Below are positions 1-64,000 of a stretch of 64,000 nt of DNA, piece after piece. The notes beneath the pieces were generated by a model. That model made no database searches and was not told where the DNA came from. It saw only the letters and a list, made by a program, of their open reading frames with translations. Source of the DNA: Actinomycetota bacterium (GTDB lineage: Bacteria > Actinomycetota > Actinomycetes > JACCUZ01); NCBI GenBank assembly GCA_030841035.1, contig JAVEDI010000038.1:35205-99204 (forward strand), read 5' to 3'. Every line of letters starts with the position of its first letter. The first letter of the stretch is position 1. Both the position numbers and the translations under genes were made by a program.

Positions 1-1047
1 CTCGACACGATGTATCGCCAGTCCCGCGACCGGCTGCACGCGCCGACGCCGATCCTCAAGCAGATGGTGACCGCGGGGCAGCGGGGCCGTAAGACAGGCC
101 GCGGCTTCTACACCTACGAGGCCGCCGACTCGCCGGTCGTGGTGGGCGACGAGCTCACGCCCGCGTCCGGCCACCACGGAGCCGGCGCCCGCGCGCTGGA
201 GACGATCGGCGTGGTGGGCTCCGGCACGATGGCCGCGGGCATCGTCGAGGTGCTCGCCAAGGCGGGGTACGACGTGCTGTGCGTCACCCGGGGCGAGGAG
301 AAGCTCGCGCGGGTCCGTGCCACTGTCGAGCGGTCCCTGGAGAAGGCGGTGCTGCGCGGCAAGCTCGAGGAGGACGACCGCGACGCGGCCCTGGGCCGGG
401 TGCACGGCTCGTCCAGGCTCGACGACCTCGCCGACCGGGACCTCGTCATCGAGGCAGTCGTCGAGGAGCTCTCGGTCAAGCAGGCGCTGTTCTCGACCTT
501 CGATGAGATCTGCAAGCCGGGGGCCATTCTCGCGACGACCACCTCGTCGCTGCCGGTCATCGATATGGCGGCCGCGACGGGTCGCGCGTCGCAGGTGGTC
601 GGGCTGCACTTCTTCAACCCGGCGCCGGTCATGACGCTGGTCGAGGTCGTGCGCACGGTGTCGACGTCCGACGACGTGGTGGCCACGGTCAAGGCCGTGG
701 TCACGCGGGCCGGCAAGCATGCCGTGGAGTGCGGGGACCGCGCCGGGTTCATCGTCAACGCGCTGTTGTTCCCCTACCTCAACGACGCCGTCAAGATGCT
801 GCAGGCCCACTACGCCGGTGTCGAGGACATCGACAGCGCGATGATCGTGGGCTGCGGGTACCCGATGGGGCCCTTCGACCTGCTCGACGTGGTCGGCCTC
901 GACGTCGCTCACGCCATCCAGCGCAGCCTCTACCTCGAGTTCCGCGAGCCGGGCTTCGCCCCTGCGCCGCTGCTCGAGCAGCTGGTCACCGCCGGGTACC
1001 TGGGGCGCAAGACCGGGCGCGGCTTCCGCGACTACTCGGCCACCTGA
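1..1047 (+). CDS. 3-hydroxyacyl(butyryl)-CoA dehydrogenase, tandem-domain type, 5' end outside window
   Basis: GVVGSGTMAAG Rossmann motif, IEAVVE, TTTSSL, GLHFFNPAP; the C-domain motif GRKTGRGF occurs both at the window edge and at the C-terminus, so the protein is internally duplicated. Confidence 0.9.
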   Translation, partial: LDTMYRQSRDRLHAPTPILKQMVTAGQRGRKTGRGFYTYEAADSPVVVGDELTPASGHHGAGARALETIGVVGSGTMAAGIVEVLAKAGYDVLCVTRGEEKLARVRATVERSLEKAVLRGKLEEDDRDAALGRVHGSSRLDDLADRDLVIEAVVEELSVKQALFSTFDEICKPGAILATTTSSLPVIDMAAATGRASQVVGLHFFNPAPVMTLVEVVRTVSTSDDVVATVKAVVTRAGKHAVECGDRAGFIVNALLFPYLNDAVKMLQAHYAGVEDIDSAMIVGCGYPMGPFDLLDVVGLDVAHAIQRSLYLEFREPGFAPAPLLEQLVTAGYLGRKTGRGFRDYSAT

Positions 1048-1052
1048 CCCTC

Positions 1053-1385
1053 GTGCCCCGCCAGAACCGTCGCCGCCGTGACGACCCTCCCGACGGGGGC
1101 GTACCGGGCCGGGCGGCGACGCGGCGGGAGAGCGGTCCGGACGGCGACTGGCTGGTGCGCGCCGTGACGGGGGCGGCGGCCACCAAGGCCTACCGCTGTC
1201 CCGGCTGTGACCAGAAGGTGCCGCCAGGCGTGCCGCACGTCGTCGCGTGGCCCGACGACGGACCGTACGTCGGCACCGACGGCCGCGGGCTGGCCGATCG
1301 CAGGCACTGGCACACCGCCTGCTGGCAGGCGCGCGGCCGGCGCAGCCCACGGGTCCAGCGCGGGCGCGACGCTCCTCGGTACTGA
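1053..1385 (+). CDS. small conserved actinobacterial protein with Cys/His motif (putative Zn-binding)
   Basis: GTG 1053 just after the upstream stop; YRCPGCDQ...PHVVAWP...RRHWHTACW. Confidence 0.75.
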   Translation: MPRQNRRRRDDPPDGGVPGRAATRRESGPDGDWLVRAVTGAAATKAYRCPGCDQKVPPGVPHVVAWPDDGPYVGTDGRGLADRRHWHTACWQARGRRSPRVQRGRDAPRY

Positions 1386-1449
1386 GCCGGGCCCGCGGGT
1401 ACGGGACAGGCCGCATGCGACGTACCCGCAGCGGACATACTTGCCCGCG

Positions 1450-2244
1450 ATGACTGCCGACCACGCCGAACACATCTGGCGCGGCGAGCACCAGGTGCGC
1501 GCCGCGACCGTGCTGCCCGCCCGCCGTAGCCCCATGGAGCTGCACACCGCCGACGGGCTACGGCTGGTGGGAGAGCTGGCCGTGCCCGAGGACCGAGCGC
1601 CGTCGGCCACCCTCGTGACGCTGCACCCGCTGCCCACCCATGGCGGCTTCATGGACAGCCATGTCTACCGCAAGGCGGCCTACCGCCTGCCGGCGATGGC
1701 GGGGCTCGGCGTGCTGCGCTTCAACACCCGCGGCACGTCGTCACCGCGCGGCACGAGCGAGGGGTCGTTCGACAACGGGATCAGCGAGCGCTTCGACGTC
1801 GCGGCGGCCATCGAGTACGCCGAGTTCCACGAGGACCCGCCGTTGCCCCGGCGCTGGCTGGTGGGCTGGTCGTTCGGCACCGACCTGGCGCTCATGCACG
1901 GGCTCGACCCGTCGATCGAGGGACTGATCCTGCTCTCGCCGCCGCTGCGCTTCTCCCGACCGGAGCACCTCGACGCATGGGCGGAGTCGGGCAAGCCGGT
2001 GCTGGCGCTGGTGCCGGAGCACGACGACTACCTGCAGCCGCCTGAGGCCCGGCAGCGGTTCGCCCGCATCCCGCAGGCCGAGGTGGTGGGTGTCGAGGGG
2101 GCGAAGCACCTGTGGGTGGGGGAGCCGTCCGTACGCCGGGTCCTCGACGAGATCGTGAGACGTGTGGCGCCCGAGGCCTACCCGCTGCCCACGCAGTGGC
2201 CGCCGCCGGCCGAGCCGCAGACCGCAGCGGGCGCACGTTCGTGA
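1450..2244 (+). CDS. alpha/beta hydrolase
   Basis: HPLPTHGGFMD, LRFNTRG, GWSFG nucleophile elbow, AKHLW. Confidence 0.85.
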   Translation: MTADHAEHIWRGEHQVRAATVLPARRSPMELHTADGLRLVGELAVPEDRAPSATLVTLHPLPTHGGFMDSHVYRKAAYRLPAMAGLGVLRFNTRGTSSPRGTSEGSFDNGISERFDVAAAIEYAEFHEDPPLPRRWLVGWSFGTDLALMHGLDPSIEGLILLSPPLRFSRPEHLDAWAESGKPVLALVPEHDDYLQPPEARQRFARIPQAEVVGVEGAKHLWVGEPSVRRVLDEIVRRVAPEAYPLPTQWPPPAEPQTAAGARS

Positions 2245-2262
2245 CGCCGCTGGGCCGGGCCG

Positions 2263-3522
2263 TCAGACGCGGTCCATGCGGGGGATGGTGACCTGCCGGA
2301 TCACCAACAGCGCCGCCGCCGCGACGGGGATGGCCAACAGGGCACCGGTGACCCCGAGCAGGGCGCCTCCGATCAGTACGGCGACCACCGTGACGGGGGC
2401 GGGTACGTCGACCGCCCGGCGCATCACCCGCGGATAGATCAGGTAGTTCTCGACCTGCTGGTAGGCCACGTAGAAGAGGATGCAGGCGATGCCGGTCCCG
2501 GGCGACTGGATGAACCCCAGCGCCGAGACGGCCACGGCGGCGATCGACGCGCCCACGAGGGGGACCAGGTCCAGCAGGCCGACGAACACCGCCAGTGCGA
2601 GGGCGAACGGCATGTGGACGATCAGCAGGAAGATCCAGGAGCACGTCGCCGCGATGAACGCCACAGTCAGCGCGCCGCTCACGAACCCACCGATGCGCAC
2701 CAGGATCTCGTCGGTCAGCAACGTGACGCGGTGGCGCCGCGTGGCAGGAACGAGACGGTAGGCCTGACGCTTCATGCTGGGCAGTGCGGCCAGGAAGTAC
2801 AGCGTCATGATGAGCATCGAGAAGGCGCTGAAGACCGCGTTGACCACGATGCGGCCCACCCCGAGCAGGCCCCCGAACACCCGCTGGCCGAGGTCGGGCC
2901 CGGTGACGTAGTCCTGGGCCTTCTGGATGACGTGGTAGTCGTTGTCGAACTGACGGATGGTCCGGTTGCCTCGCAGGTCCTCGAGGTAGCTGGGCAGCTC
3001 CTTGATGAACGCGTTGGTCTGCTCCACCACCGGCGGCACCACCGCGAAGCCGAACCCGACGAACGCGCCGATGACCGCGGCGAACACGATCCCGATGGCC
3101 ACGCCGCGGCGCATGCCGCGCTGGCACAACCCGTCGACGATCGGGTTGAGCCCGACGGCGAGGAAGAGCGCCACGGCGATCAGGATGAGGACCGAGCGGG
3201 CCTGTGAGATGGCGTGCACGATGCCGAGCGCCAGCAGGACGCCCAGTGCCCCGAGGAAGCCGATCATGAAAGGTGAGTCGCGTCGCAACGGGCGACCCGG
3301 CCGGCCGAACTGCTGGTCGGCGGGCTCCGGCTGGTCCTGCGAGGCGTCCTGGGCCTCCCGGGCCGCCTGCCGCGCGGCCTCGGCCGACTCCCGTGCGGTC
3401 TCGACCTGTTCGCGGGCCGCCTCGACCTGCTCCCGGGCGGTCTCGGCGCGCTCGCGGGCGGTCTCGGCGCGCTCGCGCGCGGTCTCGCCGCTCGGACCGG
3501 CGGCCCGTGACTGATCGCTCAC
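2263..3522 (-). CDS. AI-2E (PerM/TqsA) family membrane transporter with N-terminal heptad-repeat extension
   Basis: LAVGLNPIV, LDLVPLVGA, YQQVENYLIYPRVM, GALLAIPVAA; several TM segments; GTG 3522. Confidence 0.85.
   Translation of the reverse strand: MSDQSRAAGPSGETARERAETARERAETAREQVEAAREQVETARESAEAARQAAREAQDASQDQPEPADQQFGRPGRPLRRDSPFMIGFLGALGVLLALGIVHAISQARSVLILIAVALFLAVGLNPIVDGLCQRGMRRGVAIGIVFAAVIGAFVGFGFAVVPPVVEQTNAFIKELPSYLEDLRGNRTIRQFDNDYHVIQKAQDYVTGPDLGQRVFGGLLGVGRIVVNAVFSAFSMLIMTLYFLAALPSMKRQAYRLVPATRRHRVTLLTDEILVRIGGFVSGALTVAFIAATCSWIFLLIVHMPFALALAVFVGLLDLVPLVGASIAAVAVSALGFIQSPGTGIACILFYVAYQQVENYLIYPRVMRRAVDVPAPVTVVAVLIGGALLGVTGALLAIPVAAAALLVIRQVTIPRMDRV
3396..3488. repeat. 21-bp imperfect tandem repeat (about 4.5 copies) encoding ETARERA/ETAREQV heptads
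   Basis: units start at 3396, 3417, 3438, 3459 and 3480 (e.g. cggtctcggcgcgctcgcggg). Confidence 0.85.
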
Positions 3523-3592
3523 TCCACCAGGCTCCTGTTCCGCTCGCGGCCGCTGTGGCGGGAGCGTATCGGCCACCCGTGGGCCGAGCGGG

Positions 3593-4849
3593 TCAGCGCC
3601 GCGCGGGATCGCCGTTCGCCGCACCGGCCTTCGGCGCGGTCGCGGTCGTGTCGACCTGCTCCTGCGCCTCCTCGGGGGCTGCGGACCCTGCGGTGCCGGT
3701 CGTGGTCGGGGTGACGTGGGAGCCCGGCACCGGTGAGGCCGCGGGCGTGGTCTGCTCGGGAGCCGTGGCGTCGTCGGCCTCGACCCTCTCGTGCTTCGCC
3801 CCCTCCGCCGTCGCCCCGTCCGTCGCCCCGTCCGCCGTCCCGTCCGCCGTCGCCCCGTCCGCCGTCGCGTCGTCGTCGGCACCGTCGCCGGCCTCCGCCT
3901 CCTCGGTGCTGGGGACCTCGGCCTTCGCGCTGCCCGCAGGGGCTGCCTCGGTCTCCGGTCCGTCGTCGGCGAACGGGTTCGCCACGGAGGCACCGGTCAG
4001 CGTGGCGAGCATCTGGCGCACGTTGGTCAACTGGGCGTTGATGCTGTCCCGGCGTTGGGTGGCCGCAGCCAGCTCGCGCAGGGACTCGCCCCGGATGCGC
4101 TCCGCGGTCGCCTTGGCCTCGGCCACCCTGTCGTCGGCCTGCTGCTGGGTCTCCTCGAGCATCCGCTTGGACTTGCGCTCGGCGTCCGCGCGCAGCTTCT
4201 CCGCCTCCAGGCGCAGCTGTTCGGCACGCTGGGCCACCGCCGCGAGGCGATGCTCGTTGGCGCTCATCTGCTCGGTGAAGTCGTGCTCGGCCTGGTCGCG
4301 ACGCTGGGCAAGCGTCGTCTCGAAGTCGGCAGCAGCCTTGGCCGCCTTGGCCCGGTTGTGCTCGAAGAGGGCCTCGGCCTCCTCGCGGCGCGACTTGGCG
4401 GTGCGCTCGGTGTCGTCGCGCAGCTGGTCGCTCTGCCGCCGGGCGTCCTCGAGCACCCGTGCGGCCTCGCTCTCGGCCTCGCTGCGGCGCTCCTGCGCGT
4501 AGCGGTCCGCGTCGCTACGGATCTGCTGCGCGGCCTGCTCGGCCAGGGCGCGGTGCTGGTCGGCCTCCTCGGCGGCCTGTGCGAGGAGGCTGCGGGACTC
4601 CTGGTCGGCCAGGCCGAGGATCTGCTCGATGTGCGCTCCCAGACCGGAGTAGCGAGCCGCCGGTTCCCTCGTCGCCTCCTGCAGCTGCCTCTCCAGCTCC
4701 CCGACGCCCTGCTCGAGCTCCCTGACCCGCTGCCGGGCGGCCTGCAGGTCGCGCGCGAGCGAGTGCACGCGTCGATCGACCTGCTGCGGCTCGTAGCCGC
4801 GTCGCACGATCTCGAACTGCTCGCGAGGAGTCTCAGCAGGGGTCGTCAT
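3593..4849 (-). CDS. filP: FilP-like coiled-coil protein with DivIVA-like N-terminus
   Basis: FEIVRRGYEPQQVD N-terminus; YSGLGAHIEQIL; KAAKAAADFETTLA; RRDSINAQLTNVRQMLATLTG; acidic low-complexity tail. Confidence 0.8.
   Translation of the reverse strand: MTTPAETPREQFEIVRRGYEPQQVDRRVHSLARDLQAARQRVRELEQGVGELERQLQEATREPAARYSGLGAHIEQILGLADQESRSLLAQAAEEADQHRALAEQAAQQIRSDADRYAQERRSEAESEAARVLEDARRQSDQLRDDTERTAKSRREEAEALFEHNRAKAAKAAADFETTLAQRRDQAEHDFTEQMSANEHRLAAVAQRAEQLRLEAEKLRADAERKSKRMLEETQQQADDRVAEAKATAERIRGESLRELAAATQRRDSINAQLTNVRQMLATLTGASVANPFADDGPETEAAPAGSAKAEVPSTEEAEAGDGADDDATADGATADGTADGATDGATAEGAKHERVEADDATAPEQTTPAASPVPGSHVTPTTTGTAGSAAPEEAQEQVDTTATAPKAGAANGDPARR
3804..3869. repeat. 12/15-bp tandem repeat in the FilP tail (ATADG/TADG units)
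   Basis: tccgccgtcgccccg / tccgtcgccccg / tccgccgtcccg units, 5 copies. Confidence 0.85.
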
Positions 4850-4899
4850 CGTTGTCCATCCTGTGGGTTCGATGCGGGAAGGTCATGTTCGCACGACTC

Positions 4900-6432
4900 T
4901 CAGCCCGGCTCCACGCCATGGTCGCCGGCGTCGGCGGGCCGGCCGGCAGCGACGCTCGACGGCACGTTCAGGGCCTCGATCACACCCGAGAGCCGCATCA
5001 GCTCCTCGGCGATCTCGTCACGGCGGGTGCTCAGGGCAGCAACCTCCGCGCGGGCGTCGTCGAGCAGCTGGTGGGCCGAGCGACGCAGCTCGTCGGCCTC
5101 CGCGCGGGCCTCGCTGACCATCGCGACCGACTCGGCGCGCGCCTGCCGGCGAGCGTGCTCGGCCTCGCGCTGGGCCTGTGACACCTGGGCGGCGACGCGC
5201 TCGCGCAGCTCTCGGGCACCGGACTGCGCCTCCTCCTCACGGCGGGCGGCACGGTCCTGCACGGCCGTGGCCTTCTCCGTCGCCTCGGCGACGGTGCGCG
5301 AGGCGCGGTGGCTCGCATCCCTCAGCCGGCGCTGCGCCTCGGCCGTTGCGTCTGCCAGCAGCTGCTGAGCGCGCTGCTGCACCGGGGCGACCTGGGCCTC
5401 GGCCTCGCGCATGCGGGTCTCGGCGGTCTCATGGGTGGCCGCGATCAGTGCCTCCGCCTGGCTGCGTACCTCCGCTACGGTCGTGCGAGCCGCGGAGTGC
5501 GCCTCCCTGCGGATGCGCTCGGCGTCGACGTTCGCCGCGTCGATCACCTTCTCGACCGTGCGCTTGGCCCACGCCGTGTGCTCCGCTGCCGCGGCGAGAA
5601 CCTCGTCGGCCTCGCCCCGTGCTGCCGTGCGGAGGCGCTCGGCGTCGGCACCCGCGGCGGCGAGCATCGCGGCGACGCCGTCCCGCGCCTGCTCGGCGTC
5701 ACGCTCGATGCTCCCGCGGATGGCGGCGACCGCTTCCTGCGCCTCACGGCGGGCGATCGCGGCGTTCTCGGCGGCCTGGGCGACGATCTCGTCGGCGTGC
5801 TGCTGGGCCTGCGCCAGCCGGACGTCGACCTCGTCATCGGCCTCGCGGCGGTGGCGCTCGGCCTCCTCGCGTGCGGCCGCGACGATCGCGTCGGCCTCCT
5901 GCTGAGCCCTCTCCCGGACGTCATGCGCCTGTGCGCGTATCGACTCGGCGTCGGCCGTGGCCACGTCGCGCGCGGTCTCGGCCTCGCGCCGGGCGTCGGC
6001 CAACAGGTCGTCGGCGCTCGCCGACGCCCCCGCGACGAGCATCGCCGCCTGGTCCGCGGCGTCGGCAAGCAGCTGGCGGGTCTCCTGCGCCGCCTCGGCC
6101 CACTGCTGCTGCGTCGTCTGCGCGGCATGCTCGACGCGCCGCGCGGCCTCCTCCAACGCGTCCGCGCGCCGTCGGGCGGCCTCCTCCTCCAGGCGCACGG
6201 CGCCGGCATGCCGCTCGGTGATGTCGGCGTGCAGCCGCTCCGTCCTCGCGCGCAGCTGCGCAGTCTCGGCGCGCGCCGCGGCGACCTCCTCCTCGGTCTG
6301 GGCGCGAAGCCGGTCGGCCTGTGCCTGCGCGGCGTACAGCAGCCGGCTGGCGCGCTCGGCGACCGGGGCGTCGGCGTCACCGGCGCCGGCGGTGGTGACG
6401 GAGTCGGCGGTGGTGACGGAGTCGGACTCCAT
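4900..6432 (-). CDS. Ala/Glu/Arg-rich coiled-coil protein, short Scy-like
   Basis: 510 aa almost entirely A/E/R/Q coiled-coil; C-terminal RRDEIAEELMRLSGVIEAL resembles the FilP/Scy C-terminus; lies directly upstream of filP. Confidence 0.65.
   Translation of the reverse strand: MESDSVTTADSVTTAGAGDADAPVAERASRLLYAAQAQADRLRAQTEEEVAAARAETAQLRARTERLHADITERHAGAVRLEEEAARRRADALEEAARRVEHAAQTTQQQWAEAAQETRQLLADAADQAAMLVAGASASADDLLADARREAETARDVATADAESIRAQAHDVRERAQQEADAIVAAAREEAERHRREADDEVDVRLAQAQQHADEIVAQAAENAAIARREAQEAVAAIRGSIERDAEQARDGVAAMLAAAGADAERLRTAARGEADEVLAAAAEHTAWAKRTVEKVIDAANVDAERIRREAHSAARTTVAEVRSQAEALIAATHETAETRMREAEAQVAPVQQRAQQLLADATAEAQRRLRDASHRASRTVAEATEKATAVQDRAARREEEAQSGARELRERVAAQVSQAQREAEHARRQARAESVAMVSEARAEADELRRSAHQLLDDARAEVAALSTRRDEIAEELMRLSGVIEALNVPSSVAAGRPADAGDHGVEPG
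6388..6423. repeat. perfect 18-bp direct repeat x2 (DSVTTA)
   Basis: ggcggtggtgacggagtc at 6388-6405 and 6406-6423. Confidence 0.9.
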
Positions 6433-6511
6433 GGGTAGGCATCGTGTCAGAACTGCCGCGTCGTGTCAGACCCGTCTTCGGGGCCCGACCGGGCCGGGCC
6501 CCGCAGGCAGG

Positions 6512-7861
6512 TCACACCTCGCGGAAGCGGTTGATCGCGGTCTCGTGGCGGGCGCGCAGCTCATGGTCGCGCACGCCGAGGCCCTCCCGGGGGGACAGGC
6601 ACAGGACGCCGACCTTGCCCTGGTGGGCGTTGCGATGTACGTCGTGCGCGGCTTGCCCCACCTCGTCGAGGCAGTAGGTGCGCGAGAGCGTCGGGTGGAT
6701 CTTGCCGCGGGCGATCAGCCGGTTGGCCTCCCAGGCCTCGCGGTAGTTCGCGAAGTGCGAGCCGATGATGCGCTTGAGGTGCATCCACAGGTAGCGGTTG
6801 TCGTACTCGTGCAGGAAACCGCTCGTCGATGCGCAGGTGACGATCGTCCCCCCGCGGCGGGCGACGAACACGCTGGCGCCGAAGGTCTCGCGTCCAGGGT
6901 GCTCGAAGACGATGTCGGGGTCCTCGCCACCGGTCAGCTCACGGATGCGCTTGCCGAGCCGCTGCCACTCGCGGGGGTCCTGCGTCGTCTCGTCCTTCCA
7001 GAACCGGTAGTCCTCGCTACGGCGGTCGATGATCAGCTCGGCGCCCATCGAGCGCGCGATCTCCGCCTTGTCCGGGCTCGAGACGACGCACACCGGGGTG
7101 GCCCCCCCGCCGATCGCCATCTGGGTCGCGTAGGAGCCCAGGCCGCCGCTGGCGCCCCAGATGAGCACCACGTCGCCCTGCTTCATGCCGGCGCCGTTGC
7201 GGGAGACCAGCTGGCGGTAGGCCGTGGAGTTCACCAGGCCGGGGCAGGCGGCCTCCTCCCAGCTCAGGTGCGCAGGCTTGGGCATCAGCTGGTTGGTCTT
7301 GACGAGGGCCAGCTGCGCGAGACCGCCGAAGTTCGTCTCGAACCCCCAGATGCGCTGCTCGGGGTCGAGCATCGTGTCGTTGTGCCCGTCGGGGCTCTCC
7401 AGCTCGACGCTCAAACAGTGCGCCACCACCTCGTCGCCGGGGCGCCACTTCTGCACGCCGGCTCCGGTGCGCAGGACGACGCCGGACAGGTCCGAGCCGA
7501 CGACGTGGTAGGGCAGGTCGTGGCGCGCCCCCATCGGGCCGGAGCGCCCGTAGCGTTCGAGGAAGGCGAATGTGGACACCGGCTCGAACATCGCCGACCA
7601 GACGGTGTTGTAGTTGATCGCACTGGCCATGACGGCGACGAGTGCCTCCCCGGGGGCCAGCTCGGGGGTGGCCACGTCCTCGACGTGCAGGCTCGTGCGT
7701 GGGTCCTTCTCGCTGCTGGCGAGCCCCTCGAACATGTCCTGCTCGTCCGCGTGCACGGTGACCGCGCGGTAGTGCTCGGGCACGGGCAGCCGGGCGAACG
7801 CCTCGGCGGGCAGCTCATCGCCGCCCTCGCGGGCCTGGATGGCATCGAGGATGTCCTGCAC
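6512..7861 (-). CDS. ccr: crotonyl-CoA carboxylase/reductase
   Basis: ASAINYNTVW, HVVGSDLSGVV, IWGFETNFG, WGASGGLG, FEHPG, YDNRYLWM, GSHFAN; GTG 7861 with GGAGG RBS. Confidence 0.95.
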   Translation of the reverse strand: MQDILDAIQAREGGDELPAEAFARLPVPEHYRAVTVHADEQDMFEGLASSEKDPRTSLHVEDVATPELAPGEALVAVMASAINYNTVWSAMFEPVSTFAFLERYGRSGPMGARHDLPYHVVGSDLSGVVLRTGAGVQKWRPGDEVVAHCLSVELESPDGHNDTMLDPEQRIWGFETNFGGLAQLALVKTNQLMPKPAHLSWEEAACPGLVNSTAYRQLVSRNGAGMKQGDVVLIWGASGGLGSYATQMAIGGGATPVCVVSSPDKAEIARSMGAELIIDRRSEDYRFWKDETTQDPREWQRLGKRIRELTGGEDPDIVFEHPGRETFGASVFVARRGGTIVTCASTSGFLHEYDNRYLWMHLKRIIGSHFANYREAWEANRLIARGKIHPTLSRTYCLDEVGQAAHDVHRNAHQGKVGVLCLSPREGLGVRDHELRARHETAINRFREV

Positions 7862-7916
7862 GGGTCCCTCCGGCGGTCCGGGCGGTAACGGGCGCACTCG
7901 CGCGTTCGGCCGAACA

Positions 7917-7930
7917 TTACTGGCCAGTAA
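7917..7930. promoter_or_regulatory. perfect 14-bp palindrome TTACTGGCCAGTAA, candidate repressor operator upstream of ccr
   Basis: palindrome seen directly, about 55 bp upstream of the ccr start; operator role is inference. Confidence 0.55.
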
Positions 7931-8069
7931 CCTCGGGGCGGAAGAGGGGCCGGGCCCGGGATGCACGAAGGGCCGCCGCGACGGGCCGCGTCGCCGGCGG
8001 CGAGCGGCACCGCCGCCGGTCACCTGCGGGTGTGGTGGGCGACGCATGTGCCGCCGGCCGTCGTGCGGC

Positions 8070-8102
8070 GTTCATGTGCTCGTTCGCCGGTGCTCATCTG
8101 CG
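8070..8102 (+). promoter_or_regulatory. PHO-box-like direct repeats upstream of phoX
   Basis: GTTCATG (8070), GTTCGCC (8082), GCTCATC (8092) resemble the actinobacterial PhoP GTTCACC 11-nt repeat; spacing is 12+10, not ideal. Confidence 0.4.
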
Positions 8103-8156
8103 CCCACAAGAGTCGCGCTCGACCGCCCCGGACGAGCTTCGAGGAGCCAGAGACAC

Positions 8157-9647
8157 ATGACTGAGACCGCGCGCGAGGGCCACGAGGGCTTGTCCCGCCG
8201 TCGCCTGCTGGGCCGAGGTGCGGCCGTCGGGGCCGGCATCACCCTGACCGGCACCCTGGCCTCGATCTTCGGCTCCGACACCTCGGTGGCCGACACCCCC
8301 GCACGCGTCGGGCGCGCGAAGACGCCGCCCGGATACGGCCCCCTCGTGAGCGACCCGGCCGGTCGGCTCGCGCTGCCGGAAGGCTTCTCCTACACGCTGA
8401 TCGCGAAGTCCGGTGAGACCGTCCTGGAGACCGGGGAGCCGACACCGGACCGTCCCGACGGCACGGCCAGCTTCGAGGGTCGCCAGAACGCCAGCATCCT
8501 GGTCACCAACCACGAGATCAGCTCGCCCGGCGGCAACCCGGTGCCCCACCACGACGGCATGGTCTACGACGCGGGAGCGTTCGGCGGCACGACGACCCTC
8601 GAGGTCGACCGTCATGGCAACCGGGTGCGCGAGTTCGTGAGTCTGGCCGGCACCCACAACAACTGCTCCGGCGGCAAGACGCCCTGGGGCACCTGGCTCA
8701 GCTGTGAGGAGACCGAGGCCGTCCCGACCGCGCAGAACGGCCTGACCCAGCGGCACGGCTACGTGTTCGAGGTCGATCCCTACGACAACAGCCGCAACCT
8801 CGACCCGAGACCGATCAAGGCGCTCGGTCGCTACGCGCACGAGGCGGTGGTGGTCGACCCGGCGCGCTTCCAGCTCTACCTGACCGAGGACGCGGGCAGC
8901 CCGAACGGTCTGGTCTACCGCTACACGCCGCCGGAGTCCGCGCTTCCGCTGCGCCGCGGCTCGCTGGCCGCGCTGGGCCCGACCGACGGTCGGCTCGAGG
9001 CGATGCGGGCGTTCGACTACGGCAGGTTCGTGGCGGACCTGTCCGTCGCGCAGGTAGGCACGACGTACGACGTCGAGTGGGCCGACGTCCCCGAGCGGGA
9101 CGCGAGCGCGGTGTCGACGCGCAAGCAGTTCAACCTCCCCGGCGGTTCCGGCGCCCCGGGCGGGGATGCGACCCGCAGCCGCAAGCTCGAGGGGGCCTGG
9201 TGGGGCCACGACGGCTTCTACTTCGTGTCGTCCTTCGCCCGCAACTCCGACGGCAGCGCCGCCCAGCACGACGGGCAGGTGTGGTTCCTGGACCCGGACG
9301 AGGACACCATCACCCTGGCGCTGGCCTTCGCCTACACACCGGGCGACCAGGACGACGACCCCGACGGCCCGGACAACATCACCGTGTCGCCCTTCGGCGG
9401 AGTCATCCTCGCCGAGGACGGCGAGGGCAGGCAGCACCTGGTGGGCGCTGACGACCGGGGAAAGGCGTTCTTCTTCGCCCGCAACGACCTGCCGGGCAGC
9501 GAGGAGTTCACCGGACCCAACTTCTCCGCCGACCGGCGCTTCCTCTTCGCCAACGTCCAGGTACCGGGTCACGTGTTCGCCATCACCGGGCCGTGGCGCA
9601 AGGCGCAGGGCCGCAACGGCGACGACGGGCGCTCCGCTCGCGGCTAG
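8157..9647 (+). CDS. phoX: PhoX-family alkaline phosphatase, Tat-exported
   Basis: SRRRLL Tat signal; LVTNHE, NCSGGKTPWGTWLSCEE, GRYAHEA, LTED, KLEG, PDNITVSP, AEDG, EFTGP, NVQ. Confidence 0.9.
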   Translation: MTETAREGHEGLSRRRLLGRGAAVGAGITLTGTLASIFGSDTSVADTPARVGRAKTPPGYGPLVSDPAGRLALPEGFSYTLIAKSGETVLETGEPTPDRPDGTASFEGRQNASILVTNHEISSPGGNPVPHHDGMVYDAGAFGGTTTLEVDRHGNRVREFVSLAGTHNNCSGGKTPWGTWLSCEETEAVPTAQNGLTQRHGYVFEVDPYDNSRNLDPRPIKALGRYAHEAVVVDPARFQLYLTEDAGSPNGLVYRYTPPESALPLRRGSLAALGPTDGRLEAMRAFDYGRFVADLSVAQVGTTYDVEWADVPERDASAVSTRKQFNLPGGSGAPGGDATRSRKLEGAWWGHDGFYFVSSFARNSDGSAAQHDGQVWFLDPDEDTITLALAFAYTPGDQDDDPDGPDNITVSPFGGVILAEDGEGRQHLVGADDRGKAFFFARNDLPGSEEFTGPNFSADRRFLFANVQVPGHVFAITGPWRKAQGRNGDDGRSARG

Positions 9648-9674
9648 CCAGCCGCGGGCGGGTGAGGGGGTCGC

Positions 9675-9738
9675 GGGCGGTCGGTGTGCACCCACCGGCC
9701 GCCCTCGACGTACGACGCCGGGTGCACGCGCACCCGGC
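9675..9738. terminator. two GC-rich hairpins between convergent phoX and mce, probable bidirectional terminator
   Basis: 12-bp stem 9675-9686/9693-9704 (one G-U/mismatch) and perfect 9-bp stem 9717-9725/9730-9738. Confidence 0.55.
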
Positions 9739-9768
9739 CGGCCGCGTCGCCCTCCGGCCCACCCACGG

Positions 9769-10188
9769 TCAGTGCGGTCCGGGCGCCGCCTCGACCAGCT
9801 CGACAAGGACCCCGCCGGCGTCCTTGGGGTGCACGAAGTTGATGCGCGAGCCCGCCGTACCGCGGCGCGGCTCGTCGTAGAGCAGCCGCAGGCCGCGCGA
9901 TCGCAGCTCGGCGGTCGCTGCGTCGATGTCGTCGACGCCGTAGGCCACCTGCTGGATGCCCTCCCCGTTGCGCTCGAGGAACGTCGCGATGGTCGACTCC
10001 GGGGTCGCCGGGGCCAGCAGCTGGATGCACGACCCCGAGTCGCCCACGGCAAGCATCGCCTCGCGCACGCCCTGCTCCTCGTTGACCTCCTGGTGCACCA
10101 CGCGCATCCCGAAGGTGTTCTCGTAGAACGCGATCGCGGCGTCCAGGTCGCGTACGGCGAGGCCGACGTGGTCGATGCGGGTCAGCAT
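9769..10188 (-). CDS. mce: methylmalonyl/ethylmalonyl-CoA epimerase
   Basis: [41 protein letters not shown] (VOC fold); context. Confidence 0.93.
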
Positions 10189-10286
10189 GCGGCTATCGTG
10201 ACAGCGCCGGGCAACCTCCCGGCAAGCAGCCCCGGTCCGGACCCCGACCGGGCCTGTTCACGACCGCTCACCGGCCGGAGGCACAG

Positions 10287-11501
<1,215 letters not shown>

Positions 11502-11503
11502 GC

Positions 11504-12484
11504 TTGGCCGCTCCCGACGTCCCGGTCCTCGTCCAGCGGGCACGCGAGGGCGACGCGCGGTCGGTCGCGCGCCTGATCTCCCTCGTCGAGGACGCGTCCC
11601 CGCTGCTGCGCGAGGCGATGGCGGCCCTGCTGCCGTACGGCGCTCGGGCGAGCGTCATCGGCGTCACCGGTGCGCCCGGCGTGGGCAAGTCCACCTCGAC
11701 CAGCGCGCTGGTGAGCGCGTTGCGCGCCCAGGACAAGCGCATCGGCGTGCTCGCCGTCGACCCCTCCTCGCCGTTCTCCGGCGGCGCGCTGCTCGGCGAC
11801 CGCGTCCGCATGCAGGACCACGCGCTGGATCCCAAGGTCTACATCCGCTCGATGGCCTCGCGGGGGCACCTGGGCGGGCTGTCGTGGTCGACCCCGCAGG
11901 CGCTGCGCGTCCTGGAGGCCGCGGGCTGTGACGTCGTGCTCGTCGAGACCGTGGGAGTCGGGCAGAGCGAGGTCGAGGTCGCCGGGCTCGCCGACACGAC
12001 GGTCGTGCTGCTCGCGCCGGGCATGGGTGACGCGATCCAGGCCGCCAAGGCGGGCATCCTCGAGGTCGGCGACGTCTACGTCGTGAACAAGGCCGACCGC
12101 GACGGCGCCGACGCGACCGTCCGCGAGCTGCGTCACATGCTCGGTCTCGGGGAGCGGCGGGCGGCCCACGACTGGCGCCCGCCGATCATCAAGACCGTGG
12201 CCTCGCGCGGGGAGGGGCTCGACGAGCTGGTCGAGGCGCTGGAGAAGCACCGCGGGTGGCTGGAGGAGACCGGCGAGCTGCGTCGGCGTCGCCGGCGGCG
12301 CGCGGCCGAGGAGATCGAGGCGATCGCGGTGACGTCGCTGCGGCGCCAGATGGGCGACCCGCGCCGCGGCCCGGCACTGGAGGAGCTGGCCGAGCGGGTC
12401 GTGTCGGCCCAGCTCGATCCCTACGCCGCTGCCGACCAGCTGGTCGAGGGCCTCACGGCCACCGGCACGGTGCCGCCAGGCTGA
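11504..12484 (+). CDS. meaB: acyl-CoA mutase-associated GTPase MeaB/ArgK
   Basis: GAPGVGKST, AVDPSSPFSGGALLGDRVRM, ETVGVGQSE, NKAD. Confidence 0.95.
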   Translation: MAAPDVPVLVQRAREGDARSVARLISLVEDASPLLREAMAALLPYGARASVIGVTGAPGVGKSTSTSALVSALRAQDKRIGVLAVDPSSPFSGGALLGDRVRMQDHALDPKVYIRSMASRGHLGGLSWSTPQALRVLEAAGCDVVLVETVGVGQSEVEVAGLADTTVVLLAPGMGDAIQAAKAGILEVGDVYVVNKADRDGADATVRELRHMLGLGERRAAHDWRPPIIKTVASRGEGLDELVEALEKHRGWLEETGELRRRRRRRAAEEIEAIAVTSLRRQMGDPRRGPALEELAERVVSAQLDPYAAADQLVEGLTATGTVPPG

Positions 12485-12485
12485 G

Positions 12486-13568
12486 TCAGCCCGAGCGACG
12501 GGCACCCGACGGGGCCGTGGGCAACGACCCGCTCGGCGCGGGCGCCGGGTCGGTGGCCGACGTCGTGGACGGCGAGGGGTCGGCGCTCGGCGTGACCGGA
12601 GACGTGGCGGTCGAGGCACCCGGGTCCGGTACGCAGGTGAACGTCACGTCCTGGGTCACCACGTCGCCCTGGGTGAGCTCCAGCGCCGTGGTCGCACCCC
12701 CTGCCGCCAGTGTGTGGCTGCCGGCGGGCAGGCCCGCGACGGTGAAGGTCTCGCCGGCACGCAGGCCGGCGAGGCGCACCGACTGCTCCCGGTTGTTGTC
12801 AAGCCAGACCTGGACCGCGAAGCTGTCGTCCGGGGCGCAGGGTCCGACGGTCTGCACGACGCCGCTCACCGTGGCACCGCGCGCCACCACCGTCGTCGTA
12901 CGCCGCTTGCCGCACGCCGGCACGACCGGGTGGGGCGCGTCCTCGGGGCCGAGGAAGGTCGCCGCCCAGCCGGCTCCGACGGACGGCGGCGGTGCGTCAT
13001 GGTCCAGCTGCCAGGTCGCCAGCAGCACCGGCGCCCGCGGGCACGGGATGTCGAAGTTGCCCTGCGCGTCGGTGACCGCCGCGATGCGCCCGTCGGACCG
13101 GTAGACCACCCGGTTGCGGGCGCCCGGCTGGACGAGCAGCCCCACGACCGGTGCTCCGTCGGCGTCCACGACGTGCCCCCGCAGCGCGATGATCGGCGGC
13201 GCGCTGCTGGTGGCGTCGGTGGGGGTCCCGGACCCGGTCGGGGCCGGGACCGCCGCCGGGGGCTTGCTGGTCGCGGGACCCGCGGCGTCCTGCTGGGTAG
13301 CCGTGCCGTTCCCGGCCGTCTCCGTTGTCGTGATCGTCGTCGTACCGACGCCGGCGCTGCCGCCGGCCTGCGCGAACGTCTGGGTGTCGTTGACGGAGCT
13401 GCCGAGGGCGAACGCGCCGCTGGCCACCAGGACGAGCGCAGCCACCGAGGAGAGCACGGCCAGTCCCTGACGGCGGCGCCGGGCTCGGGCGCTGTGCATC
13501 ATCCGGTCGAAGGATCCGGGCGGCGGAGGAAGGGGGTCGATGTCGCGGTGGTGGGGCAGCTTGGTCAT
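12486..13568 (-). CDS. single-pass membrane protein, probable anti-sigma factor with extracytoplasmic carboxypeptidase-regulatory-like beta domains
   Basis: ATGA overlap with the ECF gene; ARARRRRQ then TM helix, T/P/A-rich linker, LRGHVVDADGAPV...TDAQGNF, several Cys. Confidence 0.6.
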   Translation of the reverse strand: MTKLPHHRDIDPLPPPPGSFDRMMHSARARRRRQGLAVLSSVAALVLVASGAFALGSSVNDTQTFAQAGGSAGVGTTTITTTETAGNGTATQQDAAGPATSKPPAAVPAPTGSGTPTDATSSAPPIIALRGHVVDADGAPVVGLLVQPGARNRVVYRSDGRIAAVTDAQGNFDIPCPRAPVLLATWQLDHDAPPPSVGAGWAATFLGPEDAPHPVVPACGKRRTTTVVARGATVSGVVQTVGPCAPDDSFAVQVWLDNNREQSVRLAGLRAGETFTVAGLPAGSHTLAAGGATTALELTQGDVVTQDVTFTCVPDPGASTATSPVTPSADPSPSTTSATDPAPAPSGSLPTAPSGARRSG

Positions 13569-14140
13569 GCCTCGTGCTCCAGCCAGGCAAGCAGCACACG
13601 CCGCGCGTCGGACAGGCTTCGCTTGATGGTCCCCTCGGGGCGGTGCAAGGCGCGCGCGACGTCGCTGATGGACATGTCGGCGTAGTAGTGCAGCAGCACC
13701 GGGGTGCGCATCCGTTCGTCCAGCTGGTCGACGAGGTCGCGAAGGCTGCCGTCGGAAGGGGGGCTCGACATCGGCGTGACCAGCTGCAGCCGGGCGTTGA
13801 GCCGCCGGTCCCGCTGCTGGCGTCGCCAGCAGTCGCGGGCCAGGTTCGTGGCCGTGACGTAGAGGAAGCCCCGGGGGTCCTTGACCCGGCTCCACCGCGA
13901 CATCATCCGCGTGAACGCCTCGGACGCGATGTCGTGCGCGGTGTCGCGGTCGCCCACCAGGTGCCCGGCCCAGCCGGCGAGCGGCGCGTAGTGCGCGTCC
14001 CACAGCGCTCGGGCCGCCTCGTCGCGGGCGGACCGGGACAGGGCGCTGGGCAGCACCTCCGCGGCGCTGTCCGGGCGCGCCTCGGCGGCCGCCTGGGCCA
14101 TCGGGGGGATGGTCCCCACGACGACGGTCGCAGCGTCCAC
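13565..14140 (-). CDS. ECF sigma-70 factor
   Basis: region 2 HYAPL...TAHDIASEAFTR...NLARDCWRR; region 4 LLHYYADMSISDVARALHRPEGTIKRSLSDAR; GTG 14140 with AGGAAG (ATG 14101 is the alternative). Confidence 0.88.
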   Translation of the reverse strand: MDAATVVVGTIPPMAQAAAEARPDSAAEVLPSALSRSARDEAARALWDAHYAPLAGWAGHLVGDRDTAHDIASEAFTRMMSRWSRVKDPRGFLYVTATNLARDCWRRQQRDRRLNARLQLVTPMSSPPSDGSLRDLVDQLDERMRTPVLLHYYADMSISDVARALHRPEGTIKRSLSDARRVLLAWLEHEA

Positions 14141-14357
14141 GGGTCTTCCTGTCGCCGATGCGTCGCTTTCCGGCGCGCCCGCCGGATCCTGCCCTGGTCG
14201 CACCAAGGACGCAGGAACCGCCCGTCCGGTTCGGTGCTCCACCCGCCCGAGAGTAACGGCGCGCAGTTCGCCCGGGGGGCGCAGCGCCTCCGCGGCTACC
14301 CTTGTGTCAGTTCTGCCGCCCGCTGGGCGGTCGACCGTCACAGCTGTGAGGAGCCCC

Positions 14358-16043
14358 GTGGACGCTGAGCAGATCCGAGCCGGGCGTGATCGTTGGCAGG
14401 CGCGCTTCACCGCGGCGCAGCGGGCGGGGCGGGTGGCTGACCGGGACTTCACGACGCTCTCCGGTGAGGCGGTGGCGCCGGTCTACGGGCCGGCGGACGG
14501 GGAGAGCGTCGCGGGGTTCGAGCGGATCGGGTGGCCGGGGGAGTTCCCGTTCACGCGCGGGCTGCATCCCACCGGCTACCGCGGGCGGACGTGGACGATC
14601 CGGCAGTTCGCCGGGTTCGGCAGCGCGGCGCAGACCAACGCGCGCTACAAGATGATCCTGGGCGCCGGTGGCGGGGGGCTGTCCGTGGCGTTCGACATGC
14701 CGACCCTGATGGGCCGCGACTCCGATGACCCGCGGTCGCTGGGGGAGGTGGGTCACTGCGGGGTGGCGATCGACTCGGCGGCTGACATGCAGGTGCTCTT
14801 CGACGGGATCCCGCTCGGTGAGGTGACGACCTCGATGACGATCAGCGGCCCCGCCGTACCCGTGTTCTGCATGTATCTGGTGGCCGCCGAGCGGCAGGGC
14901 GTCGACCCGGGCGTGCTGAACGGGACGTTGCAGACCGACATCTTCAAGGAGTACATCGCGCAGAAGGAGTGGCTGTTCCCGCCGGCGCCGCACCTGCGGC
15001 TGATCGGTGACCTGATGCAGTACTGCGTGGAGGGGATCCCGGACTACAAGCCGTTGTCGGTGTCCGGCTACCACATCCGGGAGGCCGGTTCGACGGCCGC
15101 CCAGGAGCTGGCGTTCACGTTGGCCGACGGTTTCGGTTATGTGGAGCTGGGCTTGGCGCGGGGTCTGGACGTGGACGAGTTCGCGCCGGGCTTGTCGTTC
15201 TTCTTCGACGCGCACCTGGACTTCTTCGAGGAGATCGCGAAGTTCCGGGCGGCGCGGCGGATCTGGGCGCGGTGGATGCGTGACGTCTACGGGGCGCGTA
15301 GCGAGAAGGCGCAGTGGCTGCGGTTCCACACCCAGACCGCGGGGGTGTCGTTGACGGCGCAGCAGCCGGACAACAACATCGTGCGTACGGCGCTGGAGGC
15401 GCTCTCGGCGGTGCTGGGCGGGACGAACTCGTTGCACACCAACGCGCTGGACGAGGTGCTGGCGCTGCCGAGCGAGAAGGCGGCGGAGATCGCGGTGCGC
15501 ACCCAGCAGGTGATCATGGAGGAGACCGGCGTGGCCAACGTCGCCGACCCGCTGGGCGGGTCGTGGTACGTCGAGGCGCTGACCGACCGGATCGAGGCCG
15601 AGGCGGAGGCGGTGTTCGCGCGGATCCTGGCGATGGGCTCCGACGGGTCGATGACCTCGGGGATCCTGCGCGGGATCGAGGACGGCTGGTTCATGTCCGA
15701 GATCGCCGAGGCGGCGTTCACCTACCAGACCGCGCTGGAGAAGGGCGAGAAGAAGATCGTCGGCGTCAACTGCCATACGAGCACCGTGGAGGAGCCGTTG
15801 GAGATCCTGCGGGTCTCCCACGAGGTGGAGCGCGAGCAGAGGCGGGTGCTCGCCCAGCGCCGGGCCGCCCGTGACGGGGCGGCGGTCGAGGCGGCCCTGC
15901 ACCGGCTGGTCCAGGTTGCGCGGACCGAGGCCACCATGGTGCCCGCGATGCTCGACGCGGCCCGGGCCGAGGCCACCCTCGGCGAGATCTGCGGCGCCCT
16001 CAAGGCCGAATGGGGCGACTACCGGGAGCCCGCCCGGTTCTGA
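14358..16043 (+). CDS. icmA: isobutyryl-CoA mutase large subunit (B12-dependent)
   Basis: [10 protein letters not shown] (Phe where MCM has Tyr), [14 protein letters not shown] (Gln where MCM has Arg), SGYHIREAG; no B12-binding domain; GAGGAG RBS before GTG 14358. Confidence 0.88.
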
Positions 16044-16110
16044 GCCGGCGGCGGGACCGTCGGGCCCTACCGGGGACGCAGGGGTTGCGCCGCTGGGCCA
16101 GAATGGGCCC

Positions 16111-17055
16111 ATGAGCCAGCCGAGCTTCAACCCACACGGCGCCGTCGACCTCTCCACGTTCGCTCAGCGGTCCGCACCGGACGGCTCCCCAGCAGGGACG
16201 CGAGCCGGCGGAGCCGGGGGGACCGCGACGCTGCCCGGCGTGGTGATCGACGTGACCGAGGCCGACTTCCAGAGCGCGGTGATCCAGACCTCGATGACCG
16301 TGCCGGTGGTCATCGACTTCTGGGCCGACTGGTGCGGCCCTTGCAAGGCGCTGAGCCCCGTCCTCGAGCGCCTCGCCGAGGCCGACGCCGGCCGCTGGGT
16401 CCTTGCCAAGGTCGACGTCGATGCCAACCCGAGGCTGGGCCAGGCGTTCCAGGTCCAGTCGATCCCATCGGTCTTCGCCGTCATCAAGGGCCAGCCGGTG
16501 CCGTTGTTCCAGGGCGCCTACCCCGAGCAGGAGGTGCGGGCCTACCTCGACGAGCTGCTGCGGGTGGCCGAGGCCAACGGCGTCAACGGTCGCGTGCAGG
16601 TCGGCGACGCCCCTGCCGAGGGGCCGGCCGAGGAGCCCGGCCCGGATCCGCGCTACGACGAGGCCTACGACGCCATCGAGCGCGGCGACCTGGACGCGGC
16701 CGCGGCTGCCTACCGCTCGTTGCTCGACCAGGCACCGGCCGACGTGGAGGCGAAGGCCGGCCTCGGCCAGGTCGAGCTGTTGCGACGTACCCAGGACCTT
16801 GACCCCACGACGGTCCATGCGCAGGCGGCCCGGTCACCCGACGACATCGCCGCGCAGCTGCAGGCGGCCGACCTCGAGCTGCTGGGCGGTCAGGTCCAGG
16901 AGGCGTTCAACCGGCTCATCGAGGTGGTGCGCCGCACGAACGGTGACGAGCGCAACCAGGCCCGCGAGCACCTCGTGCAGCTCTTCGAGCTGGTCGGCAA
17001 CGAGGACCCCCACGTCATCAAGGCACGCACGGCGCTGGCCAACGCGCTCTTCTAG
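16111..17055 (+). CDS. thioredoxin-TPR co-chaperone (YbbN/CnoX-like)
   Basis: DFWADWCGPCK, VQSIP, C-terminal TPR helices ending ARTALANALF. Confidence 0.9.
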   Translation: MSQPSFNPHGAVDLSTFAQRSAPDGSPAGTRAGGAGGTATLPGVVIDVTEADFQSAVIQTSMTVPVVIDFWADWCGPCKALSPVLERLAEADAGRWVLAKVDVDANPRLGQAFQVQSIPSVFAVIKGQPVPLFQGAYPEQEVRAYLDELLRVAEANGVNGRVQVGDAPAEGPAEEPGPDPRYDEAYDAIERGDLDAAAAAYRSLLDQAPADVEAKAGLGQVELLRRTQDLDPTTVHAQAARSPDDIAAQLQAADLELLGGQVQEAFNRLIEVVRRTNGDERNQAREHLVQLFELVGNEDPHVIKARTALANALF

Positions 17056-17291
17056 CGCGCCACCGACGGCCGAGCGGCCGCGTCACGCGGCGGACGACGC
17101 CGCGTCTCGCCGTCCCGGTGCGTGTCGCGCGCGTATAGCGCGCGTTGCCCGGATGTGGACGGCGTCGGGAGGCGCGGCGTCCGACGTTAACCGCACGTGA
17201 AAAGTCCGTTGCGTTCGCCTACGACCCCTTGTGCCTGACTCGAGCCTGGGCGGAAATGGAGGTGCTCCCCACCCCCCTCCGAGGAGAGCCC

Positions 17292-18116
17292 GTGAAGCTC
17301 GACATCGTCATCCCGGCTCACAACGAACAACACCGCATCGACACCACCCTCGCCGACTACCGGGCCGCCTGCACCTCCGCGGACACCCGCTTCCTCGTTG
17401 CGCTCGACGACTGCACCGATGACACCGCAGCAGTGGTCGCCTGGCACGCCGACCAGGACGCGCGCGTCGTCGCGCGGCCGTATCCGCGGCTCGGGAAGGG
17501 CGGCGTGCTCCTCGAGACGTTCCGCTGGTCCAGGGCCGACCTGGTGGCGTTCGTCGACGCCGACTGCGCCACCCCACCCGCCGAGCTGCTGCGCCTCATC
17601 GAGGTGCTCGACCAGCTGGAGGCCGACATCGTGATCGCCTCCCGCTGGCACCCGACGTCGGTGCTGCCCGTGCAGCGCAGCATCGGCCGCCGGTTGGCGA
17701 GCGCCGGGTTCTCGCTCGCCGTACGTCGGATATTCCGGCTGCCGTTCCGCGACACCCAGTGCGGCGCCAAGGTCGTGCGACGCACGACCGCCGAACGTGT
17801 CGTACCGCTGCTGTCCTCGCGCGACTTCGTCTTCGACGTCGACCTGCTGCTGACCGCGCGCAGCCTCGGGTTCCGCATCGCCGACGTCCCGACGATCTGG
17901 ATCGACCGGGCCGGCTCCCGGGTGCGCCCGCTCGCGGACTCCGGTCGGATGGCCGCCTCGCTCGCCCGGTTGTGGCTGCACCACCGGGTCGTGCCGGTGC
18001 GGATGCCGGCCAGCCCCATCTTCGCCGACGCGGGCGGTGCTCCGTCGCTGCAGCGCGTCATCGACCTCACCGGGCGCGAGCGCGTGACGGCTGCGGAGGG
18101 CACCTATGCGGCCTGA
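17292..18116 (+). CDS. GT2 glycosyltransferase, polyprenyl-phosphate-sugar synthase (DPM/ALG5-like)
   Basis: IVIPAHNEQ, DDCTDDT, GKGG, FVDAD, IASR, DTQCGAK, FDVDLL; GAGGAG RBS before GTG 17292. Confidence 0.88.
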   Translation: MKLDIVIPAHNEQHRIDTTLADYRAACTSADTRFLVALDDCTDDTAAVVAWHADQDARVVARPYPRLGKGGVLLETFRWSRADLVAFVDADCATPPAELLRLIEVLDQLEADIVIASRWHPTSVLPVQRSIGRRLASAGFSLAVRRIFRLPFRDTQCGAKVVRRTTAERVVPLLSSRDFVFDVDLLLTARSLGFRIADVPTIWIDRAGSRVRPLADSGRMAASLARLWLHHRVVPVRMPASPIFADAGGAPSLQRVIDLTGRERVTAAEGTYAA

Positions 18117-19311
18117 CGTCACCCTCGTCAGCCCTTATCCCGCAACAGGAACCCGGCACAGCGGCGTCAGCGGCGTCGCGTCGTACACCGCCAACCTCGC
18201 ACACGGCCTGCACGACAACGGAGCAGCGGTGACGATCGTCGCACCGCACGAGACGGGGCAGCCACACGACTCGTGGGACGGCCCGGTCCGGGTGCTGCGG
18301 CGCTTCGGCCGCGGAGCGGCAGCGGTGCCTGCGGCCCTGGCCGCAGCTCGGCGGACGGGTGCCGGTGTCGTGCACCTGCAGCACGAGCTGTTCCTGTACG
18401 GCGGACCCGCGGGTCTGCCGCGCCAGCTGCTGGCGCTGCGCCGTCCCGGACCGCCGACGGTGCTCACGATGCACCAGGTCGTCGACCCCGTCACGGTCGA
18501 CCGGCACTACACGCGGCTGCACCGGCTGCAGGTCCCACCGGTCGCGGCCCGTGCCGCGCTGGCTGTCCTGCAGCACACCCTGCCGCGGCTGGCCGACGCG
18601 ACCGTCGTCCACGAGGAGGCGTTCCGCCGGGTCGTCCCCGCGGCGGTCAGCCTCCCGCACGGCATCGAGACACCGGCGCTCGACCGGGGCGCGGCAGCGG
18701 CGGCCCGACGGACCCTGGGGTTGCCGCAGGACCGGCTCGTCGTGCTGTGCTTCGGGTTCCTGGCCCCGTACAAGGGCCTGGAGACCGCGCTCGAGGCGGC
18801 CGGTCTCGCCGGACCTCGGGTACTGCTGGTCGTCGCCGGAGGGGACCACCCGCGACTCGCGGAGCAGCGCGACACCTACGGTCTGATGCTGCGCCGGACC
18901 TACGGTGACATCGCGCGGTTCACCGGCTACGTCCCCGACCGCGATGTCTCCTCGTGGTTCCTCGCGGCCGACGTGGCGGCCTTCCCCTACCCCAGCCCGC
19001 ACGCCGCGAGCGGCGCTCTGGCACTCGCACTCGCCCACCGCACCCCTGCCCTGCTGTCCCCGGAGCTGGCGCGCACCGCGGCGGCGCCGGCCGTGCTGGC
19101 CGTTCCCGGCGGCGCGGCCGGCCTGGCCGCCCGGCTGCTGCGGCTCGCGAGCGAGCCGGCGCAGCTCGACCGGCTCCGCAGCGCCACTGCAGCGATGGCG
19201 GACGGCCGCTCCTGGCCCGCCGTGGCCCGCCGGCACCTCGACCTCTATGAAGGGCTCATCCGTGACCAGAATCCTGCTCGTCGGCGCCTTCGGTCAGCGC
19301 AACCCGGGTGA
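18106..19311 (+). CDS. GT4 (GT-B) glycosyltransferase
   Basis: SGVASYT, HLQHE, TMHQ, PHGI, FGFLAPYKGLE, ADVAAFPY...SGALALA. Confidence 0.88.
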   Translation: MRPDVTLVSPYPATGTRHSGVSGVASYTANLAHGLHDNGAAVTIVAPHETGQPHDSWDGPVRVLRRFGRGAAAVPAALAAARRTGAGVVHLQHELFLYGGPAGLPRQLLALRRPGPPTVLTMHQVVDPVTVDRHYTRLHRLQVPPVAARAALAVLQHTLPRLADATVVHEEAFRRVVPAAVSLPHGIETPALDRGAAAAARRTLGLPQDRLVVLCFGFLAPYKGLETALEAAGLAGPRVLLVVAGGDHPRLAEQRDTYGLMLRRTYGDIARFTGYVPDRDVSSWFLAADVAAFPYPSPHAASGALALALAHRTPALLSPELARTAAAPAVLAVPGGAAGLAARLLRLASEPAQLDRLRSATAAMADGRSWPAVARRHLDLYEGLIRDQNPARRRLRSAQPG

Positions 19312-20392
19312 CGAAGCCCTGCTCGAAGCCTTCCTGCTTGCTCTGCACGGCTTCGAGGTGACGGTCGCGTCCAGCGATCCCGTCCTCACCAGCTCCCAGC
19401 ACGGCGTGCGTGCGGTGCGCAGCACCGCAGCGGCCACCGGCCGTGCCCTGCTCGACGCCGACGCCCTCGTGTACGGCGGTGGCACGATCTTCAAGGCTCT
19501 CGATGCCGCCACCGGCCGGCCGCCGAGGGCGTTGCTGCGCAATGCGCTGCTGCTGGCGCGGGCCGCCCGGGCGCTGGGCCGGCCGGTCGCGATGGTGGGC
19601 GCGGGCGCGGCCCCGCTGCCCGACCGCGCCTCGATGGTGCTCGCCGGCCAGCTGGCCCGCGCGGCCGACCTGCTGGTGCTGCGCGACGACGAGTCCGCGA
19701 CCATCCTGGCGGCCGCCGGCGCTCCGGTGCCGCTGCGGGTGGGCGCCGACCCGGTGTGGACGCTGCTCGACGAACCGCCGCAGCCCACCGCGCGCGGCGA
19801 CGACCTGCTCGTCGCCCTCTCGACGTACGCCGTCGGCGGCGCCCGCTGCGCCGCAGACCTGGCCGACGTGCTCGCCGTTGCCGTCCGTTCGGTTCCCGAC
19901 CTCGGGAAGATCCGGCTGCAGCCCTGGCAGACGGGGCAGCGCGGCTGCGATGACTTCGACCTGGCCCGGCTGGTCGCCGCGCGGCTCACCGATCTGGGGT
20001 CGCGGGTGGTCGTGGAGGTGCCACCGCCGTCGGTTCGCGTCGCTCGCGACGGGATGCGTTCGGCCGGCATGGTGCTCTCGATGCGGATGCACGGCCTGGT
20101 CGCGGCGGGCGCGGCCGGCAGCCCTGTCGTGGCCCTGGCCCACGAACCGAAGCTCGGTGCCCTCGCCCGACGACTCGGGCAGGAGGCGGTTCCTGGGGAC
20201 GCCACGGGTGAGCAGATCGCGGCGGCCGCGCAACGGGCCCGCGCCGGTGGCGGCGTGAGTCCCGGTGCGGTGCGCGCCGAGATCGCCGCCGCGGCGGCCA
20301 CCATGCGGCTGCTGCGCATGCTCCTGACGGGCGGCGAGGAGTCCGCCGGCGTCGACGGGCTGTCGCTGCAGCCCGCGGGGGTCCTGCGATGA
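19262..20392 (+). CDS. polysaccharide pyruvyltransferase (CsaB/WcaK family)
   Basis: GAFGQRNPGDEALL, YGGGTIF, LRDDES, ADPV, SMRMHGLV. Confidence 0.85.
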   Translation: MTRILLVGAFGQRNPGDEALLEAFLLALHGFEVTVASSDPVLTSSQHGVRAVRSTAAATGRALLDADALVYGGGTIFKALDAATGRPPRALLRNALLLARAARALGRPVAMVGAGAAPLPDRASMVLAGQLARAADLLVLRDDESATILAAAGAPVPLRVGADPVWTLLDEPPQPTARGDDLLVALSTYAVGGARCAADLADVLAVAVRSVPDLGKIRLQPWQTGQRGCDDFDLARLVAARLTDLGSRVVVEVPPPSVRVARDGMRSAGMVLSMRMHGLVAAGAAGSPVVALAHEPKLGALARRLGQEAVPGDATGEQIAAAAQRARAGGGVSPGAVRAEIAAAAATMRLLRMLLTGGEESAGVDGLSLQPAGVLR

Positions 20393-23166
20393 ACCAGACG
20401 CTCGCCAGCGGCGAGGCGGCCACCGGGACAGGGCCGTCGACACCCGACATCAGGGCGGTGCAGGGTCGAGGTCGCCAGGCCCTGCGCCAGGGCGGTGTCC
20501 TCGTCGCGCAGCTCAGCGCCGGCGTCGGCAACCTGGCCTTCCTCCTGGTGTCGGCGCACCTGCTCCCACCCGGACAGTTCGCCCAGCTCGCCGCGTTCCT
20601 GGCCGTGTACCTGCTCCTGCACACGGTGGCGGCCGCCGCGGCTCCCGCCGTGGCGCTCGATCCCGGCCTCGAGGCCCGGCTGCGCTCACAGGCGCTGGCC
20701 ACGGGCCTCGGTCTCGGGACGGCTGTGGCCCTGACCGCGTCGTGGACGAGCGAGGTCACCGGGTTGTCGGTGACCACCCTGCTGGCGCTCGGCGCTGCCG
20801 CGCCGGGTGCCACGCTGCTCGCGCTCGCCCGTGGTCGGCTCTACGGAGAGGAGCGCGGGGCAGCCGTGGCGGTGACGCTGCTCACCGAGCCGCTCGCAAG
20901 GGTGCTGTTCGGCATCGGGCTGGCTGTGCTGCTGCGGCCGCAGACCGCCGTGTGGGGTGTCGTCGCGGCCGGTTACGCGGCCCTCGCGGTCGCCGTCCTC
21001 ACCGCTCGTGCACCGGCGCCGCCCGGCTCCGGTGCACGACCGCAGCTGTCCCCGGGCCTGCCGGCCCTCACCGCCGCCACGCTGCTCGGCGTCGCGGTCG
21101 TCGGCAGCCAGGACGTGATCTTCGCCAACCGGCTGCTGCCCGATGCGTCGGGCGCGCTGTTCGCGGCCGTCTCGACGTTGGGCGCCATGGTGTTCTTCGC
21201 CACCTCGACCGTGCCGCTGGTGATGCTGCCGCAGGCGGTACGGCGCGATCCCGGTGCGCTGTTGACCGCCACGTCGTTGACCGGCGGGCTCAGCGCGCTC
21301 GCGGTGGCGGCCCTGTCGTTCGCCCCCGCCTCGCTCTACGGGCTGCTGCTCGGCGAGCGCTACATCGCGGCGCACGAGCTGGCCGTCCCCTACCTGTGCG
21401 CGATGGCGGCGCTCGGCCTCAGCCGGGTGCTACTGGCCCACCTGTGCGCTACGGGGTCGGGCCGGCGGGCGTTCGCCATCACGCTGCTGGCGGTGGCCCT
21501 CCAGGCGGTCCTCGTGGTGATGGCAGGGTCGGCGGCCGAGGTGGTCACCGCCACCACGGTTGCGTCCTGCGCCCTGCTGGTGTCGGCCGTGGCCGCCGTC
21601 ATGCTTCGTACGCCGGTGGTGCTGCCCGAAACGGTGGCTGCGCCTGTCGACATACCCGGGATCGGGGGCGGAGCGCACAGGGCGGCACGTCTCCTGTCGT
21701 GGCGGCGGAGGCTGGGCGCCGCGCTGCCGCTGGCGACGATCATCCTCGTGGCTGTCGCGCTGCGCGCCTACGTCACCCGCAGCGTGTGGATCGACGAGGC
21801 GATCAGCATCCGGCAGGCGAGCCAGCCCTACGGCGCGATGCTCTCCCAGCTGGCGGCCAACGACGTGCATCCGCCGCTCTACCACTCGCTGCTGTGGGCG
21901 GTCGTGCACCTGAGCGGCAGCGACGGTGAGGCTGTTGTCCGGCTGCCGTCCATGGTCGTCGGGACGCTTCTCGTGCCGGTCTTCTTCGTCGTCGCCCGAG
22001 ACCTGTGGGACCGGCGCACGGGGCTCGTCGCGGCGGTGGTGGTTGCGGTGGCACCGGTGGCGGTGTGGTACTCCCAGGAGGCGCGGATGTACGCGCTGTG
22101 GATGCTCTTGGCGACGCTGCTGATCTGGCTGCAGGCGAAGCTGTGGCGCGGAGACCGCGGCTGGCGGCTGTGGGCCGGTCTCGCGCTCGCCGGAGCCGCC
22201 AGTCTGTGGACCCAGTGGTTCGCGGTGCTCCCGCTCGCCGTCGGCTACCTGGTGCTGCTCGGGCACGCTCTCGCCCGGTGGCGGGCGGGAGACGGTCCGC
22301 GCCGGCTGCTGGCCCTGCTCACCAGCGCGAGCGCCACCGTGGCGCTGGTGCTGCCGATCGTTCCTATCGGCCTCGCGCAGGCGGAGCGGGTGCTGGGTGG
22401 GGCCAGCGCAGGGTCCGGGGCGGCGGGGCAGACGGGGTCGGCAGCGTCGCAGGCGGTAGCCGGTGCACCCGACGTCTACGCCGCGCTCGCGAACGTGATC
22501 TGGGCGGTGTGGGGCTACCACTCAGACGAGCAGATGGTGCTGCTGTCGGCCCTGTGGCCGGTCATCGCGCTGCTGGCGCTGGCGCTGCTCGGCCGCGGCC
22601 GCTCACGGGAGGTGACGTTGCTCGTCGCGGTCGCCGGGGTGCCGTTCCTGGTGATGTTCGCGCTCGGGTTCGTGCAGCGCAACTTCTTCGAGCTGCGTTA
22701 CTTCACGGCCACCGTGCCGGCCCTGCTGCTGCTCCTCGCCCGGCTCTCGGCGACATGGGGGCGCAGTCGGCTGACCGCGGCGGCCTTGCCCGCGCTGCTC
22801 GTGGTGTCGATGGCGGCGGGTCTGGTCGACCAGCAGGTCAACCGCTCCAATCCGCGCATCTACGACTTCCGCGGAGCCATTACGTGGGCCGCGGACCGCG
22901 GCGAGGGCGACGACCTGCTGTTGTTCGCGCCGTCGTGGCTGTCCGACGAGCTCCACTACTACTCACCGGGGATGCGTACCCGAGCGATCCATGGACCCGT
23001 CGCGCCACCGTCGGACGGCACCCGCGTGTTCGTCCTCGGCAGCTTCCTCGACGACCCGGCCACGAGCGGCGCCGTCGGCGACGTGCTGGCCCAGCTGAGG
23101 AACGCGGGCGCACGGCTGGTTGCGCGCCACAAGGTGGCCAACGTCGAGGTCTGGGAGTTCGCGTGA
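20389..23166 (+). CDS. fusion of a Wzx-like (MOP) flippase domain and a GT-C (PMT_2/ArnT-like) glycosyltransferase
   Basis: N-half about 12 TMs with AHLLPPGQFAQLAA and QDVIFANRLL..GALFAA; C-half SVWIDEAIS, DVHPPLY, VRLPS, YSQEARMYAL, RYF; one 925-aa open frame. Confidence 0.75.
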   Translation: MNQTLASGEAATGTGPSTPDIRAVQGRGRQALRQGGVLVAQLSAGVGNLAFLLVSAHLLPPGQFAQLAAFLAVYLLLHTVAAAAAPAVALDPGLEARLRSQALATGLGLGTAVALTASWTSEVTGLSVTTLLALGAAAPGATLLALARGRLYGEERGAAVAVTLLTEPLARVLFGIGLAVLLRPQTAVWGVVAAGYAALAVAVLTARAPAPPGSGARPQLSPGLPALTAATLLGVAVVGSQDVIFANRLLPDASGALFAAVSTLGAMVFFATSTVPLVMLPQAVRRDPGALLTATSLTGGLSALAVAALSFAPASLYGLLLGERYIAAHELAVPYLCAMAALGLSRVLLAHLCATGSGRRAFAITLLAVALQAVLVVMAGSAAEVVTATTVASCALLVSAVAAVMLRTPVVLPETVAAPVDIPGIGGGAHRAARLLSWRRRLGAALPLATIILVAVALRAYVTRSVWIDEAISIRQASQPYGAMLSQLAANDVHPPLYHSLLWAVVHLSGSDGEAVVRLPSMVVGTLLVPVFFVVARDLWDRRTGLVAAVVVAVAPVAVWYSQEARMYALWMLLATLLIWLQAKLWRGDRGWRLWAGLALAGAASLWTQWFAVLPLAVGYLVLLGHALARWRAGDGPRRLLALLTSASATVALVLPIVPIGLAQAERVLGGASAGSGAAGQTGSAASQAVAGAPDVYAALANVIWAVWGYHSDEQMVLLSALWPVIALLALALLGRGRSREVTLLVAVAGVPFLVMFALGFVQRNFFELRYFTATVPALLLLLARLSATWGRSRLTAAALPALLVVSMAAGLVDQQVNRSNPRIYDFRGAITWAADRGEGDDLLLFAPSWLSDELHYYSPGMRTRAIHGPVAPPSDGTRVFVLGSFLDDPATSGAVGDVLAQLRNAGARLVARHKVANVEVWEFA

Positions 23167-24755
23167 CCATGACCCGCACGGTCCTCGACCCCAGAGTCGC
23201 CGACCCGGCATGGGGCACCGCTCCGCTGGGAACTCGTACGCCACGGCACCTGCGGCTGCTGCTCACCCTGAACCTGCTCGCGACGTCGTGGTACTTCGGC
23301 TGGCTCCTGGACCCCGCGCGAGTGGGCAACCCGGGGCTGTACGCGGTCCTCGTGGTGGCCGAGGGCCTCAACCTGGTGCAGGCACTGGGCTTCTGGTGGA
23401 CCCTGGCCGGGGAGCGCCGCTTCGCTCGTGGGCGGCCCGGCTCGTCGGCGGGCGGCCCGGCAGCGGTCGAGCGCCCGTCGGTGGACGTGCTCGTCCCTCG
23501 CTACTCCGAACCGGTCGAGATCGTCGAGCCGACTCTCGCGGCCGCTGTGCGGCTGCGCGGTGGCGACGTACGCGTGTGGTTGCTCGACGACGGTGACAGC
23601 GACGAGATGGCCGCGCTGGCGAAGCGGGTCGGCGCGGGCTACCTGCGCCGCCACGAGCACACCGGCGCGAAGGCGGGCAACATCAACGCCGCACTGGCTC
23701 GCACGTCGGGCGAGTACGTGCTCGTGCTCGACTGCGACCACGTGCCGCACCCCGACTTCCTGGTGCGCACGCTGCCGGCGATGGCCGACCCGCACGTGGC
23801 GTTCGTGCAGACCCCCCAGCACTACGCCAACTCCACCGGCAACCCGGTGGCCGCGGCGGCGTGGAGTCAGCAGGCGCTGTTCTTCGGTTGCATCGCGCGG
23901 GGCAAGAACGTGCGCGGGGCGATGTTCTGCTGCGGGACCAACGTGGTGTTCCGGCGTGCGGCGCTCGACGACGTGGACGGCTTCCCGGAGGACTCGGTGA
24001 CCGAGGACTTCCTGCTCTCCGTGCGGCTGCAGGAACGTGGCTGGCGCACCGAGTACGTCGCCGAGGTGCTGGCCCAGGGGCTCGGCCCGGAGGACATGGC
24101 CAGCTACGCGAGCCAGCAGCTGCGCTGGGCGCGTGGCTGCCTGTCGGCGATCCCGACCACGTTGCGCTCGAACCTGTCCCCGAGGCTGAAGGCGCAGTAC
24201 CTGCTCTCGAGCGCCTACTTCCTCTCGGGCTGGACCGTGGTGGTCTACATGATGCTGCCGGTCTCGCGGATCCTGCTGGGGGCTCAGCCGCTTGCGGTGT
24301 CCGGGGCCGACCAGTTCCTCGCTCACTTCGCGCCCTACTTCGCGCTGTCGCTGTTGACCGTCGCGGTGGCGGGCGCGGGTCGATACACCTTCGCGGCGTA
24401 CTCCATGGCAGCGGCTGGTTTCTGGATCCACGTCTCGGCCTCGCTCGCCGTGCTGCTGCGCCGGCGCGGCCGCTTCGTCGTCACGCCCAAGAGCGGCTCG
24501 GTCGGCTGGCAGCCACGGGCCGTGTGGCCGGCGCTGGCGGCGATCGGGGTGCTGCTGGGGTCGTGCGCGGTCGGGCTGGCGCACGCCCGTGACGCCGCGA
24601 TGCTCAACAACGTCACGTTCGCGTTGCTGCACGTCGTGGTGCTCACGAGCGGTGTGTCGGGCGCCCTGTCCCCGCAGTGGGCGAGGCGGTTGACCGCGCC
24701 GACCAGGACCGGGACGGCGGCCGAGCCGGCGGTCGAGCCGGTGGTGGTGCCCTAG
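23163..24755 (+). CDS. processive cellulose-synthase-like GT2 (BcsA/CslA type) without PilZ domain
   Basis: PRYSEP, LLDDG, HTGAKAGNIN, LDCDH, QTPQ, FCCGTN, SVTED, QQLRWARG, FVVTPK; GTGA overlap (ATG 23169 is the alternative). Confidence 0.9.
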   Translation: MTMTRTVLDPRVADPAWGTAPLGTRTPRHLRLLLTLNLLATSWYFGWLLDPARVGNPGLYAVLVVAEGLNLVQALGFWWTLAGERRFARGRPGSSAGGPAAVERPSVDVLVPRYSEPVEIVEPTLAAAVRLRGGDVRVWLLDDGDSDEMAALAKRVGAGYLRRHEHTGAKAGNINAALARTSGEYVLVLDCDHVPHPDFLVRTLPAMADPHVAFVQTPQHYANSTGNPVAAAAWSQQALFFGCIARGKNVRGAMFCCGTNVVFRRAALDDVDGFPEDSVTEDFLLSVRLQERGWRTEYVAEVLAQGLGPEDMASYASQQLRWARGCLSAIPTTLRSNLSPRLKAQYLLSSAYFLSGWTVVVYMMLPVSRILLGAQPLAVSGADQFLAHFAPYFALSLLTVAVAGAGRYTFAAYSMAAAGFWIHVSASLAVLLRRRGRFVVTPKSGSVGWQPRAVWPALAAIGVLLGSCAVGLAHARDAAMLNNVTFALLHVVVLTSGVSGALSPQWARRLTAPTRTGTAAEPAVEPVVVP

Positions 24756-25741
24756 TGCCGGGCCATCGCCGGGGGGCCGGTCGGTCGGCGGTGCTGGCCC
24801 TGGCGGCCTCGGCAGCCCTGCTGCTGGTCGTCACGCCCCAGCCGTCGCAGGCCCCCGAGCGGGTCGCCTGGTCCAGCCCCTTGGCGCCCAGCCCGTTCGC
24901 CGGCGCACGGCTGTACGTCGACCCGGCGACCGCGGCCACCCGCGACCCGGTGCTCTCCAGGGTGACCGGCCGAGCGCAGGCCAGCTGGTTCGGTGACTGG
25001 GTACCGACGGGCCGGCTCACCGCCGCGGTCTCCGACCTTGTCGGTCGCGCGGCGGCCGCAGGCGCGCTGCCGGTGCTGGTCGCCTACGACATTCCGCTTC
25101 GTGACTGCGGCTCCTACTCCCTCGGCGGCGCGAGCAGCTCGCGGGCCTACCGGGACTGGATCTCGGCGTTCGCGGCGGGCATCGGGCCGCAGCGCGCCGT
25201 CGTGGTGCTCGAGCCCGACGCGCTCGCGCAGATCGACTGCCTGTCGGCCGCGGACCGGGCGGCGCGTTACGACCTCCTGCGGTACGCGGTCAGGGTGCTG
25301 GACCGGCTGCCCGCGGTCGCGACGTACCTCGACGCCGGCCACAGCTCGTGGGTGCCCACCGCGGAGATGGCCGCTCGGCTGGTCCGCGCGGGTGTCGTGG
25401 CGACGCGTGGCTTCGCGCTGAACGTCTCGAACTTCCAGTGGACGACGGACGAGCTGCGCTACGGCCGGTCGCTGTCCTCGCTGCTGGGCTGGAAGCGTTT
25501 CGTCGTCGACACCAGCCGCAACGGGCTCGGCCCGGCGCTGGGCCCGGACGGCTGGTGCAACCCGTCCGGTCGCGCGCTCGGGGCGCCGCCGCTGACACCG
25601 GTGAACGACCGGCTCGTCGACGCGCTGCTGTGGGTCAAGCGACCGGGCGAGTCGGACGGCTCCTGCGGGCGGGGCGATCCACCGGCGGGCGTGTCATGGG
25701 CCGCCTACGCGCGCGGTCTCGCGCAGCGGTCGCTGTGGTGA
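24755..25741 (+). CDS. GH6 endoglucanase, secreted or membrane-anchored
   Basis: hydrophobic N-terminus; YDIPLRDC, LEPDAL, DAGHS, NVSNF, VDTSRNG, WCNP, WVKRPGESDG. Confidence 0.92.
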   Translation: MPGHRRGAGRSAVLALAASAALLLVVTPQPSQAPERVAWSSPLAPSPFAGARLYVDPATAATRDPVLSRVTGRAQASWFGDWVPTGRLTAAVSDLVGRAAAAGALPVLVAYDIPLRDCGSYSLGGASSSRAYRDWISAFAAGIGPQRAVVVLEPDALAQIDCLSAADRAARYDLLRYAVRVLDRLPAVATYLDAGHSSWVPTAEMAARLVRAGVVATRGFALNVSNFQWTTDELRYGRSLSSLLGWKRFVVDTSRNGLGPALGPDGWCNPSGRALGAPPLTPVNDRLVDALLWVKRPGESDGSCGRGDPPAGVSWAAYARGLAQRSLW

Positions 25742-26934
25742 GCACTCCTGCCACGGAGCAGCCGCGCTTCGAGCTGTTGGACGCGATCCGCTTCGCGGCG
25801 GCCTCGATGGTCGTCGCCTTCCACTACCTGTTCAACGGCGTCGCGGGCGGGAAGGTCACGTCGCTGACGCTGGACGGTCCACCGCTGGACGTGGCGCCCG
25901 GCGTGGTGAAGTACGGCTATCTCGGGGTCCCGCTGTTCTTCCTCGTCAGCGGCTTCGTCATCACCCGGTCCACGCGCGGCCGGTCTGCCGACCGGTTCGT
26001 CGTCGGCCGAGCGCTGCGGCTGCTGCCGGCTTACTGGTGCGGCGTACTCATCACGTCGACGGTCGCCGTGTGGCTCGGCGGCCAGGTCGTCCACGTCGAC
26101 GTACCGATGGTGCTCGCCAACCTCACCATGGTGCCGCCGCTGTTCGGACAGCCGTTCGTGGACGGGGTGTACTGGACGCTGCTGGTCGAGCTGCAGTTCT
26201 ACCTGCTGGTGCTGGCGTTGTTGCAGGTCGGCAGGGGCAGGCTCGTCGAGCGGTTCGTGCCGTGGTGGGCCCTACTGATGCTCGGCGCGACGGCCGCGGG
26301 TGTCGGCCGGGTGCCCTATCTCGGTGGCTACATGGGTTTCTTCGCCGCCGGTGCTGTCCTCAGCACGCTGCAGCAACGGGGGGCGTACGCCGACGGGCGT
26401 GAGCGCCTCGTCCTGCTGGCGGGTCTGGCGGCGGCGTACTGCGTGGGCGTCCAGCACTGCGTCGTCGAGCTGCCGGCGCTGGAGGCGCAGCGGCACACGA
26501 CGTATTCGGTGCCGGTGGTGGTCGCCCTCGTGACGGCGGGCCACCTGATGCTCGCGGCCTTCTGCGTGCCGCGCGTCGCGCGGCTGAGGGTGCCGGGAGC
26601 CCGGGCGCTCGGCTCCCTGACCTACCCGCTCTACCTGCTCCACGCGCACCTGGGCTACATGCTGCTCAACCGGTTCGCCCGCCCGGAGACCACGTGGTTC
26701 GTCTACCCGGCGTTGGTCGCGGGGATCCTTGCCCTGTCGGGTGCCGTGCACCTCGTCGTCGAGAAGCGGCTCGAGGCGGTCTGGCGTCGGCTCTTCGAGG
26801 CGACGCTGGGCGCCGGAATGCGAGCGGCGGCAGGTTCAGCGGCCACCTGTGTCCGCTCCTGGAGGTCGAGGCCCCACCCGTGGCTCTCCTCGAAGACGCG
26901 CTCCTGCAGTCGCGCCGAGCCGAGCCGTCGGTAG
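25738..26934 (+). CDS. acyltransferase-3 (OafA-type) membrane O-acyltransferase
   Basis: LDAIRF...VVAFH, GVPLFFLVSGFVI, RALRLLPAYW, YWTLLVELQFY, LTYPLYLLH. Confidence 0.9.
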   Translation: MSTPATEQPRFELLDAIRFAAASMVVAFHYLFNGVAGGKVTSLTLDGPPLDVAPGVVKYGYLGVPLFFLVSGFVITRSTRGRSADRFVVGRALRLLPAYWCGVLITSTVAVWLGGQVVHVDVPMVLANLTMVPPLFGQPFVDGVYWTLLVELQFYLLVLALLQVGRGRLVERFVPWWALLMLGATAAGVGRVPYLGGYMGFFAAGAVLSTLQQRGAYADGRERLVLLAGLAAAYCVGVQHCVVELPALEAQRHTTYSVPVVVALVTAGHLMLAAFCVPRVARLRVPGARALGSLTYPLYLLHAHLGYMLLNRFARPETTWFVYPALVAGILALSGAVHLVVEKRLEAVWRRLFEATLGAGMRAAAGSAATCVRSWRSRPHPWLSSKTRSCSRAEPSRR

Positions 26935-26973
26935 CGCCGGGGCGCCGGTCGTGGGTCCGGCAGACGACACCTG

Positions 26974-29169
26974 CTAGCCGGCGGCCTGCCGGCGCAGCCA
27001 CACCGTGCCGAGCGGCGGCACCCGCAACGCCGCCGACGCCGGTCGTCCGTGCCACGAGTCGGACGTCGCCGTGACGGTGCCGAGGTTGCCCACGCCGCTG
27101 CCGCTGTAGATCTCGGCGTCGGTGTTGAGCACCTCCTCCCAGTCGCCTGCGAACGGCAGGCCGACCCGGTACCCCTCGTGCGGGAGCGCCGAGAAGTTGG
27201 CGATGCACGCGAGCACCGAGCCGTCGGTGCCGTGGCGCAGGAAGGAGAACACGTTGTTCCCCGCGTCGTTGGCGTCGATCCACTCGAAGCCGGCGGGATC
27301 GGCGTCGCGGGTGAACAGTGCGGGACTCTCCGTGTAGACCCGGTTCAGGTCGGCGACCAGGCTCTGGACACCCTGGTGGTCGGGGTTCGCGGTGAGCCAC
27401 CAGTCGAGCGACCGCGACTCGGCCCACTCCGACTCCTGGCCGAACTCCGACCCCATGAACAGCAACTGCTTGCCGGGGTGGGCCCACATGAACGCGAGGT
27501 AGGCGCGCAGGTTGGCGAGCTTCTGCCAGTGATCACCAGGCATCTTGCCCAGCAGCGACCCCTTGCCGTGCACGACCTCGTCGTGGCTGATCGGCAGCAC
27601 GTAGTTCTCGGAGTAGGCGTACATCATCGAGAACGTCATCTGGTGGTGGTGGTACTGGCGGTAGATCGGCTCGTTGGCGACGTAGCCCAGCGAGTCGTGC
27701 ATCCAGCCCATGTTCCACTTGAACCCGAAGCCGAGTCCGCCCAGGTGCGTGGGCCGGGTGACACCGGGCCACGCGGTCGACTCCTCGGCGATGGTGACGA
27801 TGCCGGGCACCCGCTTGTACGCCGTCGCGTTGACCTCCTGCAGGAACGACACCGCATCGAGGTTCTCGCGACCGCCGAACTGGTTGGGCAGCCACTCGCC
27901 TTCCTTGCGCGAGTAGTCGAGGTAGAGCATGGAGGCGACGGCGTCGACGCGTAGCCCGTCGATGTGGAACTCCTCGAGCCAGTAGAGCGCGTTGGCGACC
28001 AGGAAGTTGCGCACCTCTGTGCGACCGAAGTTGAACACCAGCGTGCCCCAGTCGGGCTGCTCGCCACGGCGGGGATCGGGATGCTCGTAGAGCGCGGTCC
28101 CGTCGAACCTGGCCAGCGCCCAGGCATCCTTGGGGAAGTGGGCAGGCACCCAGTCGACGATGACCCCGATCCCCGCCTGGTGCAGGCGGTCGACGAGGTA
28201 GCGGAAGTCGTCGGGGTCGCCGAAGCGGGAGGTCGGCGCGAAGTACGAGGACACCTGGTAGCCCCACGAGCCGCCGAAGGGGTGCTCCGCCACGGGCAGG
28301 AACTCGACGTGGGTGAAGCCCAGGTAGCTCACGTGCCCGACCAGCTCGTCGGCGAGCTCGCGGTAGGAGCGGCCCTGCCGCCACGAGCCGAGGTGCACCT
28401 CGTAGGTGCTCATGGGGCTGGCCAGCGCGTCGGTCCTGGCCCGCCGTTCCAGCCACTCCTGGTCGCCCCACTCGTGCCGGGACGTGAACACCACCGATGC
28501 GGTCGCCGGCGGCACCTCGGCCCGGAACGCGACCGGGTCGGCCTTCTGTCGCCACTCGCCGTCGTGCCCGAGGACGGCGTACTTGTAGTGGGTTCCGTCG
28601 CCGATGTCCGGCACGAACAGCTCCCACACGCCGGTCGAGCCCATGGCCCGCATAGGGTGCGCGCGGCCGTCCCAGTGGTTGAAGTCGCCGAGCAGCCGGA
28701 CGCCCTGCGCGCTGGGCGCCCAGACGGCGAAGGACGTGCCCTGGACCGGACCCGAAGCACCCTCGTAGGTGTGGGTGTGGGCGCCGAGGACCTTCCACAG
28801 CTCCTCGTGCCGGCCCTCGCCGAGCAGGTGCATGTCGAGCTCGCCCAGGGTGGGCAGGAAGCGGTAGGGGTCGTCCGTCGTGCGCGCCGGACCGTCGTAG
28901 GAGACCTCGAGGCGGTAGTCCGGCACCGTCGGTCCGGGGACGACTCCCACCCAGACGCCGAACTCCTCGTGGCGCATCTCGTACCGTCGGTCTCCGACGA
29001 CCGCCGTGACCGACGTGGCCCACGGTCGCAGCGCGCGGATGGTGACCGCGTCACCGCTGGGATGCGGACCGAGGACCGAGTGCGGGTCGTGGTGGGTCCC
29101 GGAGACGAGCCGGTGCAGCTCCTCGCCGGCGACCGGTGCCGGGGTCAGGCGGGTGCGGCCCTGTGTCAC
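26974..29169 (-). CDS. glgB: 1,4-alpha-glucan branching enzyme
   Basis: [54 protein letters not shown]. Confidence 0.97.
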
Positions 29170-30629
29170 GGTGCTCCCTCCGTGGGGTGGCTCGCGAGCC
29201 GGCGGACGGCGGACATCGGGATGCCCAGCCAGGCCGGTCGGTTGCGGGCCTCGTAGACCACCTCGTAGATGGCCTTGTCGGTCTCGTACGCGCGCAGGAG
29301 GACGGCGTCCTCGCGTGGGTCGCGACCGCTCACCTCCGCGTAGCCGCGGCAGAAGGCGTCGCGGTTGCGTTGTGCCCACTCGTTGGCCCGGTACTCGCGC
29401 TGCGGGTCGGCCGGGTGGTCGGCGAGCAGCTGACGGGCCGCGTAGTCGAAGGAGCGCAGCATGCCGGCGACGTCCTTGAGCGTCGACTCCAAACCCCTGC
29501 GCGACTCCAGCGCGCGGGCCGGCTCGCCCTCGAAGTCCAGCAGCTTCCAGCCTTCGAGCGTGCGCATGACCTGACCCAGGTGGTAGTCGCCGTGCACCCG
29601 CTGCACCGGGACCTCCGCGGTGAGCACACGCAGGTCGTCGAAGGCGCCGCGCAGCCCCGGTGCGAACGGGGCGAGGAGGTCGACCTCGGCCACCGCCTGC
29701 TCGAGCCGCTCACGCATGCCGTCGGCGAGCGCGGCCAGCTCCTTGGCGTCGAGCGTGCCCGTGGGCAGCGCCCGGGCCAGCGCGTCGTGTACGTCGGCTG
29801 TGGCAGCGCCCAGCCGCGCCGCTTCGCCCGCGAAGTCGCCCCCCACCTCGTCGGCGTGCAGGTCGCCCTCGGCGTAGAGGTCACGGACGCTGGTCCGGGC
29901 CAGCTCCCAGCCCTCGGTCGCGTCGCGCAGGAACAGCTGCGCCATCGCCAGGCTCACCTCGGGCTGTGGCGGGCGGCCCTGCAGCCAGCCGAGCGGCGTC
30001 GCGATGTGGGCGCATCCCGCGGCCGCCAGCGCGGTGTGGATCTCGATGTCGGGGTTGAGCCCCGGCGAGACCTTGCGGAAGACCTTCATGATCGCCGTGT
30101 CACCGAAGACGAGCGAGGTGTTGCTCTGCTCGGCCCCGATCACCAGCGACGGCCCGCCCGGGGGCAGCTGCTCGGCGGTCCCGTCGCGGTGGAACTCCCA
30201 GCCGTCACCCGAGGACGAGGAGGCGATGCCCTGCCACCACAGCTGCGTGGCGTCCTTGTCGTGCAGCGCGTCGAACACGTACGTCGGCGCGCCGTCGGGC
30301 CCGTCGCCCTGACCGACGAGGACGTGCAGCAGCGTCTCGACGGCATGGTCGTGGTACACGAGGGGGAGCTGGTAGGTCTCCGTGTCGCCGTCGTCGTAGC
30401 CGACGGTCACCAGCGCGATCCGCACGGCGGGTGGCTCTGCGCGCAGCCAGCCGAGGTGGGTGACGCCGGTGACCTGCCAGGTCCGGTTCTTGCCGGCGAA
30501 CCATCGCTGGTGCGCCAGGAAGGTCTTGAGGTCTGCGGTCGTCGGCACCGTCGGTGGGGTCGACCCACCGGTCGCCGCGACGTCGCGAGGCGGCGGGCTG
30601 CCCGGGCGCTCGGCCGCCGCGGGCGCCAT
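29166..30629 (-). CDS. mak: maltokinase (Pep2/Mak)
   Basis: [52 protein letters not shown]. Confidence 0.93.
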
Positions 30630-32332
30630 CAGAGGACCCCGTCGGGGGCGTTGAGCCGGAACCAGTAGAAGCCGTGCCCGGCGATGGTGAGCAGGTACGG
30701 CAGCTCGCCGATGAGCGGGAACGGCACGGTGCCGAGCAGCTCCACGGGCCGGTAGCCCTCCCAGCGCCTCAGGTCGAGCTCGACCGGCTGCGGGAAGCGC
30801 GAGAGGTTGTTGACGCACAGCACGATGTCGTCGCCGAAGGTGCGCACGAACGAGAGCACGCTCGGGTTGCTGCCCCCGAGGTCCTCGAAGTCACCCAGGC
30901 CGAATGCGGGGTTCTGCTTGCGCACCTCGATCATGCGCCGCGTCCAGTGCAGGAAGGACGTCCCGCTGGCCAGCGCAGCCTCGACGTTGGTCACCTGGTG
31001 ACCGTAGATCGGGTCCATGATCACGGGCAGGTTGAGCTGGCCGGGGTTGCACGTGGAGAAGCCGGCGTTGCGGTCGGGCGTCCACTGCATGGGTGTCCGC
31101 ACGCCGTCGCGGTCGCCGAGCCAGATGTTGTCGCCCATACCGATCTCGTCGCCGTAGTAGAGCACCGGCGACCCGGGCAGCGAGAGCAGCAGCGCGGTGA
31201 ACAGCTCCAGCTGGTTGCGGTCGTTGTCGAGCAGCGGCGCCAGCCGGCGGCGGATGCCGATGTTGGCCTTCATGCGGGGGTCCTTGGCGTACTCGCCCCA
31301 CATGTAGTCGCGTTCCTCGTCGGTCACCATCTCGAGGGTGAGCTCGTCGTGGTTGCGCAGGAAGACGCCCCACTGACAGTTGTCCGGGATGTCGGGAGTC
31401 TGGGTCATGATCTCGGAGATCGGGTAGCGCGACTCCCGGCGCACGCCCATGAACAACCGGGGCATGACGGGGAAGTGGAAGGCCATCTGGCACTCGTCGC
31501 CGTCGGTGCCGAAGTACTCCACCACGTCGGCGGGCCACTGGTTGGCCTCGCAGAGCAGCACCCGGTCGGCGTACTGGGTGTCGACCTCCTTGCGCAGCCG
31601 CTTGAGGAACTCGTGGGTGCGGGGGAGGTTCTCGCAGTTGGTGCCCTCCTCCTCGAACAGGTAGGGCACGGCGTCGAGCCGGAAGCCGTCGATGCCGAGG
31701 TCGAGCCAGAACTTCAGGGCCTCGATGACGGCTTCCTGCACCCGCTCGTTCTCGAAGTTGAGGTCGGGCTGGTGGCTGAAGAAGCGGTGCCAGAAGTACT
31801 GCTTGCGCACCGGGTCGAAGGTCCAGTTGGACGTCTCCGTGTCGACGAAGATGATGCGCGCGCCGGAGTACGCCTCGTCGGTGTCCGCCCAGACGTAGAA
31901 GTCGCCGTAGGGGCCGTCGGGGTCGGTGCGTGACGACTGGAACCACGGGTGCTGGTCGGAGGTGTGGTTCATGACGAAGTCGATGATCACGCGGATGCCG
32001 CGGGCGTGTGCCGCGTCGACGAACTCCACGAAGTCGCCTAGCGTGCCGAACTCCGGCAGCACGTCGGTGTAGTCGCTGACGTCGTAGCCGCCGTCGCGCA
32101 GCGGCGAGCGGAAGAACGGCGGCAGCCAGATGCAGTCGACACCGAGCCACTCGAGATAGTCCAGCTTGTCCTTGAGCCCGGTGAGGTCACCGGTGCCGTC
32201 GCCGTTGCTGTCCTTGAACGAGCGGACCAGGACCTCGTAGAAGACGGCCCGCTTGTACCAGAGCGGATCGCGTTGCTCCTCGGGTACGTCGGCGAAGCTG
32301 TCGATCGCGTGTGGGGAGCCGGACGGAGTCAC
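30629..32332 (-). CDS. treS: trehalose synthase (maltose alpha-D-glucosyltransferase)
   Basis: [56 protein letters not shown]. Confidence 0.97.
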
Positions 32333-34296
32333 TGGCCGGCCCTCCGTACGGTGAAGAGGTGAGCGGGCTCGTGGAACGGGTCCAGGCGCACGTAGTTGTG
32401 CTCCCCCCAGACATAGCTGGCCCCGGTGATCTCGTCCTGTACGGCGAAGGTGTCCTCCCATCCGAGGCCGAGCGCGGGCAGGTCGAGGTGGACCGTGGTC
32501 TCGCGAGCCGCGTGCGGGTCGAGGTTGACGACGACGAGGACCGTGTCCCGCTCGACCTGCTTGGAGTAACACATGATCTTGTCGCTGTCCGTGGTGTGGA
32601 AGGTCAGGTGCCGCAGCTGCTGCAGTGCGCGGTGGCGACGGCGTAGGTCGTTGAGCATCGTGATGTACGGCGCCAGCGTGTTGCCCTCGGCGTTCGCGGT
32701 CGCCCAGTCGCGCGGCCGCAGCTGGAACTTCTCGGTGTCGAGGTACTCCTCGCTTCCTGGCCGCACCGCGACGTGCTCGTAGAGCTCGAACCCGGCGTAC
32801 ACCCCCCAGGACGGCGACAGCGTCGCCGCCAGGACTGCCCGGATCTTGAACGCGGGCGGGCCGCCGTACTGCAGGTAGGCGTGCAGGATGTCGGGGGTGT
32901 TGACGAAGAAGTTGGGCCGCAGGAAGTGCGCCGTCTCCTGCGAGAGCTCGGTGAGGTACTCCTCGATCTCCCACTTCTCGTTGCGCCAGGTGAAATACGT
33001 GTAGGACTGGTGGAAGCCGACCCGCGCCAACGTGCGCATCATCGCCGGCCGGGTGAACGCCTCGGACAGGAACAGCACGTCCGGGTCGGTGGTGCGTACC
33101 TGCTCCAGCAGCCACGCCCAGAAGCTGACGGGCTTGGTGTGCGGGTTGTCGACGCGGAAGATCCGCACGCCGTGGGACATCCAGTGCCGCAGCACGCGCA
33201 AGCACTCGGCGTAGATGCCCTCAGGGTCGTTGTCGAAGTTGATCGGGTAGATGTCCTGGTACTTCTTGGGCGGGTTCTCGGCGTACGCGATGGTGCCGTC
33301 GGCCAGCGTCGTGAACCACTCGGGGTGCTCCTTGACCCAGGGATGGTCCGGTGTCGCCTGCAGGGCGAAGTCCAGCGCCACCTCGAGGCCGTGCTTGCGC
33401 GCCTCGGCGACGAACGCGTCGAAGTCCTGGAGCGTGCCGAGGTCGGGGTGGATCGCGTCGTGGCCGCCCTCGTGGCTGCCGATGGCCCACGGGGAGCCGA
33501 CGTCGTCCGGGCCGGGGGTCAGGGTGTTGTTCGGGCCCTTGCGGTTGGTGGTGCCGATCGGGTGGATCGGCGGCAGGTACAGCACGTCGAACCCCATCGC
33601 CGCGACCGCGGGGATGCGCTTCATCGCCGTGCGGAACGTCCCCGAGCGCACCACACCGGCGGCGTCGGCGTCGGCACCCTCGGACCTGGGGAACATCTCG
33701 TACCAGCTGCTGAACAGCGCTCGCTCCCGGTCGACCCGCAGCGGGAGTCGCTCGCTCGCGGTGACGTGCTCCCGAAGCGGCGTGTCGCGCAGCGTCGCGA
33801 TGACGTCGGGGTTCTCCACGGCGGCGAACCGGGCCTCCACCGGGCGGGACTCGTCGCGCAGCGCCGTGGCGGCGTCGAGCAGCGCCCGCTTGGCCGGCGC
33901 CGGGCGCGACACCTTCGCGGCGCGCTCCAGGACCAGGGCGCCCTCCTCGAGCATCAGGTCGACGTCGACCCCGGCCCCGATCTTGACCTCGGCGTTGTGG
34001 TGCCACGTCGCGTAGGGATCGCTCCACGCCTCGACCTGGAACGTCCAGCGCCCCTCCGCGCTCGGCGTCACCTCCGCGGCCCAGACGTCGTTGCCGGGGT
34101 CGATCAGCCGCATGGGCGTCCACGGACCCTTGCGTCCCTTGGGATCGCGCAGCACGACGTTGGCGCTGACCGCGTCGTGCCCCTCGCGGAACACCGTCGC
34201 GGTCACGGCAAAGCTCTCGCCCACCACGGCCTTGGCCGGCCAGCGGCCACAGCCCTCCGCGGGCGCGACGTCGAGAATCGGGATGCGTCCAGTCAT
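32329..34296 (-). CDS. glgE: maltose-1-phosphate:alpha-1,4-glucan maltosyltransferase
   Basis: [55 protein letters not shown]. Confidence 0.97.
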
Positions 34297-34415
34297 CGGG
34301 TCGAACCTACCCACCTGTCCGCTGCGTGCACATCTGGACTGCGAGCACTGCCCGGTGACCCACCGGATGACACTCGGCTGCTGCACCCCGTGGGCCGACG
34401 GTACCGTTGTTTCCC

Positions 34416-37055
34416 GTGAAGGCCATCCGTCGGTTCACCGTCCGCACCGTCCTGCCCGCCGCCCTGGCGCCGCTGGGTGAGCTCGCGCTCAACCTGCGCT
34501 GGTCGTGGCACACGCCGTCCCAGGACCTGTTCGCCAGCCTGGACCGCGGGGTCTGGGACCGGGTCGAGCACGACCCCGTGCGGCTGCTGGGGGCCCTCGG
34601 CCCGGACCGGCTGGCCGCGCTCGCCGAGGACGAGGACGTCGTACGCCGGGTGCAGCGGGCCACCGAGGACCTGCACGCCTACCTGTCCGAGGACCGCTGG
34701 TACCAGCACCTGCAGCGCGAGTCGGCCGCCGGCGGCTCCGGAATGGCCGTGCCCGAGGCCATCGCCTACTTCTCGCCGGAGTTCGGCATCACCGCCGTGC
34801 TGCCGCAGTACTCCGGCGGACTCGGCATCCTGGCGGGGGACCACCTCAAGACCGCCTCCGACCTCGGGGTGCCGATCGTCGGGGTCGGCCTGCTCTACCG
34901 GGCCGGCTACTTCGCCCAGTCGCTCTCGCGCGAGGGGTGGCAGCAGGAGCGCTACCCCGTCCTCGACCCCCACGGGCTGCCGATCTCGCTGCTGCACGAG
35001 ACCGACGAGCCAGGTGCCGAGCCGCTCAAGGTGCGCGTCGGGCTACCCGGCGGCCGCCACCTGGTCGCTCAGGTGTGGAAGGCCCAGGTCGGCCGCGTGC
35101 CGCTGCTGCTGCTGGACTCGGACATCGAGGACAACGAACCCACCGAGCGCGACGTCACCGACCGCCTCTACGGCGGGGGCAGCGAGCACCGACTTCTGCA
35201 GGAGATGCTGCTGGGCATCGGTGGGGTCCGCGCGGTGCGGGCCTACGCGCGGCTGACGGGCTCGCCGGCGCCCGAGGTCTTCCACACCAACGAGGGGCAC
35301 GCCGGATTCTTCGGTGTCGAGCGCATCCGCGAGCTCACCGAGGAGGCGGGGCTCAGCTTCGGCGAGGCCCTCGAGGCAGCGCGCGCGGCGACGGTCTTCA
35401 CGACCCACACGCCCGTGCCGGCGGGCATCGACCGGTTCTCGCGCGACCTGATCGCCCAGCACTTCGGTGGCGACAACGCCTCCGCGGGCGTGCCGGTCGA
35501 CCGGGTGCTCGCCCTGGGCGCCGAGGACTACGAGGGCGGTGACCCCTCCGTCTTCAACATGGCCGTGATGGGGCTGCGCCTGGCCCAGCGGGCGAACGGC
35601 GTGTCCAAGCTGCACGGCGCCGTCGCCCGCCAGATGTTCGCCCGGCTCTGGCCGGGCTTCGACGGCCAGGAGATCCCGATCAGCCACGTCACCAACGGCG
35701 TCCACGCGCCCACCTGGGTGGCGCCCGAGGTGTTCGATCTCGCCGAGCGCGCGGTCGGTCCCCAGCTCGTGCAGGACGGCACCGGCTGGGAGGGCATCCA
35801 GCACGTCGACGACGAGCGCATCTGGGCCGTCCGTCGGGTGCTGCGCGAACGCCTGGTTGCCGACGTGCGCCGGCGGCTGCGCGTGTCGTGGCTCGAGCGT
35901 GGCGCCAGCGACGCCGAGCTGGGCTGGGTCCGGAAGGTGCTCGACCCCGACGTGCTGACCATCGGCTTCGCGCGCCGGGTGCCGTCGTACAAGCGGCTGA
36001 CCCTCATGCTGCGTGACCCCGAGCGGCTGAAGTCGCTGCTGCTCGACCCGGAGCGTCCGGTGCAGCTGGTGATCGCCGGGAAGGCGCACCCCGCCGACGA
36101 CGGAGGCAAGAAGCTCATCCAGGAGCTCGTCCGGTTCAGCGACGACCCGGCGGTGCGCCACCGCATCGTCTTCCTGCCCGGCTACGACATCGCGATGGCC
36201 CAGGCGCTCTACCCGGGTTGCGACGTCTGGCTGAACAACCCGCTGCGGCCACTCGAGGCGTGCGGCACGTCGGGCATGAAGTCCGCGCTCAACGGTGGCC
36301 TCAACCTGTCGGTGCTCGACGGGTGGTGGGACGAGATGTACGACGGGCACAACGGCTGGGCGATCCCGACGGCCGACGGCGTGACCGATCCCGACCGGCG
36401 CGACGACCTCGAGGCCGGCGCGCTCTACGACCTCATCGAGCACACCGTTGCCCCGCTCTTCTACGACCGTGACGCGGGCGACCAGCCCAGCCGCTGGATC
36501 GAGATGGTGCGCCACACCCTCCAGACGCTGGGCCCGCAGGTCCTGGCCAGCCGGATGGTGCGCGACTACGTGCACGCCCTCTACAGCCCGGCCTGCCGGT
36601 CGGCGCACTCGCTCGACGACGACGGCTACGCCGGTGCCCGCGAGCTGGCGGAGTGGAAGGCGCGGGTCCGTGCCGCGTGGGGCGGCGTGCGGGTCGACCA
36701 CGTCGAGGCGTTGGGGGTCGGTGACGTGCCCGAGGTCGGCGCCACCCTCGAGGTGCGCGCGTTCGTGTCGCTGGGCGAGCTCACGCCGGACGACGTCGAG
36801 GTGCAGGTGGTGCACGGCCGGGTGGACGAGCAGGACCAGCTCACCGACACCGGGGTGGTGCCGCTGCGCCACGCCGAGGCCTATGAGGGCGGCCGGCACC
36901 GCTACGTCGAGGACATCAAGCTCGAGCGGCCCGGGCCGTTCGGCTACACGACGCGCATCGTGCCGCGGCACCGGCTGCTCGCCGCTCCGACCGAGCTGGG
37001 CCTCGCGGCCCTGCCGCACGAAGGCGGCGGCTTGGAGTGGGGCGACCTGCGCTAG
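34416..37055 (+). CDS. glgP: alpha-glucan (glycogen) phosphorylase
   Basis: YSGGLGILAGD, HTNEGH, FARRVPSYKR, EACGTSGMK (PLP lysine). Confidence 0.97.
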   Translation: MKAIRRFTVRTVLPAALAPLGELALNLRWSWHTPSQDLFASLDRGVWDRVEHDPVRLLGALGPDRLAALAEDEDVVRRVQRATEDLHAYLSEDRWYQHLQRESAAGGSGMAVPEAIAYFSPEFGITAVLPQYSGGLGILAGDHLKTASDLGVPIVGVGLLYRAGYFAQSLSREGWQQERYPVLDPHGLPISLLHETDEPGAEPLKVRVGLPGGRHLVAQVWKAQVGRVPLLLLDSDIEDNEPTERDVTDRLYGGGSEHRLLQEMLLGIGGVRAVRAYARLTGSPAPEVFHTNEGHAGFFGVERIRELTEEAGLSFGEALEAARAATVFTTHTPVPAGIDRFSRDLIAQHFGGDNASAGVPVDRVLALGAEDYEGGDPSVFNMAVMGLRLAQRANGVSKLHGAVARQMFARLWPGFDGQEIPISHVTNGVHAPTWVAPEVFDLAERAVGPQLVQDGTGWEGIQHVDDERIWAVRRVLRERLVADVRRRLRVSWLERGASDAELGWVRKVLDPDVLTIGFARRVPSYKRLTLMLRDPERLKSLLLDPERPVQLVIAGKAHPADDGGKKLIQELVRFSDDPAVRHRIVFLPGYDIAMAQALYPGCDVWLNNPLRPLEACGTSGMKSALNGGLNLSVLDGWWDEMYDGHNGWAIPTADGVTDPDRRDDLEAGALYDLIEHTVAPLFYDRDAGDQPSRWIEMVRHTLQTLGPQVLASRMVRDYVHALYSPACRSAHSLDDDGYAGARELAEWKARVRAAWGGVRVDHVEALGVGDVPEVGATLEVRAFVSLGELTPDDVEVQVVHGRVDEQDQLTDTGVVPLRHAEAYEGGRHRYVEDIKLERPGPFGYTTRIVPRHRLLAAPTELGLAALPHEGGGLEWGDLR

Positions 37056-39205
37056 GCGACGGCCGCCAGCACCCGCATGCTGAACGGCGCCAGGAGGGCG
37101 GTGGTCCCCGCCGACTCTGCCGTCTCGGACGGGCGCGGCTGCTCGTCGATGGTGTCGAGCAGTCCGCGGTACGCCGTCGCCCAGGGCGCGGCCGGCAGCA
37201 CGAAGGGCGCCTCGTCGGGGCCGGTGTTGAGCAGCACGAGAAGCGAGGCGGCCGGCGCGCCGTCGGCGCCGACGGCCAGGTCGGCCCCCGAGAGGTACAG
37301 GCCCAGCACGCGCCGGTCATGGTCGAACCATCCGGCGTCGGTCATCTGCTGGCCGTCCGGGGCGAACCACGCGAGGTCCGTCTGGCCGTCCTCGTGCACG
37401 GGTCGGCCGTCGAAGAAGTCCGCTTGACGCAAGACCGGGTGCCGTGCGCGCAGCGCCAGCAGCGCGCGCGTCCACTCGAGCTGGCGCGACTGCCACGTGT
37501 CGTGGCCCGCCCGCGACGCCTCGAGCCATGACCAGTCGAGCCACGTGGTGTCGTCGTCGACGCAGTAGGCGTTGTTGTTGCCGCCCTGGCTGCGTCCCGT
37601 CTCGTCTCCTGCGACGAGCATGGGAACGCCGGTCGAGGTCGACAACGTGGTGAGCAGGTTGCGCATCATCCGCCGCCGGACGGCCAGCACCTCCTCGTCG
37701 GCGGTCGATCCCTCCACGCCGCAGTTCCAGCCCCGGTTGTGGTCGGAGCCGTCGCGGTTCCCCTCGCCGTTGGGTTCGTTGCGCTTGCGTTCGTAGGCCA
37801 CGAGGTCGTGCAGCGTGAAGCCGTCGTGCGCGGTCACGAAGTTGACCGAGGACAGGGGGCCGCGGGCGCCGTTCTCGAAGACGTCGGACGACCCCGACAC
37901 CCGGTAGGCCAGGTCGCGTAGGCCGCTGCCCTGCTTGCGGGCGTTGTCGCCGAGCCAGGTCTCGCGAATCGTGTCGCGGTACCGGTCGTTCCACTCCGCC
38001 CACTCGGCGGGGAAGTGGCCGAGCTGATAGCCGCCTGACCCGACGTCCCAGGGCTCCGCGACGAGCTTGACCCGTGAGAGGACGGGATCCTGGCGCAGCA
38101 CGGACAGGAAGGTGCCGGAGCCCTCGAAGGTGTCCGACCCGCGCGCCAGCGCGGGCGCCAGGTCGAAGCGGAACCCGTCGACGTGCATCTCCTGTGCCCA
38201 GTAGCGCAGCGAGTCGGTGACGGTGCGCAGCGTGCGGGGCTGCCTGAGGTCGAGAGTGTTGCCGCAGCCGGTCACGTCGCTGTAGAGCCGGCCGTGGCGC
38301 AACCTGTAGTACTCGTGGTTGTCCAGGCCCCGCCAGGCCAGGGTGGGGCCGTCGACGCCGCCCTCGGCGGTGTGGTTGTAGACGACGTCGAGCAGCACCT
38401 CCAGCCCCGCGGCGTGCAGCGCCCGCACCATCGCCTTGAACTCCCGTACCTGCCCGCCGCGCGAGCCGGAGGCGGCGTACGCCGCATGCGGCGCGAAGAA
38501 GCCGAGTGTGTTGTAGCCCCAGTAGTTTCGCTGGCCCCGGCGGAGCAGGGCCAGCTCGGGCACGAAGTGGTGCACCGGCAGCAGCTCGACCGTGGTGACC
38601 CCGAGCGAGGTGAGGTGCGCGACGACGGCGGGGTGCGCAAGGCCGGCGTACGTGCCGCGCAGCTCCTGCGGCACGTCGGGATGCATGCGGCTCAGGCCGC
38701 GCACGTGCGCCTCGTAGATCACGGTCTCCGACCACGGCACCTCCGGCCGTCGGTCGCCGCCCCAGTCGAAGTCGTCGGCCACGACCACCGACCGCGGCAC
38801 GAACGGCGCCGAGTCGCGGGTGTCGGCCACGGTGTCGTCCCGCGTGCCGTCATGCCCGAGCACCGCGGTGTCGGCGAGCAGGTCGCCGTCGATGGCTCGT
38901 GCGTAGGGGTCGACGAGCAGCTTGGCCGGGTTGTAGCGGTGACCGTGCCACGGGTCCCAGGGCCCCTGTACGCGGTAGCCGTAGCGCTGGCCGGGGCCGA
39001 CGCCGGCCACGTGGCCGTGCCAGACGCCGTGGGTGCGATCGGTCAGCGCCACCCTCGTCTCGCGACCGGCCTCGTCGAAGAGGCACAGCTCGACGGCCTG
39101 GCCGCCGCTGTGCACCGCGAACATCGTGCCGTGCTCGTCGACGGTCGCGCCGAGCGGCGGGGCGTGGGGGGAGGGTCGGGCGGTGGTCACCGCGTGGGTC
39201 GGCAT
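37052..39205 (-). CDS. glgX: glycogen debranching enzyme
   Basis: IYEAHVRG, NYWGYNT, DVVYNHTAE, DGFRFDLA, AEPWD, TAHDGFTL; GTG 39208 is an alternative start. Confidence 0.96.
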   Translation of the reverse strand: MPTHAVTTARPSPHAPPLGATVDEHGTMFAVHSGGQAVELCLFDEAGRETRVALTDRTHGVWHGHVAGVGPGQRYGYRVQGPWDPWHGHRYNPAKLLVDPYARAIDGDLLADTAVLGHDGTRDDTVADTRDSAPFVPRSVVVADDFDWGGDRRPEVPWSETVIYEAHVRGLSRMHPDVPQELRGTYAGLAHPAVVAHLTSLGVTTVELLPVHHFVPELALLRRGQRNYWGYNTLGFFAPHAAYAASGSRGGQVREFKAMVRALHAAGLEVLLDVVYNHTAEGGVDGPTLAWRGLDNHEYYRLRHGRLYSDVTGCGNTLDLRQPRTLRTVTDSLRYWAQEMHVDGFRFDLAPALARGSDTFEGSGTFLSVLRQDPVLSRVKLVAEPWDVGSGGYQLGHFPAEWAEWNDRYRDTIRETWLGDNARKQGSGLRDLAYRVSGSSDVFENGARGPLSSVNFVTAHDGFTLHDLVAYERKRNEPNGEGNRDGSDHNRGWNCGVEGSTADEEVLAVRRRMMRNLLTTLSTSTGVPMLVAGDETGRSQGGNNNAYCVDDDTTWLDWSWLEASRAGHDTWQSRQLEWTRALLALRARHPVLRQADFFDGRPVHEDGQTDLAWFAPDGQQMTDAGWFDHDRRVLGLYLSGADLAVGADGAPAASLLVLLNTGPDEAPFVLPAAPWATAYRGLLDTIDEQPRPSETAESAGTTALLAPFSMRVLAAVA

Positions 39206-39309
39206 CACGCCCGGAAGGCTACGCTCGCGAGCCAAGAGCGACCCCGCGGTTGACGACGTCGCAGGACGGACGGGCGCCGGTCGGGAGCGACACGCACCAG
39301 GAGGCTTGA

Positions 39310-40095
39310 GTGGCACACGGCGAGTTCGTCCGGCTCGAGGTCGAGGAGGGCATCGGCACCATCCGGCTGGACCGGCCGCCGATGAACGCGCTCAGCTCCC
39401 AGCTGCAGGAGGAGCTGCGCGCGGCCGCCCAGGAGGCAGGTGACAGCAGCGACGTGTCGGCGGTCGTGCTCTACGGCGGCGAGAAGGTGTTCGCCGCCGG
39501 CGCGGACATCAAGGAGATGGCGACCATGTCCTACACCGACATGGTCGGGCGCGCGGGAGCGCTGCAGTCCTCGTTCACCGCGGTGGCTCGCATCCCCAAG
39601 CCGGTCATCGCGGCGATCACCGGCTACGCCCTCGGTGGTGGCTGCGAGCTGGCGCTGTGCGCCGACCTGCGGATCTGCAGCGACGACGCCAAGCTGGGGC
39701 AGCCCGAGATCCAGCTGGGCATCATCCCCGGCGCCGGCGGCACCCAGCGACTGCCGCGACTCGTCGGGCCCTCGCGCGCCAAGGAGATCGTGTTCACCGG
39801 TCGCTTCGTCGACGCGGAGGAGGCCCTGCGCATCGGTCTGGTCGACAAGGTCGTCCCAGCAGGTGAGGTCTATGCAGCCGCCCGCCAGATGGCGGCCCGC
39901 TTCGTGGGTGGTCCGGGCCTGGCGCTACGCGCTGCCAAGGAGTCCATCGACCGCGGACTGGAGACCGACCTCGACACCGGCCTGGAGATCGAGCGGCTGG
40001 CGTTCAGTGCCCTGTTCGCGACCGAGGACCGCGCGACCGGCATGACGTCTTTCGTGGAGCAGGGTCCCGGCAAGGCGAAGTTCGTGGGGCGCTAG
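39310..40095 (+). CDS. enoyl-CoA hydratase/isomerase
   Basis: FAAGADIKEM, GYALGGGCE, GQPEI..GIIPGAGGTQRL; AGGAGG RBS. Confidence 0.93.
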   Translation: MAHGEFVRLEVEEGIGTIRLDRPPMNALSSQLQEELRAAAQEAGDSSDVSAVVLYGGEKVFAAGADIKEMATMSYTDMVGRAGALQSSFTAVARIPKPVIAAITGYALGGGCELALCADLRICSDDAKLGQPEIQLGIIPGAGGTQRLPRLVGPSRAKEIVFTGRFVDAEEALRIGLVDKVVPAGEVYAAARQMAARFVGGPGLALRAAKESIDRGLETDLDTGLEIERLAFSALFATEDRATGMTSFVEQGPGKAKFVGR

Positions 40096-40097
40096 TC

Positions 40098-41066
40098 GTG
40101 AGCAAGCCGGGCGGGCAGCAGACGGACGAGCGGGGCGGGGCGAGCGCCGAGGAGGTCGAGCGGGCGTGGACCGATCCCAAGCTGGCCAACGTGCTGTACC
40201 ACGACAGTGAGGCCTCGACCTACGACGAGAAGTGGTCGATCTCCTACGACGAGCGGTGCATCTCCTACGCGCGCGACCGGTTCGCCGCGGTAGCAGGTAC
40301 CGACGGCTGGCCCTACGCCAAGGCGCTCGAGCTGGGTTGCGGCACCGGCTTCTTCCTGCTCAACCTCAAGCAGGCCGGCGTGCTCGACGACGCGCACGTC
40401 ACCGACCTGTCGCCCGGCATGGTGCAGGCCGCCATCCGCAACGGGACGGCACTGGGCATGGACGTGGCGGGCCGGGTGGCTGACGCCGAGGCCATCCCGT
40501 ACGACGACGCGAGCTTCGACCTGGTGGTCGGGCACGCCGTGCTGCACCACATCCCGGACGTCGAGCTGGCGCTGCGGGAGGTGCTGCGGGTTCTCCGGCC
40601 CGGAGGCCGGTTCGTGTTCGCCGGTGAGCCCTCGACGGTCGGTGACTGGTACGCCCGCCGGCTCGGCCGCCTGACCTGGCGGCTCACCACGACCGTGACC
40701 CACCTGCCGCAGCTGCGGGAGCGCTGGTCGCGTCCCGAGGAGGAGCTGGCCGAGTCCTCCCGCGCTGCGGCGCTCGAGTCGGTGGTCGACATCCACACGT
40801 TCGACCCGCGGGAGCTCGCCGCCACGGCACTGCGGGCGGGTGCCGTCGACGTACACACGACGACCGAGGAGCTGACGGCCGCGCTCTTCGGCTGGCCCGT
40901 GCGCACGTTCGAGGCGGCGGTCAACCCCGCTCGGCTGGGGTGGGGCTGGGCGATGTTCGCCTACCGCTCGTGGCAACGGCTGAGCGCCATCGACCGGGTG
41001 CTCGGCAAGGCGTTGCCGCAGAAGCTGTTCTACAACGTCCTGCTCACCGGCACCCGGCCGGGCTGA
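40098..41066 (+). CDS. class I SAM-dependent methyltransferase
   Basis: LELGCGTG, DLSPGM, FDLVVGHAVLHH, LRPGGRF. Confidence 0.9.
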   Translation: MSKPGGQQTDERGGASAEEVERAWTDPKLANVLYHDSEASTYDEKWSISYDERCISYARDRFAAVAGTDGWPYAKALELGCGTGFFLLNLKQAGVLDDAHVTDLSPGMVQAAIRNGTALGMDVAGRVADAEAIPYDDASFDLVVGHAVLHHIPDVELALREVLRVLRPGGRFVFAGEPSTVGDWYARRLGRLTWRLTTTVTHLPQLRERWSRPEEELAESSRAAALESVVDIHTFDPRELAATALRAGAVDVHTTTEELTAALFGWPVRTFEAAVNPARLGWGWAMFAYRSWQRLSAIDRVLGKALPQKLFYNVLLTGTRPG

Positions 41067-41083
41067 GCGGGCTGGGTCTGGGT

Positions 41084-41743
41084 GTGGCGCGCGAACCGCG
41101 ACGGCTGCCGCTGTCGACCTTCGTCTCCCCTGCGAGCCTGCGCTGGGTGGTGCGGCAGCGCGCGTGGACACCGTTCTACCTGGTGCGGTACTGGCGCTTC
41201 CTGCTGCTGCGGCTGCGGCACCCCGAGGTCGTGACGGAGGGGTTCGTGTTCCTGGGCCGGCGGGTACAGCTCGAGGTGCGCAAGGGCTATGGACGCATCG
41301 TGCTCGGCCGCTGGGTGCACATCGGGGACGACAACCGGCTTCGCGCCCACGAGGGCACGCTGCGCGTGGGCGACCGCACGGTGTTCGGGCGTGACAACAC
41401 GGTCAACTGCTACCTGGACATCGAGTTCGGGCCGGGCTGCATGGTGGCCGACTGGGTCTACGTCTGCGACTTCGACCATCGCTTCGAGGACCTCGACCGG
41501 CCGGTGAAGGACCAGGGTCTGGTGAAGACGCCGGTACGCATCGGTGCCGACGTGTGGGTCGGTGTCAGGGCGACGGTCCTGCGTGGCGCCAGGGTGGGGG
41601 AGGGCAGCGTGCTGGGGGCGCACACCGTCGTACGAGGGTGCATCCCGCCGTACAGCGTGGTGGTCGGCGTGCCGGGGCGCGTCGTGCGCGACCGGCGCGA
41701 CGAACGCGCGCAGCGCCCCGTGCGGCATGCGGACGACGTGTAG
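41084..41743 (+). CDS. hexapeptide-repeat (left-handed beta-helix) acyltransferase
   Basis: IGADVWVG...VLRGARVGEGSVLGAHTVV...VVVGVPGRV; DFDH; start uncertain. Confidence 0.85.
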   Translation: MAREPRRLPLSTFVSPASLRWVVRQRAWTPFYLVRYWRFLLLRLRHPEVVTEGFVFLGRRVQLEVRKGYGRIVLGRWVHIGDDNRLRAHEGTLRVGDRTVFGRDNTVNCYLDIEFGPGCMVADWVYVCDFDHRFEDLDRPVKDQGLVKTPVRIGADVWVGVRATVLRGARVGEGSVLGAHTVVRGCIPPYSVVVGVPGRVVRDRRDERAQRPVRHADDV

Positions 41744-41746
41744 CGC

Positions 41747-42178
41747 TCAGCCGGCCGGGCTGCCGTCGCCGACGGCTTGCGCGAGCTGCTCGCGCAGAAC
41801 GCTCGGGATGGGGCGCGACGCGTGCGTGGCGGAGTCGAAGTTGACGTAGACGATGCTCGCCGTGGTGAGCAGCACGCCGTCCGAGCGGTGCACCTCGAAG
41901 CCGAGCTGAAAGCTGGACCGTCCCACCCGCAGGCAGTGCACGGCGATCTCGAGCCGGTCGTCGACGGTGGCCGGGCCGTTGAAGTCCGCCTCGACGTGCA
42001 CCAGGGACGGAACGAACCCTTCCTGTGCCATCGCGTCGAAGGTCCAGCCCCGGTCACCGAAGAACTCTCCCATCGCGACGTCGAAGAACTCCCAGTAGCG
42101 ACCGTTGAACACGATGCCTTGCGCGTCCATCTCGTGGTAGCGCACCTGGTGCCGGTACACAGACGTCCGGGGCGTCAT
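41747..42178 (-). CDS. acyl-CoA thioesterase (4HBT/YbgC hotdog family)
   Basis: VRYHEMDAQGIVFNGRY, VGRSSF. Confidence 0.88.
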   Translation of the reverse strand: MTPRTSVYRHQVRYHEMDAQGIVFNGRYWEFFDVAMGEFFGDRGWTFDAMAQEGFVPSLVHVEADFNGPATVDDRLEIAVHCLRVGRSSFQLGFEVHRSDGVLLTTASIVYVNFDSATHASRPIPSVLREQLAQAVGDGSPAG

Positions 42179-44283
42179 CGGGTTTCCCGTACAGCCGGTC
42201 GTGGCACCACCACGGCGTCGACCGCGACGACTCCGGTAGGAGTGGCGATGACGGGATTGAGGTCGACGGACTCGAGCAGCCCGGCATGGGCTGTGGCCAG
42301 CTGGTCGAGCCGCTCGATGACCTCGATGACGGCACCGAGGTCCACCGGGTCGGAGCCACGCGCACCCGCCAGCAGCGCATAGCCCCGTAGCTCCCGCAGC
42401 ATCTCGGCGGCCTCGCCGTCGCGCAGGCCTGCCGCCCGGATCACGACGTCGTCGAGGATCTCGGTCCAGATCCCACCGAGACCCACCAGGACGAACGCAC
42501 CGAGCTCGGCGTCGTTCTGGACACCTACGATCATCTCGACCCCCGCAGGGACCTGTTCTTGGACGAGCACGGGCCCGCCGCCGGCCACGCGCAGCGCCGC
42601 AGCGCGCACTGCCGCTGCGTCAGCCAGGCCCAGCGCGAGTGCGCCGGCCTCCGTCTTGTGCAGCAGGTGCGGGTCGGCGGACTTGACCGCCACGGGAAAC
42701 CCGAGCTTCTCCGCGATCTGCGCGGCGGCGGCGCCGTCTCGCGCGATTTCCGACCGGGCCACCGGGATGCCGAGGGCCGCGACCAGATCGAGGGCCGGCA
42801 GCCCGGAGGTGGCCGTGCCGGCCAATGCCGAGAGTGCTCCGGCGATCTCGGCCAGCGGTATCCGGTGCTCGGTGGCCGGAGACGGGAGCGGCCGGGAGAA
42901 GGTGACGAGCCGCTCCAGGGCACGCAGCCCTTCGTGCAGGCCGGAGAGAACCACCACGTCGCTTTCCAGCGCTCGCTCGACCTGCTCGGCCGGGGCGGTA
43001 CCACCCACGGCGTCGAGTACGACGTGCAGCGCGTCCGTCCGGTCGGCGAGCTCCAGCGCGGCGTGCAGCTGCGGCGTGGCCCGGTCCTCGGGTCCCGTCG
43101 GCCCGATGGTGAAGTCGCCGACACTCACGACGATGTCCACCTGCGGGTCCTCGGCCATGGCGGCGACCAGTTCGGGGTAGCGACGTTCGAGATCTTCGGT
43201 GCCCCAGTAGTCGAGGGGGTTGCTCGCCTCGAGGAACTCGGGCAACAGCTCGCGCAGGCGCTGCGAGGCCGCGGGGCCCAACGTGGGGAGCACGAGACCG
43301 GTGCTCGCGGCGTCGTCGAGCACGAGCTGGATCTGGCCGCCCGAGGCGGTCAGCGCCGCCATGTTCGGGCGCTGCGGTCGGCGCCGGGTCTGCATCGCGA
43401 CGGCTGTCTCGAGCAGCTCGTCCAGGGTGTCCACCCGCAGGACGCCGTGCCGGCGGAACCGCGCGTCGACCAGCCGGTCCGGCATGGCAAGCGCTCCCGA
43501 GTGGGCCACCGCCGCGGCACGGGCCGCCTCGGTCCGGCCGGACTTGACGACGATCACCGGCTTGCCGAGCTCGCGAGCCCGGTCGCACTCCCGGAAGAAC
43601 CGCTCCGGGTCGCGCACGGTCTCCAGGAAGGCGCAGACCACGCGCGTGTGCGGGTCGTCAACGAAGTAGCCGAGCAGGTCGGCACTGTCCACGACCGCCT
43701 CGTTGCCGCACGAGACGACGTGGCTCCACCGCACGCCGCGCTTGTTGTTGGTGAGCGCCGTCGCGACCGAACCGCTCTGCGCCATGAGTGCCACGGCGCC
43801 GGGCCGGGTCGCCTCGACACGGTCCATGTACAGCGCGTGCGGGTGGTGGAAGTTGATCAGGCCTTGGCAGTTCGGCCCGAGCAGGGCGACGTCCGCCGCG
43901 CGGGCCACCTCGGTGATGCGTGTCTGCAGGGCCTGCCCCTGCGGACCACCGTCAGCGAAGCCGATCGCGAGCACGACGACGCCCTTGACGCCCAGCGCGG
44001 CTGCCTCCTCCACCACCGGCAGAACCCGGTCACGTGTGACGCCCACGAAGATGGCGTCCGGCACGAAGGGCAGGGAGGAGAGGTCAGGTGCGCACGGGTA
44101 GCCGAGCACCTCGTCGTAGCGCGGGTTCACCGCACCGACCGGGCCGGCGAAGCCCATGGCAGCGAAGTTCTCGAGGGCTTGACGACTCCATGGGTTGCTC
44201 GGGCTCGCACCGACGACCGCGACCCCGGCGGGGGCGAACAACCTCTGCAACGACGCTGCCGACGTCGGGACCCGGCTAGGCAC
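42175..44283 (-). CDS. ADP-forming acyl-CoA synthetase (fused alpha/beta, ATP-grasp)
   Basis: AVVGAS, LGPNCQG, AQSG, SCGNEA, AHSGALA (phospho-His), NPLD, HKTEAG, DLNPV. Confidence 0.9.
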   Translation of the reverse strand: MPSRVPTSAASLQRLFAPAGVAVVGASPSNPWSRQALENFAAMGFAGPVGAVNPRYDEVLGYPCAPDLSSLPFVPDAIFVGVTRDRVLPVVEEAAALGVKGVVVLAIGFADGGPQGQALQTRITEVARAADVALLGPNCQGLINFHHPHALYMDRVEATRPGAVALMAQSGSVATALTNNKRGVRWSHVVSCGNEAVVDSADLLGYFVDDPHTRVVCAFLETVRDPERFFRECDRARELGKPVIVVKSGRTEAARAAAVAHSGALAMPDRLVDARFRRHGVLRVDTLDELLETAVAMQTRRRPQRPNMAALTASGGQIQLVLDDAASTGLVLPTLGPAASQRLRELLPEFLEASNPLDYWGTEDLERRYPELVAAMAEDPQVDIVVSVGDFTIGPTGPEDRATPQLHAALELADRTDALHVVLDAVGGTAPAEQVERALESDVVVLSGLHEGLRALERLVTFSRPLPSPATEHRIPLAEIAGALSALAGTATSGLPALDLVAALGIPVARSEIARDGAAAAQIAEKLGFPVAVKSADPHLLHKTEAGALALGLADAAAVRAAALRVAGGGPVLVQEQVPAGVEMIVGVQNDAELGAFVLVGLGGIWTEILDDVVIRAAGLRDGEAAEMLRELRGYALLAGARGSDPVDLGAVIEVIERLDQLATAHAGLLESVDLNPVIATPTGVVAVDAVVVPRPAVRETR

Positions 44284-45121
44284 GGTCGTCCACCTCTCGG
44301 AACTGCTGGTCCCGCCAGTCCAGGGCCGCGCGAAGTCCCCGCGCGGCCCGGATCTCCTCGAACTGCCGCAGCTCGTCGGTCTCGGAGCCGTCGAGGATCG
44401 CGACGAGGTTGTCGTGGTGGTTGAGGGCGTTGAGCAGGCCCATGATCTCGTAGGTGCGGTTGATGCCCTCCTTGGTCAGCTCGACCGCGAGCGGGGAGAC
44501 CTTGGCGATCAGGCGCGCGTGGTAGTAGGCGCGCCGCATGAGGTCTTCCGGCTCGACGACCTCGTTGACCATGCCGACCTCATAGGCCCGCTGGGCGTCG
44601 ATCGTCTTCCCGGTGTACAGCAGCTCCCGGGCGATCTTCATCGGCACGATCCACGGCATGATCAGGGTCGAGCCGGTGGAGAACCGGATCTCCGGCTCGC
44701 CGAGCCTGCAGTCGGAGCTGGCGATCGTCATGTCACACAGCATCGCTATCTCGCAACCGCCACCGAGGCAGTAGCCGTGGACCGCAGCGATGATCGGCTT
44801 GCGGAAGTTCCAGACCCGACGTGAGAACGGCCAGATGGACTCGAGGTGCCGCTTCCACTGCATGACGCTGCCCTGTTCGGGGTCGGAACCCGGCTGGATG
44901 TCGTAGCCGGCCGAGAAGGCGCGCCCTGCACCGCAGAGCACCACGGCGCGGACCTCGTCGTCGGCCTCGAGCCGGTCGAGTGCGTCGATGACCTCGCGTG
45001 CAAGCTGGGCGCTCAGGGCGTTGAGCTTCTCCGGGCGGTTCAGCTTGAGGGTCGCGATCGGGTAGTCGAGCTCGACCACGATCGTCTCGTACTGGTCGTC
45101 CTCCGGCGCCGTGGCGGTCAT
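44276..45121 (-). CDS. crotonase-superfamily enoyl-CoA hydratase/hydrolase
   Basis: LNRPEKLNAL, FSAGYDI, GYCLGGGCE, LGEPEIRF. Confidence 0.88.
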   Translation of the reverse strand: MTATAPEDDQYETIVVELDYPIATLKLNRPEKLNALSAQLAREVIDALDRLEADDEVRAVVLCGAGRAFSAGYDIQPGSDPEQGSVMQWKRHLESIWPFSRRVWNFRKPIIAAVHGYCLGGGCEIAMLCDMTIASSDCRLGEPEIRFSTGSTLIMPWIVPMKIARELLYTGKTIDAQRAYEVGMVNEVVEPEDLMRRAYYHARLIAKVSPLAVELTKEGINRTYEIMGLLNALNHHDNLVAILDGSETDELRQFEEIRAARGLRAALDWRDQQFREVDDRA

Positions 45122-45129
45122 CGTCGGCC

Positions 45130-46794
45130 TTACCTTCCTTCTGCTCGTGAGGGGACTGCTGGGGGTGGCAGCGTTCCGGCGACGACGGCCCCGTCGACCA
45201 AGGTCGCCGCGGGCGCCAGGCGGGGCAGCTCGGGAGCCGGCACGGTGCGGAGGTCCGTGTCGAAATACAGCAGGTCCGCCAGCTTGCCGGGCTCCACGGA
45301 GCCGATGAGGTGATCCATGGACAGCACCCCGGCAGGCGAGAGGGTGTGCGCACGCAAGGCCTCGTGGAAGGTGATCCGCTGGTCGGGGCCCACGACCAGC
45401 CCGTCGGGCGTCGTGCGAGCCATCGCCGACGACAGCGTTGCGAGCGGTCGGAAGTTCGAGACGAACGAGTCACTGGAGAGCACCGTCAGGATCTGACGAT
45501 CCAGCTCCGACCGCAGCGGCTGCAGCCCGTGCACCCGATCACCCAGGGTCCGGCACAGGTCGTCGCCGCTCTCGACCAGGAAGTTGGGCTGGTTGACCGG
45601 GACGATGCCCAGTGCGGCGATCCGGTCCTGCTGCGCTGCGGTCGGGTAGCCGCAGTGCTCGATGCGGTGCCGGTGCTGCGAGCCGGTTCGAGCGACGCCG
45701 TGCTCGATGGCCCTGAGGGCGTACTCGATGCCGAGGTCACCCTGGGCGTGGATGCCTACCTGCCACCCCTCCAGCATCGCCTCCCCGACGAGGTCCCTCA
45801 GCTGCTCGGGCTGCCAGAACAGCAGTCCCTTGGTGAGCGAGCCCTCGGCATAGCCGTCCCGGAACAGGGCCGTGCCGCTGGTGAGCGCTCCGTCGCAGTA
45901 GAACTTCATGGCGCCGATGCGCAACCGCTCGTCGCCGAACGGTCCCGTCATGCCGGCGTCGCGCAGTGCCGCGAGGTTGTTGGACAGGGGCATCGCCACG
46001 ACCCGCAGCCGCAACGCGTCCTCCCGTCGCGCGCCGAGATAGGTCGACAGCTCCCGGCGGGTCACCTGCGGATCGCACACCGTGGTGATGCCCGCGGCGA
46101 GGTAGGCGTCCATGCCGACCTCCAGCGCGTGTCGCAGCTCCTGGGGGGAGGCATCGAAGTGGAAGTTGGGCCCGTGGCAGCCGATGTCGACCGCACGTGG
46201 GAAGACGTGGTCCAGCGCGGCGTCCACGCAGTAGCCGGTGGGCTCCCCAGCCGCGTCACGGGCGAAGTAGCCGCCGTCGGGGTCGCGTCGCACCGCATCT
46301 CCGGCCAGGCGCAGCGCCACCGAGTTGACCACCGCGCTGTGGCCCGACTTGTGGAACACGATGACCGGGTGGTCGCTGCTCACCGCATCGAGGTCGGCTG
46401 CGCAGGGCAGCCGCTGCTGGGGGTACTTCGCGAAGTCCATCCCGTGCCCCCGCACCCATGACCCCGGTGGCTGCGCGAGGGTCGCCTCTCCCACTGCGGC
46501 GACGAGGTCGGTCATGCTGCGCACGCTTGGGAAGCCCGCGTCGACCCCGACCATCGCCTCGCCGGTCGCGAGCAGGTGGTTGTGGGGGTCCACGAAGCCT
46601 GGCACCAGGCAGCCGCCGGAGAGCTCGACGACCGACGGTGCCGCGCCCACCAGTCGAGCGAGGACCTCGGCTCGGGTTCCGACGGCGCGGATGCGGCCCT
46701 CGGCGATCGCCACCGTGTCTCCGGCAACGGCCTCGGTGTGCGGGGAGAGAACAGCGGCACCGGTCAGCACGAGCGTTCCCAGGCCGTCGCGCAA
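45130..46794 (-). CDS. amidohydrolase_3 (YtcJ/NfdA-like) metallo-amidohydrolase
   Basis: PGFVDPHNH, KFYCDGAL, HAQGD, RIEHC, SSDS, GKLADL; TTG 46794 with GGAGG upstream. Confidence 0.85.
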   Translation of the reverse strand: MRDGLGTLVLTGAAVLSPHTEAVAGDTVAIAEGRIRAVGTRAEVLARLVGAAPSVVELSGGCLVPGFVDPHNHLLATGEAMVGVDAGFPSVRSMTDLVAAVGEATLAQPPGSWVRGHGMDFAKYPQQRLPCAADLDAVSSDHPVIVFHKSGHSAVVNSVALRLAGDAVRRDPDGGYFARDAAGEPTGYCVDAALDHVFPRAVDIGCHGPNFHFDASPQELRHALEVGMDAYLAAGITTVCDPQVTRRELSTYLGARREDALRLRVVAMPLSNNLAALRDAGMTGPFGDERLRIGAMKFYCDGALTSGTALFRDGYAEGSLTKGLLFWQPEQLRDLVGEAMLEGWQVGIHAQGDLGIEYALRAIEHGVARTGSQHRHRIEHCGYPTAAQQDRIAALGIVPVNQPNFLVESGDDLCRTLGDRVHGLQPLRSELDRQILTVLSSDSFVSNFRPLATLSSAMARTTPDGLVVGPDQRITFHEALRAHTLSPAGVLSMDHLIGSVEPGKLADLLYFDTDLRTVPAPELPRLAPAATLVDGAVVAGTLPPPAVPSRAEGR

Positions 46795-46799
46795 GACTC

Positions 46800-47633
46800 T
46801 CAGCCCTCCCCGTGCAGCACCCGCTGCGCAAGCTCCCCCATGGTGGGGAACCAGACGCTCCCCAGAGCCTCCGCAGCGGCGACGACCTCGTCCAGCAGTC
46901 CCCGCCGCGACGGCCGGCCGACGAGCTGCGGGTGCAGTGTGAACACGGTCGTGCCTCCCAGCTCGTGGATCGCTCGCAGCTCGGCCGTCCACATCTCGGC
47001 GATCTGGCTGTTCGCGAGGAACTGGCGGTGGTTGGGAGGACTGCTCGCGAAGAGCAGGTGCGGCCCGTCGTCGAGCATCCAGTGCACCGGCAGCTCGGCC
47101 ACGCGGCCCTGTTCCGACTCGACCACGTAGGGGTGCACGGAGTCCATGTAGTTCGACGAGAACGTGCAGCCGATCTCCGCCAGCACGTCGCGGGTCTGCT
47201 CGGTCACGTCGTAGAGCGGGGCACGATAGCCACGGACCGCTGATCCGCTGATGTCCTCGAGCTTCTCCTTGAGCGTGCGCAGGTGTGCGAGCTCACCGTC
47301 ACGCAACCGGTCCCGCAGCGGGTTGTGGTCGTCGCCGTGCATGGCGATCTCGTGCCGCTGCCCAACGATGCGTGCGATCGCGCCGGGGTTCGCCTCCGCC
47401 ACGTCGGTCGGGACGAAGAAGGTCGTCCGGATCCCGTGCCGGTCAAGGGAGTCGAGCACGAGGTCCAGCCCCTGCCCGACGTCGTACGAGCCCGATGACA
47501 GCACCGCCGGTCGGTCGGCGTTGCGGGCGTCCTTCGACGTCCACATCGTGTGCCCGTCGAGGTCGAACGTCATGCAGACGGCGCTGCGCTGCCCCGCGGG
47601 GAACGTTCCCGCCGGCGCGTCTCCGAGCGTCAT
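46800..47633 (-). CDS. cytoplasmic CE4/NodB-fold hydrolase (PuuE/HpPgdA-like)
   Basis: TFDLDG, HEIAMHGDDH, GYRAP, LPVHWMLDD, TLHPQLVGRPSR; no signal peptide. Confidence 0.85.
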   Translation of the reverse strand: MTLGDAPAGTFPAGQRSAVCMTFDLDGHTMWTSKDARNADRPAVLSSGSYDVGQGLDLVLDSLDRHGIRTTFFVPTDVAEANPGAIARIVGQRHEIAMHGDDHNPLRDRLRDGELAHLRTLKEKLEDISGSAVRGYRAPLYDVTEQTRDVLAEIGCTFSSNYMDSVHPYVVESEQGRVAELPVHWMLDDGPHLLFASSPPNHRQFLANSQIAEMWTAELRAIHELGGTTVFTLHPQLVGRPSRRGLLDEVVAAAEALGSVWFPTMGELAQRVLHGEG

Positions 47634-47634
47634 G

Positions 47635-48858
47635 TCATTGCCCTTCCTGCAGATATGCACGCGCCGAGTCCATGAGGATGTCGACCAGGGTCTCGAGCTC
47701 GCCGAGCTGCGCGTACTCGCTCTCGCCGCCCATCGTCGCCGGGTTCGGGCCGATGACGCAGGCGGGAATCCCGGCGTAGCGCCAGAGCCGCGCGTCGGTG
47801 CAGCCGAGACCGGTGGACAGCGGTGGGTGTTGGCCGGTGTGCCTGGTGACCGCATCGACGACCGCCGAGACGATCGCCGAGTCTCCGTCGGTCTGGTTGG
47901 CGGGCCCTCGTCCCAGCACCTCCACCGTGGCTGCGGCCCGCTCCGCCTCGGCGGCGACCAACGCGACGATCTCCTCGACCTCGATGGTCTTGGGGATGCG
48001 GAAGTCGAGGGTCAGCTCGCAGCTGCTCGGCTGGAGGTTGACGGCGTTGCCGCCGTGCACCGTGCCGACGTTCAGCGAGACCGACCGGGTGATGCCGGCG
48101 GCGCCGGCGCCCAGGTGCCTGTCCACGGCCTGGTCGGTGGCGACGTCGGGTGACGGTGCGCCGGCCACGCGAGCGTTGAGCTCACCCACCAGGTCCTGGA
48201 CCCGCCGCACCAGCGCGGCCATCCGCAGGATGGCGCCCTCGGTCTGGCTCGGGTACGCCGAGTGCAGGCTCTCGCCCTGGAAGCGCAGCTTGACCCAGAG
48301 GAAACCGCGTTCGGCCACCCGTACCAGGCCGAGCGAGGACGGCTCGGTGCTGACCAGCGCGTCGCCGAGCAGCCCCGGCTCACGGGTGAGGAGGCTGCGG
48401 GCGCCGAGCGGACCGAACGTCTCCTCGTCGCACACGAGGGTGAGCGTCAGGGACCCCGGCAGGTCACCGTGCTCGTGCAGCAGCCGCGCAGCGACGAGGA
48501 ACGCCGCCACACCGCCCTTCATGTCGACCGCGCCCCGCCCGTAGACGCGGCCGTGCTCGCTGCGGGCGGCAGGGAACTTCCCCGTGGCGGGGAACGTGTC
48601 GAGGTGCCCGTTCCAGACCAGGTGACGCCCTCGTGCGGAACGGGCGACCTCGATCACCAGGTTGCGACGCCTCGCTGCCGGTCGATGAACGACACACGAC
48701 AGGCCGGCCGCCTCGCAATAGCGCAGGACCACCTCTGCCACCTCGGTGACGTCACCGGGTGGGTTCGGGCTCGGCGCGGCGAGCAGCTGGAGCAGCAGAG
48801 ACTCCAGCTCAGCTCCCACGCCCCCGGCCGCAGGCTCCTCGCGGAGGCTTGCCGACAC
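47635..48858 (-). CDS. M20 family (ArgE/DapE-like) metallo-amidohydrolase
   Basis: WNGHLDT, GRGAVDMKGG, CDEE, STEP. Confidence 0.88.
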   Translation of the reverse strand: MSASLREEPAAGGVGAELESLLLQLLAAPSPNPPGDVTEVAEVVLRYCEAAGLSCVVHRPAARRRNLVIEVARSARGRHLVWNGHLDTFPATGKFPAARSEHGRVYGRGAVDMKGGVAAFLVAARLLHEHGDLPGSLTLTLVCDEETFGPLGARSLLTREPGLLGDALVSTEPSSLGLVRVAERGFLWVKLRFQGESLHSAYPSQTEGAILRMAALVRRVQDLVGELNARVAGAPSPDVATDQAVDRHLGAGAAGITRSVSLNVGTVHGGNAVNLQPSSCELTLDFRIPKTIEVEEIVALVAAEAERAAATVEVLGRGPANQTDGDSAIVSAVVDAVTRHTGQHPPLSTGLGCTDARLWRYAGIPACVIGPNPATMGGESEYAQLGELETLVDILMDSARAYLQEGQ

Positions 48859-48869
48859 GGCGTCACCCC

Positions 48870-50309
48870 TCAGCGGTTCTGCGGCGCGATGTCCACGCCG
48901 AGGCGGTCGAGGACGAAGTCACGCCACGGCTGTCGGTAGTCGGAGTTGTAGATCCTCGCCCGCATCGCCGACGGCGGGGTGGCGTTGACGTTCTCGAAGA
49001 GTGCGACGCGCTGTGCGTTCGCGCTGCAGGTGAGGTCCCAGACGAAGTTGAACACGCGGTTCTTCGCCTCGGCGCTGACCCCGGTCCCGGGCAGGAACTC
49101 CCGCAGCATCTCGCCCACGGCACCGTCCTCGAACTGCTTCTGGGTGAACCGGCTGATGAGGCCCTGCCCCGAGATCTCCCGCATGAGCTGCAGGACGCGG
49201 GGGTAGTTCTCGACCGAGTGCAGCCGTCCGGCCGTGACGAAGCGCTCCGCCGGCACGAGCACGCCGTTGGCCGGCTGGGCGGTGTCCTCCGCCGCCAGCA
49301 CGAACGCCTTCAACGCCGTCGCGTACGCCGCGATCTCGGAGATGGAGTCCCGCACCTGCGGGATGTTCTCGGTGCCCAGCACGTCGACGATGACCTGCGC
49401 GGTGCCGGCGAAGATCTCGGCCTTGTAGGCCAGCCGGGCCAGGATGTGCCACAGCGCCAGCGCACCGAGCTCGTGGTAGAGGCCGAGCATCTGCGGGTCG
49501 CGGAACGAGAAGACGTGCTCGTTCGGGATGAAGACCCGGTCGAACACCAGCATCGAGTCCGGCTCCTCGCCGCGACTGTCCAGGGCGTGGTCGTCGAGGT
49601 CCGTGCCACGGTTGACGACGGGCTCCCGCGCGACCAGCGTCAGGTTCGGGGCGTTGATCGGCACGTAGCAGAACATGTTGGCGTCGGGGTCGGCACCGGG
49701 CGTGAGCAACGTGACGACGGTGCCCACGTGGGCCTGCACGGCGACTGAGGCGCATGGCTTGGCGCCGTAGACGACCAGGCCGTCCTTGCGCTTCTCCACG
49801 CTGCGCAGGCGACCGGGCTTCTGCGCGGTCGGCACCGAGCGGTCGGACTGCACGTCGGCCACGATGTCGGCGCTCATGGCGTTGTTGTCGCGGCCCCAGC
49901 GGATGAAGTCATCGATGTTGCTGGCGCCCTCAGGGCTGGCGTTGGCGATGCGGTCGGCAACGGAGAGCAGGCCGAGCGCGTTGAAGGAGCCGTAGTCCGG
50001 GGGACGGCCGAAGACGCCCAGCGTGTGGTACGTCGACATGCGGGCCAGCTCCCGGCGCGACACGAGGTCGTCCTTGGTCCGCGGGACCTGCCACGCCCGG
50101 CTCGCCAGCTCACCGGTCTCCTCGTCCTTGTAGGCCGCGACGTCGCGCAGGCCCGGCTCGTGCTGCATGTCGTAGAGCGCCGCGATGTTCTCGACGGCGT
50201 CCTTGAACTGCGGGTGGGTCGTCACGTCGTCGACGTGGCTCCCGTCGGCAGCCAGGACGACACGGCCGTCCCGCAGGCTCTGCTTGTACTCTTCACCGGT
50301 CTTGAGCAT
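48870..50309 (-). CDS. two-component flavin monooxygenase, oxygenase subunit (HpaB/TftD family)
   Basis: TGEEYKQSLRDGR, THP, GRPPD, DVQSDRS, DGLVVYGAK, EEPDSMLVFDRVFIP, WHIL, LFENVN; TTG 50318 is an alternative start. Confidence 0.88.
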   Translation of the reverse strand: MLKTGEEYKQSLRDGRVVLAADGSHVDDVTTHPQFKDAVENIAALYDMQHEPGLRDVAAYKDEETGELASRAWQVPRTKDDLVSRRELARMSTYHTLGVFGRPPDYGSFNALGLLSVADRIANASPEGASNIDDFIRWGRDNNAMSADIVADVQSDRSVPTAQKPGRLRSVEKRKDGLVVYGAKPCASVAVQAHVGTVVTLLTPGADPDANMFCYVPINAPNLTLVAREPVVNRGTDLDDHALDSRGEEPDSMLVFDRVFIPNEHVFSFRDPQMLGLYHELGALALWHILARLAYKAEIFAGTAQVIVDVLGTENIPQVRDSISEIAAYATALKAFVLAAEDTAQPANGVLVPAERFVTAGRLHSVENYPRVLQLMREISGQGLISRFTQKQFEDGAVGEMLREFLPGTGVSAEAKNRVFNFVWDLTCSANAQRVALFENVNATPPSAMRARIYNSDYRQPWRDFVLDRLGVDIAPQNR

Positions 50310-50314
50310 TTCCC

Positions 50315-50899
50315 TCAACCTTCGAGTGGGCTGTCGGAGAGCGAATAGAAGTTGCGGCGCGCGTACACCAGCGGCTGCTTGCTGTCATCGGCGGCGCGCA
50401 CGCCGGCGACAGTTCCGAACAGGACGTCGTGGTCGCCGATCGTGACGATCTGCGAGACCCAGCAGTCGAAGTGCGCGATCGCGCCGTGCACCGACGGCGC
50501 CGCCGGGGCGGTCAGCCCGTCGTGCGGGTCCCACCGACGGTCGGTCACCGGCAGCGGGACACCACCCTCGGTCCACCACTCGCCCTCCGGGCTGAAGTGC
50601 TCCAGGAACTTCGGAGCACCCGGTGCCGCGGCGGCACGGGCGATGTGTACCTGGTCGGTGGCCAGCACCGAGATGCCCATCCGGCCCTGCAGCTTGGCGG
50701 CCTGGACAAGCGCCGTGTGCGAGAACAGGCAGACCGACACCGTGGGCGGGTCGAGAGCGACCGCGCTGAAGCTGGACGCGGTCACACCCCAGGGCCGGCC
50801 GCCGACGTAGGCGGTCACCACGACCACCGACGCCGGCATCCCGCCCAGAACCGCCCGCATGGTGCTGGCGAGATCTTCTGCAGTGTGGCTGTAACTCAT
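50315..50899 (-). CDS. flavin reductase (HpaC family)
   Basis: VVVVTA, GVTASSFSAVALDPP, GDHDVLFG, PLVYARRNF. Confidence 0.9.
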   Translation of the reverse strand: MSYSHTAEDLASTMRAVLGGMPASVVVVTAYVGGRPWGVTASSFSAVALDPPTVSVCLFSHTALVQAAKLQGRMGISVLATDQVHIARAAAAPGAPKFLEHFSPEGEWWTEGGVPLPVTDRRWDPHDGLTAPAAPSVHGAIAHFDCWVSQIVTIGDHDVLFGTVAGVRAADDSKQPLVYARRNFYSLSDSPLEG

Positions 50900-50905
50900 T
50901 TACTA

Positions 50906-50935
50906 ATACTGTTGTATCTGCCTCGCCAACGTCAA
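50906..50935 (-). promoter_or_regulatory. sigma-70-type promoter TTGACG-N18-CAGTAT, 6 nt before the ATG (leaderless), overlapped by inverted repeat ATAC-N4-GTAT
   Basis: -35 at 50935-50930, -10 at 50911-50906, IR at 50906-50917; AT-rich island in GC-rich DNA. Confidence 0.65.
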
Positions 50936-51169
50936 GGACCCGCCCGACGCCGAGGGGGTGACCGGCATGGCTGTCCGCCGGACCGTGGAGCCGGTCTCCG
51001 GCACCGACGTGCCGTGCTGCAGCGGACCCACGACCTCCGCCCGGCCCGAGCGGCTCCCAGCCCGCGGCGCTGCGCAGAGCCGCGGTCGTCGGGGTGCCGC
51101 CGCCGGCGAGGTACCGCTCCTGGGTCGCCTGTCGTCCGGCTCGCCCCTCGTCCCCGGCGCGGCAGACGA

Positions 51170-52270
51170 CTACTTGTCGGGGCGGATCAACCATGCGTTG
51201 CGCGCTGAGAATCGAAGGGCCACGATCTGCCCGACCTCCGGACGGTGTCGCAGGGCATCGCCGCTGAGCCGGACCGTGACGGTCCCGCCGGACTGGGTCG
51301 CGACGATGACGCGCTCCTCGGAGCCGAGATACACCACCTCGCGCACCGTGGCCTTCCAGTCGTCGACGGCGTCGGCGCTGTCCGAGATGAGCACGTCCTC
51401 GGGACGGAACATCAGGCAGTGCTGCCCCTCGGTGACGCCCTCCGGGGGCGTCCACCCGTCCAGGTGGACGGGCCCGTCCTTCGCCTCGAGCACCCAGCGG
51501 CCGTCCACCCGGCGCAGGGCACCGTCGAGCAGGTTGCTGTCGCCCAGGAACTCCGCGACGAACCGCGACTGCGGACGGCGGTAGAGCTCCGCCGGTGTGC
51601 CGATCTGCTGGATGCCGCCGCGGTCGAAGACGACGACCGTGTCCGAGAGTGCCATCGCCTCCTCCTGGTCATGGGTGACGAACAGGAAGGTGATGCCGAG
51701 CTCGCGGTGCACCCGCTTGATCTCCAGCTGCAGGCGCTGGCGCAGCTTCTTGTCCAACGCACCGAGCGGCTCGTCCATCAGCAGGATCGGCGGGTCGAAG
51801 ACCAGCGCGCGGGTCAGGGCGACCCGTTGCTGTTGGCCTCCGGACAGCTCGCGCGGGCGTCGTTTCTCGAACCCCGTGAGGTTCACCATCTCCAGCGCGG
51901 CCGCGACCTTGCTGCGGATGACGTCCTTGGGCACCTTGCGCTCCACAAGGGGGAACGCCACGTTGTCCCAGACCGTCATGTGCGGGAACAGCGCGTAGTT
52001 CTGGAAGACCATGCCCAGGTTCCGCTTGTGGGGCGGCAGATCCGCGATGTCGCGACCGTTGATCAGGATGCGGCCGGAGCTGGGCGTGATGAAACCGGCG
52101 ATCATGTTCAGAGTCGTCGTCTTGCCCGAGCCGCTGGGACCGAGGAAGGTGACGAACTCGCCCTTGCGCACCTTGAGATCGATCGCCTCGACCGCCGGTG
52201 TGTCGGTGCCGGCGTACTGCTTGCAGATCCTCTGCAGCTCCAGCACGTCATCGGGATCGTGATCCACCAT
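51170..52270 (-). CDS. ABC transporter ATP-binding subunit (PotA-like)
   Basis: GPSGSGKTT, FQNYALFPH, LSGGQQQR, MDEPLGALD, THDQEEA, TOBE-like tail. Confidence 0.93.
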   Translation of the reverse strand: MVDHDPDDVLELQRICKQYAGTDTPAVEAIDLKVRKGEFVTFLGPSGSGKTTTLNMIAGFITPSSGRILINGRDIADLPPHKRNLGMVFQNYALFPHMTVWDNVAFPLVERKVPKDVIRSKVAAALEMVNLTGFEKRRPRELSGGQQQRVALTRALVFDPPILLMDEPLGALDKKLRQRLQLEIKRVHRELGITFLFVTHDQEEAMALSDTVVVFDRGGIQQIGTPAELYRRPQSRFVAEFLGDSNLLDGALRRVDGRWVLEAKDGPVHLDGWTPPEGVTEGQHCLMFRPEDVLISDSADAVDDWKATVREVVYLGSEERVIVATQSGGTVTVRLSGDALRHRPEVGQIVALRFSARNAWLIRPDK

Positions 52271-53076
52271 TAGCGCTTCGACCTTCCCTCGGCCTTGGAC
52301 GAGAACAAGAACTTGGTGCTGACCAGGATCAGCACGGTGCTGACGATCAGGATCAGCGTGGACGCTGCGGCAATCGTCGGGTTGATGTCACGCGTGACGC
52401 TCGAGTACATCTCCACGGGCAGCGTGCGCAGCTGAGGGTTCGCGATGAACAACGAGACGACCACCTCGTCGAACGACGTCACGAAGGCGAACAGGCCGCC
52501 GGCGAGGACGCCCGGCGCGATGAGTGGCAGCGTGATGCGACGGAAGACCCGTACGGGGCTGGCTCCGAGCACCGTCGCCGCGCGTTCCAGCTGGCGGTCC
52601 ATGATTCGCAGCGAGCTGGACACCGTGATGATGACGTAGGGCACGGCCAGCACCGTGTGGGCGGCGACGAAGCCGGTCGGCGTGCCGACCAGGCCCCACT
52701 TGAGGAAGATGGCGTAGGTCCCGATGCCGAGTACCACGACCGGGACGATCAGTGGCGCGATGCCGATCATCTCGAGGATGTTCCGTCCCCGGAAGCGACC
52801 GCGCACGATGGCGAAGGACGCGAGCGTGCCGAGCACCACCGAGAGGAGCATCACCTGGATCGCGATGCTGATCGACGACCGGAGGGCGTCGAGCCACAAC
52901 GGGTTCTCGAAGAACTCGCGGTACCACCGCAGCGAGTAGCCGGTCGGCGGGAAGGCGAACGAACGCTGGTCGCTGAGGCTCATCGGGATGACGACGAGCG
53001 GTGGCGCCGCCATCCACACGGCGACGAGTGCCCCGATCAGGTAGAGCCACCGCGGGCGGCGTGTCTCAGTTTTCAC
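52270..53076 (-). CDS. ABC permease (PotC-like)
   Basis: LERAATVLGA EAA loop, SFDEVVVSLF, TLP. Confidence 0.9.
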   Translation of the reverse strand: MKTETRRPRWLYLIGALVAVWMAAPPLVVIPMSLSDQRSFAFPPTGYSLRWYREFFENPLWLDALRSSISIAIQVMLLSVVLGTLASFAIVRGRFRGRNILEMIGIAPLIVPVVVLGIGTYAIFLKWGLVGTPTGFVAAHTVLAVPYVIITVSSSLRIMDRQLERAATVLGASPVRVFRRITLPLIAPGVLAGGLFAFVTSFDEVVVSLFIANPQLRTLPVEMYSSVTRDINPTIAAASTLILIVSTVLILVSTKFLFSSKAEGRSKR

Positions 53077-53980
53077 CGGACTCCACTCCTCCGAAGGCCC
53101 GCTGGACCTTCACGAACCGGCTGGCGACCACGATGCAGCCCAGCGTCAAGAGGGCGAGGACCACGGCCATCGCCCCACCGCTGGCCCAGTCGAGCCGCTC
53201 CGACACCTGGCGCACGATGAGCTGGGACATCATCGAGTTCTGCGGGGAGCCCAGGATGACGGGGGTGATGTAGAAGCCGAGGGCAAGGATGAACACCAGC
53301 ACGCTGCCGGCGAAGAGACCGGGGAGACTCTGGGGGAAGTAGGCACGCCAGAAGGCGCGGCGAGGGGTCGCACCCAGCGACTGAGCCGCCAACAGGTCGG
53401 ACCGGTCGATCTTCTGCAGGTTGTTGTAGAGCGGCAGCACCATGAACGGCAGCAGGATCTGGGTCATGGCGATGAGTACGCCGTTGGTGGTGCGGATGAG
53501 CTCCAAGCCGCCGAGACCGATCGCGTTGAGCGCCGACTTCAGCGGACCGGTGTCCTGCAGCAGCACGAGCCACGCGTAGGTACGCACCATGAGGCTGGTC
53601 CAGAAGGGCAGCAGCACGAGCACGAGCAGGATGCGTCGTACCCGAGGTGTCGAGAGCGTCATCAGGTAGGCGTAGGGATAGGCGAACAGCGCGCAGATCA
53701 CCGTGCACAGGGCCGCGACGACGAAGGTCCGGAGCAGGATCTTGCGATATGCCGGCGTCTCGAGGAAGCTCACGTAGCTGTCCAGGCTCAGCGAGCCGCT
53801 GCTGTCGAAGAACGACCGCCGGACGAGCTCGAGACCGGGGATCGCGAAGAAGACCACGAGAAGCACGAGCAGGGGCACCGCGAGATGCAGCCCCTTGGGC
53901 CGCCAGCGCACCAGCGTGCGACGCGACACCACGGCGTTGCGGTCGCTCGGGTGCTCGTCGGTCTCGATCATCGGCCTCAT
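53066..53980 (-). CDS. ABC permease (PotB-like)
   Basis: LLPFWTSLMVRTYAW, LPFMVLPLY, AAQSLGA, GFYITPVILG. Confidence 0.9.
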   Translation of the reverse strand: MRPMIETDEHPSDRNAVVSRRTLVRWRPKGLHLAVPLLVLLVVFFAIPGLELVRRSFFDSSGSLSLDSYVSFLETPAYRKILLRTFVVAALCTVICALFAYPYAYLMTLSTPRVRRILLVLVLLPFWTSLMVRTYAWLVLLQDTGPLKSALNAIGLGGLELIRTTNGVLIAMTQILLPFMVLPLYNNLQKIDRSDLLAAQSLGATPRRAFWRAYFPQSLPGLFAGSVLVFILALGFYITPVILGSPQNSMMSQLIVRQVSERLDWASGGAMAVVLALLTLGCIVVASRFVKVQRAFGGVESGEN

Positions 53981-54609
53981 GAGTCGGCGCTCCCGAGGAG
54001 CGGTTCGAGGCCGCGGGCCCCGTTGACGCTGAAGATGTGCCGCGTGTCGACGTACTTCGTGGCCACAAGCCGGCCGAGCGGCCGGTATGCCTGGTAGTCC
54101 ACGTGCATCCGGGCGTTCATGATGGCGTCGCTGATGACCGCGTGGGTGACCCGACCGACGACCCACCACTCGCTCGCACCCATGGGCATGATCTGGACGA
54201 GCCGGCACTCCAGCGACGCGGGCGCCGCGGCGACCCTCGGCACCCGCACCGACGTGCTGTCGGCGAGCTCGACTCCCAGGAGCTGCGCCTCGCTGTGCCC
54301 CGGCGGGAACTCGGCGCTGGATCGGTCCACCGTCTCGGCGAAGTCGACGGTGCAGAGGTTCACGACGAACTCGCCGGTGGCCTCGATCGCCGCCAGCGTG
54401 TCCTTGCGGCGGCCGTCCTCGTGGTTGCTGATCCCGAGACCGATGTGGCATTCGACCGTGGCCATGACCTGGAAGAAGCTGTACGGCGCAAGGTTCACCG
54501 AGCCCGCCGCATCGACCGACGTGACCCAGGCGATGGGGCGGGGGACCACCAGGCCGGCCATGACCTTGTAGCGCTCGCGCTCGGTCAGCCTCGCCAGCTC
54601 AACATTCAC
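53977..54609 (-). CDS. flavoredoxin-like flavin reductase family protein
   Basis: VVPRPIAWVTS, NLAPYSFF, KDT, FVVNL, LECRL; AAGGA RBS. Confidence 0.88.
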   Translation of the reverse strand: MNVELARLTERERYKVMAGLVVPRPIAWVTSVDAAGSVNLAPYSFFQVMATVECHIGLGISNHEDGRRKDTLAAIEATGEFVVNLCTVDFAETVDRSSAEFPPGHSEAQLLGVELADSTSVRVPRVAAAPASLECRLVQIMPMGASEWWVVGRVTHAVISDAIMNARMHVDYQAYRPLGRLVATKYVDTRHIFSVNGARGLEPLLGSADS

Positions 54610-54656
54610 GCGATCGTCCTTTCGCCGGAGGGCGAGTCGGCTGCCGTCGTACGGGA

Positions 54657-54698
54657 GGTGCGGTCGGATGGCGAGGATGGTCACCATCCGACCGCACC
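54657..54698 (-). terminator. perfect 15-bp stem-loop downstream of the substrate-binding protein gene (mRNA stabiliser or partial terminator)
   Basis: ggtgcggtcggatgg 54657-54671 / ccatccgaccgcacc 54684-54698. Confidence 0.65.
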
Positions 54699-54743
54699 GT
54701 GCCGTGGTCGACAGGGTTGTCATGCGTCCTGTCGGTCAGGCGA

Positions 54744-55826
54744 TCAGCCGGCGGCCCACTTGGTCCAGTCAGCGCTGACCGCGTCGAAGTTCTTCGCCCA
54801 CCACTCCTGGTCGAGGAACCGGCCCTGCGACAGGTTTTCCGGCAGCGTCGGCAGGAACTTCTCCGCGGTGCTGTCCAGGTTGGGCTTCGCGTCGCTGTTC
54901 ACCGCGCCATAGGTGTACTTCTCGATGAAGGCGTTCTGCGACGCGGCGGTCGTGGCCTGGCGGATGAGCTTGATGCCCTCCTCGATGTTCTTCGAGCCCT
55001 TGGGGATGGCCAGCGAGTCCACCAGCATCAGGTGGTCCTTCCAGACCGGCTCGTAGGGAGCCCCGGCCCGGACCGCGTCGAGCGCACGACCGCTCCACGC
55101 GATGCTCATCGCGACCTCCTTGCTCTGCATCTGCTGCACCTGCTGGGCGCCGGTGTCGAAGAACGCGATGTCCTTGCGGATCGTGCCGAGCTTCTTCAGC
55201 GCGGCGGGCACGTCCAGCGGGTAGACGTCATCGAGAGCCACGCCGTTGGCCAGCTGCGCCACCTCGAGCGCACCACCCGGTGCGTAGTTCCAGACGCCGC
55301 GCTTGCCGGGGTACTTCTTGGTGTCGAAGAAGTCGTCCCATGACGTCGGAGGGTTGTCCTTGAACTTCGAGCTGTCGTAGACCAGGACGTAGGACAGGAT
55401 GTCGAACGGGATCCCGCAGTCCGACACGGCCTCCGGCGGCAGCTTCGAGGTGTCGACCTTGTCCTTGATCTTCTCCAGCAGCGTGCCGCAGTTCGCGATC
55501 GCCCAGAACGGCTCGAGCGTGACGACGTCCCAGGCGGTGTTCCCGGACTCGACCTGGGCGCGCAGCTTCGCATAGTCCGTCGGCCCGTCGCTGAGGATCT
55601 TGACGTTGTTCTCCTGGCCCCAAGGCTTGACGATCGTCGCTTCCTGGGCCTCTTGGTAGCCGCCGCCCCACGAGGCGAACGTCAGCTCCTTGCTTGCTGT
55701 GCTGCCCGTGCTGCTGCCGCTGCCCTCGTCCTTCGAGCCGGAACCGGTCCCGGCTCCGCAGCCGGCGATCGCCAGCGCTGCCGCCGTCGCCGCCCCGACC
55801 AGCACAAGACTTCGTGCTCTACGCAT
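54744..55826 (-). CDS. ABC substrate-binding lipoprotein (PotD/SBP_bac_8-like)
   Basis: lipobox IAGC, FASWGGGYQ, WDVV, PTSWDDFFD..KYPGKR, WSGR; GGAGGA RBS. Confidence 0.9.
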   Translation of the reverse strand: MRRARSLVLVGAATAAALAIAGCGAGTGSGSKDEGSGSSTGSTASKELTFASWGGGYQEAQEATIVKPWGQENNVKILSDGPTDYAKLRAQVESGNTAWDVVTLEPFWAIANCGTLLEKIKDKVDTSKLPPEAVSDCGIPFDILSYVLVYDSSKFKDNPPTSWDDFFDTKKYPGKRGVWNYAPGGALEVAQLANGVALDDVYPLDVPAALKKLGTIRKDIAFFDTGAQQVQQMQSKEVAMSIAWSGRALDAVRAGAPYEPVWKDHLMLVDSLAIPKGSKNIEEGIKLIRQATTAASQNAFIEKYTYGAVNSDAKPNLDSTAEKFLPTLPENLSQGRFLDQEWWAKNFDAVSADWTKWAAG

Positions 55827-55933
55827 GTGTTTCCTCCAGGTACGTGGTTACTGCAGTGGGGTGGTTCATCGCTGGGCAGCCACGCGGCCGCCCAGCACGC
55901 TCGTGCGGCCCGGGCGAGCAGCGGCCGCCGATC

Positions 55934-56929
55934 TCACACTCCGGCCCCCTGGGCAATGCTGAACCGGAACTCGCACGTCGCATCGCCGCGCGACTGCAGC
56001 TCGCCCCACCGGACCTCGATGTCCTGGCGGTAGGCCTTGAACTGCGAGGTGTGGAACTCGTGGTCGTAGATGCGCCCGTAGCGCAGACCGTCGAGGTCGT
56101 GCCACGACGCGACGAACGGGCAGAACGTGCAGTCCTGGGACCACTCTTGATCGGTCAGGACCCCGTCGTCGCGGTACTGCCAGACGTTGGTGTTGCCGCC
56201 CGAGTCGTAGAGCTCGATCATGTTGACGAGGTCGAGCGACAGACCGCTGCTGAGATGGCTCAGCCGCATCGCTTCCCCACGCTCCGCGCCGAAGCCGCGC
56301 ATGGCCACGCGGTACATCTCCTCGCCGTCGGAGCCGAACGCGGTCTCGGCTTCGCGGCCCAGGAAGACCATCAGCGCACCACGGTTCTCGCTCGTGGCAG
56401 CCAGCAGCCGTTGCCCTGCCTCTCCCTCGAGGGGGACGCCAGGGCGCGCGGCGTCCTGCGAGTCGCCCGGCGACCCGATCGAGACGCGGAGCGTCGTACC
56501 CTCCACGTCCACGGTGACCGCGTCGCCGAAGCCGGCTGCCGTGGCAAGCTCACGGGCCAGGGCGCCGAAGTGCACGCGGGCGAACGGCAGGACGTCGTGG
56601 CCCACGTAGTGGCTCAGCTGCGGGCTGGTCGTCACGCGCATCTGCAGGCCGGACTCGGTGACCGCGAGCTCACCCCACCCCTGTGGGTTCAGCGCGAGCA
56701 GCTCCGCAGTGCCCCAGGACTCGACCATCGACACGAGTCCGCCGGTGCTGCGGGCGAGAGCGGCGGACGCGCGCCAGGCGTAGTAGCGGGACAGGGCCCG
56801 CTCTACGGCGGCCAGGCCGGCCGCGCCGCGGGCCTGCGTGTACGCGAGGCCGGCGTGGCGCACGATGCGGGCTTCGTGCCCCATCGTGGTCACCAGGGAG
56901 GAGAACAGGTCGCTCTCGCCGTGGGTCAT
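55934..56929 (-). CDS. L-2-aminothiazoline-4-carboxylate (ATC) hydrolase-like protein, apparent tandem domains
   Basis: C-half FG..GE...R.AM..FG.ERG, FCPFVASW, G..Y, SRGDATCEFRF; N-half repeats the pattern in degenerate form; AGGAGG RBS before ATG 56929. Confidence 0.65.
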   Translation of the reverse strand: MTHGESDLFSSLVTTMGHEARIVRHAGLAYTQARGAAGLAAVERALSRYYAWRASAALARSTGGLVSMVESWGTAELLALNPQGWGELAVTESGLQMRVTTSPQLSHYVGHDVLPFARVHFGALARELATAAGFGDAVTVDVEGTTLRVSIGSPGDSQDAARPGVPLEGEAGQRLLAATSENRGALMVFLGREAETAFGSDGEEMYRVAMRGFGAERGEAMRLSHLSSGLSLDLVNMIELYDSGGNTNVWQYRDDGVLTDQEWSQDCTFCPFVASWHDLDGLRYGRIYDHEFHTSQFKAYRQDIEVRWGELQSRGDATCEFRFSIAQGAGV

Positions 56930-57149
56930 ACACGTCCCTCCTGGTCGGTCACGCCGTCTCCCCGACCGCGCCACGGTGGCGGCGAAGGGGCGCGCCGCCG
57001 GGCGCGGGCAGGGAACGTGACATCGGTCGAGCGGAACGAACCGGCCCGCGATCGGGCTCCGGTCGGTACCGTGCTGTCGTAGCGCCCACCCCGCCTGCGG
57101 GATAGAGCGCCACTCAAGTAAGTTCAGTGCGACTAAAACCGGTGTCAGC

Positions 57150-57179
57150 AAGTTAGGCCAGCGACTGCGCGCGTGTCAA
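57150..57179 (-). promoter_or_regulatory. consensus-like promoter TTGACA-N18-TAACTT for the ATC-hydrolase/ABC operon
   Basis: tgtcaa 57174-57179 and aagtta 57150-57155 on the + strand. Confidence 0.6.
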
Positions 57180-57211
57180 CGGACGTCCTGTAAACATCGA
57201 TCGCACGTTAC

Positions 57212-57232
57212 CGGCGATGTGTAACATCGCCG
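57212..57232. promoter_or_regulatory. perfect 9-bp inverted repeat right after the pucR-like stop (operator or terminator)
   Basis: cggcgatgt-gta-acatcgccg. Confidence 0.5.
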
Positions 57233-58798
57233 TCACAACGTCCCGGTCACCTGCGGGCCGGCGGCCATCCGCAGCGCGAGGTAGAGGTCGACGCGGTCCG
57301 CGGCCGACGCCAGGCTGCGCCCGGTCAGCCGCTCGATGGTGCGCAGCCGGTAGCGCAGGCTGTTCACGTGGATGGACAGCGCTACGGCGGCCGGCTTGTG
57401 CCGCCCGTTCGCCTCGAGAAAGACGTCGAGCGTGCGCACCAGGTGGGAGCCACGGCGCTGGTCGTAGGCGCGGACCCGGCCCAGCAGCAGGTCCTGGAAC
57501 GTCGCGGTGAGCGAGTCGTCCACGGCGAACAGGACGTGGTGCGACCCGAGGTCCTCGTAGTGGGCGACGCCCCGGCCGTGCTGGCGCCGGCGCGCGTAGC
57601 TGGCAGCCCGACGGGCACGCGTGACGGTGAGCTTGAGGTCGCTGTCCGCCGTCACGGCGCCCGCCCAGACGGGGCGGCGCAGCTGCTGCTCGGTGACCAC
57701 CTGCAGCTGCTCGGGCAGCCGGCGGTCCGGCTCGCGACCCGGGGCCGGCCCCTCGACACCCGGCCAGGAGAACACCACGGCCTCCTCCGTGCCCGGCACC
57801 ACGAGCCCGTGCCGACCGTGGGCGCCGAGCACCTGCAGGACGACGTCCACGAGTGCGTCGACCGCGCCCGAGGGAGCCGCCTCGTAGCCGAGCACCACCG
57901 TCTGCAGCGGTGCCTGCGGGCGCGTGGGCACGCGTCCCAGGCGCGCGTCCACCTCGTCAGCGGGCAGCAGGTCCGCCTCGACCAGCTCGAGGAACTCGCG
58001 CGCCCGCTGGCCGGTCTCGGCGGCCAGACGACGGTGGCGCGACAGCTCCACCCCGACGTAGCGGATGCTCTGCTCGAGCGTCGCGCGCTCGGCACGGGAC
58101 AAGGACCCGACAGGCTCGAGGTAGACGAGGAACGACGGCGCGGGCTCCTGCGCCGTGGCGAACACCGTCACCGCGGCCCCCTCGGCTCGCCTGACCTGTG
58201 CGGGATAGGCCGCCGCCCGGGCAGCCTGCTCCCAGACCGAGGCCAGCTCGGCGTGCCGCGGCTGCTCGCCGCTCGACCACGCCCGGGTGGGACCGGTGAG
58301 CACCCACAGGTCCCGGGTGAGCATCGAGCGCAGGGCCCGGACCACCTCGGACATCCCGCCGCTGCCCGTCGCCGCCGAGGACAAGGCCTCGTGGGTCGCG
58401 AGCGACCGACGCATGTCTGCCTGCCTCGCCTGCTCGACACCGTCGACGAACGCGCGGGCCACAGCGATGAACGGCAGCTCGTGCGGCACCTCGACGAGGG
58501 GCAGCCCGGTGGCGCGACAGGCGGCCACCACGTCGGCCGGTACCTCCGCGTCCGGTGCCGCAAGGCCGAAACCGAGTGCGTGGACGTCGGCCCCGGCAAG
58601 AGCGCTGACGAACCGCTCGGCGCTGTCCGGACCCTCGTGCCACAGCCCACCGGTCAGGATGAGCTCGCCGCCGCTGAGGTAGGCCGAGGGGTCGGGCAGA
58701 TCGGTCGAGTGCACCCACCGGATCTCGCGGTCGAGCTCTTCTCCGACCACGAATCGCAGGCCGAGGCCCGGCATGGCCACGAGCTCGCGGAGGTGCAC
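57233..58798 (-). CDS. PucR/CdaR-family transcriptional regulator
   Basis: N-terminal IRWVHSTDLPDP..YLSGGELILT; C-terminal HTH LSIHVNSLRYRLRTIERLTG. Confidence 0.93.
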   Translation of the reverse strand: MHLRELVAMPGLGLRFVVGEELDREIRWVHSTDLPDPSAYLSGGELILTGGLWHEGPDSAERFVSALAGADVHALGFGLAAPDAEVPADVVAACRATGLPLVEVPHELPFIAVARAFVDGVEQARQADMRRSLATHEALSSAATGSGGMSEVVRALRSMLTRDLWVLTGPTRAWSSGEQPRHAELASVWEQAARAAAYPAQVRRAEGAAVTVFATAQEPAPSFLVYLEPVGSLSRAERATLEQSIRYVGVELSRHRRLAAETGQRAREFLELVEADLLPADEVDARLGRVPTRPQAPLQTVVLGYEAAPSGAVDALVDVVLQVLGAHGRHGLVVPGTEEAVVFSWPGVEGPAPGREPDRRLPEQLQVVTEQQLRRPVWAGAVTADSDLKLTVTRARRAASYARRRQHGRGVAHYEDLGSHHVLFAVDDSLTATFQDLLLGRVRAYDQRRGSHLVRTLDVFLEANGRHKPAAVALSIHVNSLRYRLRTIERLTGRSLASAADRVDLYLALRMAAGPQVTGTL

Positions 58799-58859
58799 CG
58801 CGGGACTGTATCAACGTACGAGGACCCGCACCGGATTCTGAGGAAGCGACGATTGTCGG

Positions 58860-58879
58860 CTACGCGGGGACCCGCGTAG
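58860..58879. promoter_or_regulatory. perfect 9-bp inverted repeat in the divergent pucR/amidohydrolase promoter region
   Basis: ctacgcggg-ga-cccgcgtag. Confidence 0.45.
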
Positions 58880-58889
58880 ACACACCCGT

Positions 58890-60527
58890 GTGGACCTGTC
58901 GTCGCCGGAACCGGAGGGCATCCGCATCCTGCGGGCCCGCCGCATCCGCACGATGCGCCCGGGTCCGGCATCGACAGGAGAAGCGCTGGCCGTGGCCGGT
59001 GACCGCGTCGTGGCCACCGGGTGGCTGGCCGACCTGCGCGACCGCTTCGGTGGATCGCAGGAGATCGACCTGGGTGACGGGTGCGTGGTGCCCGGCTTCG
59101 TCGATGCGCACCTGCACCTGACCATGGCGGCCCGGCACGCGGCAGGCGTGGACCTCTCACCCGACGTGGTGGCCGACGAGTCCGCCCTCGCCGGGGTGCT
59201 GCGGTCGGCGGCAGCTGCGGCGGCGACCGGCAGCTGGGTGACCGCCAGCCGCTACGACCACATGCGTACGACGGCAGGACGGATCCTCGACCGGGCCGCG
59301 CTGGACCGCATCGTCGCAGACCATCCCGTGCTGCTGGTGCACATCGGAGCGCACTGGGGGGTCGCGAACAGCAAGGCTCTCGAGCTCGCAGGCCTGTCCG
59401 ACGACACGCCGGACCCGCGTGGCGGCGCGCTCGGACGTGACAGCGCCGGCCGGCCCAACGGCGTGCTCTACGAGCAGGCACTCTTCGACCTCGCCTACCC
59501 GGCGCTGGCGCGGCGCGGCCGGATCGTCCCGGAGCCCGACCTCAGCCGCCTGCTCGTCGGGCTCGACACCGCGTCCGACGCCTTCCTCTCCGCAGGCATC
59601 ACCTCCGTCGGCGACGCGATGGTCGGCCGCGACGAGCTGCGGCTGCTGCAGCAGGCGCGGTCGCGCGGGCGGCTACGGCTGCGCGTGAACGCCCTGTTGA
59701 CCTACCCGCACCTGGAGCACCTGGTCGCGGCCGGCATCACCGACGGGTTCGGGGACGACTGGCTGCGGATCGGCGGCGTCAAGGCCTTCGTGGACGGCGC
59801 CGTCGCCGGCCGGACGTGCTGGGTGTCGGAGCCGTTCGAGGGGACCGACGACCACGGCATGACTGTCGTGGACTCAGACGAGCTGAACGAGCTGGTCGCC
59901 ACGGTGCACGCCGCGGGGCTGCGGGTCGCCGTCCACGCCAACGGCGACAAGGCGATCGAGCTGCTTCTCGACGCGGTGCAGGCCGCGCGGGACGCGTACC
60001 CGCAGATCGGCACCCGGCATCGCATCGAGCACTGCTCGATGGTCACCGACCGCATCGTGGCGCGCATCGCCGCTCTGCAGATGATCCCGGTGCCGTTCGC
60101 CGGCTACGTGCACTTCCACGGCGACACGCTCGAGGGCTGGTACGGCGCGCAGCGGCTGGAGCGCATGTTCGCGCACGGCGAGCTGCTCGCGGCCGGCATC
60201 CCGGTCGCCGGCTCCTCCGACTATCCGTGCGGGCCCTACGAGCCCTTGCTCGGGGTGCAGAGCTGTGTGACGCGGCGTTCGCGCTCCGGCCGGCTGCTCG
60301 GGCCGTCACAGCGCATCGACGTGGGGCAGGCGATGAGCCTGTTCGGCACCGGCGCCGCGTTCGCCGCGGGGGAGGAGTCGGTGAAGGGCCGACTCGCGCC
60401 GGGCTTTCTCGCCGATCTCGCCGTGCTCGACCGGGACCCCTTCGACGTGGCGCCGGACGAGATCGCCGCGATCGCAGTTCGCCAGACGTGGGTGGGCGGC
60501 CAGCCGGCCTGGAGGGCGGACGGGTGA
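58890..60527 (+). CDS. amidohydrolase_3 (YtcJ/NfdA-like) metallo-amidohydrolase
   Basis: PGFVDAHLH, KAFVDGAV, HANGD, RIEHC, SSDYP, GFLADLAVLD. Confidence 0.9.
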   Translation: MDLSSPEPEGIRILRARRIRTMRPGPASTGEALAVAGDRVVATGWLADLRDRFGGSQEIDLGDGCVVPGFVDAHLHLTMAARHAAGVDLSPDVVADESALAGVLRSAAAAAATGSWVTASRYDHMRTTAGRILDRAALDRIVADHPVLLVHIGAHWGVANSKALELAGLSDDTPDPRGGALGRDSAGRPNGVLYEQALFDLAYPALARRGRIVPEPDLSRLLVGLDTASDAFLSAGITSVGDAMVGRDELRLLQQARSRGRLRLRVNALLTYPHLEHLVAAGITDGFGDDWLRIGGVKAFVDGAVAGRTCWVSEPFEGTDDHGMTVVDSDELNELVATVHAAGLRVAVHANGDKAIELLLDAVQAARDAYPQIGTRHRIEHCSMVTDRIVARIAALQMIPVPFAGYVHFHGDTLEGWYGAQRLERMFAHGELLAAGIPVAGSSDYPCGPYEPLLGVQSCVTRRSRSGRLLGPSQRIDVGQAMSLFGTGAAFAAGEESVKGRLAPGFLADLAVLDRDPFDVAPDEIAAIAVRQTWVGGQPAWRADG

Positions 60528-60556
60528 CGGCGTCGACCGATGACAGAGGAGCACGA

Positions 60557-61732
60557 GTGGAGCTTGCCGACAGGGCCGAGATGCGCTTCCCGGAGGAGGA
60601 GTACCAGCGCCGGTTGGTGACCTTCCGCGAGGCGCTCGCGGCCGAGGGCGTGGACGTCTACCTGGGCTCCCTGCCCGAGCACATGAACTACTTCACCGGG
60701 TTCGACCCCACCGGCCTGTACTTCTACCAGAAGCTGTTCCTGACGCCCGGCTCCGCGCCGCCGGTGCTGCTGACGCACAAGTGCGAGCAGCAGCTGGCAC
60801 GGGTCACGAGCTGGCTGGAGGACGTCCGTATCTGGACCCACGGGCAGGACCCCGTCGAGATCACCGTCGCGATCCTCACCGAGCTCGGTCTCGCCGGCGG
60901 CATGACCCTCGGACTCGAGATGGAGAGCTGGTACCTCAAGCCGGCCACCGTCAAGCGACTCGAGACAGCGTTCCCCGGCGTGCGCATCGTGGACGTGACG
61001 TGGATCGGGCAGGAGCAGCGCATGCGCAAGTCGCCGCTGGAGATCGCCTACATCCGGCAGGCGGCGCGTTTCGCCGACATCGGGATGGCTGCGGCGGTGG
61101 AGCAGCTGCGCCCCGGCGTACGCGAGCTCGACATCCACGCCGAGATCCAGCGCGCGCTGGCCACCGCGGGCAGCGAGTACCCCGCACTGCCCACGATCAT
61201 GGGGTCCGGTCCCCGCAGCGGCTTGTTCCACGCGTTGCCTTCGGAGCGAGTCGTCCAGGACGGCGACCCCGTCATGTTCGAGATCACCGGGTCACGGGCG
61301 CGGTACAACTCGAACATCGTGCGCACCCTCGTCGCCGGCGCGGCGAGCGACGAGCTCAAGACGTTGTGGGACGTGGTGACCGGCGCCTTCTGGGCCGGCT
61401 TCGAGATCACCAGGCCGGGGACGCCGGTCGGGGAGATCGACCGGGTGACCCGTGAGGCCCGCAAGGACTACGCAGACTTCATCCCGGCCCGCGCCGGCTT
61501 CGGCATGGAGCTGGCCTATCCACCTGTCTGGCTCGGGCGCCCCGACATCCTCGAGGGCGACGAGCACGTTCTCGAGCCGGGCATGGTGTTCTCCCTCGAG
61601 CCCTCGGTAGCCATGTACAGGGGCGTCTCCATGATCTTCGGCTTCAACATCCTCGTGACCATTGACGGCGCGGAGATCCTCCACCGGACCCCGGCGGACC
61701 TGTTCGAGGTCCGCTCGGGCCGCACGTCCTGA
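60557..61732 (+). CDS. M24-fold hydrolase, ectoine-hydrolase (DoeA/EutD)/creatinase-like
   Basis: MNYFTGFD, RMRKSPLEI, FHA, RYNSNIVRT, AGFGMELAYPPVW, LEPGMVFSLEP; AGAGGAG RBS before GTG 60557. Confidence 0.8.
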   Translation: MELADRAEMRFPEEEYQRRLVTFREALAAEGVDVYLGSLPEHMNYFTGFDPTGLYFYQKLFLTPGSAPPVLLTHKCEQQLARVTSWLEDVRIWTHGQDPVEITVAILTELGLAGGMTLGLEMESWYLKPATVKRLETAFPGVRIVDVTWIGQEQRMRKSPLEIAYIRQAARFADIGMAAAVEQLRPGVRELDIHAEIQRALATAGSEYPALPTIMGSGPRSGLFHALPSERVVQDGDPVMFEITGSRARYNSNIVRTLVAGAASDELKTLWDVVTGAFWAGFEITRPGTPVGEIDRVTREARKDYADFIPARAGFGMELAYPPVWLGRPDILEGDEHVLEPGMVFSLEPSVAMYRGVSMIFGFNILVTIDGAEILHRTPADLFEVRSGRTS

Positions 61733-61742
61733 GGAGAGGCAG

Positions 61743-62780
61743 ATGTCTTCGTCCAACGGCGGCTACGGCCTGCGCTTCATCGACTGCACGAGCACGTCCG
61801 GCGCCGACGGCTCCCGTGCGTTGGAGCGAGCCGGTGTGCATCCGGACGAGCTGCTCTCCTGCGAGGTGTTCTACGACGTCGCGCAGCTCGACGGCGCAGC
61901 GGCACGGGAGGTCGGCGAGCGGCTCGCGGCCGGATCGCGGCTGCCCGTCTCCGTCATCCCCACCTCGGTCGGGCTGCTCGGTGAGGGCCCGACGCGTGTG
62001 CAGGCGAGCGCCCTGCCGCCGGGTGCCACCGCCACCCGGGACGAGCAGGCGCGGTACTCGGTCTGCGGTCCCGTGGTTGCCACCCGGCTGATCGAGGCCC
62101 CCGCCGCGGGCGACATCGTCGACCAGTCGCACGCGATCCTGGGGGCCGCCCGCGCGTTGCTCGAGCAGACCGGGACCGGGCTCGATGACGTGGTGAAGTT
62201 CAACATCTTCTACAAGGGCGAGGGCACCGAGGAGGACTGGGCCCGCGCCGCGCGGGTCCGGGCCGCCTACTACACCGAGCCCGGCCCCGCGGCCACCGGC
62301 ATCCCGGTGCCACGCTTCGAGGACGACGCGGTGGACATCGCCATGCAGGTGCTCGCGATCCGCGGTGCGCGCGAGGTCCGTCGGCACTCATGGCCCGAGA
62401 ACCACTGGGACTGGCCCTTCCACCTGCCGTACAAGCACGGCTGCCGCGCCCAGGACGTGACGCTCATCGGTGGCCAGGTGCCTCTGGACGGCGCGGCGGG
62501 CGTGCTCGCGCCTGGTGACTTCGCCGGCCAGGTGCGGCACAGCCTGGCGTACATCGGCCGCGTCCTGCAGGACCTCGACGTGCCTCGGACGGCGGTGGAC
62601 CGGCTGACGGCGTTCGTCGCCATGGCGCCCGACAACGCCGCCGAGCGGCACGCGGCGCTGCGCGCCGAGGTCGACACCTTCTTCCAGGGCCACTCGCCGG
62701 CCCTCGTGCCGGTGCCGTTGCCCGTCCTCGCCTATCCCGGCATGGACGTCGAGATCGAGGTCCAGGCGCGGCTCAGCTGA
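61743..62780 (+). CDS. Rid/YjgF-family protein with tandem domains
   Basis: LDDVVKFNIFY...PAATGIPV; IGGQV...QVRHSL..I..VL...LAYPGMDVEIEV; GAGGAG RBS. Confidence 0.8.
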   Translation: MSSSNGGYGLRFIDCTSTSGADGSRALERAGVHPDELLSCEVFYDVAQLDGAAAREVGERLAAGSRLPVSVIPTSVGLLGEGPTRVQASALPPGATATRDEQARYSVCGPVVATRLIEAPAAGDIVDQSHAILGAARALLEQTGTGLDDVVKFNIFYKGEGTEEDWARAARVRAAYYTEPGPAATGIPVPRFEDDAVDIAMQVLAIRGAREVRRHSWPENHWDWPFHLPYKHGCRAQDVTLIGGQVPLDGAAGVLAPGDFAGQVRHSLAYIGRVLQDLDVPRTAVDRLTAFVAMAPDNAAERHAALRAEVDTFFQGHSPALVPVPLPVLAYPGMDVEIEVQARLS

Positions 62781-63921
62781 CGCGTCGCTCACGCGCACCG
62801 GCGAAGAAGCCCTGGTACAGGAGCTCGGTCGGCGGCGTCGAGCAGGGCGAGCCGTGCACGAGCAGCATGGTCTCGGCCTCGAGGTCCATCACGGTCGAGA
62901 TGACCGTCGTGAACTGCTCGAGGCGATGCGCCGACTCGGCGGGGTGACAGCAGACGCCGGCCGGCTCACCGGCATGGTCGGACAGCATCTCCAGCAGGCT
63001 CTTGGGCGTGGGGTCGCTGCGCTCGGCACGCAAGGTCGCGCGCGTCCGCTGCATGCGGAACGGGCTGTCGGGCATCAGCCAGATGCCTACGTCGACGGCG
63101 TCGAAACCCGGGTGCTCGAAGTGGTTGCCGTGCAGGAGCACACCACGCTCGTCGGGCTGGATCAGCCGCAGCTGGGAGAAGTCACCGGGCGCCGCCTCGA
63201 CGATGATGCCCAGGCCGCTGCGGTGGCCGATCACGTAGTTGGCGGAGGACGACCGCGGCGCTCGCTGCAGTGTGCCCAGCGCCTCGCTCGGGCTCGTCGC
63301 GTCGAGCATCGCCCGGAGCAGCACGTGGTAGGGCACGCCCGGCGTGCCCGTGTCCCTGTCGCTGACCAGCGCGTTGGTGGCGATGGCCACGCCGCTGGAG
63401 TTGAACCCGGTCTTGGCCAGCAACCCGGCCTCGACGACCGTGACGTACGCCGGCGCCTCGTCCTGCTCCGCCTCGAGCACGACGACGGTGTCGCGGGCAT
63501 GCAGGGTCCAGTCCCAGTTCTGCCCGACGAGCACCGGCCGCTCGGACGCGGGTGGCGGGACGATCGCGAAGCTGGTGCACTCCCCGACCCGCGGCAGGGT
63601 CGCGACCGCCGACCGAGCCTTCGCAGCGAACATGACCTCGGTGCGGACGTTGATGGCGAGGATGTCCTCGAAGGGCACGTCCGCGCCCTCGGCGATGCCG
63701 CGCATCTCCTCGAGGTAGCGCTCGTCGAAGGCGGCGACGGGCGCGAGGAACGTGCGGGCGTGCTCGACCACGGTGGGCCAGTCCCAGCCGGCGTAGTGCC
63801 CGAAGATCTCCGCGTACGCGTCGAGGCTGCCGCGGACCTGCCCCGCCACCTGCTCGCCGTACTGTCGTCCGCGGCTGCGCGCGTCGCCTCGGACCCGCAC
63901 GTGGGGAATCATCGGACTCAC
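62773..63921 (-). CDS. C45-family Ntn-hydrolase/acyltransferase (isopenicillin-N acyltransferase-like)
   Basis: RGRQYG, EEMRGIAEGA, INVRTE, ECTSF (autoproteolytic Cys), GQNWDW, GFNSSG, HGNH. Confidence 0.88.
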   Translation of the reverse strand: MSPMIPHVRVRGDARSRGRQYGEQVAGQVRGSLDAYAEIFGHYAGWDWPTVVEHARTFLAPVAAFDERYLEEMRGIAEGADVPFEDILAINVRTEVMFAAKARSAVATLPRVGECTSFAIVPPPASERPVLVGQNWDWTLHARDTVVVLEAEQDEAPAYVTVVEAGLLAKTGFNSSGVAIATNALVSDRDTGTPGVPYHVLLRAMLDATSPSEALGTLQRAPRSSSANYVIGHRSGLGIIVEAAPGDFSQLRLIQPDERGVLLHGNHFEHPGFDAVDVGIWLMPDSPFRMQRTRATLRAERSDPTPKSLLEMLSDHAGEPAGVCCHPAESAHRLEQFTTVISTVMDLEAETMLLVHGSPCSTPPTELLYQGFFAGARERRVS

Positions 63922-64000
63922 CTCGTTCGTGGTGGTTCGGTTACCAGGGTGACCTAGACAGTCCAGCTGCAGAGTTTACACTCCTACGGAAGATGTCGGC

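Follow-up and report, generated by a model that had tools for sequence, protein, structure and literature searches.

At positions 41747–63921 of the window, the whole 64,000-nucleotide stretch analysed here, a soil MAG of the Actinomycetota carries a dense array of oxygenase, hydrolase and importer genes. Do these genes serve one pathway, and what kind of substrate would it break down? The original prediction proposed an uncharacterised route in which a flavin monooxygenase and amide hydrolases attack a nitrogen-containing, probably heterocyclic substrate. Our analyses fit this proposal, with relatives of the HpaB-type oxygenase found in pyridine clusters.

Gene content and borders of the island

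GC3 frame analysis and Pfam/NCBIfam scans yielded 19 genes (G1–G19, on the minus strand unless stated otherwise), in agreement with the predicted number and named families. From gene spacing, six transcription units are likely (G15; G14; G13–G9; G8–G1; G16–G18; G19) instead of about five as first proposed; in G8–G1, genes overlap or are separated by at most 11 nt. A promoter and terminator consensus scan was uninformative (1 promoter-like site vs 0.8 expected), and a motif search found no significant operator motif common to the units. For this gene set, a full-text literature search found no described pathway, and none of the island enzymes reached an NCBIfam equivalog cut-off, in line with the predicted uncharacterised route.

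Gene context marks the region as a true island, about 26.6 kb long and extending from window position 41744 to about 68300, i.e., about 4.3 kb past the window end. The suspicion that it may run on there was confirmed by reading the flanking genes, which encode an XRE-cupin regulator, an aldehyde dehydrogenase and a second PucR-type regulator, followed by housekeeping etfBA. The island edges are a hexapeptide-transferase gene (left) and etfBA (right). Four other genera of the family share this backbone in full or in part, in the order glgE-(glgP)-glgX-ECH-methyltransferase-hexapeptide-etfBA, with a spacing of 0.3–6.4 kb and differing content between the hexapeptide-transferase gene and etfBA; no island gene was found at this site in the four genera. 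Of 18 further genomes from this family, only the same-genus one has an HpaB ortholog. Identity to Streptosporangiaceae is 81–84% for HpaB vs 68–70% for EtfA, which may reflect constraint instead of transfer. We consider it probable that the island was acquired horizontally and is a mosaic around one conserved module.

A flavin monooxygenase of the HpaB family

The oxygenase component G7 (48870–50318, 482 aa) matches HpaB_N (212 bits) and HpaB (132 bits), and its start overlaps the stop of flavin reductase 1, G8 (50315–50899, 194 aa; Flavin_Reduct, 99 bits). This supports the predicted two-component flavin monooxygenase. In an alignment to Thermus HpaB (2yyg), Asp151 of G7 occupies the site of His142; in the Thermus enzyme, R100, Y104 and His142 have functional roles, His142 as a catalytic residue. 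Within the G7 clade, this position is Asp in 106 of 121 members and His in none. All 121 members keep the Arg/Tyr pair (R105 and Y109 in G7), and the substrate may thus still be phenolic. The closest annotated contexts of the subfamily are pyridine-ring clusters: HpaBs 37–41% identical to G7 occur in nicotinate/maleamate-like clusters and in a vitamin-B6-like cluster, the latter also encoding a 2,5-dihydroxypyridine dioxygenase. Asp or Glu replaces His142 also in these pyridine-cluster HpaBs. G7, which works with G8 as a two-component flavin monooxygenase, belongs to a distinct HpaB subfamily. A second flavin reductase, G12 (53977–54723, 248 aa; Flavin_Reduct, 72 bits), is present as predicted; it sits as an insert between the solute-binding protein and permease genes, a position at which the three Streptosporangiaceae loci have no reductase.

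Hydrolases, Rid and CoA genes

Seven C–N hydrolases had been predicted, and the named families were indeed found. G4 (45130–46794, 554 aa, TTG start; Pfam, 279 bits) is an Amidohydro_3 (YtcJ-like) metal amidohydrolase, here called 'a', with syntenic, 67% identical orthologs in Streptosporangiaceae, and G5 (46800–47633, 277 aa; Pfam, 56 bits) is a CE4 amidohydrolase of polysaccharide-deacetylase fold. Their best solved relatives, 3icj and 3rxz, respectively, are uncharacterised proteins. G6 (47635–48858, 407 aa) is an M20 ArgE/DapE-type deacylase by Pfam and NCBIfam. On the plus strand and divergent from the PucR gene, G16 (58890–60527, 545 aa; Pfam, 344 bits) encodes Amidohydro_3 'b', and G17 (60557–61732, plus strand, 391 aa) an M24 creatinase/DoeA-like hydrolase, assigned by Pfam and PDB matches (DoeA 113 bits, creatinase 79.5 bits) and scoring 203 and 152 bits against DoeA models with cut-offs of 575 and 613; both have orthologs in the same genus only. 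G19 (62773–63921, 382 aa; NF040521, 262 bits vs cut-off 85) is a C45 autoproteolytic Ntn acyltransferase/hydrolase, the Streptosporangiaceae orthologs of which (47%) adjoin Amidohydro_3 'a'.

The remaining member of the count, the 'ATC_hydrolase' family protein G14 (55934–56929), could not be upheld as a hydrolase. Its most probable start codon is the ATG at 56929, preceded by an AGGAGG ribosome-binding site, and this gives 331 aa, not 405. Its Pfam match is weak (33 bits vs cut-off 28.1), and proteins of this type are rare (153 representatives among 1.84 billion proteins). In the AF2 model (pLDDT 94.8), the predicted fold comprises two V4R/Bet3/H-NOX-like domains in tandem, with matches to DmpR (Z 7.9), PoxR (Z 7.5), Bet3, H-NOX and V4R. 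G14 may thus act in catalysis or in ligand sensing, and with such a sensor fold, counting it as a hydrolase follows its family name. Likewise, the predicted Rid protein exists as a multi-domain, tandem form, G18 (61743–62780, plus strand, 345 aa; family scan), in which a residue check found the canonical RidA arginine to be absent; as Rid partners lack this arginine, a deaminase step is doubtful. At E ≤ 1e-20, the only one of 400 other genomes in the class sample to contain G18 is the same-genus genome.

G1 (41747–42178, 143 aa; Pfam 4HBT_2, 53.9 bits), a 4HBT/YbgC-type acyl-CoA thioesterase gene, forms the left island edge; the backbone hexapeptide-transferase gene ends 3 nt away. G1 is joined by the ADP-forming acyl-CoA synthetase G2 (42175–44283, 702 aa; CoA_binding_2, Succ_CoA_lig and ATP-grasp_5), with acetate-, 3-hydroxypropionate- and 4-hydroxybutyrate-CoA ligases as top NCBIfam matches, each below cut-off, and by the crotonase/enoyl-CoA hydratase G3 (44276–45121, 281 aa; ECH_1, 160 bits). 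Such genes are scarce near HpaB genes elsewhere (ACS in 0, thioesterase in 0 and ECH in 1 of 28 other loci); a thioesterase accompanies HpaB in the same-genus genome only. In the sister species, a crotonyl-CoA carboxylase/reductase (Ccr) gene precedes the crotonase gene. The CoA genes, predicted as part of the pathway, go with Ccr in that species.

Importer and regulator

The predicted Pot-type importer was recovered with G9 (51170–52270, 366 aa), a PotA-subfamily ABC ATPase (TIGR01187, 358.4 vs cut-off 355.6), the PotC-like permease G10 (52270–53076, 268 aa) and the PotB-like permease G11 (53066–53980, 304 aa), both by Pfam and NCBIfam, and the solute-binding protein G13 (54744–55826, 360 aa; SBP_bac_8, 121 bits). 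In the PDB, G13 matches the GABA binders 4eq7 (195 bits) and 6dgv (207 bits) and the agropine binder 6hly (156 bits), and PotD with 38 bits. By these scores, it is placed in the GABA/opine-binding branch of PotD/F-like proteins, a likeness that would suit an amino-acid-like or guanidino acid equally with a heterocycle. The PucR-family regulator, likewise predicted, is G15 (57233–58798, 521 aa; PucR 93.6 bits, HTH_30 67.3 bits). Its orthologs, 75% identical within the genus and 43–45% identical in Streptosporangiaceae, are likewise syntenic with G14 and the solute-binding protein.

A conserved array and a smaller module

The 19 genes do not form a single pathway conserved as a unit; only 12 are syntenic in Streptosporangiaceae. 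This array, found in all three Streptosporangiaceae loci with full flanks, comprises PucR, the ATC_hydrolase protein, the solute-binding protein, PotBCA, flavin reductase, HpaB, M20, CE4, Amidohydro_3 and C45. For the other seven, conservation does not reach past the genus, namely for the CoA genes G1–G3, M24, tandem Rid, the second Amidohydro_3 and the second reductase, the latter having been compared outside the genus only. G16–G18 appear to be lineage-specific add-ons, as do the second reductase and G1–G3 (the CoA unit), all with at most a putative link to the pathway.

A smaller module, HpaB and reductase with CE4 or a cyclase-type formamidase, recurs across phyla, metagenomes and plasmids, frequently extended by M20 and an Arg-less Rid, and with varying importer types. 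We counted partners at 28 other HpaB loci with at least 3 kb of flank; these do not count as independent, L059 being a near-duplicate of L060, and L013, L055 and L056 being close kin. CE4 or cyclase was present within 5 kb of HpaB in 24 loci, reductase in 15, Rid in 15, M20 in 14, ABC in seven and NCS1 in six; as families were called by tblastn with queries from this analysis, divergent partners are missed in these counts. Two M20 subfamilies are represented among the partners, and the cyclases are arylformamidase-like. On Aminobacter niigataensis plasmid p1, the module lies between IS6 and Tn3 transposases, and on an Arthrobacter plasmid it adjoins an allantoin-type permease and formate dehydrogenase.

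Within the array, the present genome has suffered a loss. The 270-nt gap at 50900–51169 (plus strand) is the relic of a deletion of about 2.4 kb, as identified by alignment upstream of the reductase and by tblastn and blastn against the sister species; a divergently oriented agmatinase-family gene survives there with its 5' end, and a third Amidohydro_3 gene with about 60 nt. Contigs from three other soil runs span 50678–51398. In relatives, an agmatinase-type ureohydrolase gene (TIGR01230, 239 bits vs cut-off 174) is divergent from the reductase–HpaB operon. From these alignments, agmatinase and the third Amidohydro_3, a further lineage-specific branch, are seen as deleted here, with the rest kept.

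Comparison with known systems

The E. coli Rut pyrimidine pathway (RutA–G) frees nitrogen from a heterocycle by means of a two-component flavin monooxygenase and its dedicated reductase, followed by an amide hydrolase and a Rid-family protein; a dioxygenase is not needed. The island resembles this inventory, also in having no ring-cleavage dioxygenase. However, its oxygenase is HpaB-type (group D) and not luciferase-like as RutA, an isochorismatase-type RutB is absent, its Rid lacks the RidA arginine, and Rut models score far below cut-off (RutC 36.6 vs 169.1; RutF 59.8 vs 254.75).

Pyridine-ring pathways include the vitamin B6 route, with MHPC oxygenase and acetamidomethylenesuccinate hydrolase, and the maleamate route of nicotinate. 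The island would share their logic, in which a flavin enzyme attacks a hydroxylated N-heteroaromatic ring and the N-acyl product is then hydrolysed. The HpaBs of such clusters occur with reductases and amidases and likewise have an acidic residue at the His142 site. In contrast, these clusters contain 2,5-dihydroxypyridine dioxygenase, isochorismatase-type amidases and a maleate-isomerase-like protein, in place of which the island has CE4, M20 and Amidohydro_3; at residue 109, the G7 clade has Tyr and the pyridine-cluster HpaBs have Leu. With 4-hydroxyphenylacetate 3-monooxygenase HpaBC (Thermus thermophilus 2yyg; E. coli), G7 has in common fold, domains, a separate reductase and the Arg/Tyr pair; it differs in its match of 215 bits (TIGR02309, 247 vs cut-off 480), in Asp for His142 and Val for Ser197 of 2yyg, and in the lack of a downstream meta-cleavage pathway in the island.

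In the Arthrobacter pyridine (pyr) and Rhodococcus tetramethylpyrazine (tpd) systems, a two-component flavin monooxygenase cleaves the ring to an N-acyl enamide for amidohydrolases. These are actinobacterial clusters with a flavin monooxygenase and amidohydrolases as well, although their oxygenases are luciferase-like and the hydrolase families differ. Finally, Pseudomonas AtcB/AtcC converts 2-aminothiazoline-4-carboxylate to cysteine and likewise combines an ATC_hydrolase family member with an M20 amidohydrolase in one cluster; G14, in contrast, has two domains in tandem, matches the family weakly and is predicted to fold like V4R/H-NOX, and the island M20 is ArgE/DapE-type.

Alternative explanations

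The agmatinase of the relatives points to a guanidino group, which a simple pyridine model does not explain. Guanidino or cyclic-guanidine/ureide catabolism could act on 2-aminoimidazole, a creatinine-like ring, a guanidino acid (4-guanidinobutyrate) or imidazole-4-acetate. A five-membered ring would be oxidised by HpaB to an imidazolone and then opened by the ATC_hydrolase-like protein or CE4; after removal of carbamoyl or formyl by M20, an arginase-family or creatinase-like enzyme would free urea or formamide. The M24 enzyme is related to creatinase as well as DoeA, the sole named ATC_hydrolase family member opens a cyclic isothiourea (Pfam description), and in 6 of the 28 loci the module comes with an NCS1 permease, a type that handles hydantoin, allantoin or cytosine. 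GABA mimics include guanidino acids and imidazole-acetate, which fits the GABA-type G13. Still, this route is rather unlikely: agmatinase, ATC_hydrolase and M24 occur in none of the 25 non-Streptosporangiaceae loci, agmatinase was lost here with the remainder kept, the nearest annotated HpaB contexts are pyridine and not imidazole or guanidine clusters, and the ATC_hydrolase protein has a sensor-like fold. The agmatinase of the relatives, the Pot-like ABC parts, HpaB family membership and the invariant Arg/Tyr pair might instead indicate hydroxycinnamoyl-agmatine or -polyamine conjugates or tyramine derivatives. Such a phenolic amide or amine would be imported, cut at its amides and ortho-hydroxylated by HpaB as a classical phenol hydroxylase, with CoA ligase, crotonase and thioesterase shortening the hydroxycinnamate side chain; the crotonase has a sub-threshold p-hydroxycinnamoyl-CoA hydratase/lyase match (144 bits vs cut-off 276). 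We regard this as improbable, since scans of the island, within the window and just beyond its end, found no ring-cleavage dioxygenase for a catechol, an acidic residue replaces His throughout the clade, HpaB and the CoA genes are not conserved together, and G13 is far from PotD (39.6 bits vs cut-off 582).

It is similarly improbable that importer plus PucR, HpaB operon, CoA unit, and G16–G18 plus C45 merely accreted at an insertion hotspot, their adjacency being without functional meaning. The variable site in relatives, the seven genus-restricted genes, the deletion and insertion inside the array and the absence of a significant shared operator motif would agree with accretion, but importer, PucR, G14, HpaB, hydrolases and C45 keep order and a single strand in three Streptosporangiaceae species despite EtfA identities of 68–70%, and HpaB, hydrolase and importer recur in other phyla with differing importer types. 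HpaB-family enzymes are also known to tailor natural products, and one plasmid homolog is annotated as 'siderophore biosynthesis-related protein'. That hydroxylase and hydrolases modify a secondary metabolite or siderophore is nevertheless very improbable, as no NRPS, PKS or other scaffold-forming genes were found among the genes scanned, module-bearing clusters have importers (SBP-dependent ABC, NCS1, SSF) and no exporters, and the module occurs on transposon-flanked plasmid segments.

Proposed pathway

The best reading of the island is an oxidative-hydrolytic N-heteroaromatic pathway. The importer would take up a small polar N-heteroaromatic, with hydroxypyridine/pyridone-, pyrimidone- or imidazole-like compounds as candidates. 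G7 might then hydroxylate it adjacent to the ring nitrogen or cleave the ring oxidatively, with the invariant Asp151 contacting a ring N–H or amino group. Downstream of the monooxygenase, CE4 could hydrolyse the ring or N-acyl amide, so that a lactam, imide or N-acyl enamine would be opened and deacylated without a dioxygenase in the order CE4, M20, Amidohydro_3. This would set free ammonia and a central metabolite, along with formate or a different acyl group. As a whole, a mosaic, acquired catabolic island with such a pathway built around its HpaB module is the explanation that we hold to be probable, and its use to the organism is most likely the breakdown of a small nitrogen-containing ring compound.

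Results

Since the window is about 72% G+C, its genes were called by third-position G+C. This gave 19 genes within 41747-63921, and searches with Pfam and NCBIfam confirmed all families listed in the original prediction: a thioesterase, an ADP-forming acyl-CoA synthetase and a crotonase, two Amidohydro_3 proteins, one member each of CE4, M20, ATC_hydrolase, M24 and C45, an HpaB-type oxygenase with its flavin reductase, a second reductase, PotA/C/B-like ABC components with a binding protein, a PucR regulator and a tandem Rid protein. Only the models for the PotA subfamily and the C45 'proenzyme' reached their curated NCBIfam cut-offs, and consequently none of the enzymes can be identified as the ortholog of a characterized one. 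The M24 protein was rejected as ectoine hydrolase DoeA (NF038259, 202.7 against a cut-off of 575; TIGR02993, 151.5 against 613), the CE4 protein as PuuE allantoinase (38 bits against 424.6), and the M20 protein as AllC, its NCBIfam type being ArgE/DapE. The regulator carries both PucR-family domains, PucR at the N-terminus (93.6 bits) and HTH_30 at the C-terminus (67.3 bits); it reached no NCBIfam equivalog cut-off.

Two domains, PF11794 (212 bits) and PF03241 (132 bits), span the full length of the oxygenase G7, and the gene of its reductase G8 (Flavin_Reduct, 99 bits) overlaps the G7 start by 4 nt. With these domains and a separate, adjacent reductase, G7 is an HpaB-type (group D) two-component flavin monooxygenase. 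Its scores discard a 4-hydroxyphenylacetate 3-monooxygenase equivalog (TIGR02309, 247.4 versus 480.2; TIGR02310, 126.6 versus 885.2). Because the thioesterase, synthetase and crotonase genes for CoA chemistry neighbor G7, we also considered 4-hydroxybutyryl-CoA dehydratase (AbfD), which has the same Pfam domains. This was rejected, as 1u8v gave 89 bits versus 215 bits for Thermus HpaB (2yyg), the best solved relative, and a reductase partner is present. In the latter enzyme, we take R100, Y104 and H142 to be the triad that binds the phenol OH, with His142 as the catalytic histidine. Alignment to 2yyg showed that Arg100 and Tyr104 are kept in G7 as R105 and Y109, and that the His of the triad is replaced by Asp151. 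Across 121 clade members, Arg and Tyr were invariant, and position 151 was Asp in 106, Ala in 12 and His in none.

The clade comprises at least 449 proteins (E≤1e-60), all with generic names. More distant HpaB relatives (37–41%) are found in clusters annotated as pyridine-type. These are a vitamin-B6-like set in Rhizobium daejeonense, with pyridoxamine-pyruvate transaminase, lactonase, GMC oxidoreductase, two amidases and 2,5-dihydroxypyridine dioxygenase, and nicotinate/maleamate-like sets in Peribacillus, Thioclava and Terrarubrum, with isochorismatases, Asp/Glu racemase and a gene annotated 'leucyl aminopeptidase' that presumably resembles the NicX dioxygenase. At the position of Asp151, the HpaBs of these clusters have Glu. 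An acidic residue at this site hence distinguishes a subfamily of HpaBs that is known from N-heteroaromatic contexts.

The importer was originally predicted to be of Pot type. This holds for its Pot-like parts, among whose equivalog models only the PotA subfamily passed (358.4 versus 355.6), but not for the solute-binding protein (54744-55826), which scored 39.6 versus 582 for PotD and is nearest to GABA binders (4eq7, 195 bits; 6dgv, 207 bits) and opine binders.

The neighboring protein G14 (55934-56929) passes the gathering score of PF14196 ATC_hydrolase with its C-terminal domain only (33.0 versus 28.1 bits), and its top ESM Atlas cluster is ATC_hydrolase as well (0.90). Its family is rare, with 153 representatives in 1.84 billion proteins. 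Its most likely start codon is the ATG at 56929, which has AGGAGG upstream and yields a protein of 331 aa, as in homologs. The predicted structure (pLDDT 94.8) consists of two tandem domains, and its top structural matches were all of the V4R/Bet3/H-NOX kind, i.e., the phenol sensor DmpR (Z 7.9), PoxR (Z 7.5), Bet3, H-NOX and a V4R protein, spanning Z 5.5–7.9; a hydrolase fold was absent among the top Foldseek or VIA matches. With all Z below 8, this likeness of the model is a consistent lead rather than proof. In both lineages that share it, Streptosporangiaceae and the same genus, the gene has PucR on one side and the importer on the other. From its predicted fold, G14 may be a sensor and not a hydrolase. 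The families of the seven predicted C-N hydrolases stand as such; if G14 is a sensor, six hydrolases are left.

In the tandem Rid protein G18, the Rid (YjgF) domain PF01042 was found in two stretches (74 bits). The 'PAR' position, which carries the RidA active-site arginine that we take to be Arg105 of E. coli RidA, reads 'PAA' in domain 2 when aligned to PH0854, and apparently 'PAL' in the C-terminal domain as judged by eye. Rid partners of the HpaB clade have P-x-G-T at this position (16 C-terminal sequences examined, two of them identical, and the protein of an Arthrobacter plasmid). G18 and these partners have a W-D-W motif in common and all lack the RidA arginine, which makes a plain imine-deaminase role uncertain for them. 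Of 400 further genomes drawn from the class, 399 had no relative of G18 at E≤1e-20.

A scan for close HpaB relatives, with one genome per species, retrieved a MAG of the same genus (95%), Sphaerimonospora mesophila and three Nonomuraea (81–84%) and one alphaproteobacterial MAG (49%). Three Streptosporangiaceae loci with full flanks share one ordered array on one strand: PucR, the ATC_hydrolase protein, binding protein, PotB, PotC, PotA, a third Amidohydro_3, reductase, HpaB, M20, CE4, Amidohydro_3 'a' and C45. An agmatinase-type gene lies on the opposite strand between the third Amidohydro_3 and the reductase. EtfA of these genomes is only 68–70% identical to that of the genome studied here. 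Within 10 kb, the Streptosporangiaceae loci lack the thioesterase, synthetase and crotonase, the second reductase and orthologs of Amidohydro_3 'b' (G16), M24 (G17) and the tandem Rid protein. Co-conservation thus applies to the array from PucR to C45 but not to the 19 genes as one unit.

Both halves of the island are also found in the same-genus genome, which has in addition the third Amidohydro_3, the agmatinase and, ahead of its crotonase-synthetase-thioesterase unit, a crotonyl-CoA carboxylase/reductase (526 bits versus a cut-off of 379). In the window, the stretch at 50900-51169, a 'gap' of 270 nt, is no intergenic spacer. Its reductase-proximal part still codes for about 26 residues matching the agmatinase N-terminus, and about 60 nt of the stretch match the third Amidohydro_3. 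Unitigs of three other soil runs span this junction, so that it is no assembly error, and we conclude from the relics and the bridged junction that the branch of agmatinase and third Amidohydro_3 was lost in the lineage of the window. The genome retains non-orthologous agmatinase paralogs elsewhere. One lies at G000:C57:65741-75416 as an agmatinase-like gene (40%) with PotA/B/C-like genes and an Amidohydro_3 (28–31% to the three Amidohydro_3 queries), and two more are on contigs C116 and C24.

The window (G000:C19:35205-99204) belongs to a soil MAG of 120 contigs from an uncultured organism. As the original prediction had suspected, the island runs on beyond the window end, where three further genes complete it: an XRE-cupin regulator, an aldehyde dehydrogenase and a GGDEF_2+HTH_30 PucR-type regulator (1338-5312 of the extended locus L001, window ~64030-68007). 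These are followed by the housekeeping genes etfBA, cysteine desulfurase, mnmA, ligA and gatA. Upstream of the island are glgE, glgP, a glgX-like gene, enoyl-CoA hydratase, methyltransferase and hexapeptide transferase. The same backbone was found, in full or in part, in all four other genera of the family examined, a comparison on which a tally including the unpublished genome G024 bears. In these four genera, the hexapeptide-transferase gene and etfB are 0.3–6.4 kb apart, compared with 26.6 kb here, and no island proteins are encoded between them. The island is therefore an insertion between backbone genes that lie close together in relatives, i.e., a genomic island by this definition. Of the family's 18 other genomes, a tally that includes the unpublished G016, just the same-genus one has an HpaB ortholog (95%); HpaB-related sequence in G016 amounts to distant fragments.

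As to marks of mobility, the scanned genes include neither an integrase nor a transposase, the window and L001 are both free of tRNA genes, and there were no repeats of note within window 41000-64000, a range that ends before the right island edge. Since no such marks were seen, it is from the distribution that we infer acquisition of the island. Two observations concern the surrounding backbone. The glycogen/alpha-glucan set directly upstream (window 32329-39316), which consists of the maltosyltransferase gene glgE, a DUF3417-type glucan phosphorylase gene and a glgX/treX-like debranching enzyme gene, is syntenic in whole or part in three of the four other genera. In a relative (locus L103, G012:C5:290100-310093), an insertion of about 16.6 kb separates the methyltransferase gene from the hexapeptide-transferase gene, so that the backbone has a second variable site.

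To follow HpaB more widely, an alignment of six HpaBs was used as query in a metagenome scan. It gave 56 loci, which together with the three Streptosporangiaceae loci, a short Nonomuraea contig (L011) and the alphaproteobacterial MAG made up the 61 loci examined. Of the 61, 49 contained a nearly complete HpaB with 40% identity or more; 28 of the 49 had flanks of at least 3 kb and 21 were dropped for short flanks. Partner families were searched by tblastn within 5 kb of HpaB, with queries from this analysis. In these 28 loci, not all of them independent (L059 and L060 are near-duplicates; L013, L055 and L056 are close kin), a CE4 or PF04199 cyclase-type gene was most frequent (24; CE4 13, cyclase 11), followed by flavin reductase and Rid (15 each), M20 (14), Pot-like ABC parts (7) and NCS1 permease (6). 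Amidohydro_3, agmatinase and C45 were confined to the Streptosporangiaceae loci (3/28), crotonase occurred once, and acyl-CoA synthetase, thioesterase and M24 were found in none. The M20 partners split into two subfamilies, and the cyclases are arylformamidase-like (64 bits, under the cut-off).

Overall, a small group of partner families accompanies the HpaB subfamily again and again, in metagenomes from soil and other environments and on conjugative plasmids. Strains in culture that carry the orthologous cluster are Nonomuraea cavernae CGMCC 4.7368, Sphaerimonospora mesophila NBRC 14179, Aminobacter niigataensis DMFA1 (on plasmid p1) and Arthrobacter sp. NicSoilE8. Plasmid p1 of Aminobacter niigataensis DMFA1 encodes LysR, HpaB (46%), CE4, a deacylase of the ArgE/DapE type, a reductase and an ABC importer of amino-acid type, and IS6 and Tn3 transposases adjoin this set. 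The Arthrobacter plasmid has an allantoin-type permease, formate dehydrogenase, reductase, HpaB (41%), cyclase and Rid, flanked by two regulators resembling the XRE-cupin gene of the island; regulators of a similar kind flank the HpaB modules of loci L048, L061 and L069 as well. On three alphaproteobacterial contigs (L013 7671-15286; L055; L056), a set of triple Rid, CE4 and HpaB is present in two inverted copies, and on L013, which derives from a MAG, it adjoins a Rieske oxygenase, a SnoaL-like protein and a glyoxalase-fold protein.

Gene spacing alone indicates six probable transcription units in the island, one more than the approximately five first proposed; from G8 to the thioesterase gene, all gaps are at most 11 nt or are overlaps, forming a single tight array. 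A scan for consensus promoters and terminators yielded nothing exceeding shuffles. The intergenic regions have two 9–11-mers in common, which we reject as evidence of co-regulation because the shared 9-mer occurs 153 times in the genome and an estimated 0.9 such matches per pair are expected by chance at this G+C. Alignment against the same-genus genome showed conservation in parts of the sequence upstream of G14 and upstream of PucR, but with two such close genomes, constraint and descent cannot be told apart. The approximately 300 nt upstream of the revised G14 start (window 56930-57232) contain a perfect 6-3-6 palindrome, CGATGT-TAC-ACATCG, and a GGACGTCC palindrome and a TTGACA box that are both kept in the same-genus genome; we regard these as candidate operator or promoter elements.

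Discussion

A two-component flavin monooxygenase combined with amide hydrolases is a known way to open N-heterocycles, and the Rut, pyr and tpd pathways use luciferase-like oxygenases for it. The island follows the same logic, but differs by the HpaB fold of its oxygenase and by its hydrolases. It is not a Rut pathway, as RutC (36.6 versus 169.1) and RutF (59.8 versus 254.75) stayed below their cut-offs and the 19 proteins include neither a luciferase-like oxygenase nor an isochorismatase. A skatole preprint concerns a group E enzyme and was set aside as precedent. In searches of openly accessible full-text literature, we found no description of this gene set or of an HpaB-type hydroxypyridine or heterocycle monooxygenase. 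The pathway can therefore still be called uncharacterized, in agreement with the lack of characterized-ortholog assignments by NCBIfam.

On balance, we think it rather probable that the island imports and degrades a small polar N-heteroaromatic compound by HpaB-type oxidation followed by hydrolysis. The importer would take up the compound, and G8 and G7 would either hydroxylate it beside a ring nitrogen or break the ring open. CE4, M20 and Amidohydro_3 'a' could then open and strip a lactam, imide or N-acyl-enamine product, and no dioxygenase step would be needed. PucR might control expression, perhaps with the V4R-like protein G14 and the XRE-cupin regulator. In this reading, gene families, synteny, recurrence of the module, residue pattern and island status are observed, and substrate class, step order and regulation are our inference. 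The formate dehydrogenase beside the Arthrobacter module and the formamidase-like cyclases would fit an N-formyl intermediate. The agmatinase, the creatinase-like M24 protein, the ATC_hydrolase family and the NCS1 permeases point to the main rival, a five-membered cyclic guanidine, ureide or imidazole as substrate. We deem it unlikely; it varies the mechanism described above rather than replacing it.

Returning to oxidation and hydrolysis of an N-heteroaromatic compound, an HpaB-fold subfamily appears to have taken on the role of opening N-heterocycles. More speculatively, and less likely than not, the G7 clade, the arginine-less W-D-W Rid subfamily, a CE4 or arylformamidase-like hydrolase and M20 might together constitute a widespread, undescribed aerobic route of N-heterocycle cleavage that is independent of dioxygenases, an analogue of Rut on a different monooxygenase fold. 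Its substrate could be a pyrimidone (uracil, barbiturate-like), a pyridone (2,6-dihydroxypyridine), pyrrole-2-carboxylate or an imidazole, and it would range from marine Alphaproteobacteria to soil Actinomycetota, moving on plasmids.

The island shows build-up and trimming of a module in one lineage, with accessory hydrolases gained and the agmatinase branch lost. The identity of the substrate would annotate hundreds of genes now named 'aromatic ring hydroxylase', and might give genes to an activity such as pyrrole-2-carboxylate monooxygenase, which to our knowledge is known only biochemically. It would also show how the organic nitrogen of heterocycles is recycled in soil and sea.
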